64,000 nt of DNA, taken from an uncultured Nitrososphaerales archaeon. Its GTDB lineage: Archaea > Thermoproteota > Nitrososphaeria > Nitrososphaerales > Nitrososphaeraceae. Location: positions 256,001 to 320,000 of the forward strand of contig CAWJCY010000012.1 in NCBI GenBank assembly GCA_963841565.1, read 5' to 3'. The notes beneath the pieces are model-generated. The model was not told the DNA's origin. It made no database searches and worked only from the letters and a program-made list of their open reading frames with translations. How positions within the stretch are numbered: the stretch's first letter is position 1; each line of letters begins with the position of its first letter. Shown one piece after another: positions 1 to 64,000 of this stretch. The translations under genes were made by a program, and so were the position numbers.

Positions 1-774
1 CCAGCTGGACAGGTCGACCAGCATTTTCGATGTATTGTCGCTGAGAGACTCTTCAGCCAGGTAAGAATTGTTACTTATATGATTGCTATCATTTGAGTAT
101 ATTACGACAGAGTAATACAAGACTCTGAAGCGTCCCGGTGATGTTATTGAATCCATTTCAAGAGGAAGAAGCACATACTTCTGACCCTCTCCAAAAAATT
201 TAGTAGAATTGCTCTCCACGCTTATCGTTCGAGAGTGCTCGGGAGAAGAGTATTCCACGAATAGGGTATTCCAACTTCCTAGCTCTGAATTCCATTGTAA
301 TTCTTTTTGAAAATCTACACCGTACTTGCCAGTGTCTTCGTTATTATCAGAATCTACGAGTAAGCCATAAACTACCGTTTCGGCCCCAAGTTTTCCAGGA
401 TCTGATTCTAATTCTCCACCCAACCACAGGGTCGCGTTAAGAATTTTCCCATCCATGCTAAAGTACGTTATCATCTGGATATCGGTGGCATTATCAAGAG
501 GATTTGTGTAAGTGTGATTTGATCCTAAATTCGGAGAATCGCCGATTGAAACGTTTCTAGGGATTTGAAGTCCGTCGTGTTTTCCAGTGTTCACTTCCTG
601 CCTTGGAAAAGCTGCAGGCGAAGAGACTGTAGGCGAGGGTGAAGATGCGGATGGAATCGCAGAGGAATCCTGACCATATGCCAATGGAGTTATCTGCTTG
701 CAAGAGCAGATAGGAATCAAGATTATCAGAAATGTGAGGGCAAATAGGAAAATACTATAGTTGAAGGATTGCAT
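1..774 (-). CDS. Secreted/surface hypothetical protein, thaumarchaeal family (3'-truncated by window edge)
   Basis: Hand-translated open frame from ATG at 774 to window start: MQSFNYSIFLFALTFLIILIPICSC... signal peptide, S/P linker, then AFPRQEV...TDIQMITYFSMDGKILNATLWLGG. Absent from the ORF track because its stop lies outside the window. Confidence 0.75.
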   Translation of the reverse strand, partial: MQSFNYSIFLFALTFLIILIPICSCKQITPLAYGQDSSAIPSASSPSPTVSSPAAFPRQEVNTGKHDGLQIPRNVSIGDSPNLGSNHTYTNPLDNATDIQMITYFSMDGKILNATLWLGGELESDPGKLGAETVVYGLLVDSDNNEDTGKYGVDFQKELQWNSELGSWNTLFVEYSSPEHSRTISVESNSTKFFGEGQKYVLLPLEMDSITSPGRFRVLYYSVVIYSNDSNHISNNSYLAEESLSDNTSKMLVDLSSW

Positions 775-949
775 TTCGTACCCACCAGTATTGAGTTTAA
801 ATCATGGCGTATAATAACGTAATAAAATGCATTTGTATGGCGTCCTTACGGATCAACGAGGGGTTTCGATGCGATTATGAATCCTCCACAGGAGAGAACA
901 GTATTAGTTAGTGGGAGCAGCTTTTTATCTATAGATAGGGGGATAACAG

Positions 950-1571
950 TTGATAGTAGAAAGAATGAGACCCCCGGATCGCAGATTGATTTATGAAAAC
1001 GGTTACTCCTTTTGTGGAAAGATAATTCCTTTAATGTTAGCCGTCGCGCTGGGGTTGGGACTAATGGGATCCTCATGCTTGATAAAAGGCTCGAGTGGAG
1101 AGGCAAACCACACTCTCCCCCATATGCAAAACACTACCGGATTAACGCCTTCGATTTCAACTAGAGCACTAATTCAGCCAGTTCTGCTAGCCCCTATTGT
1201 GGTGTCTGGTGAAAACTTATTCATAGTTTGGCCGGACAATAGAACATCTGTGTCGCAGGAACCGGACTTTGATAGAGGCGCACTTGCCAGCATTTAAAAA
1301 TACTGGCCATGCAAATTGGGATATATTTTTCGTTCGAAGCTACGATCACGGTCAAACCTTCACAGAACCAATCAATTTGAGTAATTCAACGAACGGAACT
1401 TCCATTGGTGCAGAGATCGCTGTACATGATAGGGATCCTAATCACCTTAGCGTTTATGTTACGTTCTGGGACAATAAGACAGGTGAAAACACTCCATATT
1501 TCGTATTTAGTAATGATGGCGGAATTAAGTTTGGTAAGCCTGTTATGTTGAACGTTACTACAATACGTTAA
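950..1571 (+). CDS. Secreted BNR/Asp-box (sialidase-like beta-propeller) repeat protein, split by a +1 insertion
   Basis: ORF 950-1297 (signal peptide, APIVVSGENLFIVWPDN) and ORF 1269-1571 (RSYDHGQTF and FSNDGGIKF Asp-box motifs) join if one base is removed at GCCAGC 1286-1291. The true start may be the later ATG (MLAVALG). Confidence 0.65.
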
Positions 1572-1782
1572 CTGGTAATGTACGATTTCCTGGTTTCAGG
1601 TTGAGTGTTATGATTTTCTTAGCTATCCACTATAATCAGTCAAGAGAATAGAAATACTCGTATTCAATAATCAATATAAAGACACGATGACATGATGTCC
1701 ATTAATCAGAATTCGTTGGGATCAGACTTATTTAACATACTTTAGGACCCATTCAAATAATTCATAAGTTCAAATACAATTT

Positions 1783-2766
1783 CTAATCGCAACTAGAGAC
1801 TTCATTTAGATTTGAATCGATGATGTGTATCTGATTCCTATTAACAGTAACACTAGTAGTTCTTAGACTGCTACAATCAAATAAAGAATCACTGAGCTCG
1901 GTAAGATGGAGAGTAGCATTTGTTAGATTTGAACTGCGTAAATCAGCATTGGTCAAGTCAGCAAAATCAAGATTAGCATTTGTTAGATTGGAGTACCCTA
2001 AAATTGCATGTGTCAGATCGGCGCTCAATAGATCAGCATCTGTTAAATCGGCGCTCAATAGATCAGCATCTGTTAAATCGGCATATCCAAGGTTAGCATT
2101 TGTTAGATTAGCGTGGCTAAAATCGGTGTCTTGTAGATCGGTATCGACAAGATTAGCGTTAGTTAGATTAGCGTGACGAAGATCAGAGTTGGCTAGAACA
2201 GCGTAGCTAAAATTAGCATTAGTTAAATCGGCACCAGGAAAAAGTGTATCCGTTAGATCAGCATCACTCACGTACGCGTCTTCTAGAACAGCGTTTGAAA
2301 GATTGGAATTTCTCAGATCAGCATTGTAGAGACTAGCATTTCTCAAATTTATTCCCGACAGATCACCAGAAATCTGAACATTGTCCAATGTTGATTTCTC
2401 TAGATTAGCATTCGAAAGATTAGAATGCAAGATTATTACCGAATCCAAATTTACCCTCGTTAACGTTTTGTTAGATAAATCTAGATTTTCGAATGTGATC
2501 GGTTGTTTGAACTGTTTCCTTAATTCATTAAACTCTGAAACTTTAGCTTTAGATTTGCTGTCTTTCGTAATGTTTAGTGCCAGTTCATAGACTGATACTT
2601 TATCATCTTCTAATAGTCCAGCTAATCTCTTTGGAGTTATACTTATGTAGTCGGTAACCACTATGCCGACAATTGGACTAGCAATTACACCGATTATCGT
2701 GAATACAACTGCGGTCCTGTGTTGTGCCAACAGATTCATGAAGCGTCCGCTAGGCATGTCTGACAC
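1783..2766 (-). CDS. Pentapeptide repeat protein with N-terminal membrane anchor
   Basis: Long run of A(D/N)LXX repeats. Hydrophobic segment VVFTIIGVIASPIVGIVV. Confidence 0.9.
   Translation of the reverse strand: MSDMPSGRFMNLLAQHRTAVVFTIIGVIASPIVGIVVTDYISITPKRLAGLLEDDKVSVYELALNITKDSKSKAKVSEFNELRKQFKQPITFENLDLSNKTLTRVNLDSVIILHSNLSNANLEKSTLDNVQISGDLSGINLRNASLYNADLRNSNLSNAVLEDAYVSDADLTDTLFPGADLTNANFSYAVLANSDLRHANLTNANLVDTDLQDTDFSHANLTNANLGYADLTDADLLSADLTDADLLSADLTHAILGYSNLTNANLDFADLTNADLRSSNLTNATLHLTELSDSLFDCSSLRTTSVTVNRNQIHIIDSNLNEVSSCD
2017..2082. repeat. Exact 30-bp tandem repeat (2.2 copies) inside the pentapeptide gene
   Basis: ATCGGCGCTCAATAGATCAGCATCTGTTAA at 2017-2046 and 2047-2076, plus ATCGGC. 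Encodes a duplicated LTDADLLSAD. Confidence 0.9.
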
Positions 2767-2959
2767 GGAAGTCTCAAATTAATAAATACGAACCGATATT
2801 GAATATAAGTATTTCTTATATAAGAATCTTCTATAACACATTCATGGTGCCAGTGGGCTCCAACACTCTAGCGGTTCAAAAAGTAGATTCTGTACTTGGT
2901 AACAGCAGACTACTTTGTAATCCAAATCTATTTAAATCACCATATTTCATAGAACCCGT

Positions 2960-3496
2960 TTGAATAGGATAACAATGTTGTCATTACCTCTGTCCTTGTT
3001 GATTATCTCCAGTGTGGCAGTTTTGCCTCATTTCGGCCCAGATTTATTGGCACAGACTCCTCAACCAAGTGTTAACAAACAGGTTACCCTGCCTTTGGAC
3101 GTAGCCGATTCCATTTATAGCGCTAATACAACCAAGTTCTTAGGTTCAAAAAATATATCATTAACTCCTTACCGAATGACAGAGGAACGTTCCTCTGACC
3201 AAGGATTCCTAAAAGGCGTTGGAAATGTTACTAACAATCAGACTTATATAAGCACTCACTTATCTGATGAATTAATCCAGAGTATAGGTAATGGGACATT
3301 TGAGATTCCAGATGGACAAAGTATTGCTTGGATATCTTCTGCTATAGGAAGACCCGTTGATGATCGTTGGGTTTTCCATGGAATAATATTATTCAATAAT
3401 ACGCAAAGCGAATCATTGTCTTTACTAAATAATAGTATCGGTTTATCCAAGGATACTGTTGGCAATGAGCCAAATTATATCTGGCTTTTGGAATAG
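2960..3496 (+). CDS. Secreted hypothetical protein
   Basis: 178-aa ORF with signal peptide. TTTAAA TATA-like box about 25 nt upstream. Confidence 0.7.
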   Translation: MNRITMLSLPLSLLIISSVAVLPHFGPDLLAQTPQPSVNKQVTLPLDVADSIYSANTTKFLGSKNISLTPYRMTEERSSDQGFLKGVGNVTNNQTYISTHLSDELIQSIGNGTFEIPDGQSIAWISSAIGRPVDDRWVFHGIILFNNTQSESLSLLNNSIGLSKDTVGNEPNYIWLLE

Positions 3497-3609
3497 TGTC
3501 ATCTGCCACGCATCCAACTGAAACTAAATGATGCGTCTTCTATACCATATTATTCCTTGAATATTCCATATAAAACAGGATACAAAACAATAACTACAAC
3601 CGAGATTAT

Positions 3610-3736
3610 CGCAACCACGTCTTACGAGTCTAATACTCTTATCATTATCATCTACGAAGTTAGCAAATGTTTCGCCTGGCTCAATATCTAGTTGGTCGGC
3701 TATTTCTCTAGGAATTGGTAATATGAAGGGGGGTCT
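3610..3736 (-). pseudogene. Possible AbrB/MazE-type DNA-binding domain remnant
   Basis: Hand translation PFILPIPREIADQLDIEPGETFANFVDDNDKSIRLVRR resembles the AbrB motif IP..I...L.I..G. There is no in-frame start (upstream TGA). Confidence 0.35.
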
Positions 3737-3951
3737 ATCTCTTGGTCAAGCGGCATGAATCCTGGCGTATTCAGCCTTAACCTTCTTCCCTCCGACCAAG
3801 GTAAGTAGTGTTTGTGGAAGGTAGTTGGTCTTTATTGTCTAGCAACCTGACTTTATTATATCTTTCTTCATTTTACTGAGAATCTCAGATGTGTTCATAA
3901 AATAGGTCATAATTGCGAGAAGTATTGAAATTTGTGATAGTAACGATGTCA

Positions 3952-4824
3952 TTAATGACCAGGCAATATCGTTACAAAAAATACTTTGCTAGGATTCTGG
4001 TTTAGCTCATCTTCTTGTATTCTAAAAATTGCATAGGTTCGATCTTTAACAATACTTATGAAGTCATTCAGCTCATCATCTGATAGGTGTGTAACTCTTT
4101 CTTGTATTGCTCGGGTAACCCACCCCTTTGGATTAGAAACAGTGATTAAATTGCAACCGTCAACGGGCATTGGGACTTCGACTGCCATTAAACTTGTTTG
4201 ATTCTTTGTCCACTCCCTGATCGCATTTAACAATCCTCTAGGCAATTGGTTTCTGTAGAGATCATTAAGGACACGCTCCTTGTCCACTTTGTGATGCTGT
4301 ATTTCCACTAGTCTTTCCGTATCACAAGTGTGCCCAGTTAGGATTGGAACTAGTGAGGGGTTGAATTTATCCTTGTATATACATAAGGGATGATCAATTA
4401 AGCAATTTCGACATACATATCCGATGTAGCCGATCGCCTCTAGATCTTCAATTTTAGGTTGTAATACAAAATTAAAAGTCCTTTCGGCATGAGGAGAAGA
4501 ACTTCCACTGAATCTATGATATGATTCTCGGCTCGGCATGAATGAAATCTCTTCTCTCAACGTTTTGATCTCTGCAATCTTGCGGAGAATATCTAATGAC
4601 CGATCAAGAGGATTCTTGTCTAATTTGGGAGCATGAAAATTAGAGTGAGGTCTGTAATGAGGTGACATGTGAGACTCGAATCTTGAAGATTTAAAGTTCA
4701 TTATTGGAGATGTGAAGGACGACGAAAGAGGATTTGGTGAATGCATGTCCCTAATATGTCTCTCCTTATTCCAACGCCTTGAAAACGGCTTTGAACAGAC
4801 CAAGCAATAATGTTTTTCTCTCAA
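3952..4824 (-). CDS. C2H2 zinc-finger protein of the type seen in thaumarchaeal accessory regions
   Basis: N-terminal CLVC..FSRRWNKERHIRDMH C2H2 motif. Second CRNC...HTC motif. Confidence 0.75.
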   Translation of the reverse strand: MREKHYCLVCSKPFSRRWNKERHIRDMHSPNPLSSSFTSPIMNFKSSRFESHMSPHYRPHSNFHAPKLDKNPLDRSLDILRKIAEIKTLREEISFMPSRESYHRFSGSSSPHAERTFNFVLQPKIEDLEAIGYIGYVCRNCLIDHPLCIYKDKFNPSLVPILTGHTCDTERLVEIQHHKVDKERVLNDLYRNQLPRGLLNAIREWTKNQTSLMAVEVPMPVDGCNLITVSNPKGWVTRAIQERVTHLSDDELNDFISIVKDRTYAIFRIQEDELNQNPSKVFFVTILPGH

Positions 4825-4841
4825 TTCGGATTGTCACTCTT

Positions 4842-4917
4842 TTTGACATGACACACTGTATTGGTGTATCTGGAGTTACTCCGGGAGTAACTCGAGTTAC
4901 TCTTCGAGTGTGTCAAA
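4842..4917. promoter_or_regulatory. Nested palindromic repeat array upstream of the C2H2 gene
   Basis: GAGTTACTC (4873-81), GAGTAACTC (4885-93) and GAGTTACTC (4894-4902), flanked by inverted TGACACAC (4849-56) / GTGTGTCA (4908-15). Confidence 0.55.
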
Positions 4918-5380
4918 GTAGCCATTTAATATTTAAAAGAACATCCTTGTTATTATACCTTTTTACATGAGAATATAGTATGACATTCGTAAACATTCCA
5001 TTAGTAACTATATCTTGAATTTGATTGGAGATGATGCGATTGCACAGATCTGTTTGCCATGATTTTTAGGAACGGTTGGAAGGCAACCCTATACTTGTCT
5101 TCAGTCTTCTTGGCGCGATGTCCTTCGGTAACTTTAAAGAATCCTCTTTGCTTCTGAAGCATTTTCTGATTTCGATTCTGCTCTTGCTCCTGTCATTGCT
5201 TCAAAATATCGAAGTTAGTCAACCAACAGGCAACTAGATACATAGTAAGAGAAGTATTTCTGCTAATCTAACATAGCGATAATCATATTTACTATTGATA
5301 ATTACTATTAGACAATAATAATCACTATGTACAATAAGACATAATTAAGTATAACTTTCAATAATAAAAATGGAACATAG

Positions 5381-5633
5381 GTGTCAATACAAGCGAAACA
5401 TCGATCCAGATCCGAAATAATATCATCGATTCTTCAAGTGATTAATGGCAACAGCTTAAGAATAACTGAGATTCACATCATACACCATATTAAAGGAGTA
5501 CTTGATCCATTTGCTTCAAAATGATCTCATCGAATACGCTGAAAGTGAACGTACATTTAAAACTACTCCAAAAGGCATGCAATTTCTGCAAGTATGGAGC
5601 GAGATGGATGGACTATTCGTAAGAAATCCATGA
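5381..5633 (+). pseudogene. Winged-helix regulator (thaumarchaeal HTH_45/DUF4364-like), frameshifted
   Basis: KHRSRSEIISSILQVINGNSLRITEI, then a frame change to TSYTILKEYLIHLLQNDLIEY..RTFKTTPKGMQFL. It looks like an internal deletion and is not at a GCAGC site. Confidence 0.65.
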
Positions 5634-7012
5634 ACTCGTAATAATCTGATCATACTCGAAATTACAAAGCCTTCTGTTGATTAAATATTACTGAACGTGG
5701 AACAAGGCACTATCATGAAACCTGCTATCTGCAACAATTGAGCTCGTCTATACAGCAATAGGAGGATGTGAGAGCCCTTGTTCTGAAGCAAGGACTTAAC
5801 ATGCATACGCAATCTTTCAAAATTCTCATCAGCTAAAAATTCTGAACTTAACAAATGCGAAGATAAACCTATAAAAAGTATAAGAGCAGTTCGTGTAGCA
5901 CAGAAACAAAGAATAACAAAGAAAATAAAATCGTACGTCAGCGCCTATGTGCCATTTTTGAACTACACTTCAACTACTCTTTCAACGAAACTTCAACTAC
6001 TGTTATGCTTTTTTTCTCTGTCTTCGATAATGCGATTTAGATCATTCCTTGGTCTTTTCATCTTTATGTCTGCACCTATGAATTCATTAAGTCTCTGCAA
6101 TTCCTCCCTTATACGCTAGTACGGCAGTATTGGATTCGGACCCTACCCAAATTTGCTATGATGGCCGTAGTTAGAGACTACCGTTTTTTCACAAATGATG
6201 TCTCTAGTGATTTTACGCTAGTCCCTAACGTGTTTCTCATATTTGAAACAAGAGGAATCCAACAAGGATCAGTTATCCCATTCAGAAGCGTAAAAGCCAA
6301 AGTATTTCTGACTACAAGTTTCCGTGATCAATTGATCTATACTGTTACTCTATTTGCATCTTTCTAAACCTCACTATTACATTAATGAATTACTACTGGA
6401 TCGTCGTCTATTAATGCGCTGCTCTGTATGATTTTATTACAAAATATACTGAAATAGGCATGATCTGATAAAGCTCAAGCATATATCATGTAGCAAAGAT
6501 ACTTAGAATGGGATAATCTTTTTTAATTACATCTTAGATTCCAATTCTTTATGAGAGTTCAATATTGAAAGGGCGTTTCGCCGCTATCATTACTTGGGTG
6601 TTGGGCTCAGGGACTTTGTTGTTCGTCACATTGCAATGGATTTTCATCATCAGAGAAGGTTTAACATTCGTAAGTCTTGAGCAGCAAATGCTTTAGTCAT
6701 CTCTCTCAAAGTCTTGGGTTTAGCACTTCCTTGGACTTGGGCTTTTGCCGTCTACGCAAGGCCTACGCCGCTGTTACCACCTTGAAAAAATGGATATATG
6801 AACCTCGAAACATCGATCTTGTGAATTGATTAAATTCACTCCTTCTTGCTATATTGCATTTCCATAAGCAATTCTTACACCTGCAGTATCAATAATGCAA
6901 TGCCATAGCTCCACTATTGAGTTTGACAGTGCTTTACACTTTATTCGCTATCACACAATTCGACATGCAACTTGCCTTTAGGCTTCATAGTTTAACTAAG
7001 CCCTTATATTAT

Positions 7013-7033
7013 ATGGGGCCAGTGGGATTTGAA
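7013..7033 (-). repeat. att-like copy of the tRNA-Pro 3' end
   Basis: ATGGGGCCAGTGGGATTTGAA versus ATGGGGCCAGTGGGATTCGAA at 10284-10304 (20/21 identical). Confidence 0.85.
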
Positions 7034-7094
7034 TCTAGGTGGTAAATGGGTTCAGTTACAGTCTTTCATCTGATCAGCTCTTTTATTTAATTTG

Positions 7095-7442
7095 TTAAAC
7101 GCCTTTTCTATGGGGGTGAAACACTATCCTTTTATCATCTTTCTCTAGCTTTGTCACAGCGTCTATTGAGGACTCTATATCAATCTCTTGGCCGACCTTC
7201 TCTTCCATATAATCTTGAAAATCTTTGAAATCATAAAGTTCAGTATAGGATCTTCCCGATTCCAGGAGGCCTATACCATATCTGTTTATAGTCCTAAAGT
7301 CTATAGGTGTCTTAAATGCGATTCCTATAATATAGTCTATAAACCAAACCTCCTTATCTTCAATTATGTAAATATACTCTGCATTTGAATCTTGAGCTGT
7401 GATTTGTGGTTGGCTTATTTTCTTTCCCTCAGTATTGGTCAT
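7095..7442 (-). CDS. Hypothetical protein
   Basis: 115-aa ATG ORF with an upstream TTTATA box. Confidence 0.6.
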   Translation of the reverse strand: MTNTEGKKISQPQITAQDSNAEYIYIIEDKEVWFIDYIIGIAFKTPIDFRTINRYGIGLLESGRSYTELYDFKDFQDYMEEKVGQEIDIESSIDAVTKLEKDDKRIVFHPHRKGV

Positions 7443-7727
7443 ACGCGTTCATATCTATTGTATAAACACAATCCAGCCAGTTAAATGCTCCTTGAATCCC
7501 ATTCTCCGAAAGTATTCTTCCATAGTTTTTTTGCACTAATCTATCTGGTTCGGTGGGATGCAATACACTAGTGTATGCAACTTCAACTAGATAATTACGA
7601 TGTACTGATTTTTAAACTCTATCAAAAGACGAATATTATTCGTAAAGACTTTTGATTTGATTAGAGGTTCGTATCTTGCAATAATAGTAAATCTTTTTAC
7701 ACTAGAATTGACTTACCATTTTGGTAA

Positions 7728-8924
7728 TTGTCTTCAGAAGGTAAACGAATCTTAATTTTGGGTGCAGGATTCGGAGGGTTAACAACTGCTAATTTATTGC
7801 AGAAAAATCTTTCTCTATCCTCAGTAGAGCACCAAATTAGTATTGTCGATTCCAAAGACTATTTCATAATGGGGCTTGTAAATTTATGGATCTTAAGTGG
7901 AATAAGAACACTGGAAGATTCTAAAGTAGCATTAAGCAGGTTGGGAAATAAAGGAATAAGCTATCTAAATGGTGAAGTAACAGCTATTGATCCTGTCTCA
8001 AGGACTGTCACAATCAAAGGAACTTCGACTTTCAGATTAGAATATGACTATTTGGTAATAGCATTAGGAACAGAATTTGCACTCGAACATGTCAGAGGAT
8101 TTTTAGAAAATGGAGGCTCTAATCTATATGATGCAGAGCAAGTTCCAAAATTAAGAGAAAAGATACTTTCATTAAAAAAGGGGAGAATAGCAATATGCAT
8201 AACCTCTGTTCCATACAAATGCCCACCAGCACCATATGAGGCATCTCTCCTTATCAATGATATTTTAGTTAAGAATGGTACAAGGGACTCAATTGATATC
8301 GAAATTTATACACCAACTCCAATTGCTTTACCTGTAGCTGGAACAAAAGTAAGTCAAGATGTTATTAACCTTCTTGATGAAAGCCATGTCAATTTCCATC
8401 CATTACATAAAATAAAGACAGTCTCAGACACAAAAGAGATAGAGTTTGAAAATGGAAATAGGGTAAATTATGATTTGTTGATAGGTATCCCTCCTCATAA
8501 AGTTCCTGAAGTAATAAGGAATTCTAATCTAATAAAGCAAGGACAAAACTGGATTAATGTCGACAAGTTCAGTCTTAAGACAGATTATCAAAATGTTTTT
8601 GCAATAGGGGATGTAAATGAAATTAAAGTAAATGAAAATGTAGCTATTCCTAAAGCTGGAGTATTTGCAGAAGCTCAGGCGAAGGTAGTTAGCCACCAAA
8701 TTATCGATGATATTGAAAACAACAGGGATAACCTATCATCATCAAAATTTGATGGAAAGGGCTTTTGTTTTATGGAAGTTGGAGATAAGAGGGCAGGGTA
8801 TATTGCTGCAGATTTTTATAATGAAGTTGGTCCTGTCACTCTACTTGAGCCACCATCTGAGGAATCATACGAAAAGAAATTAGATTTTGAAAAAAGTAAG
8901 ATAAGTGAGTGGTTATTATCGTAG
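7728..8924 (+). CDS. Sulfide:quinone oxidoreductase-like FAD-dependent oxidoreductase (SQR/FCSD family, type III-like)
   Basis: ILILGAGFGG FAD motif, YKCPPAPYE catalytic Cys motif, VFAIGD, PKAGVFA and C-terminal GFCFMEVG Cys. Confidence 0.8.
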   Translation: MSSEGKRILILGAGFGGLTTANLLQKNLSLSSVEHQISIVDSKDYFIMGLVNLWILSGIRTLEDSKVALSRLGNKGISYLNGEVTAIDPVSRTVTIKGTSTFRLEYDYLVIALGTEFALEHVRGFLENGGSNLYDAEQVPKLREKILSLKKGRIAICITSVPYKCPPAPYEASLLINDILVKNGTRDSIDIEIYTPTPIALPVAGTKVSQDVINLLDESHVNFHPLHKIKTVSDTKEIEFENGNRVNYDLLIGIPPHKVPEVIRNSNLIKQGQNWINVDKFSLKTDYQNVFAIGDVNEIKVNENVAIPKAGVFAEAQAKVVSHQIIDDIENNRDNLSSSKFDGKGFCFMEVGDKRAGYIAADFYNEVGPVTLLEPPSEESYEKKLDFEKSKISEWLLS

Positions 8925-8951
8925 TCCGCTACTTGTATGTCTACCGATCTT

Positions 8952-9086
8952 TTACTTTGAAGCCACCAAGGGTTGCTCTTCTACTTTCTCTAGCTCTGGT
9001 TGCTGTTCTTCTTCTTCCTCAGCTAGCTTATCCATTCTTCTCTTGAAGAATTTGTTATATTCGTAGTCTGATATAAATTCACACAT
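8952..9086 (-). CDS. 44-aa small protein (below the track cut-off)
   Basis: MCEFISDYEYNKFFKRRMDKLAEEEEEQQPELEKVEEQPLVASK*. TTTAAATA box about 25 nt upstream of the ATG. Confidence 0.55.
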   Translation of the reverse strand: MCEFISDYEYNKFFKRRMDKLAEEEEEQQPELEKVEEQPLVASK

Positions 9087-9240
9087 ACTATGGTATTCTG
9101 TAGTATATTATTTAAACAGGATTCCCAATGAATTTTTTTACATGACGATATCATTCTCCGAATACGGCTCATCCCTTTACTTTTTTTTGCTTATTATTAT
9201 AACCATCTCGGAGGTTCGCCTACTGATTCTTAATTACTTC

Positions 9241-9600
9241 TTAAGTACAGATTAAGAAACCATCTAAAGAAAAGTCTTGATTCAAATAATGATTTCAAGT
9301 AGTTATCCATTTCATATCAGGGTCGTCGTCTACAGATTTTCGTTTACTATCTAGAAAAGAGAGAACCTACTGCTTGCTTGTAATGTCATAGAAGGATATC
9401 TCGTGACCAAGGTAGTTAGCAAAAGCAATCGACACCTTTAGAATGTTGTTGACGTGGTGGACTGAGAGGTTATTGCTCATAAGATAGGCATCGAATGCTG
9501 CAATATCATCTCTGCTAGCTGAGTTTGGTACTAACTGTATCTTGTTCACGGTAGTGGAAAGTTTGGTAGTCGTTGTTTTAATTCGCTCCTGTGATGTTAA
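9241..9600 (-). pseudogene. Tyrosine integrase N-terminal remnant
   Basis: TKLSTTVNKIQLVPN...HVNNILKVSIAFANYLG...*VLSFLDSKRKSVDDDPDMKWITT*NHYL.. then a frameshift to LFFRWF. Matches my recollection of Nitrososphaeraceae integrase N-termini (DPDKKWITTWN..L..IK.FFRW). Two stops, one frameshift, catalytic domain missing. Confidence 0.7.
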
Positions 9601-9899
9601 GTTTGTTTATCAATTATATGAACCCACGTACATAATGGGGTCAGTGGTTCCCACAATAATATTGATTCTAAAACTGGATTCAAGAACTATCATGATACGT
9701 ATTTTAAATATTCCTACTCCTAAGAGAGTATGCCGATTCCATCAGAACTCACCGATATTGGGTATAAGTAGCGACGACGCTAAGAGAATACTTAAAAATA
9801 TCTGGTACTATTCCGTCACGGTATGAATTCCAAAATATCACTTGTCCATTTGAGGGAATCATATAATGTTTAATACGTGGATTGTATTGTCCTATATCA

Positions 9900-10163
9900 A
9901 TGTCACAGGATTCTAGAGTTGAAAGAAAAAGGAAATTGGAAGAACAACTCAATAGTAAAGTGTCTAACGATTGGAAGGATTTAGTTGAGAAATCAGATCA
10001 GTACATGAAACAAATGCAAGAAAATAATCGCCGATATTATGAACAACAACTAGATAAAGAACTAGATGATATGGAAAAAGACCTTAAGTCGGGAAATATC
10101 ATAGGTGCAATGTATCATCGGAATGCTGCTGATACCTACCTCAGGTTACTTAATTTAATGTGA
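9900..10163 (+). CDS. Hypothetical coiled-coil protein
   Basis: Track ORF 9882-10163; the ATG at 9900 (MSQDSRVERKRKLEEQ) is the more likely start. Confidence 0.55.
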   Translation: MSQDSRVERKRKLEEQLNSKVSNDWKDLVEKSDQYMKQMQENNRRYYEQQLDKELDDMEKDLKSGNIIGAMYHRNAADTYLRLLNLM

Positions 10164-10284
10164 TTTAACAATACACTAATGTAGCTAGGTAGCCTGAAGT
10201 TCATTTTGGACGGGCTAGCCTTCTATTCTCATCTACCTAGTTTCACTTTTTCAAGTGAATCCAATAAAAGAACCAATATCACAA

Positions 10285-10379
10285 TGGGGCCAGTGGGATT
10301 CGAACCCACGACCGCCAGCGCCCCAGGCGTATACCTTGAATCCAAGATGGTATCCTAGACCAAGCTAGACGATAGCCCC
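10285..10379 (-). tRNA. tRNA-Pro(GGG) with a 19-nt non-canonical intron at position 29/30 (10329-10347)
   Basis: Acceptor GGGGCTA/TGGCCCC-A, T arm GTGGG-TTCGAAT-CCCAC. Removing TCTTGGATTCAAGGTATAC gives anticodon arm CCAGC-CTGGGGC-GCTGG. Perfect BHB motif. TTTAAAAA box 24-31 nt upstream. Confidence 0.93.
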
Positions 10380-10509
10380 TTAGGACCGTTAAATATTAAC
10401 CATTTTTAAATGTACAGCAGTGGCGACCTCAGAGTATTTGCTCTCGGACGAAAATATATCTTCCGCCCCAATCGATTAATATAAACTCCTCTGCAAACAT
10501 GAGCTGTAT

Positions 10510-10977
10510 ATGATTGAGGAAAGAATCACAGAATTGGGTTTGGATCTGCCCTCACCGCCAAACCCGGCAGGGTCATATGTGCCAGTCGTGATTGAAGGTG
10601 ACTTGGTCTACGTGTCAGGGCAGATCCCATTACAATCTGGGTCAGTTCCCGAAATTTTCAGAGGTAAAGTTACTAGCGTTGTGAACATCGAAATTGCTCA
10701 AGATGCAGCCCGAGTATGCACCCTTAACGCTCTTTCGCACATCAAAGCTGCCTTAGGTGATCTCGATAGAGTTAGAAAATTCATACGGCTCTCGGGATAC
10801 GTTAATTCGGATCCCACTTTCACAGATCAACCTAAGGTAATTAATGCTGCATCAGATATGTTAGCAGATATTTTTGGTCACGCAGGAAAACACACTCGCC
10901 TGGCGATAGGCGTTTCCAGCTTGCCTCTCGGGAGTGCAGTTGAAATTGAATTTCTAGTCAAGACTGATAGAATATAA
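10510..10977 (+). CDS. RidA/YjgF/UK114 family protein
   Basis: LVYVSGQIP, HTRLAIGVSSLPLGSAVEIE. Confidence 0.9.
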   Translation: MIEERITELGLDLPSPPNPAGSYVPVVIEGDLVYVSGQIPLQSGSVPEIFRGKVTSVVNIEIAQDAARVCTLNALSHIKAALGDLDRVRKFIRLSGYVNSDPTFTDQPKVINAASDMLADIFGHAGKHTRLAIGVSSLPLGSAVEIEFLVKTDRI

Positions 10978-11056
10978 ATAACCTTTCATAAGTTGCATGC
11001 TACATACACGAGTCCTAAGGTCAGATACGGCTAACGGTGGGGAAGTCAGGTCAGTA

Positions 11057-11488
11057 TTAGGTAGACTGGGTCTTCTCGGTTTCTTCACTTGTGTCTTTAT
11101 CTACAAACTCGTTCTTTCTTTCTTTAATTAGAGGAATCACCCTATCAACCAAAATGGAATCATAATCCTTGGCGTCTACGTCCAGTGTTAGAAGGAGGAA
11201 ATAATCTTCGTTAATCCTAATTGTGGCTCGTATGACTTTTTCGTACTTTCCAACTGCATATGTGAGATCACCTATTTTTGATTGGAATTTGATTCTAGTC
11301 TTGTGCCTTGTTACGGTCAACGCAGCATATTCTTCGTTCTCCTCGTCCGTCATGAGCTGTTCTAATCCTTCTCGGTGCTCTGCATTCAGAAGTACGCCAA
11401 ATTTATTGGCTATGCCCATCCATCGTACCGATGGGTCAAGATTCAATATCTTCTTTGAAAATTCGTAGAGGAGGTCATATTCGATCAT
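11057..11488 (-). CDS. Thaumarchaeal roadblock-like (DUF6659-like) protein
   Basis: ILNLDPSVRWMGIANKFG..IGDLTYAVGKYEKVIRATI pattern. Confidence 0.7.
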   Translation of the reverse strand: MIEYDLLYEFSKKILNLDPSVRWMGIANKFGVLLNAEHREGLEQLMTDEENEEYAALTVTRHKTRIKFQSKIGDLTYAVGKYEKVIRATIRINEDYFLLLTLDVDAKDYDSILVDRVIPLIKERKNEFVDKDTSEETEKTQST

Positions 11489-12461
11489 CTCGTTCCTATG
11501 AAAACCTCTTTTGCTTATTTAAATTGATGGATGTATAGCTTAGTCCAGAAATTCTTCTGAGAACTATGACGATATTTTACTACTGCATTCTAATTTAGAC
11601 AATCCGCAAGTGAAGTAAGAATTGGGCATGTAGTGAGGTACTGTACCGTCCTAAATCTATATCGATTTAAGCAGATAAAAATCGTGCTTTTACCTGCACT
11701 TGGATGATAATGGCATCAACGTCCCCTTTCGCCTCGATGTACCATTGATGAATGCTAGATATTCGCATCTACCATCGTAATTGATCAAGCTCTCCAAAGG
11801 TCACCAATCCCGCGATAAATCAATTTAGTTGATGACACCATGATATTAATGAAGCTTGTCTTATGCAGTGTAAAAGCCTACTTCCTACGATTTGTTGGAG
11901 GCTTGAAACCAAATTAGAATAGGTTAAGATGATAACCTTGACCAATGATGGAGTAGCGAAACGTTATCACTTTGTCTCCCCTCGAATGTGAGGCAAATTT
12001 AATGAAATATAATTAAACGAAGCGCTAGCTCTTTCAATATTCTCAATGTTGACTAAAATCCATGTATTAATTACCTTCCAGGTTTCCACAATGGTAGCCA
12101 AAAAAATCCAGTACTGTCATCTCCATACCCCATCGCGTGATCCGTTACGGAACGTGAAGCCAAATGGATGGTAATTCTAAAACGCTTGCTAACAGTATCG
12201 AAATATCAATTGGTTGCTTACATGATTCCTGTAGGATTCTTTCCTTTTATGCATGTAAAGCGTTTCCACAACTAGCATATTAGAGCAGAATTTTGGTAGT
12301 GATCTTTGCTCAGCCACCTATGATTCTGATTTACTGCCTTAACCGAGCGTCCGCTTTATGGTGACTAACTTGTCTCAAAAATTTCTGTTAACTGATAGAA
12401 CCACTTTGAATATCAAAATTCTAGCTGTCACATGTTCGTTTTCAAATAAAAATGTAGGATT

Positions 12462-12839
12462 TTAGGAAACTGACACCTTTCCTAACATCTGGGGATGTAA
12501 TGTACAATAGTAGTCATATTCACCAGCCTGATCGAATTTGAAGTCGAAAGTTGCTTTTGGAGATAGTATTCCTGAGTCAAACACCTTACCAGAGTCTTCT
12601 GCGCCTACCGCACCTGAAGTAGCAGTATGGATCTGGCTATCATCGTTTGTCCATGTTACTGATTCTCCGGCCTTCAATTCAGCAGGATTTGGTGAATATG
12701 CCTTATCTCCCATAGTAGATGCATTGGGTACTATCGAGACGCTCGCACCTTGGGCATATACCAAGACATTGCTTATTGACAAACCACCAACTAGTGCCGA
12801 GAATACGCACAATACCACCGCTATTTTTATTGTAGACAT
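12462..12839 (-). CDS. Blue (type 1) copper protein, plastocyanin/cupredoxin family
   Basis: Signal peptide; WTNDDSQIHTATS and YYCTLHPQM supply the His/Cys/His/Met ligands. Confidence 0.92.
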   Translation of the reverse strand: MSTIKIAVVLCVFSALVGGLSISNVLVYAQGASVSIVPNASTMGDKAYSPNPAELKAGESVTWTNDDSQIHTATSGAVGAEDSGKVFDSGILSPKATFDFKFDQAGEYDYYCTLHPQMLGKVSVS

Positions 12840-12964
12840 CAGAGTTCGAATTAATGATATTGAATAAGTAGTTTGCGTTTCATAAGCTCAAATCAATTTT
12901 CATGGGGCTTGTTGGTCGTCGGACACTGACACGTTGCACTTCTTAAAAGGTGTCTGGACAAAGG

Positions 12965-14395
12965 CTATTCTGGGTGGTTCTCCATCATCAAATTCTGGCT
13001 CGCAAATCTGTCAATTATACTACACATGCATTTAGTGGTTTTAAGAAGCAGATCAGTTCTAGCGAATTCGTTGGGCGAATGCATTTTTGAATAAATAAAT
13101 GTGCTACCAATTGATATGCACGGCACATTAAGATTCTTTGAAAAGGAATCCATTGGTCCTGTGGCGGGAGATGAGACGCTTATTTTGGTGTCACCATATA
13201 CCTCGCGTGCAGACTCACTTACAACATCAACAAACGGATCATTGACATCTGTTCGTGAGGCAGCTTCTCCATGCAGGAATCGAACACTTAATGACCGTTC
13301 ATCGAATCCATTTTTGGCAAGGTATGTCTTGAGTCGTTCAAATTGGACAAGGGGGTCCATTTCCGGCACGAGTCTGAAATCGATTTTTACATTCGCTGTC
13401 GACGGAATGATGGTCTTTGCACCTTCTCCGGTATATCCGGAAATCATTCCAGCAATATTGCAGGTGGGCATTGAGACCAACGCTTTCTGGATCTCTGTGC
13501 CTTGAGCATTGTTTAAGAAAGAATGGATACCGTATTCTGTCTTAAATCGAATCTCATCGAAGCTCTCTGTCTGTAAAAAGGCTTTTTCACTCTCAGTAAG
13601 ATCTCTGACTTCGTTGTACCAATCAGTGATCAATATCTTGCCAGTGCTATCGGTGAGTTTGTTCAAGGCTTGGACCAACTTCCAAGCAGGATTTTCAATC
13701 AAGACTGCAAGGCTTGAATGAGCATCGCGATTTGGGCCAACTGCAGTTAGCTCTACAAATAGCAAGCCTTTCATTCCAAGGGTTATTATCGGGATGTTTT
13801 GTTCATTGATGTAGCCGAACTCCCAGATGACACCGTCACATGAGAGTTCGTCATGATATCTTGCTAAATACTCTCCTAAGTGAATACTACCTATCTCCTC
13901 TTCTCCTTCTACGAGAAATTTTATGTTACATGGAACGTCACCAAAAAATTTAAGGTAATATTCGACTGCTTTGATACGAGTAATTAGTTCTCCTTTGTCA
14001 TCAGAGGATCCTCTGCCGTAAATATAATCTCCTTCAATAACACCTTCGTAAGGGTCATGTTCCCAAAGTTCAATAGGGTCCTCTGGTTGTACGTCATAAT
14101 GGTTATAAAACATCAGAGTTCTAGTGAGGCCATTTGTCTTTCTCTTCGTTTTCACTTCTCCATAGACAATAGGTGGTGCCATACTGCTTGCGTCGCCAAG
14201 GGAGCCATCTTTGGGGAGATTTAGAATTCTTGTGTCAATACCGGCTTTTATCATGATTCCTGCCACAACAGCAGCACATTGTTCCAAGCCTTGCTTCTTA
14301 GCTGAAACACTGCGCTGCCTAATGAGTGATTGAAGGTCAGCAACTAGGTCCTCCTTTCTAGAATCTATGTATGAAAAAAGATCACGTCTATCCAA
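12965..14395 (-). CDS. M20 family metallopeptidase (DapE/ArgE/dipeptidase-like)
   Basis: YNHYDVQP, GRGSSDDKG, EGEEEIGS and MHSPNE motifs. Confidence 0.92.
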   Translation of the reverse strand: MDRRDLFSYIDSRKEDLVADLQSLIRQRSVSAKKQGLEQCAAVVAGIMIKAGIDTRILNLPKDGSLGDASSMAPPIVYGEVKTKRKTNGLTRTLMFYNHYDVQPEDPIELWEHDPYEGVIEGDYIYGRGSSDDKGELITRIKAVEYYLKFFGDVPCNIKFLVEGEEEIGSIHLGEYLARYHDELSCDGVIWEFGYINEQNIPIITLGMKGLLFVELTAVGPNRDAHSSLAVLIENPAWKLVQALNKLTDSTGKILITDWYNEVRDLTESEKAFLQTESFDEIRFKTEYGIHSFLNNAQGTEIQKALVSMPTCNIAGMISGYTGEGAKTIIPSTANVKIDFRLVPEMDPLVQFERLKTYLAKNGFDERSLSVRFLHGEAASRTDVNDPFVDVVSESAREVYGDTKISVSSPATGPMDSFSKNLNVPCISIGSTFIYSKMHSPNEFARTDLLLKTTKCMCSIIDRFASQNLMMENHPE

Positions 14396-14532
14396 TACAT
14401 ATTCAATTTTTGAAGTTATGAATTAATAGTTTGTGCCTTAAATAATTCGTCTTTAAACCTTAGCAAAGTTAGTTCAAGACCCATGCCCTTTCGCGAAAGG
14501 ATTTATAACAATATGATCTAGGTACATATATT

Positions 14533-14925
14533 ATGGGATTCGGACAATATATGGCTAAAGAATTGATGAGAGAGCTAGGAAATAAGTCTAGGGAATTCTT
14601 CGAATTCGTAATGCCTGCACTAGATATGTATGAGGACGGCTCCGACCTAGTCGTTTTGATTGACCTTCCAGGATTTTCAAAGCAAGATATCTCTTTGAGA
14701 ATATTAGACAATATCCTTTCCATAAGTGCAAAGAGGCAAAGGGATGAGAAGACAAGTACAGGTACCGTTTACTTCCAGCAGAGACCGTTACATATCAACA
14801 AGAAGGTTCCGTTACCTATCAAGGTTACCGAGGAGGACCAAGTACTGGGTTCTGCAACGTATGTTGACGGCGTCGTCACTTTGCGAATACCTATTCCCAG
14901 ATACAATACAATCCCTATTTCGTAA
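14533..14925 (+). CDS. Small heat-shock protein (Hsp20/alpha-crystallin)
   Basis: PALDMYEDG..IDLPGF...ATYVDGVVTLRIP. Confidence 0.9.
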   Translation: MGFGQYMAKELMRELGNKSREFFEFVMPALDMYEDGSDLVVLIDLPGFSKQDISLRILDNILSISAKRQRDEKTSTGTVYFQQRPLHINKKVPLPIKVTEEDQVLGSATYVDGVVTLRIPIPRYNTIPIS

Positions 14926-14937
14926 GTGGAATAGAGA

Positions 14938-16584
14938 CTAACGCTTTCTTCTTGCGAAGGCAAAGGTTGCTACGAATGTTCCCGCTGAGGCTACTAAGCC
15001 TGCAATTCCCATGAACAAATTGTATTGAATGAATATTGCTGATCCAATGAACAATCCTGAGCCGATAATGCTAACTGAAGTCAGCCATTGTCTTCTCGAT
15101 GACATCTCTTTTGTGCGTAAATCCGCTTCCATATATGATCGTAAATACGGTGCCAAACTGATACTAGTCTCAAGTCCTTTCACTAGCCGCCTGAAATAGT
15201 CTTTTGTCTCCTCCACATATGCTTCTCTAAGCAATCCTTCTTCAGCTAATATATCTGCCAACACCTTGACGAATTGGAATTTAACCTTGTGATGGTGATA
15301 AATTCCTTCAAGTATAGAACTCATTCGCATATAGAGTGCTAGATTCTTTGGAAGTCTAAATGGAAATTTGCTCATCGTCTTATTGGTGAGGTCAATGAGA
15401 GCCTTAACTTCCATCTTGTCTACTTGTTGACCATGAAGCGATCTAATACTAAATTCCAAGGCCTTTTCAACTATGTACCTGTTAACGGAAGGTTCCAGTG
15501 TTCCCAGATCAATTAATACATTCACTGCCCGTACTGGATCTTTTTCAATTAAACCGAGATACAACCTTACAAGTTTCAGGCGTGTATCATCATCTATTCT
15601 TCCCACCATCCCAAAGTCATATAGAATGATCTTGCCATCAGATGTTACAGAAATGTTTCCCGGATGAGGATCGGCATGAAAAATGCTATCTTTAAGGAGC
15701 ATTTTAAAGAATACGCGATGCACCTTCGAAACTATCCTCCCCCTATCCAAACCCAAAGCGTCCATTGCGGCAATATCTGTTATTTTTGTCCCAGGGATGT
15801 ACTCCATAGATAGAACGTGTCTAGAAGTTATCTCTGGAATAAGCTCTGGAACTAGTACTGTTGGATCATGGCTCAGGTTTCTACGAATCGTCTTAAGATT
15901 TCTTGCTTCAATTCTGTAGTCCATTTCTTCACTAATAGTTTCCACAAATTGAGAGAACATCGCTTCCACGGAATACCTCAAATTGGGATCTATGAAACGG
16001 GTTGCCAACGGCAGTATTGACTTTAGAACCAGAATATCCCTTGAGACTGTCTTCTCTATATTCGGTCGTGATGCTTTAATGATTACGTCTCGACCCTTGT
16101 AGCGAGCTAAATAGACCTGTCCAAGGCTAGCCCCAGATTTAGCCTTCTTATCGAATCTGTCGAAAACATGATCAATTTTTCCTATTTCATTTTCCATAGT
16201 CTCCTGAACCAATGAAAAATCCGAAGGGGGTACATCATCTTGGAGCTTTGCGAGAACCTCAAGATAGGGTTGAGGAAGCACATCAGTTCTAGTTGATAAC
16301 CATTGGCCTAGTTTTATATATGAAGGACCAAGTGCAATAAACGTGGCAAGGGTCTTCTCCGCATGTTTGACGTATTTCTTGGTGTCAATATTTTTGCCCT
16401 CTCGCTTTACCCACTCCCGACGGTCCTTCCTCAGATGAATTATTATTGGAATTAGCTTAACTAGTACCTTCATCAGATATAGTTTCGAAACACGTGGGAC
16501 TGCTTCCATCGTTTTTGAGACTGCATCTTCCGTTGTAATGGGCTCAGAGGGCTCCTGATGATCTAATTGCTCAATCTTTTCCAA
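14938..16584 (-). CDS. ABC1/UbiB (AarF) atypical kinase
   Basis: KLGQWLSTR, ASLGQVY, HADPHPGNI, DFGMVG; C-terminal TM helices. Confidence 0.92.
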   Translation of the reverse strand: MEKIEQLDHQEPSEPITTEDAVSKTMEAVPRVSKLYLMKVLVKLIPIIIHLRKDRREWVKREGKNIDTKKYVKHAEKTLATFIALGPSYIKLGQWLSTRTDVLPQPYLEVLAKLQDDVPPSDFSLVQETMENEIGKIDHVFDRFDKKAKSGASLGQVYLARYKGRDVIIKASRPNIEKTVSRDILVLKSILPLATRFIDPNLRYSVEAMFSQFVETISEEMDYRIEARNLKTIRRNLSHDPTVLVPELIPEITSRHVLSMEYIPGTKITDIAAMDALGLDRGRIVSKVHRVFFKMLLKDSIFHADPHPGNISVTSDGKIILYDFGMVGRIDDDTRLKLVRLYLGLIEKDPVRAVNVLIDLGTLEPSVNRYIVEKALEFSIRSLHGQQVDKMEVKALIDLTNKTMSKFPFRLPKNLALYMRMSSILEGIYHHHKVKFQFVKVLADILAEEGLLREAYVEETKDYFRRLVKGLETSISLAPYLRSYMEADLRTKEMSSRRQWLTSVSIIGSGLFIGSAIFIQYNLFMGIAGLVASAGTFVATFAFARRKR

Positions 16585-16587
16585 AAT

Positions 16588-17022
16588 TTATTCTCGCCTT
16601 TGGCCCAACTTTTTTAAGGACTTGGTGAGGGCGTAACCGGTATAGGCAGCAAATATTCCTGCAAGGTAAGGAGACGAGCCATCCTTAACGTCGATTTCGG
16701 AAAAGGAATTTGAATTTGCTCTGTTCTTTCTTGAACGATTAATCGACCTTTCTTTTAGAGTTGAATAAATTGAGAGTCCGGAGAGCACACCGACTAAATA
16801 TTCTGGAGCGTCAACGATAAGATGACCAATAGGATCACTTAGCGGGTCTATCTTGTCTGAATGGACCGAATAGTAGCTGTCGTATTCTCTTATGTGGAGT
16901 TTTCCAGCCCTGAATTGCCTTAATGCCCCACACCCGCTGCCAAGTGCAGTCGGAGAATATTCGATTATAGGTCTGACAGACTTTGGTACAATGATGCAAC
17001 CGTCGTCGTCCACGAATCTCAC
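16588..17022 (-). CDS. Conserved hypothetical protein
   Basis: 144-aa ORF ending 3 nt before the ABC1 start, likely co-transcribed. HIREYDSYYSVHSDKIDP motif. Confidence 0.65.
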   Translation of the reverse strand: MRFVDDDGCIIVPKSVRPIIEYSPTALGSGCGALRQFRAGKLHIREYDSYYSVHSDKIDPLSDPIGHLIVDAPEYLVGVLSGLSIYSTLKERSINRSRKNRANSNSFSEIDVKDGSSPYLAGIFAAYTGYALTKSLKKLGQRRE

Positions 17023-17215
17023 GGTTATTCATTTGGGATTTAGCCGGATATAATATTAGCTCTAGTGTCTAATAGTCGATTTCATGGAATGCAGCTTTTG
17101 CAAATGGCTTCAGGTATTTTTCCTATGTGTATAAGGGATTACAACATTCAAGATTCATTCTAGTCTACTGACATCGAACGTACAAGAAGGCCAACAAAGA
17201 AAAACTCCTAATAAT

Positions 17216-17551
17216 ATGAAAATACCACTAAGTAGTATGTCAAATGACCAGCAAAAAAAGTATCGTAAACTTTCAGGGAGCGAAATAGAGTCAGCAATTT
17301 CCACTTTGGAGGCTTGGACCATTAAGGACTCCAAGCTTCATCGATCATTTAAATTCGGCAATTTCGTTGAGGCATTTACTTTCATGACAGAGGTTGCTCT
17401 TCATGCTGAAAAGATGGATCATCATCCAGAATGGTTCAATGTGTATAACACAGTCAAGATCGACTTAATGACTCATGACGTTAATGGCATTAGCGATTAC
17501 GATATAAAATTGGCAAACCTGATCAATAGCATCTATGAAAAGAAAAAATGA
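17216..17551 (+). CDS. phhB: Pterin-4-alpha-carbinolamine dehydratase
   Basis: [25 protein letters not shown]. Confidence 0.92.
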
Positions 17552-17620
17552 TCGACTCAGATAACAAATGCCTTCCACAATGACTATTTGTGGTCAATCA
17601 ATCCACTTTTTTGGCTCAAA

Positions 17621-18239
17621 TCATTCTTCAATCGGCCTAATATCTGCGGAGTAGGCTAGGAGACCTGCTATAGTTTTGCAATCTTGAATCTCTCCTCTTA
17701 GGCATTTACGAATCGCGGTGCCAATTTTCATTCTTTTGATAGAAATATCCTCGTCGTCGTCTAGCCTGCCCCGCGGCACTTTTATCAAGTCAGTACATAC
17801 AAAGAGGTACATTAACTCCGTGTCATAACCAGGAGCGAGATAAAAAGTTGTCAAAAGAGAAAATTTTCCGATATAGCCTATTTCTTCGGCTAACTCTCGA
17901 TAAGCGAGCCTTTGCAGGAGATTCCCCTTTTTCGATTTTGCCCGCTGGAATCTCTAGTAAACTTCTACCAGTTGCGTGCCTGTACTGCTTAACAAGATAT
18001 ACATACGAATCATGATCTATGGGAATCATCCCCACTGAAGGGCTATGCTCCACTATCTCTTTTTCAATAATCTTACCATTCAAGGTGAATCTGTCAATTC
18101 TCAAGGAAATATTGCCTGAATGAATCTTTGTACTGTGTTGCACGTCGACCGATCGTGGGCGATTCTTCGCTAATTTCTGTACCATCTTGCCTACCTTCTT
18201 GACTGAATGTAATGTTCTAGGATTTCTTACTAACCCCAT
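17621..18239 (-). CDS. NUDIX hydrolase (ADP-ribose pyrophosphatase-like), split by a +1 insertion
   Basis: Deleting one base in GCGAGC (17904-17909) restores the Nudix box AGKIEKGESPAKAAYRELAEEIG and joins ORFs 17823-18239 and 17621-17854. Start uncertain. Confidence 0.85.
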
Positions 18240-18244
18240 TCATA

Positions 18245-18980
18245 TTAAGAAGAATATGTGAAAATTTCATCCAACGTTACAGCGAATGGTTTTCGTCCGC
18301 TAATTTTGAACCTTGTCGAGTTGCCTTTAGTACCTATCTCCTGTATGTATCCAAGTTTCTTGAAAATGGCAATTCCAATTTTGCCTCTTTGTCGATTGTT
18401 TCCACATGCTACTCGTTCCCTATCCTGAAGATCCTGGAGGATGAAGGTTCCATCCTCACTCTCATCTGATAACTCTAGCGCTCGCTCTCCAAATCTTATA
18501 AATGTAAGAGTTAGAATTATTGAGAGATCCCATGTATAGCGTCCTCGAACGTGACATAGATTGAGTTATCAATTGCGCCGCGAATTCCATTCTGTCTGTC
18601 TTACTAGTGTAGAATCTGTAAATATTTTGTCTACGATACTTTCTTTTTTCCTCTTGATTGTTATCAAACCAATAGACGAAGCCTTCCGGTTCAGGCATAA
18701 AAGGCTGAATTACTTTGATTCGGTTTAATTTGGAGTTCGAGTTGACTATATTTTGTGCAACTTCTATCATCTCGAAATTGACTAGATACTTCTTCTGACG
18801 ATGTGATTCAAGAACCATAACGATACCTTCGTCAATAAGTGAGCGTAGTGCGGTTTGAAAATTAGGGTCATAATGCCTTCCGGCCTCCCTAAATAATTGG
18901 CTTTCAGAAATGCTTCTGTGAATACCTTCACAGATTAACTGCTTCAATATCCATTTTTGCCATTCTTGGATAACTAGCAT
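18245..18980 (-). CDS. Hypothetical protein with putative winged-helix domains, 244 aa after repairing a +1 insertion
   Basis: Track ORF 18462-18980 continues open for about 77 more codons (WRAALELSDE...GNNRQRGKIGIAIFKKLGYIQEIG..RFK..*) if one base is removed from GCTCGC 18480-18485. Confidence 0.7.
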
Positions 18981-19120
18981 GGAGGATAGCTAAAAATTCT
19001 CATACTGTTATTTAAATTAATCAAATTAATCATAAAATATCAAACTAAATATGGTAATCGCAAGGGGCCAGCTCTTCACTCAGGTTTAAATAATTGACTT
19101 AATTAATTTTTATACGCAAG

Positions 19121-19492
19121 TTGGAATCCGCCACAAGTAGTGACGTTGGAACTCGGCCACTCGAAGATATCTTCGGAAATGCTGTAGCCAAGGTTTTGGA
19201 CTTTCTGATAATCAATGAACCCTTTGACTATTCTCTAGACGAGATTAGTCAGTTCTCGCATATTCCGATAGGCACTTTGCAAAAAATGATCCCGGGATTG
19301 GTAGATAAGGGTCTGTTGGAAGAAATCGGAAAGAAACGTGAAGGTAGAAATTATAGGTTTAGCGAAAGGAGCGATCTGGCTCGGACGCTGAGTCAGTATG
19401 TACTTGCAAAAATTAATCATGACATAGAAAAAGAGAAGGTTAGTAGAAGAGTTAAAGCGAAAGTACCCGCACCCGGTATTAAGGGCAACTAA
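19121..19492 (+). CDS. Winged-helix DNA-binding protein
   Basis: PLEDIFGNAVAKVLDFLIINEPFDYSLDEISQ...LVDKGLLEEIG...YRF. Confidence 0.75.
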   Translation: MESATSSDVGTRPLEDIFGNAVAKVLDFLIINEPFDYSLDEISQFSHIPIGTLQKMIPGLVDKGLLEEIGKKREGRNYRFSERSDLARTLSQYVLAKINHDIEKEKVSRRVKAKVPAPGIKGN

Positions 19493-19673
19493 ATAGTTAT
19501 AGCAGAGTGATTTGAGCGGAATTGAAAGGTAGTATGTCCTAATTTTCTATCGATTTAAATGATGATGCCCCGATCGCAATAGCATTTTGTCTTCCATTAC
19601 TTAATATCTGAATCGTAGGGATCAGAAGATACGCTAAAATAGTCTATGAATTAAATAAAGACACTGCTGTCTT

Positions 19674-19940
19674 ATGGATCGCATAAAGAGAATATCTACA
19701 ACAGTATTGGAGAAGTATCCGGATCGTTTCGGTTCTGATTTTGAAAAGAACAAGAAGGCACTACAGGAAATTGCAATTACGAAATCAAAAGTCCTTCGGA
19801 ACAGAGTTGCAGGATATATAACCTCGTACCTTCGGAAACAGAAGGTTCAAGAGAAGATTCTTGAATCTGATGTCGACGCGGATATCGAAGGTGAGGACGA
19901 AGTTTCGGAAGAGAAGGAGATAAGTAACGTGCAACATTGA
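19674..19940 (+). CDS. rps17e: 30S ribosomal protein S17e
   Basis: YPDRFGSDFEKNKK...SKVLRNRVAGYIT; acidic tail. Confidence 0.95.
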   Translation: MDRIKRISTTVLEKYPDRFGSDFEKNKKALQEIAITKSKVLRNRVAGYITSYLRKQKVQEKILESDVDADIEGEDEVSEEKEISNVQH

Positions 19941-20209
19941 TTACAGTTCGACTCTTGGGTGGCGTTAAGAAAATTATTGGAGAGGACTCGATTTGTATCA
20001 GGCAACCTCTTGTCAAAGTGTCATACGTAATGGACTTGTTAAGGAGGAACGCCACTGAGCCTGCCAAACTCAACTTCGACAATATCATCATTGCCGTAAA
20101 TGGTGTAGATTGCTCAATATTAGGTGGAATGGACGCATCAGCTAAAGAGGGAGACGAAGTAACCGTCGTGAGCATAGTGCATGGCGGCGGCGGTGGAAGT
20201 GTAAGATGA
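19937..20209 (+). CDS. Ubiquitin-like ThiS/MoaD (Urm1/SAMP-like) protein
   Basis: MITVRLLGG...IIIAVNGVD...GDEVTVVSIVHGG followed by the extension GGGSVR. Overlaps the rps17e stop. Confidence 0.88.
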   Translation: MITVRLLGGVKKIIGEDSICIRQPLVKVSYVMDLLRRNATEPAKLNFDNIIIAVNGVDCSILGGMDASAKEGDEVTVVSIVHGGGGGSVR

Positions 20210-20310
20210 ACTTTTACGCTAGTGGAAAATTATAGACGACTTTGAATTGGAGGGCTAAGAGCGATTACTCCCAATTCTTTTTGTTGCGCACGAATTCTGA
20301 TGAAGCATAA

Positions 20311-20863
20311 TTGAATAGAAGCAGCATTTATTCTGAATTCAAGTTATCAAATTTCTATGTTTCAATCTTTTACTGCGGTAAATTGGAAAATGTTAATGGA
20401 ACCAAGTTAGTAGAACAAACACGATACCGTTTTGAAAACGTTTACATTCAAGGAATTAATGTCGAGGCCATTTTTGGCTTGCGAGCACGTCGTCGAGGCT
20501 TTAAAGATCACGCTGGAAGCTCTTAAAAGAGGGATTATGGCTGCGAATCGACCCGAGCTTGACTTATTGTTGCGAATTTCTTGTACTACTCAAATTTCTA
20601 AGGCAATAAGTCATGCAGGGATAAAGTCTGGAAAATGTGTTTATTTTGTCATGTTTTCTAAAAATAAACGTGATTTACTCAAGGCTCGCTACTATGTGTT
20701 ACAATCGTTACCTGAATTTGATAGTCCCGAATTCGTTGTTGATGCATCAACACGAAATACTCTTGCAACCAATTTAGGTTTTGAAGCCGGCTCATATTTT
20801 CTGACTGATGATGACGAATTTCTTAAGTACCTTATTGAACGTGCAGCTCTAATCACAAAATAA
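20311..20863 (+). CDS. cgi121: KEOPS subunit Cgi121, split by a +1 insertion
   Basis: ELDLLLRISCTTQISKAISHAGIK...ERAAL. ORFs 20311-20526 and 20432-20863 join (IFGLQHVVEAL) on removing one base in GCGAGC 20481-20486. Confidence 0.82.
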
Positions 20864-21063
20864 CCTTGGTCACCTTTTTGATTCCTGTGTGTCATACTAA
20901 GTTAGGCATAATGAGATTCCTTGATCTTTGTTACGATATTTAAAATCAAAATTAGTGGATATGTGCACACCTCAGTTCCGAGGAGTGAGTTATCTATACT
21001 ACTGTGCAACTCTAAAGGATTTTGAAAGCCCATTTCGGTATTAATACAAATTTTGATACTACT

Positions 21064-21097
21064 ACTCCGCCTTATCCAATTTAGATAAAGGCGGAGT
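21064..21097. terminator. Imperfect hairpin between convergent cgi121 and prs
   Basis: ACTCCGCCTTATC-N7-GATAAAGGCGGAGT (13-bp stem with one bulge). Confidence 0.3.
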
Positions 21098-21301
21098 TTA
21101 CTGACAATAGTTATTAGCTAACTTAAGAACAGAACAGGACGATCAGGGAGTCCAATTTAGTCCGAGAATGGAGAAAAGGTGAACCAGCCCTACATATTAA
21201 ATGTGATCTCACGAGCAATAGCAGTTCTTAATTCATTCACTGAATCAGCCTGTGGACAATACATGTTTCACAATAATAAAATCAACAATCTCCATCTAAT
21301 A

Positions 21302-22307
21302 TCAAGTGATCATCTCTGATATTGCAGGAGCTATTACCGGACTAAGATCTATTGCTTCAACGAATGCACCCATAGCTTCCATCTTAGGAACAGAATTTGT
21401 TGTCACTATCTTATCCACTCCAGCAGCCTTAATTTGTTTAGTCGACTCCTCAGTCATTAACGCATGGGAGCACATGACTGTAATACCCCGACAACCACCT
21501 GATTTCAAAATTTCAGCAGCTTTGATTATTGTACTTCCGGGTACTGACAATATCATCAATTAACGCAATATCTAGCCCTCGAATTCGGTCTCCATTTAGT
21601 GCCGACAAGTGATCAACTTTTATCTCTCCAGTGCTCCGATCTCTTGTTTTCTTCATGCAGGTAATATTATTATTTAACAGAATGGCAAACGACTTTGCTC
21701 TGCTAAAACCTCCTTCATCAGGCGACACTGTGATAGAGTTTTTTATATTCATTCCGAGTTTTGACTTTGCATAATCTGCCAGTAATGGTATGGCAGACAC
21801 GTTTATTGAATTCATCCTCTCTTCGAAGTATGATAACGCTCGTAAACTATGAATGTCTACCGTTACCATATTGCGAGCTCCAAAGATCTCAAACATATTT
21901 GCCAACAATTCGGTAGTTACTACTTCTCCTTCAAGAAATGCACTATCCTGTCGTGCATAAGCCATATACGGTACTACAACAATGATATCCTTTGCAGAAT
22001 CATCCACACATTTCTTCAGCAGCATTAGAGTTTGCAGTATGTGTCTGTCGACTTGTGGAGGGAATGCAGACTGAACTATTATGCATGTTTTATTTTTTAA
22101 TTTCTCCTTAATTCGAATTTTGCTCTCCCCGTCAGAAAATACCCTCAATTCAGGACAAATCATGCTCAAACCCATTGCTTTAGAGATATTGGTAGCTAGA
22201 CCTACAGATGATGGCCCTGCTATTACCACCTTTGGCGACAGCACGGGGCCTTTACGCAACGAATTTGGATCGACATCTCTCTCTAAATCCATATCATTCT
22301 TCCCCAT
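21302..22307 (-). CDS. prs: Ribose-phosphate pyrophosphokinase, split by a +1 insertion
   Basis: FSDGESKIRI, PYMAYARQD, VDIHS, SPDEGG. PRPP motif IDDIVSTGST is restored by removing one C of ACCCGG (plus strand 21537-21541). Confidence 0.9.
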
Positions 22308-22832
22308 TCAGAAAGAGATTCCCTCTCGATCTTGCTTAAGGAGTTAATCCTCATTTGCTTAAACACCTCAACAAGATTAGCTTGTGTATTTGAATGTTGC
22401 AGTAAGTATTTAATTTTTATTTTCTGAATGTCGTCGATCTTTGTTCCACGTATTGTGTTGTCATTATTTAATTTCATAAACTAAATTAATTTGTTCTCAA
22501 TGCATTCAACGTACTACGATTCACTCAATATCCTTTTCCAACTTAGCGCATAGCTAGTAACTCCCATCCAAAATTGAAGACCTAGGAGTAACAGGCAATT
22601 AAAAGGATATTTCTCCACCACCGGTACTATTGTAAATTGACTGTGGGACTAATCTTCAAAGTTTTAATAAGGCCTGGAATTAGTTTTCGCGAGAAGCGAA
22701 GAGTATCCTCAAACGTCATTTTTCGATATTGTCCAGCTACTAAATGTGGCCACCAATATTAATGCGTAAAGTAGTCCTGGAGAGCTGATGAAAAATAATG
22801 TAACTGATGCTGCATTCTTTTCATGTAAATAC

Positions 22833-25161
22833 TTAACCTGTTCCTACGCTCTCAGTGGGGGCAGCCCCAACATTAGGCTGTCCAAATTGCTCAGAGATGC
22901 CTTTATACATGTTCAGTTCCTGGGTTGATAATGGCCTAATCTTCTTGACAGCCTCCTCAAAGTGCTTCATATGTATTTTAAGTTCCTTCACATGAGCATC
23001 AGCTTCTTTTGAATCCTTGTATTTTGATATATGTTCTCTTAGTGCTAACATGACTGCGGCAGAGGATAAGGACGAAATGTCAGCACCTGTATATCTATCC
23101 GTAATATCTGCCAACTTTTCAATATTAACATCCTCTGCTAGAGGTTTTTTCTTTGTATGAATCTTTATGATTTGAACCCTTGAATCTCGATCCGGTGAGG
23201 GTACGTATAGCAACCTATCAAACCTACCTGGTCTGAGTAAAGCGGTATCTATAATGTCAGGACGGTTTGTAGCAGCGATGACAATGACGTTAGTCAGTAC
23301 TTCAAGTCCATCTAATTCTGTCAGCAGTTGGCTTATCAACCTCTCAGTTACATGAGAGTCTCCAAAGTCGCCGCCTCTTCTTGGGGCAATGGCGTCTATT
23401 TCATCGAAAAAGATGATACATGGAGCAGCTTGCCTTGCTTTGCGGAACACCTCGCGAACTCCTTTCTCTGACTCGCCAACCCATTTTGAAATAAGCTCTG
23501 GACCCTTAATGCTTATGAAATTAGCTTCACTCTCATTGGCTGCTGCCTTTGCCATCAATGTCTTGCCTGTTCCAGGGGGACCGTAAAGCAAGATTCCCTT
23601 TGGAGGTGTGGCGTCAGCGTAGGAAAATATGCCCTGATACTTGAGGGGCCATTCGACGGCTTCTTGCAATTCCTGTTTAATCGATGCTAGTCCTCCAATG
23701 TCATCCCATTTCACATCAGGAACCTCTACGAATACTTCCCTCATCAGCTGATGGTTCCATTTCTGTGACAACGTCTAGAAAGTCCTGCATAGTAACAATG
23801 ATCTTCCTCAATGTTTCTGCCGGTATGTTTTCAGAAGTTAAATCAACTTCAGGCAGGACTCGCCTTAATGCTCCAAGCCCTGCTTCCCTTGTCAAGGCAT
23901 GCAGGTCAGCTCCCACGTATCCATGAGAAATATCTGCAAGCTTTTCCAAGTTTACATCTTTAGCAAGAGGCATCCCCCTTGTGTGTATCTGCAATATTTC
24001 TAATCTGCCCTTTCGATCTGGTACACCGATTTCTATTTCCCTATCAAATCTGCCCGGACGCCGTAGAGCCTCGTCAATAGCATTAACTCTGTTTGTTGCC
24101 CCTATGACTACCACTTTTCCCCTTGTAGACATACCGTCCATCAGAGAGAGTAGTTGAGCTACGATTCTCCTCTCGACTTCTCCTGTCACTTCTGCTCGTT
24201 TTGGAGCAATCGAATCTATTTCATCGATGAAAATAATTGAAGGTGCATTCTTTTCAGCCTGCTGGAACACATTTCGTAATCTCTCTTCTGACTCTCCATA
24301 ATACTTACTCATTATTTCTGGACCACCTATAGTGTAGAAATTGGCATTTGTTTCATTGGCGACTGCCTTGGCCAACAAGGTCTTTCCAGTTCCAGGTGGG
24401 CCATGAAGAAGAACGCCTTTGGGTGCTTCTACACCCAGTCTCTTGAATAATTCTGGATGCCTTAGGGGAAGCTCAATCATCTCCCTCACTCGGCCAACGG
24501 CGTTTCCCAACCCTCCTATGTCCTCGTATGTTATAGAAGGTGCTCCACCTTCCTTTGAGACTTGCACTGCCTTTGCACTCTCCTCAGAAACAGTAATCTT
24601 TGTAGATGGAGTAACTATCACTGGGCCTGAGGGATTTGTAGCAATCACCACTAGATCAATTCTTTGACCCATAACGTTCAAAGGTATCGTATCGCCCTTT
24701 GTCATCAACTGGCCATTAAGATACTCTGCAAGATATTCCTCTGCTCCTACAATTCTCAGTGGTTCTGTGGGGGCAAAGGTTATGCTCTTTGCTTCCTTAG
24801 ATTGAACTTTTTTAACTTCAATTTGATCGTTGATCCCAACGTCAAGTCTGTTTCGTGCGTAGCCATCAATACGAATTAAACCGTTGCCTCTATCGGTACT
24901 TCGTGCAGGCCAACTTAGCACAGTTGTTTTCTTTCCAAGTGATGATAATTCTAGCGCGTCTCCACTTGTGATGCCTAGACGTTCGGCTACTTTGGGATCC
25001 ACACGTGCAATCTTTCTTCCTACATCGCGTTGTTCTGCTTCTGCAACTTTCAAGGTTGCCCCCCTGGGGTCCTTCCTAGAAGCATTATTGGATTCATTTA
25101 TATCGTTCTGGACTGGGCCCTTCCCATCAAAGTTGTCATCTTTACTATTATTATTTGAAAT
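22833..25161 (-). CDS. cdc48: CDC48/VAT AAA+ ATPase, split by a +1 insertion
   Basis: N-domain plus two AAA modules (GPPGTGKT twice). ORFs 23716-25053 and 22833-23771 join as [15 protein letters not shown] on removing one base near 23745. The frame is open upstream to an ATT at 25161. Confidence 0.92.
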
Positions 25162-25490
25162 ATGCTTTCACCGACTAAGTTCTAATTGATTTAGCACTTA
25201 AGTATTTTCCCCGAGAGTATTCGAGAAATGTGATGCAGCATGCAATCCTTCCAGAGCTTTAAAATCAGGCATTACACATGGTTGAGATGCTCTTACATAA
25301 TCTTGACCTAGCATCTTTGACTATCCTAGAATATTCCTATTCATAATATGGCGCTTTCTAAGCCGTTTCAACCTCTAAACACCAACTCCTAAACATAAAA
25401 TCAATGAAACTAAATTAGTGACCTAGAATAGAACGCTAGAACCTATAGTTGTAAGTTTATAGTGAGATCGAGTACTAAATATTTGGTAAT

Positions 25491-25919
25491 TTGAAGATGA
25501 ATAACTTTAGTAACCGCCATAAAGTGAAAGTGACTCAAAAAGAGCGTAAATTTCTGTTGGAAAACGAAGTGTGTAGGATAGCTACTTCCCATGATGACGT
25601 ACCGCATGTTGTACCTGTTGCATATATCTATGACAAAGATGCTATTACTTTTGTAACGGATTATGGAACAAGAAAATATAAGAATTTGGAAGTCAACAAG
25701 AATGTCTCGGTAGTTGTTGATGTCTACGATCATTCTGGAGAGAACAAGGCTATAATACTACAAGGCAAAGCTGTTATTATCGAAAGAGGAGCGGAATTTA
25801 AGAGGCTGTATCAAATATTTAATAAGAGGTTTGAATGGGTAAGAAAAAATCCATGGAAAGAAGGAGAAGCCCCCTTTGTAAGAGTAGATGCTTTCAATAA
25901 AGTAAGATGGGGGTTGTAG
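25491..25919 (+). CDS. Pyridoxamine 5'-phosphate oxidase-like (split-barrel flavin/F420-binding) protein
   Basis: VCRIAT..DVPHVVPV....RKYKNLEVNKNVSVVVD. Confidence 0.85.
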   Translation: MKMNNFSNRHKVKVTQKERKFLLENEVCRIATSHDDVPHVVPVAYIYDKDAITFVTDYGTRKYKNLEVNKNVSVVVDVYDHSGENKAIILQGKAVIIERGAEFKRLYQIFNKRFEWVRKNPWKEGEAPFVRVDAFNKVRWGL

Positions 25920-26218
25920 GAATGAATTTGGCGAAATCAGAATAATCACATTTTTAATACTATATCTCGTAACACGTTTTCTTGTCTTTGCACAGTTGAA
26001 GTCTTAATCTTGGGATCATCGGAATAAAGATCTAGTTGAGGACACTGACGCGTGCAATTGTGTTAGATTGGCTTTGGAGGAATGGAACAAGGATGACATA
26101 ACGCGATCTAAGCATTCTAATTGAGAGAAACTCTTAGGATTTTACAGTATTAAACATCTACCCTTTACGTGTCCTATAATTAAAAATATTTAAGGATGAT
26201 ACTCGAACCAACTTACTA

Positions 26219-26644
26219 ATGGCAACCCTAAAGCTAAGCAAGGAATTAGCTGTACCTCTTGATAAAGTGTGGGACATTGTAGGAGACATAGATAGAGAAC
26301 CTGAATTCTGGCACGGGACCAAGTCCATTAGAAATATTAGCAAAAAGGGAAATACTGTCGAAAGGGACGTTGTAATCGCATTTAAGAATTCTATGTGTCG
26401 AGAGATTGTACAATTAGATCCTAAAAAGAGGATTAATACAGAAATACTTAGTGGTCCTATCAAAGGAACCAAGACCTTAACACTCACATCTATCGATAGC
26501 AATGCTACCTCAATAACAGTCAATTGGGATTTTGAGCTATCTGGTTTCTACAAATTATTTTCTGGTATGGTTAGAAAGCATATTCATAAAGGGACTGAGG
26601 AAGCATTAGAGAGAATATCAAAAAAATTAACTCAGACTCAGTAG
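26219..26644 (+). CDS. SRPBCC/START (polyketide cyclase-like) protein
   Basis: PLDKVWDIVGDIDREPEFW...EEALERI. Confidence 0.85.
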   Translation: MATLKLSKELAVPLDKVWDIVGDIDREPEFWHGTKSIRNISKKGNTVERDVVIAFKNSMCREIVQLDPKKRINTEILSGPIKGTKTLTLTSIDSNATSITVNWDFELSGFYKLFSGMVRKHIHKGTEEALERISKKLTQTQ

Positions 26645-28097
26645 AGTCTGCGACTCCAACTCACTGAGCGAGAACCATATTAATAGATGTGAAACGAGCA
26701 CAAATATTGATTAGTAGTAGCTATTTGAGATCTGCTTAAGAAATATCCTATATTTCAACGGATACGAATATTTCTACATGTGATTTGATTCCATAGAAGG
26801 ATTCCATACAGGAAACTTCATGGTAGCTAAAGATAAAATTAGTATCACTACATAGTCCTTCTTAAAAGGGATGGTAATGGAAAATTCCAAAGCAGGGTAA
26901 ACAAGTGTTGATGTTATTTTTTTATACTATAAACTACAAAATTAGTTTCGAATCTATTTCTACGAAACTTTTTTTCATTCCTACCCCTTTTGGTATTAAT
27001 AGTTCGAACCGGTATCTGCCTTGAGGAGCTTTCTATACGTTCAATCATGCAATGGCAAGAATAACAAAAATCGCATCTTACACATATCGTTGATTTCCGA
27101 GAGCGAGCAATGAACGCAGTTCTTGTAAGTTAATGAATTGGCAGGTTCAGCCAGATATTCATGCATCTATAATTTCTTCCAAAGGTATAGATACAAATAC
27201 CAGTAATTATAATTTCGGTCACCTAAAGTAGAGGGAGGGTGTATCTCTTTTTTTCTCCGTAAGCGAATTATTTCTTGAGTATGATAGAATTCGGGGGTGA
27301 AATCAACGAAATCTTTCCACGTCATCTTTCCACTAGCCAATGATGATCCGGTCATAGAGACGTGAACAAGCGAACAATTATCTCCTTGTCCCTGTTTTTC
27401 TGTGTAGAAAATTACCTTCGCTCATTGACGTGTTGAAAACTTCCAAAGGGTCCCACTATTCTGCTACTAAACGGGTTCAACGATAAGCGAATTTTCTTTT
27501 AGCGTTAATATAGGCCAGAATACTGACGCACATGTGTGATGAATGCCAGAGGGGCTTGCTACATTTGGAGGATTATGACCCTCCGATGCTGTTGTTGGGG
27601 GGCATAATGCACTTTTCTATGTCAGTGCTCATTTTTACATAAAAGTCACTCTGTCAACAAATTTGGCAGTTATCTTGAATCATTCGACAAAGTTAAGGTC
27701 ACGTTATTGAAACGTGACCGTCATAACTCTGCCGGGGTTTGGAGTTATTTCAGTCGGTAAATTAGGCTCGTGATCCCTCTTTAAGAGGATTTGTGACTTT
27801 CGATTCCCAAATTATGATATTAATCTTTTTCTATTCTTGGGTGTTACATTCAACTGAATTCCATGAATCAATTATCCTTCTTCCTACCTCCTTAACCTGC
27901 TCAATCCTAAGTATTTTGAACCAAAGTGCATTATCCTACCTTGCTTAATGAGGAAAATATGGTATAACAATGAGGGCCGGGCCGAGCTTTCCAAAATTAA
28001 TCTCGCAGGCGCTAGCAGGAGCTCTTGTTTAATTAAATTTGTCTACTAAGCAGATCAAACAGCTAATCACTTAAATTCTTGAAAATACTAAAGCTCA

Positions 28098-28235
28098 TTA
28101 CCATTTACCTACGTCACCTTCTAACAATCCTGAACCAGTATGTATTCTATCAATGTGCTTGGACAAGTCTTGCTTGCTTTCGAATTTGGATTGACAGTAC
28201 GGGCACGAAAATTCTTCTTTTCCCATTTCAATCAT
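28098..28235 (-). CDS. 45-aa C2H2 zinc-finger microprotein
   Basis: MIEMGKEEFSCPYCQSKFESKQDLSKHIDRIHTGSGLLEGDVGKW* (hand-translated, below the track cut-off). Confidence 0.75.
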   Translation of the reverse strand: MIEMGKEEFSCPYCQSKFESKQDLSKHIDRIHTGSGLLEGDVGKW

Positions 28236-28346
28236 ATACTCTCAATATACCCACTTAAGCCTATGCTTTACCTTCCATTAAGTAAAATGGAAACCCGGTT
28301 CAGGAAGAAAAAAACAGCATAAGTACCACTGTTTAGAAATAATACA

Positions 28347-28543
28347 GCCTTATGAGTAGAGTTAATCAATCAAGGACTAGATCATTGTCAATGTATATGA
28401 ATCCATTTGAAATTGTTGGTTATGTTGCATTAGGTTTCGTACCTACGTTAGTGGCAATGAAGATAGGATGGGATTTAGCAAGAAAGAAGATACTGTTTTC
28501 ATATCTCAAGGGGGATGAGTCATACGCGACCGCTGAACCAACT
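28347..28543 (+). repeat. 197-bp exact direct repeat, copy 1 (copy 2 at 32784-32980)
   Basis: Base-by-base identity at offset 4437; flanks are similar but diverged. Confidence 0.9.
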
Positions 28544-28564
28544 GCATTAACTGCAAGAAACTGA
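28352..28564 (+). CDS. Small single-TM membrane protein, copy 1
   Basis: MNPFEIVGYVALGFVPTLVAMKIGW; duplicated at 32789-33004. Confidence 0.7.
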   Translation: MSRVNQSRTRSLSMYMNPFEIVGYVALGFVPTLVAMKIGWDLARKKILFSYLKGDESYATAEPTALTARN

Positions 28565-28705
28565 ACTCGGACCACAAAATTTCTATAATTAACTTATCAA
28601 TTCAGTCCTGAGGCTTATTTCTGATCCTGTGGCGCATCATGAAATTAAGAGAATATGATTTGGCTAAGTTGGCAGCTGCCATACTAAAATACTACTTATT
28701 CAATA

Positions 28706-29449
28706 TCAAATGACTTGTGGGGTAGGTCTTATCAAAATCTCGTTAACATTAACATGTGAGGGAGCCTGTACTGCGTACAGTATTGCGTCTGCAATATCAT
28801 GTGCCTGTAATGATTCCATTTTTTTTGATGCCTCAATAAAGCGTGTCATAGACTCGTCAGTTATTGTTTCTAGCAGTTCAGTTGATACTGCTCCAGGCTC
28901 AATACAGGTTACCCTTATCTTTGACCTTGGACTGAATTCAATTCTGAGTCCTTCGCTGAAAGCAGTTATTGCATGTTTGGTCGCACAATAGACAGTCCCG
29001 CCTGCAAAGACTAGTCTTCCAGCTACGGAAGACATGTTTACAATGTGTCCTGATTCCTTCTGTAGCATATGCGGTATTACAGCCGACGTACAGTAAAGGA
29101 CGCCCTTAAGATTAACATCGATCATTTGTTCCCATTCATCAAACTTGTTATTTTTGAAAAAACTTAATGGCATCAAGCCAGCATTATTTACTAATATATC
29201 AACAGTACCCCATTTCTTGACAGCAGCGTCAACGAAGGAGTTGCAATTTGCTCTGTTGGTAACGTCAAGAGCGTGAACAAGAATTTCAGCTCCACGGGAT
29301 TCGCTAATTTCTTTCTCTAGACCCTTCAACCTTTCCACCCTCCTCGCACCGACTGCGACATGTGCACCGGCCTTTGATAACCCGATTGCTGTAGCATAGC
29401 CTATCCCACTGCTCGCTCCAGTAACCAAAGCTACTTTATTTTTCAACAT
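28706..29449 (-). CDS. Short-chain dehydrogenase/reductase (YdfG-like)
   Basis: TGASSGIG, NNAG, YCATK. Confidence 0.93.
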   Translation of the reverse strand: MLKNKVALVTGASSGIGYATAIGLSKAGAHVAVGARRVERLKGLEKEISESRGAEILVHALDVTNRANCNSFVDAAVKKWGTVDILVNNAGLMPLSFFKNNKFDEWEQMIDVNLKGVLYCTSAVIPHMLQKESGHIVNMSSVAGRLVFAGGTVYCATKHAITAFSEGLRIEFSPRSKIRVTCIEPGAVSTELLETITDESMTRFIEASKKMESLQAHDIADAILYAVQAPSHVNVNEILIRPTPQVI

Positions 29450-29697
29450 TTAGTTGGCACTTTGTAGTTTTAAATGCTGGGATACATCTAAATAAATATT
29501 GGTTTATCAATATGGACATCTAATCAGAACTTCACTAGAAAATAAGGACTTCGGATACTTGAGTATTGATTTATCGTAAATAGGGAGATAAATAAGTTAT
29601 GTAATTATAATCCATCCATCCGAATACTGATTCATGAAGTGCCTTGCTATATTTACGCCACTAGAATAGTCGTCAGATGAGCATTGATTTCATAAAA

Positions 29698-29715
29698 TGG
29701 ACCCAGAGGGATTCG
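29698..29715 (-). repeat. Isolated tRNA 3'-end fragment (att-like remnant)
   Basis: Minus strand reads approximately CGAATCCCTCTGGGTCCA (T-loop, T-stem and acceptor 3' strand) with no tRNA body upstream. Confidence 0.5.
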
Positions 29716-29868
29716 TATGAAAATTCATTCGTATCCTTTACGCCGGGTATTCGTGGATTTCTTATACAGCGATTCACGGTTGCTAGCGATATCTCTACCA
29801 TAATCTACTGATTCTGCATTCAAAGTTTCCTAATCGATGTTGTCGTTACTGGCAAGTAGGCATTCAGA

Positions 29869-30363
29869 TTACTCCATTAATCTTGAAATTGCAGCTGCTT
29901 CTGCAATAGTTGAAACTTTCGGAATTATCTTTTCAATTCCCTGCCAAATGCTCCTAAGCCGATGAAGGTCGGGATTTTGAGTACTCAATTCACTTTCAAA
30001 ATTTTCGTAAAGTATCACAGCTGAAGCATCATTTGATTCCTGAATAAGCCCTTTCAGAATTCTTAGTGCCTCCCTAACCTCATCATCTTTCCTGTTTTGA
30101 GTTAGGCGATTAAAAGAATTCTGAACTGAGCTTCTGTTTATGATACTTGAATTATCTACCTTTTCGAAGAAATCGCCATGAACGTTGTTTCGCCGTATGA
30201 AATCCCCCTTAATATTATAAATGATATTAGGTGGAAAATGGTTTGTTGATTTGTGAGGTTGACTGTGAGCTTCTTCTAGTTCTTTTAATCCTTTGTGTGT
30301 TAAAGATACTTCCAAGTACTCTATCAGGAATATCTTCACCATTTTCGTCCTTAAACAGCTCAC
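29869..30363 (-). pseudogene. Probable 5'-truncated accessory protein
   Basis: Protein-like from SLTHKGLKELEEA..HFPP (wHTH wing-like) to a helical C-terminus. N-terminus implausible. Confidence 0.45.
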
Positions 30364-30470
30364 TAAGGAACGGTTTAAGTATAGTCACTGTTGGCTTCAT
30401 CCACCAGCTCACTTTAGTGACTTCGATGAGGCCTTCGTGCGACTGATAATTAGTAATCCGTGTCAACAGT

Positions 30471-30755
30471 TTGTATCTCAAAATAGGCGATAAAGAATAC
30501 AGCTACCAAGATCTCCTCAAGTATCGTATTCAGCCTACTGATCCATTTGAAGTCATCTTTCCTGATAACGGTATTGCCGGTGTTGTAAAGGGAGGTCAAT
30601 CAAAGTCTGTGGCAGATGGCTTCTACATACTAACAGAGCCTTTGGCAAAAGGGACATATCCAATTCATTATAAATCAAGCTTGATTTGTCTTGATCCAGG
30701 GTGTGCTGAACCTAATTTCGCCCAGGACATTAAATATAATATAGTTGCAAAATAA
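30471..30755 (+). pseudogene. C-terminal fragment of a thaumarchaeal secreted protein family
   Basis: PFEVIFPDNGIAGV..ADGFYILTEPLAKGTY..PNFAQDIKYNI; no signal peptide or N-terminal part. Confidence 0.55.
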
Positions 30756-30902
30756 AGCCCTTCGTCCTTTGGAATCTAATCGCCGCTAAGAAAGTTTAAT
30801 TTTCTTTGAACCTGAGATATGTAATGCTTGCTTAGGATTTCAGTGCTATGTCCTACATTTCCTTCCTTTTCACTTCACTGCGAACGAAATAGGTAGATAG
30901 AT

Positions 30903-31460
30903 ATGAGGTCACCTAACTATGAAAATAATAAAATTCTTATCTTGCATTGGATACACTTGAATATAGAGAGAAGGAATGTGAACAAAGCTCCCAACGACAA
31001 TCCAGAGCCAGAGAAGGGAACTGCCCATATTGGAAAGTTAAAACCAGACCATACAAAATTATCTTCTTCACTAGTATCTTCTGAGCCCCCGCTGCACAAG
31101 AGAATTCTAGTGGTTGACGATAGCCCAGATATTTTGTTTACCTTACGTGTTGGTCTAGAAAGTGATCCAACTATGCAAGTCTATGGTTATGATAATCCAG
31201 TAACTGCATTAGTAGAATTTACACCTAATTTTTACGATTTATTACTAATTGACGTTAACATGCCTTTAATGGACGGTTTTCAATTAGCCCAGAATCTAGT
31301 ACGGAGGGACCTCAATGTCAGGGTTTGTTTTATAACCGCTGGAGAAATAAATATGGACGCAGCAAGAGAAGTGCATCCACTTAAAAGTATAGGCTGTTTC
31401 ATCAAGAAGCCAATAGCTACAGAACAGCTGTTAAGGCGTATTAGAGCAGAGTTAGAATAG
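30903..31460 (+). CDS. Response regulator receiver (CheY-like) protein
   Basis: RILVVDD, DLLLIDVNMPLMDG, FITA, FIKKP. True start probably downstream of 30903. Confidence 0.9.
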   Translation: MRSPNYENNKILILHWIHLNIERRNVNKAPNDNPEPEKGTAHIGKLKPDHTKLSSSLVSSEPPLHKRILVVDDSPDILFTLRVGLESDPTMQVYGYDNPVTALVEFTPNFYDLLLIDVNMPLMDGFQLAQNLVRRDLNVRVCFITAGEINMDAAREVHPLKSIGCFIKKPIATEQLLRRIRAELE

Positions 31461-31590
31461 TTACAAGCTAAGCTACAATAAAAATAAATGAATTAATATT
31501 TTAATCCCAAATAAATCACATATTTCTTGTATAGCGCTTCTGGCTACTTTATCTGCTCTTTTGACTGTTTATTACCCCGCTTTGCCAACT

Positions 31591-31957
31591 CTAAATTAGC
31601 GCCGTTAACTTCGATCCCTTATTCTGTAACACTAATGATAACTGTAGGAATGCGTCAAGTATATCGTTCCAATTTGTCTTTTCTTTATCGTACCGGACCT
31701 CAGTAGGAGAGCTTGTTGCTGTTCTTAATGCGGTTACTAATTTAGTAAAGCTTGGGTCTATCCTAACTATGTTCTTGCTAAGGGCTGTGTAAGCTTTCTC
31801 AAGCATAGGTTTACGGTGCCGCTGCCAGTTGATTGCTACCACTAAGGGTAATTGTGTATGAATGAATCTATCCTGTATCTTTGGCTTTAGATCGTGTAGT
31901 TAGGATATGATTCTCTATAGCGTTCTTTTAACCCTCTTATGAATCCAGGTTGTGAAG
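31591..31957 (-). pseudogene. Probable terminase large-subunit nuclease-domain remnant (proviral relic)
   Basis: SQPGFIRGLKE, a frameshift, then VAINW..HRKPML...RIDPSFTKLVTALRTA...DKEKTNWNDILDAF. Resembles my recollection of Nitrososphaeraceae terminase-like C-termini (KLITALRTA..DK..T...D..DAF). Confidence 0.55.
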
Positions 31958-32047
31958 TTATTGTGATGATGGATTGCTTTGGAGTCATATGTCACCTGAA
32001 TGTGTGCCAACTAAAATTTGGAAAGTCCAACTTTCTGTGCTCAAGTA

Positions 32048-32161
32048 CTATTTCGATTTTAGTTTTGTATCGCTCAGGCCACATTCTTTGCATTCATAGA
32101 CTACAGCTACTTTCAATTCACTTTTCAAAACCATCTCTCCACCACAACAAGGGCATCTCAA
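32048..32161 (-). CDS. 37-aa zinc-ribbon microprotein (CPxCG-like)
   Basis: TTG start, MRCPCCGGEMVLKSELKVAVVYECKECGLSDTKLKSK*; GAGG SD-like motif upstream. Confidence 0.6.
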   Translation of the reverse strand: MRCPCCGGEMVLKSELKVAVVYECKECGLSDTKLKSK

Positions 32162-32788
32162 GTCTTATTGACCTCAATATAATCACACTTTATTCTTTTT
32201 TAGCTTTTGGTTTTTCCTGATATAATGGGAAATAGCTTTATCTTTTTTCCGATGATCAGTCGCCGCTAAAAATCACAATAGAGATACTGTCACCTTTTAC
32301 GCCTGTTCCAAGGATCTATTTTAGTAACAATCTTGAATTAAAGCAGTAATATGGAACATGACCCAGACAATAGGAGGTTAATTTACTCTATTCCCTTTTG
32401 AGAAATTGATCATTTAGTAATCTCTTCATGCTTTGGAATAATTATGGCAGTCATTAAGATTCTGGGGGTGATATGCAGCTGTTGTGCTGTCTGGTAGTGT
32501 GGTAGTAGTGAAGTCAGGCTCTGGTTCCTAGAATTAAGGGAATTAGTCAACTATTCTTACATGATAATACACGCCAATCCAAGATGGGATATTAGCGTAC
32601 TTTGTTCATAACTATATTTGATAAATCAACCACTTCCGGTGAGAGGCAGAAAGTATTATCTCCAAAAACCTTCCTCATAAAGAGTTAATAAGTTACCGCC
32701 ACACTTTTTCAATTATTATTTTATCAATTCATGAAAACCCATGATGAATGAATGAATAAGCACCAATGATTAAAAATTATAGCGCCTT

Positions 32789-33004
32789 ATGAGTAGAGTT
32801 AATCAATCAAGGACTAGATCATTGTCAATGTATATGAATCCATTTGAAATTGTTGGTTATGTTGCATTAGGTTTCGTACCTACGTTAGTGGCAATGAAGA
32901 TAGGATGGGATTTAGCAAGAAAGAAGATACTGTTTTCATATCTCAAGGGGGATGAGTCATACGCGACCGCTGAACCAACTAAATTGACTGCAACCAACAT
33001 TTAG
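32789..33004 (+). CDS. Small single-TM membrane protein, copy 2
   Basis: Identical to copy 1 for 64 codons, then a diverged tail. Confidence 0.7.
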   Translation: MSRVNQSRTRSLSMYMNPFEIVGYVALGFVPTLVAMKIGWDLARKKILFSYLKGDESYATAEPTKLTATNI

Positions 33005-33249
33005 ATCTTGGCTTGCCTAGGAGTGAAGCGGGTGTAATGCAACGCGGAAAAATCAATAATATTTTTTCATTATACTTATAATTGCACCGTAAGGAGAGTA
33101 TAATGATGTTAACTAGAATAAAATTTACGTTTGGGGGGTTCCGACACTAACAACAACAAAAAAAATACGTTAGGAGATTTACCTGACACTGTACAAAACT
33201 AAGTAAGCTGTACATTGATTATACTTGAGAATTAGATTAGCTCTAACAT

Positions 33250-34104
33250 TTACCCCATTGAAAAGATACCAGAAACAGTAACGGATACTTCCTGCTCCCC
33301 TGCTATAATTGGTGTCGAAGATGAGGCAGTTCCTCCCTGAGCTGATACGGAATCTCTAAAAAATGGCTGAGGTGGAAGTGGTGGGTTAATTGTGGATCCA
33401 TCGACAACTATTGACTTAACTCCGGTTATACTTAGTTGCACTGCTGATGCAGCTGCCTCTGCTTTTTGCTTCGCATTGCCTATTGCATCGGTGATTAATT
33501 TAGTCCTTGTATCCTCTAACTTTTTCTCGGTCACTGAAAAATCTATACTATTTATGCTATTGGCTCCTGATGCAACCGCTGTGTCAATCCACTGAGAAAC
33601 ATTGTCAAGATTTGAGCTCTCAATCTGCAGTGTATTGGTTACAGTGAAGCCAGTCACATTCAATCTCGTTCCGCTTTCGGTATAATTATACAGTGGAAAA
33701 ATGTTAAAGAAAGTGGTGCGAGTCTCATTTGGTTTTAAACCGTCGCTCCTTAATTCAGAAATGATATTATTCATTAGTCCAGAATTTAGAGACAACGCAT
33801 CATTGGCTGTCTTGTCAGTAGTTTCAACGCCAATTGAAATGAACGCCCTGTCCGGCGCTAATCTAGAAAGTGCACTTCCAGTCGCATAGACTGTGCTATT
33901 ATTATTATTTGTCGTATCTGTGCTATTGTTACCCAAGGCATCACTTGTCGAACTCTGAGCGAGCACGCTGATATCTTGAATAGAAATGCTCATGTAGAGA
34001 AAAAGAGCCAGTAAAAAAATTGAGATGGTTGGCAACACCTCACGTACATGATTGAGAGACAAAGAAGTAATATTGTCAATTAAAGTGAAATTAGCACCAA
34101 ACAT
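33250..34104 (-). CDS. SIMPL/DUF541 domain protein
   Basis: PDRAFISIGVET...IDTAVASGANSINSIDF...AIGNAKQKAEAAA...GEQEVSVTV. Confidence 0.9.
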   Translation of the reverse strand: MFGANFTLIDNITSLSLNHVREVLPTISIFLLALFLYMSISIQDISVLAQSSTSDALGNNSTDTTNNNNSTVYATGSALSRLAPDRAFISIGVETTDKTANDALSLNSGLMNNIISELRSDGLKPNETRTTFFNIFPLYNYTESGTRLNVTGFTVTNTLQIESSNLDNVSQWIDTAVASGANSINSIDFSVTEKKLEDTRTKLITDAIGNAKQKAEAAASAVQLSITGVKSIVVDGSTINPPLPPQPFFRDSVSAQGGTASSSTPIIAGEQEVSVTVSGIFSMG

Positions 34105-34245
34105 TTAGAAATCATTATACGTACTTGGATCCTCATATTTAATTATTTTCTGTGGGGAGACACCCTGAAAGAAGGAGAATACCAGTTGGTTTTTGAAGTC
34201 CATCGTCTGACCTGTGCCTTCACCACAGCACATCGAATAACTTGA

Positions 34246-34722
34246 CTACAATTCTTCTCTTATCGCGACAGCCATTTGATTCATATCTGCTGACGAAATA
34301 ATTGGTCTTTTCATAAACATTGAATGAATTGGTCCAGCTCCATCATGGACTGTCCGAGGAACAATATGAACATGCACGTGATCAATTTCCTGACCTGCTT
34401 CCTTCCCATTGTGGATTGCGATAGTAGACGAGTTTACATGCGCTGCCTTTTCGATAGGGCCCACTAATCTATGTACAAGGTGAAATACTGCTGATTCGTG
34501 GTCTTCTGACATATCCTGAATCTTAGAGAAATGCAACTTTGGGATTACCAGTGTATGACCTTTTGCTAGCGGAAAAGCATCGAGAAATGCAATCGCTTTT
34601 TCATCTTGAACTAAGATATTTGAAGGTACGTTACCTAATATTATTCCGCAGAATATGCATTTTGAACTAAACATTATACTACATTGATCACCTCTTTCTT
34701 TCAACCATAAATATCGTGGCAC
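34246..34722 (-). CDS. HIT family hydrolase
   Basis: CIFC, GHTLVIPK, HVHVH triad. The true start is probably the ATG of MFSSKCIFC. Confidence 0.92.
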   Translation of the reverse strand: MPRYLWLKERGDQCSIMFSSKCIFCGIILGNVPSNILVQDEKAIAFLDAFPLAKGHTLVIPKLHFSKIQDMSEDHESAVFHLVHRLVGPIEKAAHVNSSTIAIHNGKEAGQEIDHVHVHIVPRTVHDGAGPIHSMFMKRPIISSADMNQMAVAIREEL

Positions 34723-35091
34723 TAAATAATGATGAATCGATCCTGAAAGATGCCAAATTAATGTGCAGATGTGCGTCTATTCGTTCGCATCCATGTTACA
34801 TCATGTCTCGCTCTAGCATGATATTATCGTTTAACAAGAACACAGAATTTTTATTCCTAGGATGACCTGTATAATTTTCAAACCTTGGGATGGAGCCAAT
34901 TATATACGGAATACTCTTAATATACCAAAAATTGATTTAACCTACTCTTCCTTCCTTCTAAACGCCTAGTGTCTGTTACACGATCCCTACTAAAATTCAA
35001 AGGGGGACATTAGATAGAATAGTGGCCAAATAGTGACGAATTTGTAAGGATTAGAACTATAGTCTATTTATATGTGATGTTGTCATAACCA

Positions 35092-36082
35092 ATGGGTTGT
35101 TGCATGACTGATCTAATTTACGGTAGAGGAATTACAGATCTAATAAGGGAAACGCCCTTTTACTTTAGCATCTTCAACAAGATTATAGGGATAAAGTACT
35201 TTCATAGTAAACCTTTCATGTACGGTTCTGCAGATATCATAAACGTATGCAATCTGCATTGCACGCATTGCTACTGGTGGTTGAACAGAAAAAGTAACGA
35301 ACAGGATGGGCTTAGCTCTGAGGAATGGAGAAAGATAATAAAAAACACATTCAAGAAACATAATACTTTTATTGTGACATTGGTCGGTGGAGAACCTACC
35401 CTCAGACCTGATATTATTGAAGTTTTCTGTGAAGAAATGCCTAGGCGAGTTTGTGTGGTAACCAATGCTACATTTCCCTTAAGAAGATATAAGAATTTGT
35501 ATTTCTATTGGGTTTCGATAGACGGTACTGAAAGTATTCATGACAGCATCAGAGGTAAGGGAACTTACGCAAAAACGAAGCAAAATATACTTGATTATAT
35601 CAATGGTCCACCAAATCGGCGTAAGCCAGCATGGAAAGACATTTGGATAACGATGACCATCAACTCACAAAATCATTCGTGCATAGATGGCCTCATCGAA
35701 GAATGGAATGGAAAAGTAAACAAGATTGGTTTTCAATTTCATACACCATTTTCAATGGATGATCCCTTGTGGATACCCTTCGGACCTGAACGTAGCCGCA
35801 TGGTAGACAAACTCATTGAACTGAAAGGCCAATATCCAGATTTCGTAATTAACAGTCAGAAACAGTTAGAATTGATGAAGGGAAACTGGGGTGGGACTGG
35901 AACAACACCTATAGAGTGTCCTTCCTGGGCAATTCTATCCCTGGATCACTTGGGTAGAATAAAGCGAGCCATGTTGTATAGGCAGTGCTGACACCAAGAA
36001 TGGATTGAAACCAATCTGTGAACGTTGCGGACTTGGTTGCTACTCCGTTATGGTCGCAAATGGGTTAAAAGGAAACAATTAA
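35092..36082 (+). CDS. Radical SAM protein with a Cys-rich C-terminal domain, split by a +1 insertion
   Basis: CNLHCTHC, GGEP. Removing one base in GCGAGC 35964-35969 gives IKQPCCIGSADTKNGLKPICERCGLGCYSV..* ending at 36082. Confidence 0.85.
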
Positions 36083-36278
36083 CGACAATTCATTGTGAGA
36101 ATAGGGACGCCTGATGACTTACATTGAAATTTATCGTTACGATTCAAATGGCATTAACAAATTTTGTATATCATTCAACTCCGATTCACCTAATGTCCAT
36201 CACAAACTAGCTGGTACCTTTTGCTGCAAGTCATATTGGAAGACTCAATAGTAGGCCGCATCATTTGAGGGAGAACTA

Positions 36279-36797
36279 ATGAAGAAGGGAGTTAAAGAAT
36301 TCTTCCAAAAATACAGAGATACCCTCTTACTAAATAAGTCTATTGCTGTCAGTGGGCTCATATCATTTGCGATAGGAATGTGTTTTACTGAACTTTATGC
36401 AAATTATGCTGGTCCTGAAAGTAGTATTGAAAATTCGATTTATACACTTGTCATAGGTTATGCTTCTTACCTTCCGATATTTGCATACCTTTTCTATAGA
36501 GATAATAAGGATCGCTATGTCGATCCCAATAATGGAAATAGGAATACAAACAAGTTATTACTAGACATAAAGAAATTGTTTACAGCATTCTCGGCTTCTG
36601 AATGTGTATTTATCGTTACCAAAACTTATATCCATTTCCATCAATTAGAATTAGGATATTTAGAGGCATATCAAGCGTATTTCGTCGCAGAACTGGTAGC
36701 TTGGACTTTCTATTTTGTTTCAATGAACACGATCCTAAAGGCTGTAAAAATGTACGGAATATATGAGAATTCACGAAAGCTATGCGACGCCAATTAA
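36279..36797 (+). CDS. Multi-pass membrane hypothetical protein (thaumarchaeal family)
   Basis: About 4 hydrophobic helices; GGAG SD upstream. Confidence 0.7.
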   Translation: MKKGVKEFFQKYRDTLLLNKSIAVSGLISFAIGMCFTELYANYAGPESSIENSIYTLVIGYASYLPIFAYLFYRDNKDRYVDPNNGNRNTNKLLLDIKKLFTAFSASECVFIVTKTYIHFHQLELGYLEAYQAYFVAELVAWTFYFVSMNTILKAVKMYGIYENSRKLCDAN

Positions 36798-37458
36798 TAT
36801 ATCCAAAACTGCAATTAGTGTACTTACTCTCATGAAACGGAAAGGGCTTTACATTCCCCCGAACTTTTTCAATAAATCAGACGATCGGGGAAACTTGCTT
36901 TGTAGAGTCGCTGAATGTAATAAGCAACCAAAACTCCCATTCAGGTACTTTTGCAGCAGGTCCCATGCAAAAGAATTTGCCAAATGGCACTTTCTGCATT
37001 GTACATGGATCGGCGTGAGATTAGCTATTTTCAAGAGAGACTCGTATGCATGCCAAAAGTGTGGTAAATCTTGGAACAAGGAACAAATAATTAAATTGAC
37101 TAGGCGCAATATGCGATTCTTGAATTTTGCAGATGTATTGGATGTAAAGGGAACCGATTTAGAATGTGATCATATCCAACCAGTGGTGCAGCTTGTTGAG
37201 CGTTTCCGTAGGGTATCTAAAATTCGTAATGCCAGTCCAACCAACTCATCGAACAATTTGCCGTCTACTAGGGAACGATTGCTCTCCTACGATAACCTCC
37301 GAACACTTTGTTCAAAATGTCATAGCAATATAACTATCAATTTTACAATGACTAGACACTATGAGAGTAAGTTGCGATCATCTGCAGAAACAGCTAATGC
37401 TATGATCAAGTATTACGCGATCGAAAAGGACAATAAGACGGGTCCAAAATTAAAATAG
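36763..37458 (+). CDS. HNH endonuclease with an N-terminal Zn-finger
   Basis: CRVAEC..FCSRSH; RDSYACQKCG; LECDHIQPV; NLRTLCSKCH. Confidence 0.8.
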   Translation: MRIHESYATPINISKTAISVLTLMKRKGLYIPPNFFNKSDDRGNLLCRVAECNKQPKLPFRYFCSRSHAKEFAKWHFLHCTWIGVRLAIFKRDSYACQKCGKSWNKEQIIKLTRRNMRFLNFADVLDVKGTDLECDHIQPVVQLVERFRRVSKIRNASPTNSSNNLPSTRERLLSYDNLRTLCSKCHSNITINFTMTRHYESKLRSSAETANAMIKYYAIEKDNKTGPKLK

Positions 37459-37728
37459 TTCAATGCGGAATTACCGCTGCTAAAATACTAAAAGAACACT
37501 AAGCAGGAAAGGACAGAGTATAGTAGGTTCAACCCGGTTATTGATGTGCCAGATGATGGATAACTTTAATGAATTACTCATTTAAGACTCATGTATTTAG
37601 TAGCAAACAAATTTGAATTGGGATTCTAGCTTTTTGAGCCCAGACCTAACTACAGAATATTAGTACAGAATTCTTTCATTAGTTCAACCTAAATATTTCC
37701 TAAATAACATCAAAAATAATTCTAGACT

Positions 37729-38064
37729 ATGAACAATAATAATAGAGTTTCTCTTTCTGTGGTAGTCCTTCTTGCGACTCTGCTTACGATAGCCTTTCTA
37801 TTTGGCATGAGATCAGAGATGGCCTTTGCATCAGAATATGGCTCTAGTGAGGAAACCATCGCAAGTTCTGAGGTTACACCTGCTACAGAATCTAGTGAAT
37901 CACCTTCAAAGGACAACAACATAAAAACTATTGCCAATCAACAAAATGAGTGTCAAGGGAATATTGTGATATGTCAAAATATCCTCACAAAATTCATCTG
38001 TACCGAAAGGGCGGTATGCATCATAGGTAACTTGGATCCGTTCTTACTTGTATTGCCCAATTAA
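37729..38064 (+). CDS. Secreted hypothetical protein with 4 Cys
   Basis: Signal peptide, S/E-rich linker, C-terminal CQGNIVICQN..C...C. Confidence 0.65.
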   Translation: MNNNNRVSLSVVVLLATLLTIAFLFGMRSEMAFASEYGSSEETIASSEVTPATESSESPSKDNNIKTIANQQNECQGNIVICQNILTKFICTERAVCIIGNLDPFLLVLPN

Positions 38065-38369
38065 GAATGAGTTAGTTGCAGAAGCATATCCACTTCCCCC
38101 CTCCTACAACCATTTCTATGCTGAGTTATTGAGAATGAGTAAGGAGCGTGTCAGGATGCCTTGGCGTCCAAAAATTGAGATGTAATTGTTTGTCAAAATT
38201 CAAGAAAACTTGCTTCTAGGTGCATCCATGGATTGATAATAGGTTAAACTGTTAAATCGAACTGTTTCCATCCTAGATTATCCACAATTGGCAATAAGAC
38301 ATGTTCCTTTATAGGGGTATTGTGGACCCAATAGTGGTGTAACAATTTCAATAAAAATTTTTTCTCAAA

Positions 38370-38705
38370 CTATGCAGATAATTTTATCTGAGCTCGGCAA
38401 CCATGTTCTTTTAGTTGAATTGCAAGCCAAAAAACAAATCTGTCTGAAAACTTCTTACCTTTAGATTTGTCAATCTCCTTAATATTACCTTGATACAATT
38501 TTTCTACAAATTGGCCAGCAATAAATAACTTTGAAAATATCCAACCCGCACTCGGAACTGGATCCAATATTGCAAAGGCTTCTAGACCCGGGTCGAAACC
38601 ACATTCTTCTTTAAATTGTGAGAGTAAGGCAGTTGCAATATCTGTATCAGTTTTGAAATCAATAGACATGAAGTCCAAAATGAAAGTTCCTAAATACGAT
38701 GACAT
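38370..38705 (-). CDS. Conserved hypothetical protein
   Basis: ATG ORF with TTTATA about 25 nt upstream. Confidence 0.65.
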   Translation of the reverse strand: MSSYLGTFILDFMSIDFKTDTDIATALLSQFKEECGFDPGLEAFAILDPVPSAGWIFSKLFIAGQFVEKLYQGNIKEIDKSKGKKFSDRFVFWLAIQLKEHGCRAQIKLSA

Positions 38706-39004
38706 TTACAAGACCTAGCAACTTGAAGAATATAAATTCGCAGAAGCATAAAATTCTGTACTAACTGAAATTTCTTTTACTGAGCATGAAGAGCAGCAGT
38801 GAATTATCACTTAAGGAACTCAGAGTCATCGGAGTTATTCCCATTATCAAGTCTTTCTCAAGTGTGACCAAGATAGACCTGGAGATCTGTTCCCAAGATA
38901 TCTATCATCAAAAGCTGGCCACCATCCCACTAGTAAATGATACAATCACATAGTTGGTAGTTAATTCACCGAAAAGAAGTGTAACTCATGGTCTGCCTAA
39001 CAGT

Positions 39005-39388
39005 TTACTTTGCATGAACGAAGAGTGGTTTCTTGCTAACCCATACAGGCCTGTCTTTAGTCAACATTATCCTTATTAAGCCACCTTCTTCCCAACTCTT
39101 AAAGCTCTTTTCGAAATGTTCATAAATTTCAATATTGAAGCATGCGGCAGTATCATTCTCAAACAGGCATAGCTTTTTTTGACGTATGCTTTCAGCATGC
39201 AGCTTTTGCAACCACTTGTCAACTTCCTCAGGATGTTCCTGAAGTATTGTTTCTATAATCAAAGGGGTGTAAATCCCAATTTTTGTCGCAAGACCGCCGT
39301 TTGGGATTAGATTATACCCCTTCAATACCAAACCCAGCGATTTATCTTGTAGGATCTCAGACATTTGTAAGGATCTATATATGATCAA
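39005..39388 (-). CDS. Hypothetical protein
   Basis: 127-aa ORF; likely start MSEILQ. Confidence 0.6.
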   Translation of the reverse strand: MIIYRSLQMSEILQDKSLGLVLKGYNLIPNGGLATKIGIYTPLIIETILQEHPEEVDKWLQKLHAESIRQKKLCLFENDTAACFNIEIYEHFEKSFKSWEEGGLIRIMLTKDRPVWVSKKPLFVHAK

Positions 39389-39684
39389 TCCGGATTATTA
39401 ATTTGTTGCATATAAAATTACAACTTTGATTGCAATATTTCAGATACATTGTTAATCTTGTTGTAAGTCTAAGTAATAAATCGACAATTAGTACCTGATA
39501 TTTATCAAGAGAGGTTGTTTTCTATATCTTTGACCCATCCTACCCTGTATCTACAAGTAGGAACAGGAAAGCTTTTTGTTTAGCATCAAGTCAAATCACG
39601 ATTGCCAATTTCTACAATAACAAATAACCTAAGTTAGTATTTGATTCTCATTGAGTGGGTGGCGATAGCTGTCAATTCAGCAAT

Positions 39685-40029
39685 TTATCGACTGCAATTC
39701 ATGAACATCAGTTCCACGCCTCGTTTTTCTGAATAGGTATATGTGAATGATTCATTGACTAAGACAGGAAAACTCGACAACCCTACCTCTTGACATCTCG
39801 AACATCTACTGTCAAGGACTGGGAGCCTGCTCTTGTCCAGATAAGTTGTGGCCCAGAAGCATACATCACAAATCACAAAAATACGCTCTGTACTCTTCTT
39901 GGCTCGTCCATCAGAGATAGAGTCACTAACGAATCCGCCTTCAATAATCCTTTGTCCATCCAACCCCGTTGTACGATTTGGAGTAGAATTTGACGGGAGA
40001 TCAATCCGATTGGTTAACTCCGGTTGCAT
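39685..40029 (-). CDS. Zn-finger hypothetical protein (thaumarchaeal family)
   Basis: FVICDVCFWATT...CSRC...SFPV..ESF....KRGVEL. Confidence 0.7.
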   Translation of the reverse strand: MQPELTNRIDLPSNSTPNRTTGLDGQRIIEGGFVSDSISDGRAKKSTERIFVICDVCFWATTYLDKSRLPVLDSRCSRCQEVGLSSFPVLVNESFTYTYSEKRGVELMFMNCSR

Positions 40030-40366
40030 TTAATCCGTCAAAGATGTATCATTGATAGGCGATATATAAATCATCAAATCTACAATTGGGGAACGTGTCA
40101 GATATGTGTATCGCCTAAAGAGACACATCTAAGATCATCGCTGATATATTTTTGGAATCGAACTGACAAATAGCTGTGCACAAATAGTAAAGCATATGGA
40201 AGAGTGAATCACTTGGAAAACTCGGTAGCTAAAGATGTGATTCACTTTAGAATTCTATTCGTAACCATTGAGTTTATGCCCTGGACGTACACAAAATTAA
40301 GTTAATGGTTCTGATCTGCGTTAGAATATTGATGGCAAGTCACTAACCATTGAACAATTATGTGCG

Positions 40367-41047
40367 GTGGGGAAAATCGTATGCTTAATAAGTTTGTGGC
40401 GGTCAGTTGTCTTCACATTGAAACATAACCAAATCGTAATAGTGATTGGAGCCGCACTCCTCACCACAGGAATTGGATTTATCCTAATGAACTCACCATT
40501 TGAGAGCAATCAAGTTGCAGCATATCCAATGGATCAGCGAGGCGATCACAACTACGGTATGATGAAACCAGGCCATTACGCTGCTGGAACGATATCGAGC
40601 ATTCAAAACGATGAAAACGGGAACCCTGCTTGGGTGTTGTCTGGTTATTGGAAGGCGAGCGTAACTGAAGACGAAACAGGAGAAAACGGAAATCAAAGCT
40701 CTTCAGCATCTAACTCAACTTCAGCTATGGGAAAAGATATGTCAAAGAATGGCCAATTCGTTGCATCATTTGATATGGTAAGGACGAATGGTAGTGCATT
40801 GCATCAGCATCAAATAGACAATTTCACTTTAACTGAAATATCTATGCCAAATAATAACACCGCCGTATTTAATGGTACTTCGACAGTTACCATGAAAGAC
40901 GGACCAGTATCCAATGTCCCGACATCGGTTACCGGCATGGATGACAACGTTGTAAGCATATACTTAGACCCATCCGCAGTTAATAATCACTTTGGAGATA
41001 CCCCAATATACGGAACAATCACGAAGGCAGTTCAAATAAGAAAGTAG
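40367..41047 (+). CDS. Secreted hypothetical protein (thaumarchaeal family)
   Basis: GTISSIQNDENGNPAWVLSGYW...FDMVRTNGSALHQH...HFGDTPIYG. Start probably the TTG of LKHNQ. Confidence 0.75.
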   Translation: MGKIVCLISLWRSVVFTLKHNQIVIVIGAALLTTGIGFILMNSPFESNQVAAYPMDQRGDHNYGMMKPGHYAAGTISSIQNDENGNPAWVLSGYWKASVTEDETGENGNQSSSASNSTSAMGKDMSKNGQFVASFDMVRTNGSALHQHQIDNFTLTEISMPNNNTAVFNGTSTVTMKDGPVSNVPTSVTGMDDNVVSIYLDPSAVNNHFGDTPIYGTITKAVQIRK

Positions 41048-41416
41048 AAGAATTAGCCGGAGTCAGATCCACTAACGGGACGTCAAAAGTCCTTTTTTAT
41101 TTTCATTTATTGTGTTGACACTAAAATCTGCTATTGAGAATCGTACAAGACCCATTATATTATACTATACTATATTATTGAACCTTTGAATTCTTCTTGA
41201 TTCCTATCTACCTTTTTGAGTTGTCAAAAGCAGTATCATGAACCGTCATGCTATGATATCAAAATAAAGTACTGCATCTCACGCTCCCAATAGAAATTCT
41301 CAACATGTCGTGTAGCCACTTGTTAAGTAACGTAGGTGCTGGCCCTCCATGATTGTATTCAACTATTCAAGAATGCTAATTAGTAAATATTTACAAAGTG
41401 ATCCCGTAGATTACAG

Positions 41417-41716
41417 ATGATTGTAAGAGTATATTTTTGTAGGGAGCCTGAAGCTGAACTACTTATCAGGGACAACAGTATCAGCTTCCAAGCATTATAC
41501 ACACTATATGATCTGGTATGGGAATCAGAATTCAAGAATGTATTAAATGTCGGAAGGATTTGGCTAATGTTTAAGCAACAGAAAAAACCATTTGGTAAGC
41601 CCCTCAGAAGCAAGAGAACTCACGATAGAATTGCGCCAGGCGACATAATTGAGATAGGACACGACCACTATGTAGTTAGCGAAGTTGGAGCGACAAGGGT
41701 GACAGTTTTGCGTTGA
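41417..41716 (+). CDS. Hypothetical protein
   Basis: 99-aa ATG ORF; GDIIEIG..YVV motif. Confidence 0.55.
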   Translation: MIVRVYFCREPEAELLIRDNSISFQALYTLYDLVWESEFKNVLNVGRIWLMFKQQKKPFGKPLRSKRTHDRIAPGDIIEIGHDHYVVSEVGATRVTVLR

Positions 41717-41777
41717 GGAAGGAGATCATGAATTATACATTAGTACCTTTGGGCTATGCTTATGATCAATGTGAAAC

Positions 41778-43418
41778 TTATGAAAGCTGGGGAATGGCCA
41801 TCTTGTTTGCTCTCCTCCGAAGCAAGACAGATAGAAAGATTGAACCCGCTGCGATCACTGTCGCAGAAGAAAATATCATCACAAATGCGAAATCAGATGG
41901 ATAAGATCTCGACACAGCGCCCACATCAATAACCGTTTGACTTGCTTGCATGTACATAGCCGCGAGAGCAGGTCCGATTGCGCTCCCTATTATCCTCACA
42001 AGGGTTGCTATCCCAAGGGAAATGCCAGTATGCTCTTTTGGAGTGGCAAGTATTATTACATTCATTGCTCCAATAGCCGCGAAAGACAACCCAGTAGCAA
42101 GAACACCCAGGTTAATTGAAATGGCGAGTGGGCTGTCATGAAAAAATGTAAGTCCCAAAAAACTAGCCGTAACGATCGAAGTTCCAACTATTACCGGCCT
42201 TAAAGAGCCTAGCCTTGAGATTATGAAACCTGAAGTTGGCCCAAATACCAGAAATACTAACGCAAATGGTAGCTGAATTGTCCCTGCACCGATGACGTCG
42301 GCTCCGAACCCCAATGGCTCGGGATTTCTTACCAGTATTGGTATAGTCTGGAACACCATAAAATTTGATAGTCCCACGATGAGGATTATCAGAATTGATG
42401 GTAATATCGCTTTGTTTCCTAAAAGTCGCAAATCAATAAGCGGCAAACTTTCTCTCTTCTCAATAAACAAGAATAGAGCAAAGGAAATCGCAGCAACCAC
42501 GGCTGAACCTAAAATCGTGCCATAGGCTGATAATATGCCAACAACTGAATTGCTTTCAGTGCTTAAATCACCAGACGTCTCAATTAGGGTTAGGCAGAGC
42601 AAAAATGAAGTTATTGATACTGCAAGAGCTGCCGCTCCTTTAATATCGAGTTGTAATTTTCCTCTCTGTTTCTTATTGGAATTGGCAACGGGAGCAAGAC
42701 CGGATTCCTTATCTTTCCTAACTGTGTTGTTTATCGGCGAAGGATCAATTTCACCATCCTCACGAACGTGGACGAACTTCCAAATAATAATCAAAAGTAA
42801 AATGGCGATCGGAATTATCGTGAAAAAAGTAGCTTGCCATCCAAAATTCTCTACGATTAGTGCACCTGCTGAAAGCCCTACTGCTGCCCCTGCTGCGAAC
42901 ATTGAACTTATGATTCCTTGACCTATCGAAATTTTTTCCCTTGGGAATTGATCTCTTATAAGACCAAATGCAATGGGAAACATCCCCATTCCAATTCCTT
43001 GAATAGCCCTAACAAGTAGCAATGTGTAAATGTTTGAGGCAAACCCTGCGAAAGAGACCCCTATTGCATAGATCAGCATTACTGCTAAGAGAACCTTCTT
43101 TTTTCCATATACGTCAGATAGTTTGCCAGCTATCGGGGTAGCAACCGCACCACTAATCAGATAAGTCGTCAGTATCCAGGAAGAAGTTCCGTAAGAGACA
43201 TTAAAGTCACTTATCAAATCTGGGATAGCAGGAATCAACATCGTTTCTGCATACATGACCATAGTTGCAATGGAGCTTAGAATGATTAGTAATTTCCAAG
43301 CCGTACGAGGTATCGCTACGCGAGTGCTATTACTGGTCAAAAGCTTAGAATCCTCTCTGGCCGACAATCCTCCATTTGGATTATTTTTGTCTTGTTTGCC
43401 CTTTAGCGGATTCTGCAT
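41778..43418 (-). CDS. MFS transporter (DHA2/14-TM type)
   Basis: GKLSDVYGKKK motif A, RAIQGIG, 14 hydrophobic segments. Confidence 0.92.
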   Translation of the reverse strand: MQNPLKGKQDKNNPNGGLSAREDSKLLTSNSTRVAIPRTAWKLLIILSSIATMVMYAETMLIPAIPDLISDFNVSYGTSSWILTTYLISGAVATPIAGKLSDVYGKKKVLLAVMLIYAIGVSFAGFASNIYTLLLVRAIQGIGMGMFPIAFGLIRDQFPREKISIGQGIISSMFAAGAAVGLSAGALIVENFGWQATFFTIIPIAILLLIIIWKFVHVREDGEIDPSPINNTVRKDKESGLAPVANSNKKQRGKLQLDIKGAAALAVSITSFLLCLTLIETSGDLSTESNSVVGILSAYGTILGSAVVAAISFALFLFIEKRESLPLIDLRLLGNKAILPSILIILIVGLSNFMVFQTIPILVRNPEPLGFGADVIGAGTIQLPFALVFLVFGPTSGFIISRLGSLRPVIVGTSIVTASFLGLTFFHDSPLAISINLGVLATGLSFAAIGAMNVIILATPKEHTGISLGIATLVRIIGSAIGPALAAMYMQASQTVIDVGAVSRSYPSDFAFVMIFSSATVIAAGSIFLSVLLRRRANKMAIPQLS

Positions 43419-43444
43419 TTTTGTAATAGTATCCTCCGACGACT

Positions 43445-43993
43445 TCAGACCTGTTGTTGTTGCTGTTGTTGTCGTGAAAGAGTTGTTTCTCGTAATCCCT
43501 GTTTTTGTCTAGCCATGTCTGTCATGATCGCGGGTGTCTTATTGGATAGTTCTATATTTGCTTGGAGATTGATCCACATCTTTTCCAATACTTCTTTCAT
43601 AATCTGTACCTTGTCTTCTGGAAGACCTGCCAATGCTATGGTGAGCACCCTAGTTGCACACTCAAGGGTAGTCTCCCAGATTTCGAAGGTCTTCTTAGAG
43701 CGATATATTCTGTTGTTCCTTCTGTCGTTGCGATCTACTCTTCTCTCAATAAATTCATCGTTCTGCAACTTGTCAAGAATAGGAATTAGGCTAGGTGCTT
43801 CTAATCCAAGACCTTCTGCGATTTCCTTTTGGGAAAGGCCATCATGGGTTTTTGTTAGCAGAACAAGTACTCTCCATTGAGCAAAAGTTATGCCGACGCT
43901 GTTCCTTAGTCTAATATCTAAAGAACGCGAAAGAGATCTAGCAGTCCTGTTTATGATGAATCCAGGATTAGATTCATAATCAAAAGTTGACAT
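43445..43993 (-). CDS. MarR (SlyA-like) transcriptional regulator
   Basis: GITFAQWRVL...SQKEIA..LEAPSL..ILDKL..FIER...DRR. Confidence 0.9.
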   Translation of the reverse strand: MSTFDYESNPGFIINRTARSLSRSLDIRLRNSVGITFAQWRVLVLLTKTHDGLSQKEIAEGLGLEAPSLIPILDKLQNDEFIERRVDRNDRRNNRIYRSKKTFEIWETTLECATRVLTIALAGLPEDKVQIMKEVLEKMWINLQANIELSNKTPAIMTDMARQKQGLRETTLSRQQQQQQQV

Positions 43994-44017
43994 AGGGCAC
44001 TAAAGATTAGTGCCCTA
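43993..44017. promoter_or_regulatory. MarR operator: perfect 11-bp inverted repeat between the TATA box and the marR start
   Basis: TAGGGCACTAA-AGA-TTAGTGCCCTA; TTTATAT box at 44026-44032 on the minus strand. Confidence 0.75.
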
Positions 44018-44158
44018 ATCATTAGATATAAACCTTTAGACAGTTTGCAATTGCAAAGCAAGTCGTTCACATAGCCGCAGGTGCCGACTCTTTTCGTTGC
44101 CCTAGAATAAAGTGAATGGTTTCCTCTTGCCAGATACATGATTCTGAGCAAGAACTTC

Positions 44159-44644
44159 TTATAGAGATCTATTAATTGAGGCTATTATCCTATGATATGA
44201 GGTGTTGGACATTTCGACCATATCTGATTCCAAGTATACACAAAGAAATTTGTCTGCTGTTTCAGTTATTGGAATAAAGCCCAATTTGATATTGCTAGCA
44301 ACATCCAAAACATAAAATTCGTTGATTTGGTAAATCCGGATAGCATGCTCCCTATCTGTTGTGTTACTATCATAAATCGTAGTATTCGATTTCATATCGA
44401 AGAAATGTTTTTTTACTATCTCATTTAGCATTGGTGCAAGATGCTTGAAATATATGCTAACGACAACTTTATTCTCATAATTACCAATATAACAAAGTAA
44501 TCTCCGTCTGTTGGTGTCAGCATTTTTCTTTTCATGACCAAGCAGAAGTTTACCATTACTGTCCACTATCCCCGCAAAACTTACTTTCTTGCTAACAGAT
44601 AAAGCACTTATGCAGACTTCATGAAGGAAATCTCGTTCATGCAT
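44159..44644 (-). CDS. Roadblock-like hypothetical protein
   Basis: ALSVSKKVSFAGIVDSNGKLL...DKFLCVYLES. Confidence 0.6.
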   Translation of the reverse strand: MHERDFLHEVCISALSVSKKVSFAGIVDSNGKLLLGHEKKNADTNRRRLLCYIGNYENKVVVSIYFKHLAPMLNEIVKKHFFDMKSNTTIYDSNTTDREHAIRIYQINEFYVLDVASNIKLGFIPITETADKFLCVYLESDMVEMSNTSYHRIIASINRSL

Positions 44645-44882
44645 TTGCTAAGGCAAAGGTATTACAGCCCCATGTTAAATATTAACTATTTGGTAATAGT
44701 TTAGCAGTAGAATCCTACAAACATTAAAATATGACCTAATGTTTATCATGTTTTTGCGGATATTATTGAATTATTTGGATGAAGTCGGTGATATATTTTC
44801 CGTATTCGTATTAGGATAGCAAACAAATATCTAATTTAAGTTGCCAGCGCGGTGAGCATAAGCTTATTCCATTAAAAATATA

Positions 44883-45068
44883 TTGTATAGGCATATATTT
44901 TATGATCAGGGATTGAAGATTACTGACGTCTGGGGGAAGGAATCTGAACCAATATGTACCTATTGTCGGTGTAAACACAAATTTTCTGAGCATGGAACTA
45001 GTCTCTGTCGTTGCAAGCATCCACAGAATACAATAATTGGCGTAAGAGGTTTGCTGGAAACATCATAA
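44883..45068 (+). CDS. Small Cys/His-rich putative metal-binding protein
   Basis: CTYCRCKHKFSEHGTSLCRCKHPQN. Confidence 0.6.
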   Translation: MYRHIFYDQGLKITDVWGKESEPICTYCRCKHKFSEHGTSLCRCKHPQNTIIGVRGLLETS

Positions 45069-45210
45069 TAATAAAACCTGTCGCCCTTATTGAATAGGTA
45101 TTCTAGTATGTGCGAATCATAACCAGCAATGCAGATCATTATTAATTATTGAAAATCAAGAATGATTTGATATTTCATTGACGGAACAAGCCGGACCCTT
45201 ATCGCCATTA

Positions 45211-45810
45211 TCACAAGAATCTTAGCGTATCTAACATTGACTGTATAACAGGCAAATAAGATTCGTATTTTTCTGGATAGGCCTTGTAGGTGATTACATA
45301 GACCAGATTTTCAGGTTTTACAACTATTTGCATTGCGGTCCTTTTTGCATCGTTATCATCTGTTGCGCTAAAGGAGATCTCATAAGCATCAAAGTTATTC
45401 AGTTTCGACTTGCTCGAGCTCAAGAGAGTAAAATCTTGAGTATCATCTTCAAGATCCGTAACAATTTCCTTTGCTATGGTATCTAGTGTGGAATCTGCAG
45501 ATGAAATATTATGTGACTTTATTCCCAGCCCAGCTGGGAAAGAAGGGGAATCACTTTCGCGTGGAGCTATGAAAGTGACCTGATCCTGACCAATTTTCGA
45601 TCTCTCCCAATTGCTGGGATATTTGATCATGAAACCGAGACCCCGATCTTCAAAGGTAACCAAATTACTTGCCAAAGGTGGAGTGTGAAAAAGGGCGGAA
45701 AGATTAGGCACAGCAGGGTAAGCGAGGAAGACTACGAAGATAATAATAAAAAAATAGCCTATAGTCCTTTCAACGGATCGAGCATGTTTTAACCAAAGAA
45801 ATCCATCCAT
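45211..45810 (-). CDS. PsbP/DcrB-like membrane-anchored protein
   Basis: GFMIKYPSNW...VYVITYKA....YESYLPVIQSMLDT. Confidence 0.8.
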   Translation of the reverse strand: MDGFLWLKHARSVERTIGYFFIIIFVVFLAYPAVPNLSALFHTPPLASNLVTFEDRGLGFMIKYPSNWERSKIGQDQVTFIAPRESDSPSFPAGLGIKSHNISSADSTLDTIAKEIVTDLEDDTQDFTLLSSSKSKLNNFDAYEISFSATDDNDAKRTAMQIVVKPENLVYVITYKAYPEKYESYLPVIQSMLDTLRFL

Positions 45811-46142
45811 TTCAATCGATGAGATCCGTCATAATGGTGAGTTCCATATATTAACACTTTACTAGCAAAGGTCCGGTTCGCTCGTTCAAAGGAGGCTATC
45901 ATCATCAATGTTTGTACAAAGCGAAGATAAAAAAAGTCAGAGCAAGTTGTAACATTAGAGATATGTACTTGTGTTCGAGCTACTGATTATCTGGGCCAAA
46001 ACATTTCGTTTTTCACTCGCTAATGAAAAACATTGATCTTTCCGGACTGAATGGGCAACTACTACTCATCGCTGATTCTGGCAAAATTCCGTTATAAGCA
46101 ATTGGAAAATGTTAAGTATATTCTCTTCCAACAAGAGAATCT

Positions 46143-47072
46143 ATGTCGAAGTCCCAAACCCCTATGTTCGAATGGCAAATAAAGGACAAAATAAAGGAAA
46201 CTCCTGATTCCTATACCTATGTATTTTCGCCATTCTCGGCGTCGGATCGATTTACATTTAACATAGGAGAATTTGTGACAATCAGGGCATTATTGAAAAG
46301 ACCAATTTCTTCGGGAGGCGTAGAAGAAGCACAAGTAGAAAGGGCATACTCGATCGCATCCTCACCTACAAGAAATGATATTGAACTGACGATAAAGGAT
46401 GAGAAGCCGTTTGGTTACATAAATCCAGTCATCGGCAAGGCAGATGGATTTGCAGCATACTTCTTTGAACAATTCAAAGTAGGCGATAAAGTTTCTGTCA
46501 AATATACCAAAGCAAGAGAACCTTTTCTCGCAAAGATCGCAACTGGTGCAGAGAAAGATATTGCATATTGGTCTGGATCTAATGGTGCTGAGTGCGCCCG
46601 GTGCCTTCTACAATATATGGAAGATCGGAGAGATTTGAACCTTAAGCTCGTTTTATTTTACAGTAACCCCAGACTTTATTCGCTTGAAAACAAGAAAAGT
46701 GTGGGTGTAATCTATTATAACTGGCTTTTAGATATGGCCAGAAAGCTCGATAATTTCAAAGTGGTTTTCACTTTTACGAAGGACAGCGAGACAACTTTGT
46801 ATTCCGATCACCCCAGGATATATTACAGAAAAGGCAGATTCTTTAAGGATGAGGAAGGGAACGCCGAACGGACTCTCCAAAAGTTTCATGGAAATGTTGA
46901 ATCGACATTTAATCCGATATGTGGAAGCAGTGGATTCATCAACGGGATCGTCAAGCTCAAGACTGGGTCGATAGCTAGAGGAAGAGGGATAATGCAAGAC
47001 TTGATGGAAATAGAGGGAGTAAAACCAGAGAAAATAGACAAGGAACAGTTCTATCTAGACGTATCTAAATGA
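46143..47072 (+). CDS. Ferredoxin-NADP reductase (FNR)-like FAD-binding oxidoreductase
   Basis: ERAYSIASSP FAD motif, LFYSN, ICGSSGF, C-terminal IDKEQF. Confidence 0.75.
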   Translation: MSKSQTPMFEWQIKDKIKETPDSYTYVFSPFSASDRFTFNIGEFVTIRALLKRPISSGGVEEAQVERAYSIASSPTRNDIELTIKDEKPFGYINPVIGKADGFAAYFFEQFKVGDKVSVKYTKAREPFLAKIATGAEKDIAYWSGSNGAECARCLLQYMEDRRDLNLKLVLFYSNPRLYSLENKKSVGVIYYNWLLDMARKLDNFKVVFTFTKDSETTLYSDHPRIYYRKGRFFKDEEGNAERTLQKFHGNVESTFNPICGSSGFINGIVKLKTGSIARGRGIMQDLMEIEGVKPEKIDKEQFYLDVSK

Positions 47073-47134
47073 AACCTAACCTTTTTCGATAAGCCTTCAA
47101 GATCAATGGAGGAGTAAATGTTACATCTGACCGT

Positions 47135-47467
47135 TTAGAAGGTTGCCCTTTTTGCTTGAGAACCACAAGTGGCGCATTTTGCTCCTTTTACACGAGATCC
47201 ACATGACATGCAGATATATTTTAGTGATATTTTAGATTCTGCTGGTGCAAAGCCCCCCCCTGCCTTCTCATTGCTAAATCCGAGATTCCGTAGAGCCTTC
47301 TGTTGGCTTCTCCTTATATAAAATACCAAACCGACAAGTACGATAATGTTAAGTGAAAGACCGGCAATAAAACCGAAATAGTACGTCAATATTAAACCTA
47401 AGAGAAAGCTACCTGCGATTAGGGCTATCTGTTTGGCCCAGACACTCTTGAGCTTATTACTAGACAA
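47135..47467 (-). CDS. Two-TM membrane protein with a C-terminal Zn ribbon
   Basis: Two hydrophobic helices; CMSCG...CATCGS. Confidence 0.7.
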   Translation of the reverse strand: MSSNKLKSVWAKQIALIAGSFLLGLILTYYFGFIAGLSLNIIVLVGLVFYIRRSQQKALRNLGFSNEKAGGGFAPAESKISLKYICMSCGSRVKGAKCATCGSQAKRATF

Positions 47468-47702
47468 AGTTCTACATATATATCTGAATTAATAATATTT
47501 ACAAGTTAGCGTCCGATCCGTCGGATCCATGCACCTAGAAAGAAACTTTTGCGTTTCGATGGACGAAATGACCTATTAACAGGAGATGGGATGAAGACGA
47601 ACTTACTTTGCTATCTTCATAGGAGCTGTTGACATTCATTTACTGCCATATTTTGGTTACAATTTGAAATCCTCTAGCTCGCTTTCTGCGCAAAGATGAT
47701 CA

Positions 47703-49289
47703 GTGGACGAAAGAATGTACGGTAAGATAGGAAATAAGTTTAAATTGCCCTTTTCTCGACTATCGCCTATTGTTGAAAAGGTAAGAATTTTCGATACCAC
47801 CCTTAGAGATGGTGAGCAGACACCTGGCGTTTCCGTGAGCCCCGAACAAAAGTTGCAAATTGCTATTAAATTGGATGAATTAGGGGTAGATGCCATCGAG
47901 GCTGGATTCCCCATTGTATCGCAAGGGGAAAGGCAAGCGATTAAAAGTATCGTTAAACAGGGATTGCACGCCGAAGTATGTGGTTTGGCTAGAACCGTAC
48001 AGGAGGACATAGACGTTGCACTTGGCTGCGATCTAGGCTACCTTCACTTATTCATTGCGACCTCAGATATCCACATGAAATTCAAGCTGAAGATGAACAG
48101 AGAGCAAGTACTAGAAAAGGCTGTATGGGCTGTAGATTATGCAAAGAAACACGGGGTTCAAGTAGAGTTTTCAGCCGAGGATGCTACTAGATCAGAGACC
48201 GGTTTCATGAAGGAAGTGTTTGCAGCCGTTTCGGAATCTGGAGCTGACCGATTGGATATTCCTGATACAGTAGGCTATTCAACCCCTGATTATATATCAA
48301 GGCTCGTCAAAGACGTAACGACTATTTCGCCGCTACCAATAAGTATGCATTGTCATGATGATTTGGGCCTCGCTGTTGCCAACACAATAGCTGGGATAAA
48401 TGCAGGAGCGACCTGTGCTCAAGTAACCGTAAACGGAATAGGGGAGAGAGCTGGAAACGCTTCACTAGAAGAGGTTGTTATGGCGCTTCAGTGCCTATAC
48501 AAGAGATCACATGGAATAAAGACTGAGTTACTGTACGAGACTTCAAAATTCGTTTCAAATGCAATGGGAATAATTGTTCAGCCAAATAAAGCCATTATCG
48601 GAGAAAACGCATTTGGTCATGAATCGGGTATTCATACACACGGTATAATAAACAATCCATTAACTTACGAGCCGATCGGTCCGGAGTTAGTAGGGAGAAA
48701 AAGATGGCTTCAAGCAGGCAAACACGCTGGTGCCCATGGTATAAGAGCAATGCTAGAAGAATTTGGAGTAAAACCTGATGATGAACAGCTTAAACAAATT
48801 TTGGAGAGGCAGAAAAATATTGCTGATCTGGGAAAATCAATCACGACCAGCGAATTACTTTCTATCGCAAGTAAGGTAATGAAAAATAGCACATTCCAAG
48901 AAAAATTCCAGCTCCGTGATTTTCATACAGTAACTGGCATAAACATCATCCCAACAGCAGTTGTCAAGATCAACACCGGCGAGAGAGATGTAATATCCTC
49001 TGAAATTGGGGTAGGGCCTGTGGATGCGGCGTTAAAGGCTATCCAAAAGATAGTGGGCCAATTAGAAGATGTGAAAATTAGAGAATATCGACTCGAGTCA
49101 ATAACTGGGGGATCCGACGCAACTGCAGAAGTAGTTGTTAAGATCGAGGATAGTGAAGGCCATATTGTTTCATCCCGGAAAACAGGAGAAGACATAGTGA
49201 TAGCTTCGGTCTACGCTATGATGGATGCTACTAATAAGATGTTACTGAGAAAAGTTATCTTATCCGGAGACGCTATCTCAACTCACTAG
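47703..49289 (+). CDS. leuA: 2-isopropylmalate synthase (LeuA/CimA family)
   Basis: DTTLRDGEQ, HCHDDLG, GERAGNA, HESGIH, regulatory domain GVGPVDA. Citramalate synthase cannot be excluded. Confidence 0.88.
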   Translation: MDERMYGKIGNKFKLPFSRLSPIVEKVRIFDTTLRDGEQTPGVSVSPEQKLQIAIKLDELGVDAIEAGFPIVSQGERQAIKSIVKQGLHAEVCGLARTVQEDIDVALGCDLGYLHLFIATSDIHMKFKLKMNREQVLEKAVWAVDYAKKHGVQVEFSAEDATRSETGFMKEVFAAVSESGADRLDIPDTVGYSTPDYISRLVKDVTTISPLPISMHCHDDLGLAVANTIAGINAGATCAQVTVNGIGERAGNASLEEVVMALQCLYKRSHGIKTELLYETSKFVSNAMGIIVQPNKAIIGENAFGHESGIHTHGIINNPLTYEPIGPELVGRKRWLQAGKHAGAHGIRAMLEEFGVKPDDEQLKQILERQKNIADLGKSITTSELLSIASKVMKNSTFQEKFQLRDFHTVTGINIIPTAVVKINTGERDVISSEIGVGPVDAALKAIQKIVGQLEDVKIREYRLESITGGSDATAEVVVKIEDSEGHIVSSRKTGEDIVIASVYAMMDATNKMLLRKVILSGDAISTH

Positions 49290-49567
49290 TTTTTTCAGCA
49301 TTCAAATTTACAGTTTATACAATCAGGATCGACAATCTAACTATGGGTACTTCTGATTACTGTTAAAAGGCGGGATTAATTGACAAATTCAAAGCATTGC
49401 AAATTGGTGGGGTAGCTGGCGTCATCATTCTCCATATTGATAATTGTTCTCTACTTTACAGAAATTTATACGTCCAATTACTTGTTTGATTCTTCACGAA
49501 ACGGCATCGGGTCTGAGATTTAGTCAGCAGGGAATGTACTTATATGTAAATATGAACTAGTGGGCTC

Positions 49568-50086
49568 ATGAATGCTTCGTTAAAAGATTTTCATGGTACT
49601 CTTTTAGGTGTGCTTTCAGTTTGCGGTGTTTTGCTCTCATACCAGGCATTGTTTCAAATTGGAGAGCCTGCAAGCGCTGTTCTCATTCATGGAGGAGGAG
49701 CTGGGCTTGTGACGTGTTCTGATGGCTCGACATTCAACACGAATATTTCATTTACTGCGCTGTCCTCTAATGGCACAGTAACTGGAAATTGGACTCTGTA
49801 CAGCTTTGATACAGGAAATGCTGGGTTAGTAGTCGGTGGACCAATAAATTCGGGAAATCTTTCAGTTTCCGAGTACCACATAGTCGGAAACAGTCCCGAT
49901 GAGCAAAATATGATTGCATTATGTTCTCCTCCCTTATTTGGTCCTGTTACGATAAGTGGTTTATGCGGGCATGAAGAAACAATTACTGCACATTTTAGGT
50001 CCAATGACCCTCTAAGTGCAGAACAAACTTTTACAGGATCTTCTGATTGCCAAAATGGAGATACGCCAATCTTAGAAACAGGGTAA
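49568..50086 (+). CDS. Secreted hypothetical protein
   Basis: Signal peptide, four Cys, G/S/T-rich. Confidence 0.7.
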   Translation: MNASLKDFHGTLLGVLSVCGVLLSYQALFQIGEPASAVLIHGGGAGLVTCSDGSTFNTNISFTALSSNGTVTGNWTLYSFDTGNAGLVVGGPINSGNLSVSEYHIVGNSPDEQNMIALCSPPLFGPVTISGLCGHEETITAHFRSNDPLSAEQTFTGSSDCQNGDTPILETG

Positions 50087-50427
50087 AAAAATCTTGCTGT
50101 AAGAATCATTGGTATGAATGCATGCATGCATGCATGTTTGGTCTGAGCAATTGACCATATAAATGAGGATTATATGAGATCAATACAAATGCGCAACAAC
50201 TTGAGCCTATGACTCGCATTAATAGTATATTACAAAATGCTCATGGGCGAAAAGCATTGCCACCCTAGTAATTGATATAATTTGTAGTCTACTACCCATA
50301 TTGCTATTATGAAGTTGCCGCGCGTTCTACCTGATTTCGTCCTTTCATTTAAGTACTGATACCTTGCTGGATTCAACTTTGCAAATTGGTTTCAACACTA
50401 CCATTAAAAGTATGCAAGGTATGATTG

Positions 50428-51417
50428 CTATGGCAGAAAGATGTCTCCAGTGTATATATTCGAGGTGGGTGTTGATGACATATCAGTCAAGGAGCTTTGA
50501 TTTATCCCATAATGTTCTGAGCCAAGCATCGGAGTGTTCAATAGATCAGAACCTGCATCCAAGAACTCTAGCGGTGACAATTCTAATTGAGCAGTGGCAT
50601 TGTTAGACATTTGCTTCGTTAAGGTCTCGGCTGAAGTGCTCATCGCACTTGAGTTTCTGGAAGTTTGGGTCAATGGAAGAGCCTTTACTTTAATTTCTGA
50701 GACTACTGGATCAACATCGCCATCATCACCATCGACATAAAAATCTGAAACACCTGGGATCGTGAGTTGTATGAATCTGCCGGCCAGACTATCAAATTCA
50801 TTAGTTGACCAAGAATTAGGGATTGATCCACTTGTAGGTTCGTTGATAACTTTATGGAGACTCTTAGTACCATTTGAAACAGCCACAGAGAAGCCATTTT
50901 CGATCTCTGCGTTATCATTTAAATGCACGTCTATATTGCAAATTTTCTTGATCATGCCTAGGTCCATACCTATCAAAATATCAGAACCAGAATGATCCCA
51001 CCAGGCTGCAGGGATTTGATTTGACTGTCCTAAATTATTGGTCGAGTCTGACCCATCAGATTCTTCCGCTGAAGCACGAAAATTAAAATTACTAATTTCC
51101 TCTTTTTCATCACTTATCTGACAATTATCCTGACTACGGGTGCTCATCGGATCGTTACGTAATAATATTTCTCCAGAAAACAATTGGGGAATTCCTAATC
51201 CCTTTCCTACAGTAGAACACTCGCTTCCAAGGCAAGCCTCTATCAAGCACTGGTCTTCATTATTTTCGCAGTTAAGCTCAAGCTCATTTTCTGATGCTGC
51301 TCTGGCCTGATCGGAGAATGTGAACTGGCCTGTGGTTCTATCAGTGGTTGAAATAACAGACACTATAATTAGTACAAATGTTAGAAAAACACAAGTTATG
51401 GGTCTTGCAGATTCCAT
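50428..51417 (-). CDS. Secreted protein with a discoidin (F5/8 type C)-like domain
   Basis: Signal peptide; WW....ILIGMDLG....ICNIDV...FSVAVS...GRFIQLTI...SEIKV. Confidence 0.65.
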   Translation of the reverse strand: MESARPITCVFLTFVLIIVSVISTTDRTTGQFTFSDQARAASENELELNCENNEDQCLIEACLGSECSTVGKGLGIPQLFSGEILLRNDPMSTRSQDNCQISDEKEEISNFNFRASAEESDGSDSTNNLGQSNQIPAAWWDHSGSDILIGMDLGMIKKICNIDVHLNDNAEIENGFSVAVSNGTKSLHKVINEPTSGSIPNSWSTNEFDSLAGRFIQLTIPGVSDFYVDGDDGDVDPVVSEIKVKALPLTQTSRNSSAMSTSAETLTKQMSNNATAQLELSPLEFLDAGSDLLNTPMLGSEHYGINQSSLTDMSSTPTSNIYTGDIFLP

Positions 51418-51832
51418 TTGTATTAGGAGTGTGAATTCTCCGTATTAGTGGATTAATGATGAATTGATATAGCTTTTCAATACATGTATGCTACTTGAGT
51501 ACCCTTTAGGCATATGGATAATTATGATTTGACTCTAACCAAGTTATGTTTGAATATAGTAGAGTGCTTTCTTTCAGACTGTCAGAAATGAGATAAACAT
51601 TGATATTTCTAATATTAAGCATAGTAGCGTCGCATTCTCTAACTAGAAAATGACTCATTACGATTAGAGTATCCATTACATTCCTGATATGTCAATTTGG
51701 CCACCCAGATTCCTAAAAGGAGGTAAGGAAAGTGGTAGATTAACATCACTTACATTCACTTCGTAACCACAGAAGTCTCAAGAACAAAATTCATATCTAG
51801 CATATCACTGCTCAGACTACAGTATCGGGCAT

Positions 51833-52063
51833 TTGGTAGTATACAAAAATCAGCTCATTGTTTTCATGGGGCTCGCTGCAGCCGTTGGTACCTTTGGCAT
51901 AGTCGAGTCTGCATATCTATCTTCCTTCGTTTTCTTTGTATTGGGAATAGCCAATTATGCCATGGCAGCATTCTTCGCCTTTAAGTACTTTACATATGGC
52001 CGAGGAGTACAAAAGTCGCAGAATTCACACAAGCCCAAGAATAAGCGTTCTGACAGGCGATGA
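51833..52063 (+). CDS. Small two-TM membrane protein
   Basis: Two hydrophobic helices and a basic tail. Confidence 0.55.
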   Translation: MVVYKNQLIVFMGLAAAVGTFGIVESAYLSSFVFFVLGIANYAMAAFFAFKYFTYGRGVQKSQNSHKPKNKRSDRR

Positions 52064-52334
52064 AATATAATCCAAGTGGCAGCGTCTAAGAATGCACTGC
52101 CAATGATTAAATTCCGAGGATACAGAACACGACCCAAAATGGCTTGACCGAATGCATTAGTGGAAAAAGGATTAATTTAGTTGACGCAAACGTGATTTTT
52201 CCAACTCTGTAAACTCTCAATTTTAGATTTGATGCGGTTTTGTAGAATTGATTAAAGTTAAAATATTAGTCTAAGGCTTAAGGCCTGGCCAACTATAGTA
52301 AACAAGATTCTGCTCTGCACCGTAGAGCCACGGT

Positions 52335-53093
52335 TTAAGTTCTCGACACATTAGCTAAGACATCATCAATGGCCTGTTTGAACACAGTGTATGGTTGCGC
52401 TCCTTCAATGGCAATTGGCACCGTCTCGTTAGAAATTATGACAAACGACGGTGTAGATCTAAGTCCAATACCATTGGCAAGCTGTGTATTTGCTTCGACT
52501 AAATTCCGATGGGTATGATTCTCAAGGCATCCAGAAAACTCTGTGAGATTCTGAATTCCGATTCTAGTTGCAAATTTTTTCAAACTATCCTCGGTTACCC
52601 AGCCTGTGTTTTCTCCGCGGGAATTATCGTACAGTTCGTCATGGTACTGCCAATATTTGCCTTGGTCTGCAGCACAATAAGAAGCCTCAGCTGCCAGCGT
52701 AGATGCACGGTCAGTTGGTAGATCATTAATCACAAAGTCTTTGAACACAAATCTAAGCTTGCCAGTATTTACGAAATTATTCATGATTTGATCCTTAGTT
52801 TCGTTATGAAATCTCGCACAATACTGACACTGATAATCACCGAATTCCACCATAGTCACGTTAGACGACCCACCTTCGGAGGCAAGGACAGGAACGTTCT
52901 CAGATATAGGAGCAATTATCCGCTGAATAACCTCGCTATTATCTTGTTTATTCAAAGCCGTAGAGGGAGAATTCATTAGAACAGCGGCTACAGCACCCCC
53001 TACCATAATGATAGCAAGTGCAACCCCGACTATCAGAGCTTTCCTATTTATTCTTCTCTTATCAGTCCTGTGTTTCCTTCCGCCCTTCGCCAA
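52335..53093 (-). CDS. DsbA-family thiol-disulfide oxidoreductase
   Basis: EFGDYQCQYC, TPSF, GAQPY; N-terminal TM. Confidence 0.92.
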   Translation of the reverse strand: MAKGGRKHRTDKRRINRKALIVGVALAIIMVGGAVAAVLMNSPSTALNKQDNSEVIQRIIAPISENVPVLASEGGSSNVTMVEFGDYQCQYCARFHNETKDQIMNNFVNTGKLRFVFKDFVINDLPTDRASTLAAEASYCAADQGKYWQYHDELYDNSRGENTGWVTEDSLKKFATRIGIQNLTEFSGCLENHTHRNLVEANTQLANGIGLRSTPSFVIISNETVPIAIEGAQPYTVFKQAIDDVLANVSRT

Positions 53094-53512
53094 TTATTCA
53101 GTGATCATTGTCGACTCAAGCCACTTAAAAGTCATGACGATGCCCTTAAAATGTCGAGAATATCTCAGCAAATCCTATTGATAATAAGGTATTAGTGAAT
53201 GATGCGGATTCTGATAATGAAGATGTAATTTGTTAAATATTAACCAAAGATATTCGCTATTTGAGATAGTCTAAGGCAATAATTTAAGGAATGTAATTGT
53301 TGAGATATCGGATCATTCTTATGAGATTCTGCACTGCATGAGTAATATCGAATGGTATTTTTCAATGACCAATTGATTACAAAAAAACTTGTCCATGGCG
53401 ATGATCGGAAGAAAGGCCCCGAGTAATCAGTCCTCTTTGACTAAAAGAATTAGCTAATTGATAACGGAAGTAATTCTATAAAAGCAAAAAAAAAGTATTT
53501 GAATTATCTTGA

Positions 53513-53854
53513 CTAAGGACAGTCTTCAGCAGTGTTTCCGGGAATTTGCATGCAATCTTCTCTTTCATTTACGCCTGTAGCATCAAACGCGGTGTTGTTA
53601 GGATTACTAATGTCAGTGTCATTTGCCAAAATAGCCTGATCACTTCCGGCCTCTGCCTCAAGTCCCGCGGCTGTCTCTGGACCCGTTTGGTTACTTTGTT
53701 CCGTGAAAGGAGATTCAGGCTCATCTGTAACCCCTGCTTCACCAGGTGGGCCTTCTTGGGCATAGATTGTATTCAAATACGGGGTGTTCAACAAGATTGC
53801 CGATAATGTGAATATAGTCGACAGTATTCCTACGATGGTAGCTTTCTTGTTCAT
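53513..53854 (-). CDS. Secreted acidic hypothetical protein
   Basis: Signal peptide; C-terminal EREDC...DCP. Confidence 0.65.
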   Translation of the reverse strand: MNKKATIVGILSTIFTLSAILLNTPYLNTIYAQEGPPGEAGVTDEPESPFTEQSNQTGPETAAGLEAEAGSDQAILANDTDISNPNNTAFDATGVNEREDCMQIPGNTAEDCP

Positions 53855-54057
53855 TATTTCTAGATGGCAGAGAAATACTACTTAAGTATTTTGATTGCAC
53901 TAGTCGCCAACTTGAAAGATTATACTTTTCCGCTGAAGATATGGTGGCCTAAATATAGGGCTTTCCATATTTGCCTTGAATTGAGAATCAACCAACAATA
54001 ATGTTAGAAAAAAATTCAATGAGCTCTCATGAGATGCTCTTAGCTGACTCCACTTCC

Positions 54058-54417
54058 CTAATTTGAAATGGATGTTTTTACAAACTTTTCATAGGTCTGT
54101 TCTGTAGCAGCTCCGACTGTCCGCGCAATCTCTTTTCCTTCTCTAAAAATCAAAAGAGATGGAATGGATCTAATCCCATAGTTCAGAGCAATCTCCTGAT
54201 TTTCATCTACGTTCAGTTTAACTATTTTGATCTCATCCGACATTATTTCACCGAGCTTTTCGAGAATAGGAGTAACCATTCTACAGGGACCACACCACTC
54301 CGCCCAAAAGTCGACGAGAACTGGAGTATCTGATTTTAAAACGTCATTCTCCCACGTTTGTTTGGAAGTCGCTACTACCATTTGAAAGAGATAATGCTTT
54401 TGATGAATATAAACCAA
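54058..54417 (-). CDS. trxA: Thioredoxin
   Basis: DFWAEWCGPC, SIP; likely start MVVATS. Confidence 0.95.
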   Translation of the reverse strand: MVYIHQKHYLFQMVVATSKQTWENDVLKSDTPVLVDFWAEWCGPCRMVTPILEKLGEIMSDEIKIVKLNVDENQEIALNYGIRSIPSLLIFREGKEIARTVGAATEQTYEKFVKTSISN

Positions 54418-54612
54418 TTATCTGTCTTGGGCTGAAGAATAGGCGTAACCGTTCACGAGCTAAATTAATGACGAAAGAATGCATTCCTTCATTGAATTAC
54501 TTATTCAGGCATTGTATTGGAAGAGGATGTCCTATTACTAACTTCCTCAGAAAACTTCATTGTTATATTGATGACTGCCACAGACCATAACTTGAACTCT
54601 TAAAGAAAGCCA

Positions 54613-54897
54613 TTATTCGCGAGCTACAGGGCGAAGATCGTCCTCTATCTCGCTGAACAACTGCAAACATCGATACCCTTTCTTGGTCAATTCGTAAAAC
54701 GGATATGGTTTGAAATCGGTCAAAATAAGCAGTCTGATGCCGACCAAATTTTCGAGATACTTGACTGTCTGCGGATGGGTCAGTTTAGCGCCATGACCAA
54801 TGCTGGTTTGACTTCGCAGAGTTCTAAAAAGTGGCTGGGTGGTATAGACTATCTTGAGGATGTCCCTAACTATGTCATGATGATCGCGCTGAGGCAT
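54613..54897 (-). CDS. Winged-helix regulator (HTH_45-like)
   Basis: RDHHDIVRDIL...YELTKKG..CL. Confidence 0.75.
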   Translation of the reverse strand: MPQRDHHDIVRDILKIVYTTQPLFRTLRSQTSIGHGAKLTHPQTVKYLENLVGIRLLILTDFKPYPFYELTKKGYRCLQLFSEIEDDLRPVARE

Positions 54898-55099
54898 TAG
54901 TTGAGGAGTTATTAGTTTGGTACCATAAATGAGAGTTGTGCATTTGAACAGGCTAACCGACTATGGATTAAGTTTATCATACATCAAAAGATTGTAGCTA
55001 TTGGATTCCCAATTTATCTATAATTAATACCCTCGTATACCAAAACGATAACTAAAGCATCGGAATGTGATTTTCTCTATTTCTTGCTGTTGACTTTGA

Positions 55100-55294
55100 T
55101 CAGCGCTTGGTCTCTGGAGCCATTTCAGTCTGGTTTGTGTATAGCATGGTATCATTAACTACAGTTTCGTTCTGTGCCAGCACTGATGCCTCACTCAGGA
55201 GACTCCACGATGTAAGTCCTGCCACTGCGAACGCCAATACTGCGAATACAGCTACAGCCACTAACTTTAGGGAATTATTCATATTTGTCCCCAA
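55100..55294 (-). CDS. Small secreted peptide
   Basis: Signal peptide ending VLAQ; NET/NDT/NQT sequons. Confidence 0.5.
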   Translation of the reverse strand: MGTNMNNSLKLVAVAVFAVLAFAVAGLTSWSLLSEASVLAQNETVVNDTMLYTNQTEMAPETKR

Positions 55295-55698
55295 GATTAG
55301 TATATTAGGTATGGTAATATTTAAGGTAGCTCTAAGTCATCATCATCATCGTCATCACCACTGCTGTCATTAATATTCCTAGATCATAATGGTCTGTACC
55401 TGTATTCTCGTTCTAATTGATGGAAATAGTTGGGATGATAAGTAAGGGTCTCACATGAAACACATTACTTTGCAGATCCTTTCGAACCACCTGAGTGGCG
55501 ATCTCAGTGGGTCCAGAGATTACAATTACCAGAGAATGAACAAAAAGAGTAAAAAAGCAGATAAACGGTCTTGGTCTTAGCCTCAGTTTCAGTCTCAGCC
55601 AACGTTTAACCTAAGTGAGTCTATTTTTTATATACGTCTAGGCGTCAGACAAACCATTTTATTATACGCAAGGCCGATAGTATGATTGAGCCACAAGA

Positions 55699-56889
55699 TT
55701 GACAGATAAGCTGTCTCACTATAGCACGCTTGAAATAGAACCCTCCGATTTGAAGAACAAGATGGATTCTGGTGAAAATTTATACATTTTGGACGTTCGG
55801 ACCCCAGAGGAATACAAGAGCTGGAAGATTGGTTACGATAAACATGTAGAGCCCTCTCTCGTACCTTTGGACAAATTATCCTCCAATGAACAAATCAGAA
55901 ATATCCCCAAAGATAGAGAGGTGATCACTGTTTGTTCTCATGGGATGAGATCAAAGATGGCTGCAGAATACCTATCTCAACTCGGATACAATGCCAAGAG
56001 TATAAGAGGGGGGATGGTTGCTTGGAATAAAATTAATGATCTGGCATTAATACCATCTCGAACAGATCTCAACTTGAAGATCTGGCAGATAAGACGCATT
56101 TCAAAGGGATGCATGACCTATTTGATTTCATATTTTAATGACGCAGTTGTAATTGACCCCCCATGTAGTTCGGCAGCTTCAATTTACGAGATTGCGAAAA
56201 AGAGTAACCTTCGAATCAAGGCTCTAATCGAAACACATAGACATGCAGATCACATGTCTGCTTCGATGACTATCGCTAAGGAAACTGGTGCCACTCTTTA
56301 CCTTAGCCCTATGGAAGAATATGAAACAGAACAAACCAAGACGAACGGATTAGACATGACTTTCCTTGATGATGGCCAGAGGATCGAAATCTCTAATGGG
56401 ATATCCCTTGATGTAATCCACACACCCGGACATACAGTTGGGAGTATGTCTTTCAAATTAGAAACCCTATCAGATGGGAACGAACATGGCAAAAGAGAAA
56501 CTTTTCTCTTCAGCGGGGATACGCTCTTTGTTGATGGGATCGGAAGGCCTGATCTGCATGATAAGGTCGACGAGTTTTCCCGAACTCTTTTTCTTACCTA
56601 CAAGAAGCTCGCGTCATTACCTGATGACGCAATAGTATTGCCCTCCCACTACAGCAAGAGTATGAAGCACGAAGATCCGATATTCAAATCGATTGGCGAA
56701 ATAAAAGCATATGTAAAGGCGTTTAGAATGAATGAAGGTGAATTCATCAGTCATTTGGCATCTAGTATACCTCCTCAACCCATGAATTACAAGAGAATAT
56801 TGCGGCTAAACAAAGATCTGCTACTATGCAATAATTTGCAACTAGACGATTTAGAAGCAGGACCGAATTCATGCGAAATCCCAGGTTGA
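55699..56889 (+). CDS. Rhodanese-MBL fusion (persulfide dioxygenase/ETHE1-like)
   Basis: LDVRTPEEY, CSHGMRS rhodanese loop; THRHADH, HTPGHT, SGDTLF, GRPDL, LPSH; C-terminal GPNSC. Confidence 0.88.
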   Translation: MTDKLSHYSTLEIEPSDLKNKMDSGENLYILDVRTPEEYKSWKIGYDKHVEPSLVPLDKLSSNEQIRNIPKDREVITVCSHGMRSKMAAEYLSQLGYNAKSIRGGMVAWNKINDLALIPSRTDLNLKIWQIRRISKGCMTYLISYFNDAVVIDPPCSSAASIYEIAKKSNLRIKALIETHRHADHMSASMTIAKETGATLYLSPMEEYETEQTKTNGLDMTFLDDGQRIEISNGISLDVIHTPGHTVGSMSFKLETLSDGNEHGKRETFLFSGDTLFVDGIGRPDLHDKVDEFSRTLFLTYKKLASLPDDAIVLPSHYSKSMKHEDPIFKSIGEIKAYVKAFRMNEGEFISHLASSIPPQPMNYKRILRLNKDLLLCNNLQLDDLEAGPNSCEIPG

Positions 56890-57217
56890 AGGACCTTGTT
56901 TAATCTTAACTGACCAGAGATCCTAAACGCGAAGGTAAGCATTGTGAGCTTGCAGCGCAAAAATAATTTTGAGGCACAGCCTCAAAAGTGAGCCAGAATT
57001 CAACACCTGTTGATTTCGTTGCATAATCATTTTTGCTTTCGGGAAGTTATAAATTCAATTTTCAAATCAGATTGCTCCTGCTTAACTTTACAAACTAGAA
57101 ATAGTATGAAAAACCAAATTACGGTAACACTCCCACTACCTATGCCAATTCTTCACTTCACTTGCACAATAGAATGAATAAGAACTATAAATAGGCCTAA
57201 TACATTTGTTTATGGTC

Positions 57218-57682
57218 TTACTTGACATGCAATGATCCTGCCACGCTCTCATAGGCCTCTTTCAATTTGGGAACAGTGTCATATCTCCAAAGGTCCTTCA
57301 TGGTTATCCATTTAAATCGGTCATGTTCTCTACTAAGTATTATTTTCCCGCTTTTTGATTGGAAGAGGTATGGATGGATATTATATGAGGTATCTGGATT
57401 TTCGGGGTCGATTGCAAGAAGTACATTGCCTGACCTCACTAATTGTATTTTGCTGCTGTCCAAACCAGTTTCTTCGTTGATCTCTATAATGGCCTGTGTA
57501 AGCGGATCGTTTTTTTCTAAATAGCCACTCACAGCTCCCCATTTTTCCTTCATAGTTCTCACACTAGTGCTTCGTCTAAGGATTAACACTAGGCCATCAA
57601 ATTCCAAGAAAGCAGTTACTACATCGATCACTGTGAGGTTTGGCATCCTTATTTCAACTTTCATAGACACGCCTAATAACAT
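57218..57682 (-). CDS. NUDIX hydrolase
   Basis: WGAVSGYLE..DPLTQAIIEINEETG. Confidence 0.88.
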   Translation of the reverse strand: MLLGVSMKVEIRMPNLTVIDVVTAFLEFDGLVLILRRSTSVRTMKEKWGAVSGYLEKNDPLTQAIIEINEETGLDSSKIQLVRSGNVLLAIDPENPDTSYNIHPYLFQSKSGKIILSREHDRFKWITMKDLWRYDTVPKLKEAYESVAGSLHVK

Positions 57683-57828
57683 TGTCGAGCACTCTACATT
57701 CGGGGAGAACCATCAATACGTTGGACCGCTATATTATACGAATACTATCGTCCTCTCCTTCGTCTCAGATTTGCCTGGATCTCAATATGTCAGGAACTTC
57801 TCTTCAGGAAGAGTTGATATTGGCTCAA

Positions 57829-58650
57829 TTAGATTTTGACTACTTCCAGATCAGTTTTTTCAAGGGTATCCAAAATGCTCTTTTTGTATTTCCCGAGTCC
57901 CTTCCAATCTAAAAGAACATGTGTTATCCTTTCCGTGCTCCTGCTTATCATTTGCTGAATCATCCTGTAGTCAATGAACTGCAAATTATTCTTGGCCGCA
58001 ATATAGGTTACAGAAAAATCTGTCCCTCGAAGTATCTTGTTTAATTTTTCGGGATAATGTGTTCCACCTAGAGCCAGGGCTACTCTACTAGAACCTCTTA
58101 CATATAATGAGGATGAAACCTCTAAAATACTATTGCAAACTACTCGGGCTGCATTAGAGTCCTTCCATTGTTCTGGTCCAGAACCGATTTCGACAAAAAT
58201 GATGGGTCCTTTGAGAGATGTAGGTCCGTGATGTGTTGCTTCTAGGGTAATTTGATAATCTGGCACAGAATTTCGGTTTCGATACAATTCATTAAAATAT
58301 GCCTTCAAAATGGAAGGATCAACAATTCCCAATTCATTTGGCTTACCACCGTAAAAAGTATCTTGGGAAAAGTTACCCGTCGAATGACATGTAAGAGAGG
58401 CTATTCCGCTTGCTGATCTATGTCTTGAAAGAAAGACAAATGATGTTGGTCGCTCACTAACGTTGTAATCCTCAAGGAAGAGCGGATCCCCATTTGTAAT
58501 GTAGAGTTTGATATTCCGATATTTGGAAGATTCATAGGTCACAGGATCGCTCCTGGTCATTTGAAAATCCTTGTTTGATGTCAAGAAATTTACCATATTT
58601 ATACCCGCTTCATCTTTTAAGGCTGCAATTAGCGCTATATTTTCTTCCAT
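57829..58650 (-). CDS. dtdA: Archaeal D-aminoacyl-tRNA deacylase (DTD2)
   Basis: FLSRHRS, CHSTGNF, EATHHGP, FVEIGS, GGTHY. Confidence 0.92.
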   Translation of the reverse strand: MEENIALIAALKDEAGINMVNFLTSNKDFQMTRSDPVTYESSKYRNIKLYITNGDPLFLEDYNVSERPTSFVFLSRHRSASGIASLTCHSTGNFSQDTFYGGKPNELGIVDPSILKAYFNELYRNRNSVPDYQITLEATHHGPTSLKGPIIFVEIGSGPEQWKDSNAARVVCNSILEVSSSLYVRGSSRVALALGGTHYPEKLNKILRGTDFSVTYIAAKNNLQFIDYRMIQQMISRSTERITHVLLDWKGLGKYKKSILDTLEKTDLEVVKI

Positions 58651-58844
58651 GATAAGGGTGGGATAGCGCCTACTATAAATTCGCTAATAGCTGTTCACTT
58701 GATAGCTGATTATTTAGTCCTGAGTTCAATTTGCCTCAATGAATCGAGAATTTAGGATAAAGGCTCTAGATTGGCAAATCTACACCAGGATTATGTGACG
58801 TAAATTTATAAAATGCAATAATATACCGTAGATACATTCGCTAA

Positions 58845-59510
58845 ATGGATGCTAACTTACTTGACATTAATCGTAACATAGAAAAGGGGAATCTAGAGGA
58901 TAGGAGTAATTCTACGAATGTATCCGAGGACATCAACTTAGAAAGCACGGCCTCAGAAGGTTTTGTGGATGAAACACCTAGCAGCATGCAGGAAAGCAAT
59001 TTGATAAACGGATCTGTCCTAGCCGAACCTACTGATAAGACTAGTGAGCACGCAACAGAAGATGCCGCAAAGTCCAAATTTTTTGCTATCAGGATAACAG
59101 GTGGGCAGGAGCGAGTCGTCGCCAACATTTTATACACAAAAATTACTACAAAGAAATTGAAAATTTTTTCGATTTTGGTGCTAGAAAACTTCAAAGGCTA
59201 CATTATAGTCGAAGCACCTGACGCAAATGTAGCATATGAAGCGATGAGCGGAGTGCGACACGTTCGTGGACAAATACGTGGGGAATTGCCTTTTAAGGAT
59301 ATTGAAGGCTATCTAGTTAAGAAACCTGTAGTAACTGATCTGAGCATAGATAATATGGTAGAGGTGGTTGCCGGACCCTTCAAATCCATGAAAGCAAAGG
59401 TAATCAGAGTTGACTACGAGAAACAGGAGGCAACAGTGGTTCTTCTCGATTCACCATATCAAATCCCGGTGACCGTTGATGCAAACTATCTCCGCAAATT
59501 GATTCAGTAA
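58845..59510 (+). CDS. spt5: Transcription elongation factor Spt5 (NGN+KOW) with an acidic N-terminal extension
   Basis: FAIRITGGQE, KGYIIVEA, VEVVAGPFK. Confidence 0.93.
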   Translation: MDANLLDINRNIEKGNLEDRSNSTNVSEDINLESTASEGFVDETPSSMQESNLINGSVLAEPTDKTSEHATEDAAKSKFFAIRITGGQERVVANILYTKITTKKLKIFSILVLENFKGYIIVEAPDANVAYEAMSGVRHVRGQIRGELPFKDIEGYLVKKPVVTDLSIDNMVEVVAGPFKSMKAKVIRVDYEKQEATVVLLDSPYQIPVTVDANYLRKLIQ

Positions 59511-59619
59511 GGTGAAAAGGCTCCAATTCAGATTTATTGTTCAGATTTCTGATTAAATAAGTGGTTAGTTGAAGTAGCATAATCAATTTATATCCAGGTA
59601 TAGCCTTTTGTTCTGCTGT

Positions 59620-60102
59620 ATGGGAGAGAAGAAGAGTATTTCCGCTCTTGTAAGCGGCGGAGAGGCCAGTGCAGGTCCTCCTCTGGGCCCTTCGTTAGGC
59701 CCAATGGGTCTTAACGTATTACAAGTTGTAAACACCATCAATGAAAAGACTAAAGACTTTCCTGGCATGAAGGTACCTGTCAAGGTCGAAGTTGATACCG
59801 AAACGAAGCAGTTTACCGTAGAAGTAGGCATACCTCCGACTGCGGCCCTTATTGCAAAAGAAGGTGGGTTTGGCAAGGGATCCGGTACTTCGGGAACCGA
59901 CTACGTGGGAGATTTGCCGATAGAAAAAGTTGTGAAAATAGCAAAGATGAAACTAGACAGTTCCTATGCGATCGACATCAAAGGAGTCGCTAAAGAAGTG
60001 ATCGGATCCTGTTTAAGTATGGGAGTAAAAGTAGATGGAAAACTTCCCAAAGATATTTTCGCTGAGATATCCAAAGGAAACTATAATGAAAAGCTTGTAT
60101 AG
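59620..60102 (+). CDS. rpl11: 50S ribosomal protein L11 (uL11)
   Basis: GGEASAGPPLGPSLGP, GMKVPV, GSCLSMGV. ATG at 59620 preferred over the track start. Confidence 0.95.
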   Translation: MGEKKSISALVSGGEASAGPPLGPSLGPMGLNVLQVVNTINEKTKDFPGMKVPVKVEVDTETKQFTVEVGIPPTAALIAKEGGFGKGSGTSGTDYVGDLPIEKVVKIAKMKLDSSYAIDIKGVAKEVIGSCLSMGVKVDGKLPKDIFAEISKGNYNEKLV

Positions 60103-60168
60103 ATAGTTTCTAGAGTCAATGTGAATTGGTAAAATACGATTCAATTTGCATCAATTACCTATTATTTT

Positions 60169-60861
60169 CTACTTCTTTTTTGCGATGGATGGGTTCGAAA
60201 CATACGCATCTGAATCTGCTACAACTGAGTAGCTTTTCCCTTTCTGAGTTTGTAATTTATCAACGATAGCAAGCCCGAAACTTGCTCCAGAATTGCTTGG
60301 GATATCTTTTGGCTCGGCTAGGCCTCTTCCTATAGCTATGACCCGACCATCCGTATCGTAAAGTGTAGCAAGAGCGATCGAGTTATTAGCGCTAGCTGGT
60401 CCAGAATTGAATATGACACCATTGATATAATAGAACCCTAAAATATCTTGTCTGGATGAGTCAACCTTAATTCGGAGATCTACTGGCGGGGGTCCGCCTT
60501 CTGTCCCATTCACAGATAGTTTGAAGTCCTTTACCTTATCAACGGTCTTCTGGTCTATGAAAAGAATTTCGAAAGGGGATACAAAACCTGGATTGATGGT
60601 TCTTAATTCAGCAGATCTTTTGTATTCGTTTATGATCTTGCCTTCTGAATCAAAAAATGTAGCGCCAATTGTGACATTCGTCATAGCCTCGTTCCCAATG
60701 TTTTTCAACTCCCCAAGAACATGCATGATGTTATTATCATCCACATAATTGTAAACATGATTTATTTCAAGATTATTTTGGGGGGTAGAGTATGAGTTAG
60801 GCGTCGTACAAGACATGGAGAACAAAAAAAGGATTCCGAATAGGAGAAACTTTCCCTCCAT
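60169..60861 (-). CDS. FxLYD-domain secreted protein
   Basis: Two repeats: GELKN...ATFFDSEG and GVIFN...ATLYDTDG. Confidence 0.8.
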   Translation of the reverse strand: MEGKFLLFGILFLFSMSCTTPNSYSTPQNNLEINHVYNYVDDNNIMHVLGELKNIGNEAMTNVTIGATFFDSEGKIINEYKRSAELRTINPGFVSPFEILFIDQKTVDKVKDFKLSVNGTEGGPPPVDLRIKVDSSRQDILGFYYINGVIFNSGPASANNSIALATLYDTDGRVIAIGRGLAEPKDIPSNSGASFGLAIVDKLQTQKGKSYSVVADSDAYVSNPSIAKKK

Positions 60862-61133
60862 GCAATTGCACCTAAGGTTAGGGAGGGCTATCTAAAAAGG
60901 CTTCATATAATTCCTTAATTCTTAAGCAACACTGACGACAACTAACAGAATCGGATCAGAGCCATCCTGGCAGATCCACTGGCGTCCAACTTCCCAATTG
61001 GACTTAAAACATTATGAACAGAACGAAGGGATACGAGTATGCCTTGGATTATTAGGATTTTGATGGATCAAATAACTATGTTAATCATAAGATAAATAAA
61101 GGAACAGCCCGTTAATGAGCTAAGGCGAGGATA

Positions 61134-61571
61134 TTGGACAACAGAGCGGCGAATGACCGAGATGATGAAAATGTAGCCAATAACGATGATGATGATGATT
61201 TTACCACAACCACAAATGCAAGAGCTAATTTGTTGACATTAATGGATACATTCATTCAACAAATCCTCAATATTAGAAAAACACTATTAGGTGTTTCTAT
61301 CTCCGCTTTAATCTTAGCTCCTATCGCTATCGGTCTCTCGGTGTACTTGATTAGACATCCATCTTTCTTTGCTATTCTAGAAATAGAAAACGAATTTGGC
61401 ACTGTATTAAGCATATTATTGGGTTCCGTGATTACAATTTCATGTATCTGGCTTTATGCAGGAATAAGGCAATACAAAAAGATCGGTTCATGGAATAGTC
61501 GATACAATGCCTACCTAAATGAGAAAAGCGAGATTAATAGAAAGATTTCATCCCAGTTTGGGTTGGAATAA
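61134..61571 (+). CDS. Two-TM membrane hypothetical protein
   Basis: Two hydrophobic helices; GIRQY..W..RY motif. Confidence 0.65.
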   Translation: MDNRAANDRDDENVANNDDDDDFTTTTNARANLLTLMDTFIQQILNIRKTLLGVSISALILAPIAIGLSVYLIRHPSFFAILEIENEFGTVLSILLGSVITISCIWLYAGIRQYKKIGSWNSRYNAYLNEKSEINRKISSQFGLE

Positions 61572-61676
61572 ATCGTAGTTCAACAATTACAGCTACATAT
61601 AACTCTAGTATTAATTTTGTATTTGTGCTTTTTTTAGAAATTCAACCCTCAGGTGCACACAATCCCCTACTCTTGC

Positions 61677-62000
61677 CTACTTTGAATCAGGGATCGACTC
61701 GCCTTGATTTCTTCTTCGCGGAAACATCTTTTCATAGGGGGCAAGTATAGTATTAAAAAAACTTATACCTTCAGAAGTGGTCATGTAAAGGCTAACTGAT
61801 TTCTTACCAATCAATCTTTCCTTTCTTGTAATCAAATTGTTTGATTCCATTTCATCGAGAATCACTTTATGTTTCTTGAGGTTTAGACCACAGAAACTTA
61901 TCAATGCTGTCTGGTTTAATTCCCCATATTCAGCAAGTTTCAGAATAATATCTTCAATGATATAGATCCTGTCTCGGTATGATACTGTAGAACCAGACAA
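61677..62000 (-). CDS. Winged-helix regulator (HTH_45/DUF4364-like)
   Basis: YRDRIYIIEDII...NQTALISFCGLN...TSEG..F. Confidence 0.75.
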   Translation of the reverse strand: MSGSTVSYRDRIYIIEDIILKLAEYGELNQTALISFCGLNLKKHKVILDEMESNNLITRKERLIGKKSVSLYMTTSEGISFFNTILAPYEKMFPRRRNQGESIPDSK

Positions 62001-62210
62001 CGTAAGTCACTCACTCGATGCTCCTGATTAGGTATATAGTTTATCCCACACTAATTCCAAGCGTATATTTTTTCAATGCATTGTAATAGGTTCTCAGATA
62101 TTTCAGACAATATGGTCTGGAAGCCTTTACATGAATTTGCCCTGAGTTGTTTAGCATAATAAGAATCTGATCTCCAAATAGAGATTTGAGGCCATGAAGC
62201 ACTCACAAAC

Positions 62211-63201
62211 CTATTTCTTGCCTAGCATACTAACCTGGGCAAGAAATGCCGTAAGCTGAATATCGGGGTGTGCTCCTACGCTAAGGCGGTAGTCGTACTC
62301 GGCCATAAGCTCAGCAAATTTTCCAGGATCACTTAATTTCATTGAGAAAGCTTCTTGAGCCACATATTTTAAGAAGTCTTTTTCTGACATACCAAATACT
62401 TGGGTCAATTCCAATAGCATTACTCTGGCTTCATTAAACTTACCGGCAAGGGCAAGCTTTATCACTTCACCTGCCTTTGCTCTACCAGATAAACCAATAG
62501 ACAATTCCACCTTTTCAGAGGATAAATTGTTATTCGTCGCCGCAGATTGCAGAATATTGATAGAATGGCGAAGATCTCCTGAAGTAGATTCGTAGATTCT
62601 AGAGAGGGCCTTATCATCAAATTCTATTCCTTCTTGCCTACAGATTTCAGATAAATGATTTACCACTTCCTGCTTAGGTAATCTGGTGAAGCGAAATATT
62701 ACACATCGACTTTGTATAGGTTCTATGAGCTGGGTAAGATAATTGCATATAATGATAAAACGCGTCGTCCTTGAACTATCTTCGATAATTCTCCTCAATG
62801 CAGTCTGAGCTTCAGAGGTCATCTCGTCAGCTTCATCGAGAATTATGATACGATAGGGCTTATCATTGCTTTCAGTGGTAGATGAGAACTTCATTACAGC
62901 AGCGAATTCTTTAACACGCTCACGGACCATCTTTATGCCACGTTCGTCAGAGGCATTCAATTCAAGCGTATCCCTTCTCCAATTTTCCCCCAACAATTCT
63001 TTGGCAATGCATAAGGCTCGCCGTAGTCTTGCCAACCCCTGCAGGTCCTGCAAATATTAAATGGGGTATTTCGTTAGGGTTCTTGATAAGATTTCGAAGT
63101 CCTCTTATAATATCACTTTGATTTGCTATCTGTTCAAGTGAGGATGGACGGTATTTCTCGACCCACATTAGACTTGATATAACTTGATGCTTACTTGACA
63201 T
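62211..63201 (-). CDS. rfcS: Replication factor C small subunit, split by a +1 insertion
   Basis: WVEKYRP, GPAGVGKTT, ELNASDERG, LDEAD, SRC. Removing one base in GCTCGC 63016-63021 gives KTTAALCIAKEL. Confidence 0.93.
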
Positions 63202-63412
63202 GAACTTCTATGTGGATTGTTGAAGGCAGAAAACAGAATATTAGCATTACTGTCGCTACCTAATAGCGTGGGTCTATGACATGTAGTTCAGCACAAATGA
63301 ATTAAGATCTACTTGCGTGAATATTGGACCTTTGCTTCCACATTCGTAATATCAATTTGCATTGGTAGTAAAGCACAATTATCCTCATCGAATGGTAACA
63401 AAAATATTATAA

Positions 63413-64000
63413 TTGACTCTTTTACCAGACGTGACTGTAAGCTGCGAAGCGATCTGTGACTTAATAGAAAAATTTATCAAGCATGAACTGCATCAGGCCA
63501 AACGTGAAAAAGTAGTAGTTGGCCTAAGCGGAGGACTTGACTCGTCGGTTACTGCATGTTTGGCTGTCAGAGCGTTATCAAATAAAAGTGTGTTTTCAGT
63601 CATACTCCCTGATTTTCCTATAACCCCAAACTCGGATGTGGATGATGCAACTGAACTTGCTAATAAACTACACATACAATCTAAAACTATGAATATTAGT
63701 AATATCAAGTCAGAGTTCCTTTCCTTTCTTCCTAGAAATACGTACGCGGAGGGGAATCTAACTGCCAGAATAAGAATGTGTATCCTATACTATTACTCGT
63801 TCATCTACAATGGACTAGTGTTAGGAACATCAGATAAGAGCGAATTACTGCTTGGTTATTACACAAAGTTTGGAGACGGAGCGGCAGATTTGTTTCCATT
63901 GGGGGACGTCTACAAAACCCAAGTGAGGGAGCTTGCCGAATATTTAGAACTTCCACTCTCAATCCGGGATAAGAAAAGTAGCCCTCGATTATGGAAAGAC
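63413..64000 (+). CDS. nadE: NH3-dependent NAD+ synthetase (3'-truncated by window edge)
   Basis: Hand translation: VVGLSGGLDSS, GNLTARIRM, GTSDKSELLLGYYTKFGDG, YKTQV, KSSPRLW. Confidence 0.92.
   Translation, partial: MTLLPDVTVSCEAICDLIEKFIKHELHQAKREKVVVGLSGGLDSSVTACLAVRALSNKSVFSVILPDFPITPNSDVDDATELANKLHIQSKTMNISNIKSEFLSFLPRNTYAEGNLTARIRMCILYYYSFIYNGLVLGTSDKSELLLGYYTKFGDGAADLFPLGDVYKTQVRELAEYLELPLSIRDKKSSPRLWKD

Follow-up and report, generated by a model that had tools for sequence, protein, structure and literature searches.

Genes in the 64,000-nucleotide stretch of archaeal DNA analysed here (the window), including the core genes for replication factor C (RFC), Cdc48 and Prs, are broken by single extra nucleotides, which raises the question of whether the breaks are real or are errors of the assembly, and why they recur in the same short DNA words. 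The host assembly (G000) has 2.05 Mb, is 88% complete by marker genes and encodes AmoA, which fits an ammonia-oxidising Nitrososphaerales archaeon; the assemblies of its relatives range from 1.5 to 4.9 Mb. Window sites were aligned to orthologous DNA from five fragmented, many-contig relatives (G005, G008, G009, G010 and G012) and from G003, which was used as reference at the sites where it is intact. The few-contig assemblies of the genus are G000, G003 and G001.

Extra bases in the genes of the window

A sequence-only reading of the window had located breaks in six hexamers, five of them GCGAGC or its complement GCTCGC. All six are present, and orthologous DNA confirms the extra base at five. 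Compared with the relatives, the window has one base too many at 17906, 18483, 20483 and 35966 and, compared with G003, at 63019; in every case the resulting hexamer is GC[G]AGC (extra base in brackets; GCT[C]GC when read from the opposite strand), where the relatives mostly have GCAGC. Deletion of the base named by that reading does restore the frames, with lengths of 207 (base 1288, see below), 205, 247, 183, 330 and 331 codons in order of position.

The first of the five sites (17904–17909) lies in a minus-strand gene with a NUDIX Pfam match and reads GC[G]AGC on the plus strand (extra base 17906); it is one base shorter in G008, G009 and G010 (GCAGC) and in G012 (GCCGC). In a hypothetical gene of the minus strand, base 18483 is the extra one in the hexamer at 18480–18485, which reads GCT[C]GC on the plus strand and GC[G]AGC in sense; all five relatives are one base shorter, with GCTGC in four and GCCGC in one. 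The plus-strand gene with GC[G]AGC at 20481–20486 (extra base 20483) owes the name cgi121 solely to the sequence-only reading, since a Pfam search of the gene fragment gave no match; the five relatives, again one base shorter, read GCAGC (G005, G009), ACAGC (G012) or GCAAC (G008, G010). A plus-strand radical SAM gene (Radical_SAM Pfam match) is broken near its 3′ end by GC[G]AGC at 35964–35969 (extra base 35966), where G003, G005, G008, G009 and G010 (GCAGC) and G012 (ACAGC) are all one base shorter. In the minus-strand gene of the RFC small subunit (rfcS, with RFC domains matched), GCT[C]GC on the plus strand (63016–63021; GC[G]AGC in sense) places the extra base, 63019, directly after the Walker A motif, and G003 is one base shorter, with GCAGC. 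A ninth extra base of the window, missed by the earlier reading, is found at 27105 in GC[G]AGC (27103–27108), within a small minus-strand ORF; G003, G005 and G008 lack it, and with pieces of just 41 and 62 amino acids its consequence for the reading frame is less certain. In sense, the broken genes thus show GCGAGC at four of these sites and GCTCGC at the other two, so that both gene orientations are affected.

The sixth break had been assigned to GCCAGC at 1286–1291. A +1 frame switch in this plus-strand gene for a hypothetical protein is real, since one ORF of G009 (208 aa) aligns with window positions 902–1279 in one frame and with 1260–1559 in the next. The switch joins ORFs 950–1297 and 1269–1571 and can fall anywhere in the interval 1227–1297; its placement in GCCAGC, which lies inside this interval and yields the 207-codon frame, is plausible.

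Two further breaks lie at other words. In the minus-strand gene for ribose-phosphate pyrophosphokinase (Prs), the extra base adjoins GTAC (21537–21543; CCGGGTAC on the plus strand, GTAC[C]CGG in sense). It can be placed at 21539–21541, within GGGTAC/GTACCC, and is missing from G005, G008, G009, G010 and G012; the Pribosyltran_N and Pribosyl_synth matches are divided between the two pieces, and removal of the base gives a frame of 334 codons. In the minus-strand gene of a Cdc48/VCP-type AAA ATPase (23743–23749), the extra base is at AGCT (23745, in CAGCTG; CAT[C]AGCTGATG on the plus strand) and is missing from G005, G008, G009 and G010. The CDC48_N, CDC48_2 and two AAA matches are split across ORFs 23716–25053 and 22833–23771, which become a frame of 777 codons once the base is removed.

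At each of the seven window sites tested, the extra base is missing from the fragmented relatives available there (three to five of the five). Conspecific DNA, compared at one site only (about 63018–63019), lacks it as well: three metagenome contigs, 98.4–98.7% identical, read GCGGC. Within the host assembly, near-identical duplicated stretches are 29 isolated 1-nt indels apart, 11 of them at the three motifs described below, e.g., GGCGAGCA versus GGC-AGCA. The extra bases follow assembly type (few contigs), not relatedness.

The gene breaks are thus almost certainly assembly errors and not real mutations, in agreement with the sequence-only reading, which had regarded them as artefacts and not pseudogenes. 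Only one observation would favour real insertions, either in pseudogenes or at a conserved signal for programmed +1 recoding: G003 likewise has six bases at 17904 (GCTCGC) and 20481 (GCGACC). Against this stand the breakage of RFC, Cdc48 and Prs, a density of about one break per 6–13 kb, the lack of the base in five other species and in the three conspecific contigs, the disagreement between copies inside one assembly and the link to assembly type, and we regard real insertions as barely credible. Programmed recoding was rejected on its own terms, the shift not being conserved in the fragmented relatives and the motif not being confined to the sense strand; an mRNA signal would have to keep one orientation with respect to the gene, and the motif occurs in both. 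The extra base that G003 shares at two sites points instead to a dependence on local context; the sequence-only reading, which had called the error probabilistic, is right on this only in part.

Motif enrichment of the errors

ORFs of G003 were mapped by homology to 761 kb (37%) of the host genome, giving 107 de-duplicated 1-nt frame switches. Polarity was assigned from a reciprocal search and from which genome keeps the long frame, which left 66 of 292 frameshift events without polarity; 59 were assigned to the host genome, 54 as insertions and five as deletions. Most of these insertions (43 of 54) can be grouped into six product classes that go back to GCWGC, AGCT and GTAC: GC[G]AGC (16), [G]GCAGC (5), AGCT[G]/[C]AGCT (12), AG[T]CT (5) and GTAC[C] (5). 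The other 11, together with three of the five deletions, fit no motif. At the gap, the corrected host sequence contains GCAGC in 22 of the 54 insertions (0.6 expected), AGCT in 17 (1.4 expected) and GTAC in five (0.9 expected). The same three words are found in G003 (144 insertions: GCAGC 36 versus 1.6 expected, AGCT 43 versus 3.5, GTAC 25 versus 2.4) and in G001 (46 polarised insertions: GCWGC 9, AGCT 18, GTAC 8). When the 16 four-base palindromes were ranked, AGCT and GTAC alone were high in both G000 and G003; CTAG is raised in G000 only (9 observed versus 1.0 expected).

GCGAGC is also the top enriched hexamer in 331 frame-junction windows defined without a reference (23 versus 2.66 expected, p 1.7e-14). 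When its third base is deleted, a long frame is regained at 20 of 400 sites, compared with 34 of 6307 sites for 15 control hexamers. The window contains 18 copies of GCGAGC (11.0 ± 3.2 expected), six of which are error products. The lock to GCAGC holds, the partner genome reading GCAGC at 29 of 43 GC[G]AGC events and GCGGC at two. What does not hold is GCWGC as the sole error motif, since AGCT and GTAC are equally locked; with these two added, the Prs and Cdc48 breaks, which had been left without a motif, are explained.

DNA methylation as the candidate cause

Motif-specific DNA modification remains the best explanation of the breaks, as the sequence-only reading had argued. We propose, with a probability of roughly three in four, that the extra bases are consensus errors of long-read (nanopore-type) sequencing at N4-methylated AGCT, GTAC and GCWGC. 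The cytosines of these words would probably be methylated on both strands in the host, and m4C is the most likely driver of the artefact. A modified base would alter the signal of the k-mer around it, so that a basecaller lacking a model of the modification would emit one base too many, and the polisher would retain the insertion where the flanking context favours it. Reads of both orientations would carry the error because both strands of the palindrome would be modified. Each of the recurrent products (GC[G]AGC and [G]GCAGC; AGCT[G]/[C]AGCT and AG[T]CT; GTAC[C]/[G]GTAC) shifts a frame and splits the gene. Since the extra bases lie at three short palindromic words that these soil archaea probably methylate, the errors may offer an indirect view of their DNA methylation.

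In beta-class N4/N6 DNA methyltransferases (Pfam PF01555), the catalytic motif IV is SPP[YF] in N4-cytosine and [DN]PP[YF] in N6-adenine enzymes. In the genus, this class is represented by three conserved enzymes (groups A, B and C). Two are present in the host assembly, with PF01555 scores of 151.2 bits (G000:C6) and 123.2 bits (G000:C3) for a curated cut-off of 26.7; the PF01555 search did not find group A in this 88% complete assembly, and G003, G008, G009 and G010 each encode all three groups. The three enzymes are kept at 92–95% identity across the genus and all 16 sequences contain SPPY, by which they are predicted to be of the N4-cytosine type. NCBIfam and PDB searches returned generic beta-class matches only, none of which points to a motif.

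The enzyme had been expected to be a C5 cytosine methyltransferase of the ApeKI/TseI/BbvI/Fnu4HI type or a phosphorothioation (dnd/ssp) system. Some C5 enzymes do act at GCWGC: M.TseI, M.ApeKI and M.BbvI, which methylate GCWGC/GCAGC, are of this class and share their DNA word with the host errors. Yet PF00145, the C5 methyltransferase domain, had no match in G000 or in five relatives (three of them 92–99% complete), although it was detected in nine of 14 control genomes, and the PF01555 enzymes with SPPY are found instead. None of the 13 genomes of the genus yielded DndC, in a search whose sensitivity is unproven, no control genome having scored over the cut-off. A C5 or dnd gene could be missing because the host assembly is incomplete, but with no PF00145 match in G000 and five relatives and with three N4-type enzymes in the genus we consider m5C or phosphorothioate very unlikely.

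A more serious alternative, although still an improbable one, is that the basecaller or polisher handles these k-mers poorly whether or not the DNA is modified. The same error classes occur in all three few-contig assemblies of the genus, and the two sites hit in both G000 and G003 indicate strong context dependence. Because all three few-contig genomes show GCWGC errors, the genus offers no negative control that would separate modification from plain context; moreover, GCWGC is without published methylation in Nitrososphaerales in the parts of PMC10609329 used here. However, the enriched words are short palindromes or quasi-palindromes of the kind that Type II methyltransferases recognise, and the genus has retained its three SPPY enzymes at high identity. 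The two palindromes high in both genomes, AGCT and GTAC, have been published as persistent m4C motifs of Nitrososphaerales (PMC10609329), which speaks against a plain context effect.

According to the same parts of PMC10609329, persistent orphan m4C methyltransferases of Nitrososphaerales include HG10, specific for GTAC (8/8), and HG19, specific for AGCT (8/8); HG21, without an assigned site, is described there from Nitrososphaera alone. AGCT and GTAC among the error motifs match those given for the order of the host, and the candidates of its genus are, like HG10 and HG19, conserved PF01555 proteins with SPPY. Unlike the footprint in the host, the HG10/HG19 set does not include GCWGC, which is not among the m4C motifs given there for the order. 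That GCWGC is a third, undescribed motif of soil ammonia-oxidising archaea, N4-methylated by one of the three persistent orphan SPPY enzymes next to the known ones for AGCT and GTAC, and that frameshifts could be mined as an m4C readout, is a more tentative proposal, to which we give slightly less than even odds.

As described in the parts of PMC11610603 (Genome Res 2024) used here, DNA modification gives rise to errors in nanopore data, and these remain in the assemblies. Common to that study and to the host are errors that are locked to methyltransferase motifs and survive long-read polishing, and motifs that can be discovered from errors without raw signal. The errors described there are for the most part C>T and G>A substitutions, located at 6mA and 5mC motifs and at a few 4mC motifs, and were recognised from strand-specific read mismatches, whereas those of the host are +1 insertions, known from a finished assembly through broken genes alone.

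Consequences for genomes of the genus

Extrapolation from 59–125 events in 37% of the genome suggests that artefacts have probably split about 160–340 genes of the 2.05 Mb assembly. With RFC, Cdc48, Prs and KEOPS among these genes, pseudogene calls, the completeness estimate (88%) and pangenome counts are biased, and the bias extends to sister long-read MAGs. The errors are patterned, with six recurrent products at three motifs, so that targeted correction could be possible. They independently recover AGCT and GTAC, the m4C motifs reported as persistent in Nitrososphaerales in the cited parts of PMC10609329, and point to GCWGC as a plausible third methylated motif. If this is true, frameshift positions in unpolished long-read MAGs would provide a readout of the m4C epigenome of uncultured lineages, for which neither reads nor raw signal would be needed.

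Surplus bases in the window

Sites in the window were compared, by DNA comparison and two-frame tblastn, with the orthologous DNA of five fragmented relatives (G005, G008, G009, G010 and G012) and of G003, a few-contig assembly of the same genus. The six hexamers reported by the sequence-only reading were all found in place, and its eight broken genes are confirmed: five break at GC[G]AGC (GCAGC with a surplus G, in brackets), one each at GTAC and AGCT, and the remaining one possibly at GC[C]AGC. Exactly one surplus base is present at 17906, 18483, 20483, 27105 and 35966, all reading GC[G]AGC; the base at 27105 is a ninth one that had been overlooked. The genes for Prs (21539-21541, GTAC[C]) and Cdc48 (23745, [C]AGCT) are each one base longer than the orthologous DNA, and rfcS (63018-63019, GC[G]AGC) is one base longer than in G003 and than in three metagenome contigs, which are conspecific (98.4-98.7% identical to the contig of the source assembly). 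Near 1286, a single 208-aa ORF of G009 matches two window ORFs in different frames; the frame shift itself is real, and its position may be any within 1227-1297. Deletion of the named base in silico restored open frames of 183 to 777 codons, and Pfam matches among the broken genes include NUDIX, radical SAM, RFC, Prs and Cdc48.

At 17904 and 20481, contig 1 of G003 likewise has six bases instead of five (GCTCGC and GCGACC), i.e., the same two places are miscalled in the assemblies of two species, in different ways. The extra base at these sites in G003 fits an error that is better described as context-dependent than as probabilistic, the term originally used.

At 11396, where the window reads GTAC[G] relative to G003, an error in the source assembly was considered and dropped: an intact 143-aa ORF with a weak DUF6659 match spans the site, G003 is one base short after GTAC/ATAC, and the error more likely lies in G003. 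Two overlapping ORFs of 172 and 231 aa at 36279-37458, the second with a HNH endonuclease match, meet at a +1 junction with GTAC and AGCT in the junction window; no frame switch was found at this junction in the relatives, and the ORFs may be two real genes. The stretch 30970-31473 (ORF 30903-31460) matches many separate contigs in the five fragmented relatives at 70-85% identity; in this genus it is either a gene family or an element present in multiple copies. Relative to the three conspecific contigs, the window also shows two 6-nt in-frame repeat indels, a T-homopolymer of 7 versus 8 and a duplicated 4-nt ATGA (at 61203, 61629, 62131 and 64597); these differences have nothing to do with the motifs and amount to normal strain variation or homopolymer error.

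Frameshifts across the assembly

The ORFs taken from G003 (1.16 Mb of contig 1 and 40 kb of contig 10) cover 761 kb, or 37%, of the source assembly. Their comparison with it yielded 146 raw two-frame events, reduced to 123 with a single 1-nt gap and to 107 after de-duplication. GCWGC or AGCT lies at the gap in 48 of these 107 events, compared with 3.4% of random covered positions, and GTAC emerged as a third word from unbiased k-mer counts. Because G003 carries the same kind of error, the search was made reciprocal and each of the 292 merged events was polarised to whichever genome has its long frame interrupted, 66 remaining unclear. The errors are nearly all +1 insertions, with 54 insertions and 5 deletions in the source assembly and 144 insertions and 23 deletions in G003. 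Deletions were discarded as a second error type of the source assembly, the 37 apparent cases falling to 5 on polarising, since most mirrored G003 insertions.

The 54 insertion products of the source assembly comprise 16 GC[G]AGC, 5 [G]GCAGC, 12 AGCT[G]/[C]AGCT, 5 AG[T]CT, 5 GTAC[C] and 11 others. In the corrected sequence, the words at the gap are GCAGC (22 observed versus 0.6 expected), AGCT (17 versus 1.4) and GTAC (5 versus 0.9); the corresponding values for G003 are 36 versus 1.6, 43 versus 3.5 and 25 versus 2.4. The lock on GCAGC and the genome-wide enrichment of GCWGC among frameshifts, both anticipated from the window, hold over the covered part of the genome, but GCWGC is only one of three error motifs, AGCT and GTAC having been missed. 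The inserted base is G, as had been proposed, because the partner genome reads GCAGC at 29 and GCGGC at 2 of the 43 GC[G]AGC events. In G001, another few-contig assembly of the genus (722 kb taken, 302 kb covered), 46 insertions were detected, 9 at GCWGC, 18 at AGCT and 8 at GTAC. The idea that G001 is free of GC[G]AGC, and the error therefore genome-specific, came from a first set of 0 in 25 events and was abandoned when more G001 DNA gave two GC[G]AGC products and the nine GCWGC-associated insertions.

A reference-free scan of the source assembly retrieved 331 same-strand overlaps between two frames that are each at least 80 codons long. The top-enriched hexamer in these junction windows is GCGAGC (23 observed versus 2.66 expected) and the top pentamer is GCAGC (69 versus 21.6). 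Of 400 GCGAGC sites, 20 regain a long frame when the third base is removed, versus 34 of 6307 sites for 15 control hexamers. The scan also flagged AGCTGAG, a signal that owes part of its strength to the stop codons with which junction windows end; the AGCT[G] class is confirmed independently by the homology map. The flank preference of GC[G]AGC is mild, C occurring at -1 in 0 of 34 sites versus 14% of all GCAGC sites.

Artefacts and the state of the assembly

The motif-locked +1 insertions are artefacts, as the sequence-only reading had held. It is very unlikely that they are real, as true insertions or recoding, because the extra base is absent from the five fragmented relatives at every tested window site, and from the three conspecific contigs at 63018-63019, and because copies inside the assembly itself disagree. 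Its near-identical duplicated stretches (C6/C10, C4/C12, C5/C8 and a tandem in C11), used as an internal control for indels, are 29 isolated 1-nt indels apart, 11 of which lie at the three motifs, e.g., GGCGAGCA versus GGC-AGCA. The motif is moreover struck whichever way the gene runs, essential genes are among those broken, at about one break per 6-13 kb, and the pattern tracks assembly type rather than relatedness, the error occurring in the few-contig assemblies (13, 20 and 30 contigs) as opposed to relatives of 100-830 contigs. Substitutions between the duplicated stretches touch a motif in 52 of 452 cases versus a background of 3.7%, with either allele counted, an excess that is suggestive only.

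The source assembly (2.05 Mb, 13 contigs, ~40% G+C, 88% marker completeness, 4.4% contamination), in which the window occupies C12:256001-320000, encodes an archaeal AmoA (393 bits), and the organism is an ammonia-oxidising archaeon of the soil type. For one test protein, its amino-acid identity to twelve other genomes of the genus is ~83-91%. Most of these genomes measure 2.3-4.9 Mb, and a group A methyltransferase and a Dam-like gene are absent from the source assembly; the real size of its genome probably exceeds by far what the marker-based completeness implies. Contig ends overlap at 99.1-99.8% identity (C6:95769-128518 with C10:1-32728, C4:3000-23327 with C12:338294-358611 and C5:30901-44630 with C8:1-13726); strain variants left uncollapsed are the probable cause and would account for the contamination estimate. 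In C11:79865-98054, two copies of a 9.1 kb stretch follow each other head to tail with 98.6% identity, which may reflect either a concatemerised small circular element or a fault of the assembly. Fourteen sequencing runs share 72% or more of the words found in window positions 15000-24900 and give no evidence either way on the extra bases.

Motifs and candidate methyltransferases

AGCT, GTAC and GCWGC are short palindromes or, for the last, a near-palindrome, and Type II methyltransferase sites have a short palindromic form. AGCT and GTAC are the only two of the 16 possible four-base palindromes with a high rank in the source assembly and G003 alike; CTAG is raised in the former alone (9 observed versus 1.0 expected). 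Excerpts of a REBASE survey of archaea give the m4C methyltransferases of Nitrososphaerales for GTAC (8/8) and AGCT (8/8) as persistent orphans (PMC10609329), and AGCT is given as modified at 82-91% in Thaumarchaeota MAGs from a marine metagenome in excerpts of PMC8919816. Modification-induced nanopore errors surviving polishing are also documented; those described in the excerpted part of PMC11610603 are mainly substitutions, whereas the errors here are +1 insertions.

The source assembly carries genes for N4-type methyltransferases, two members of PF01555 that lie at C6:85629-86660 (group B) and C3:62641-63513 (group C). Three conserved PF01555 groups are present in the relatives, A (~285 aa, the group missing here), B (~350 aa) and C (~312 aa), and 16/16 of their sequences contain SPPY, which we take to be the N4-cytosine form of motif IV. 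The C5 enzyme class originally suggested is unsupported: PF00145 was found neither in the source assembly nor in five relatives, N4-type genes being present instead. The Type I N6 enzyme (PF02384) was not found in the source assembly, nor DndC in 13 genomes of the genus. The Dam-like enzyme (PF02086) was also not found in the source assembly, where it is probably just unassembled, because 8/12 relatives have it. Searches for enzyme specificity in NCBIfam and the PDB returned generic beta-class matches, none tied to a motif. An attempt to tie group B to GCWGC via its absence from G001 gave no verdict; G001 has neither the locus nor the genes next to it assembled.

We suggest as the most likely mechanism that the platform was nanopore-type long reads, that AGCT, GTAC and GCWGC probably carry m4C on both strands, and that this modification would make the basecaller emit one extra base, which the polisher would retain in favourable contexts. 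A plain sequence-context weakness of the software, with no modification involved, seems an unlikely source of the insertions; it keeps some weight because GCWGC, the weak point of the methylation explanation, is not among the motifs given for Nitrososphaerales in the excerpted survey (PMC10609329), has no enzyme assignable from NCBIfam, the PDB or the G001 locus, and is an error site common to all three long-read-like genomes (the source assembly, G001 and G003). The original interpretation as a modification footprint is partly supported. The phenomenon is already known, and there is no real genomic feature behind it; what remains of interest in the methylation explanation is the predicted GCWGC m4C specificity of the third conserved methyltransferase of the genus.
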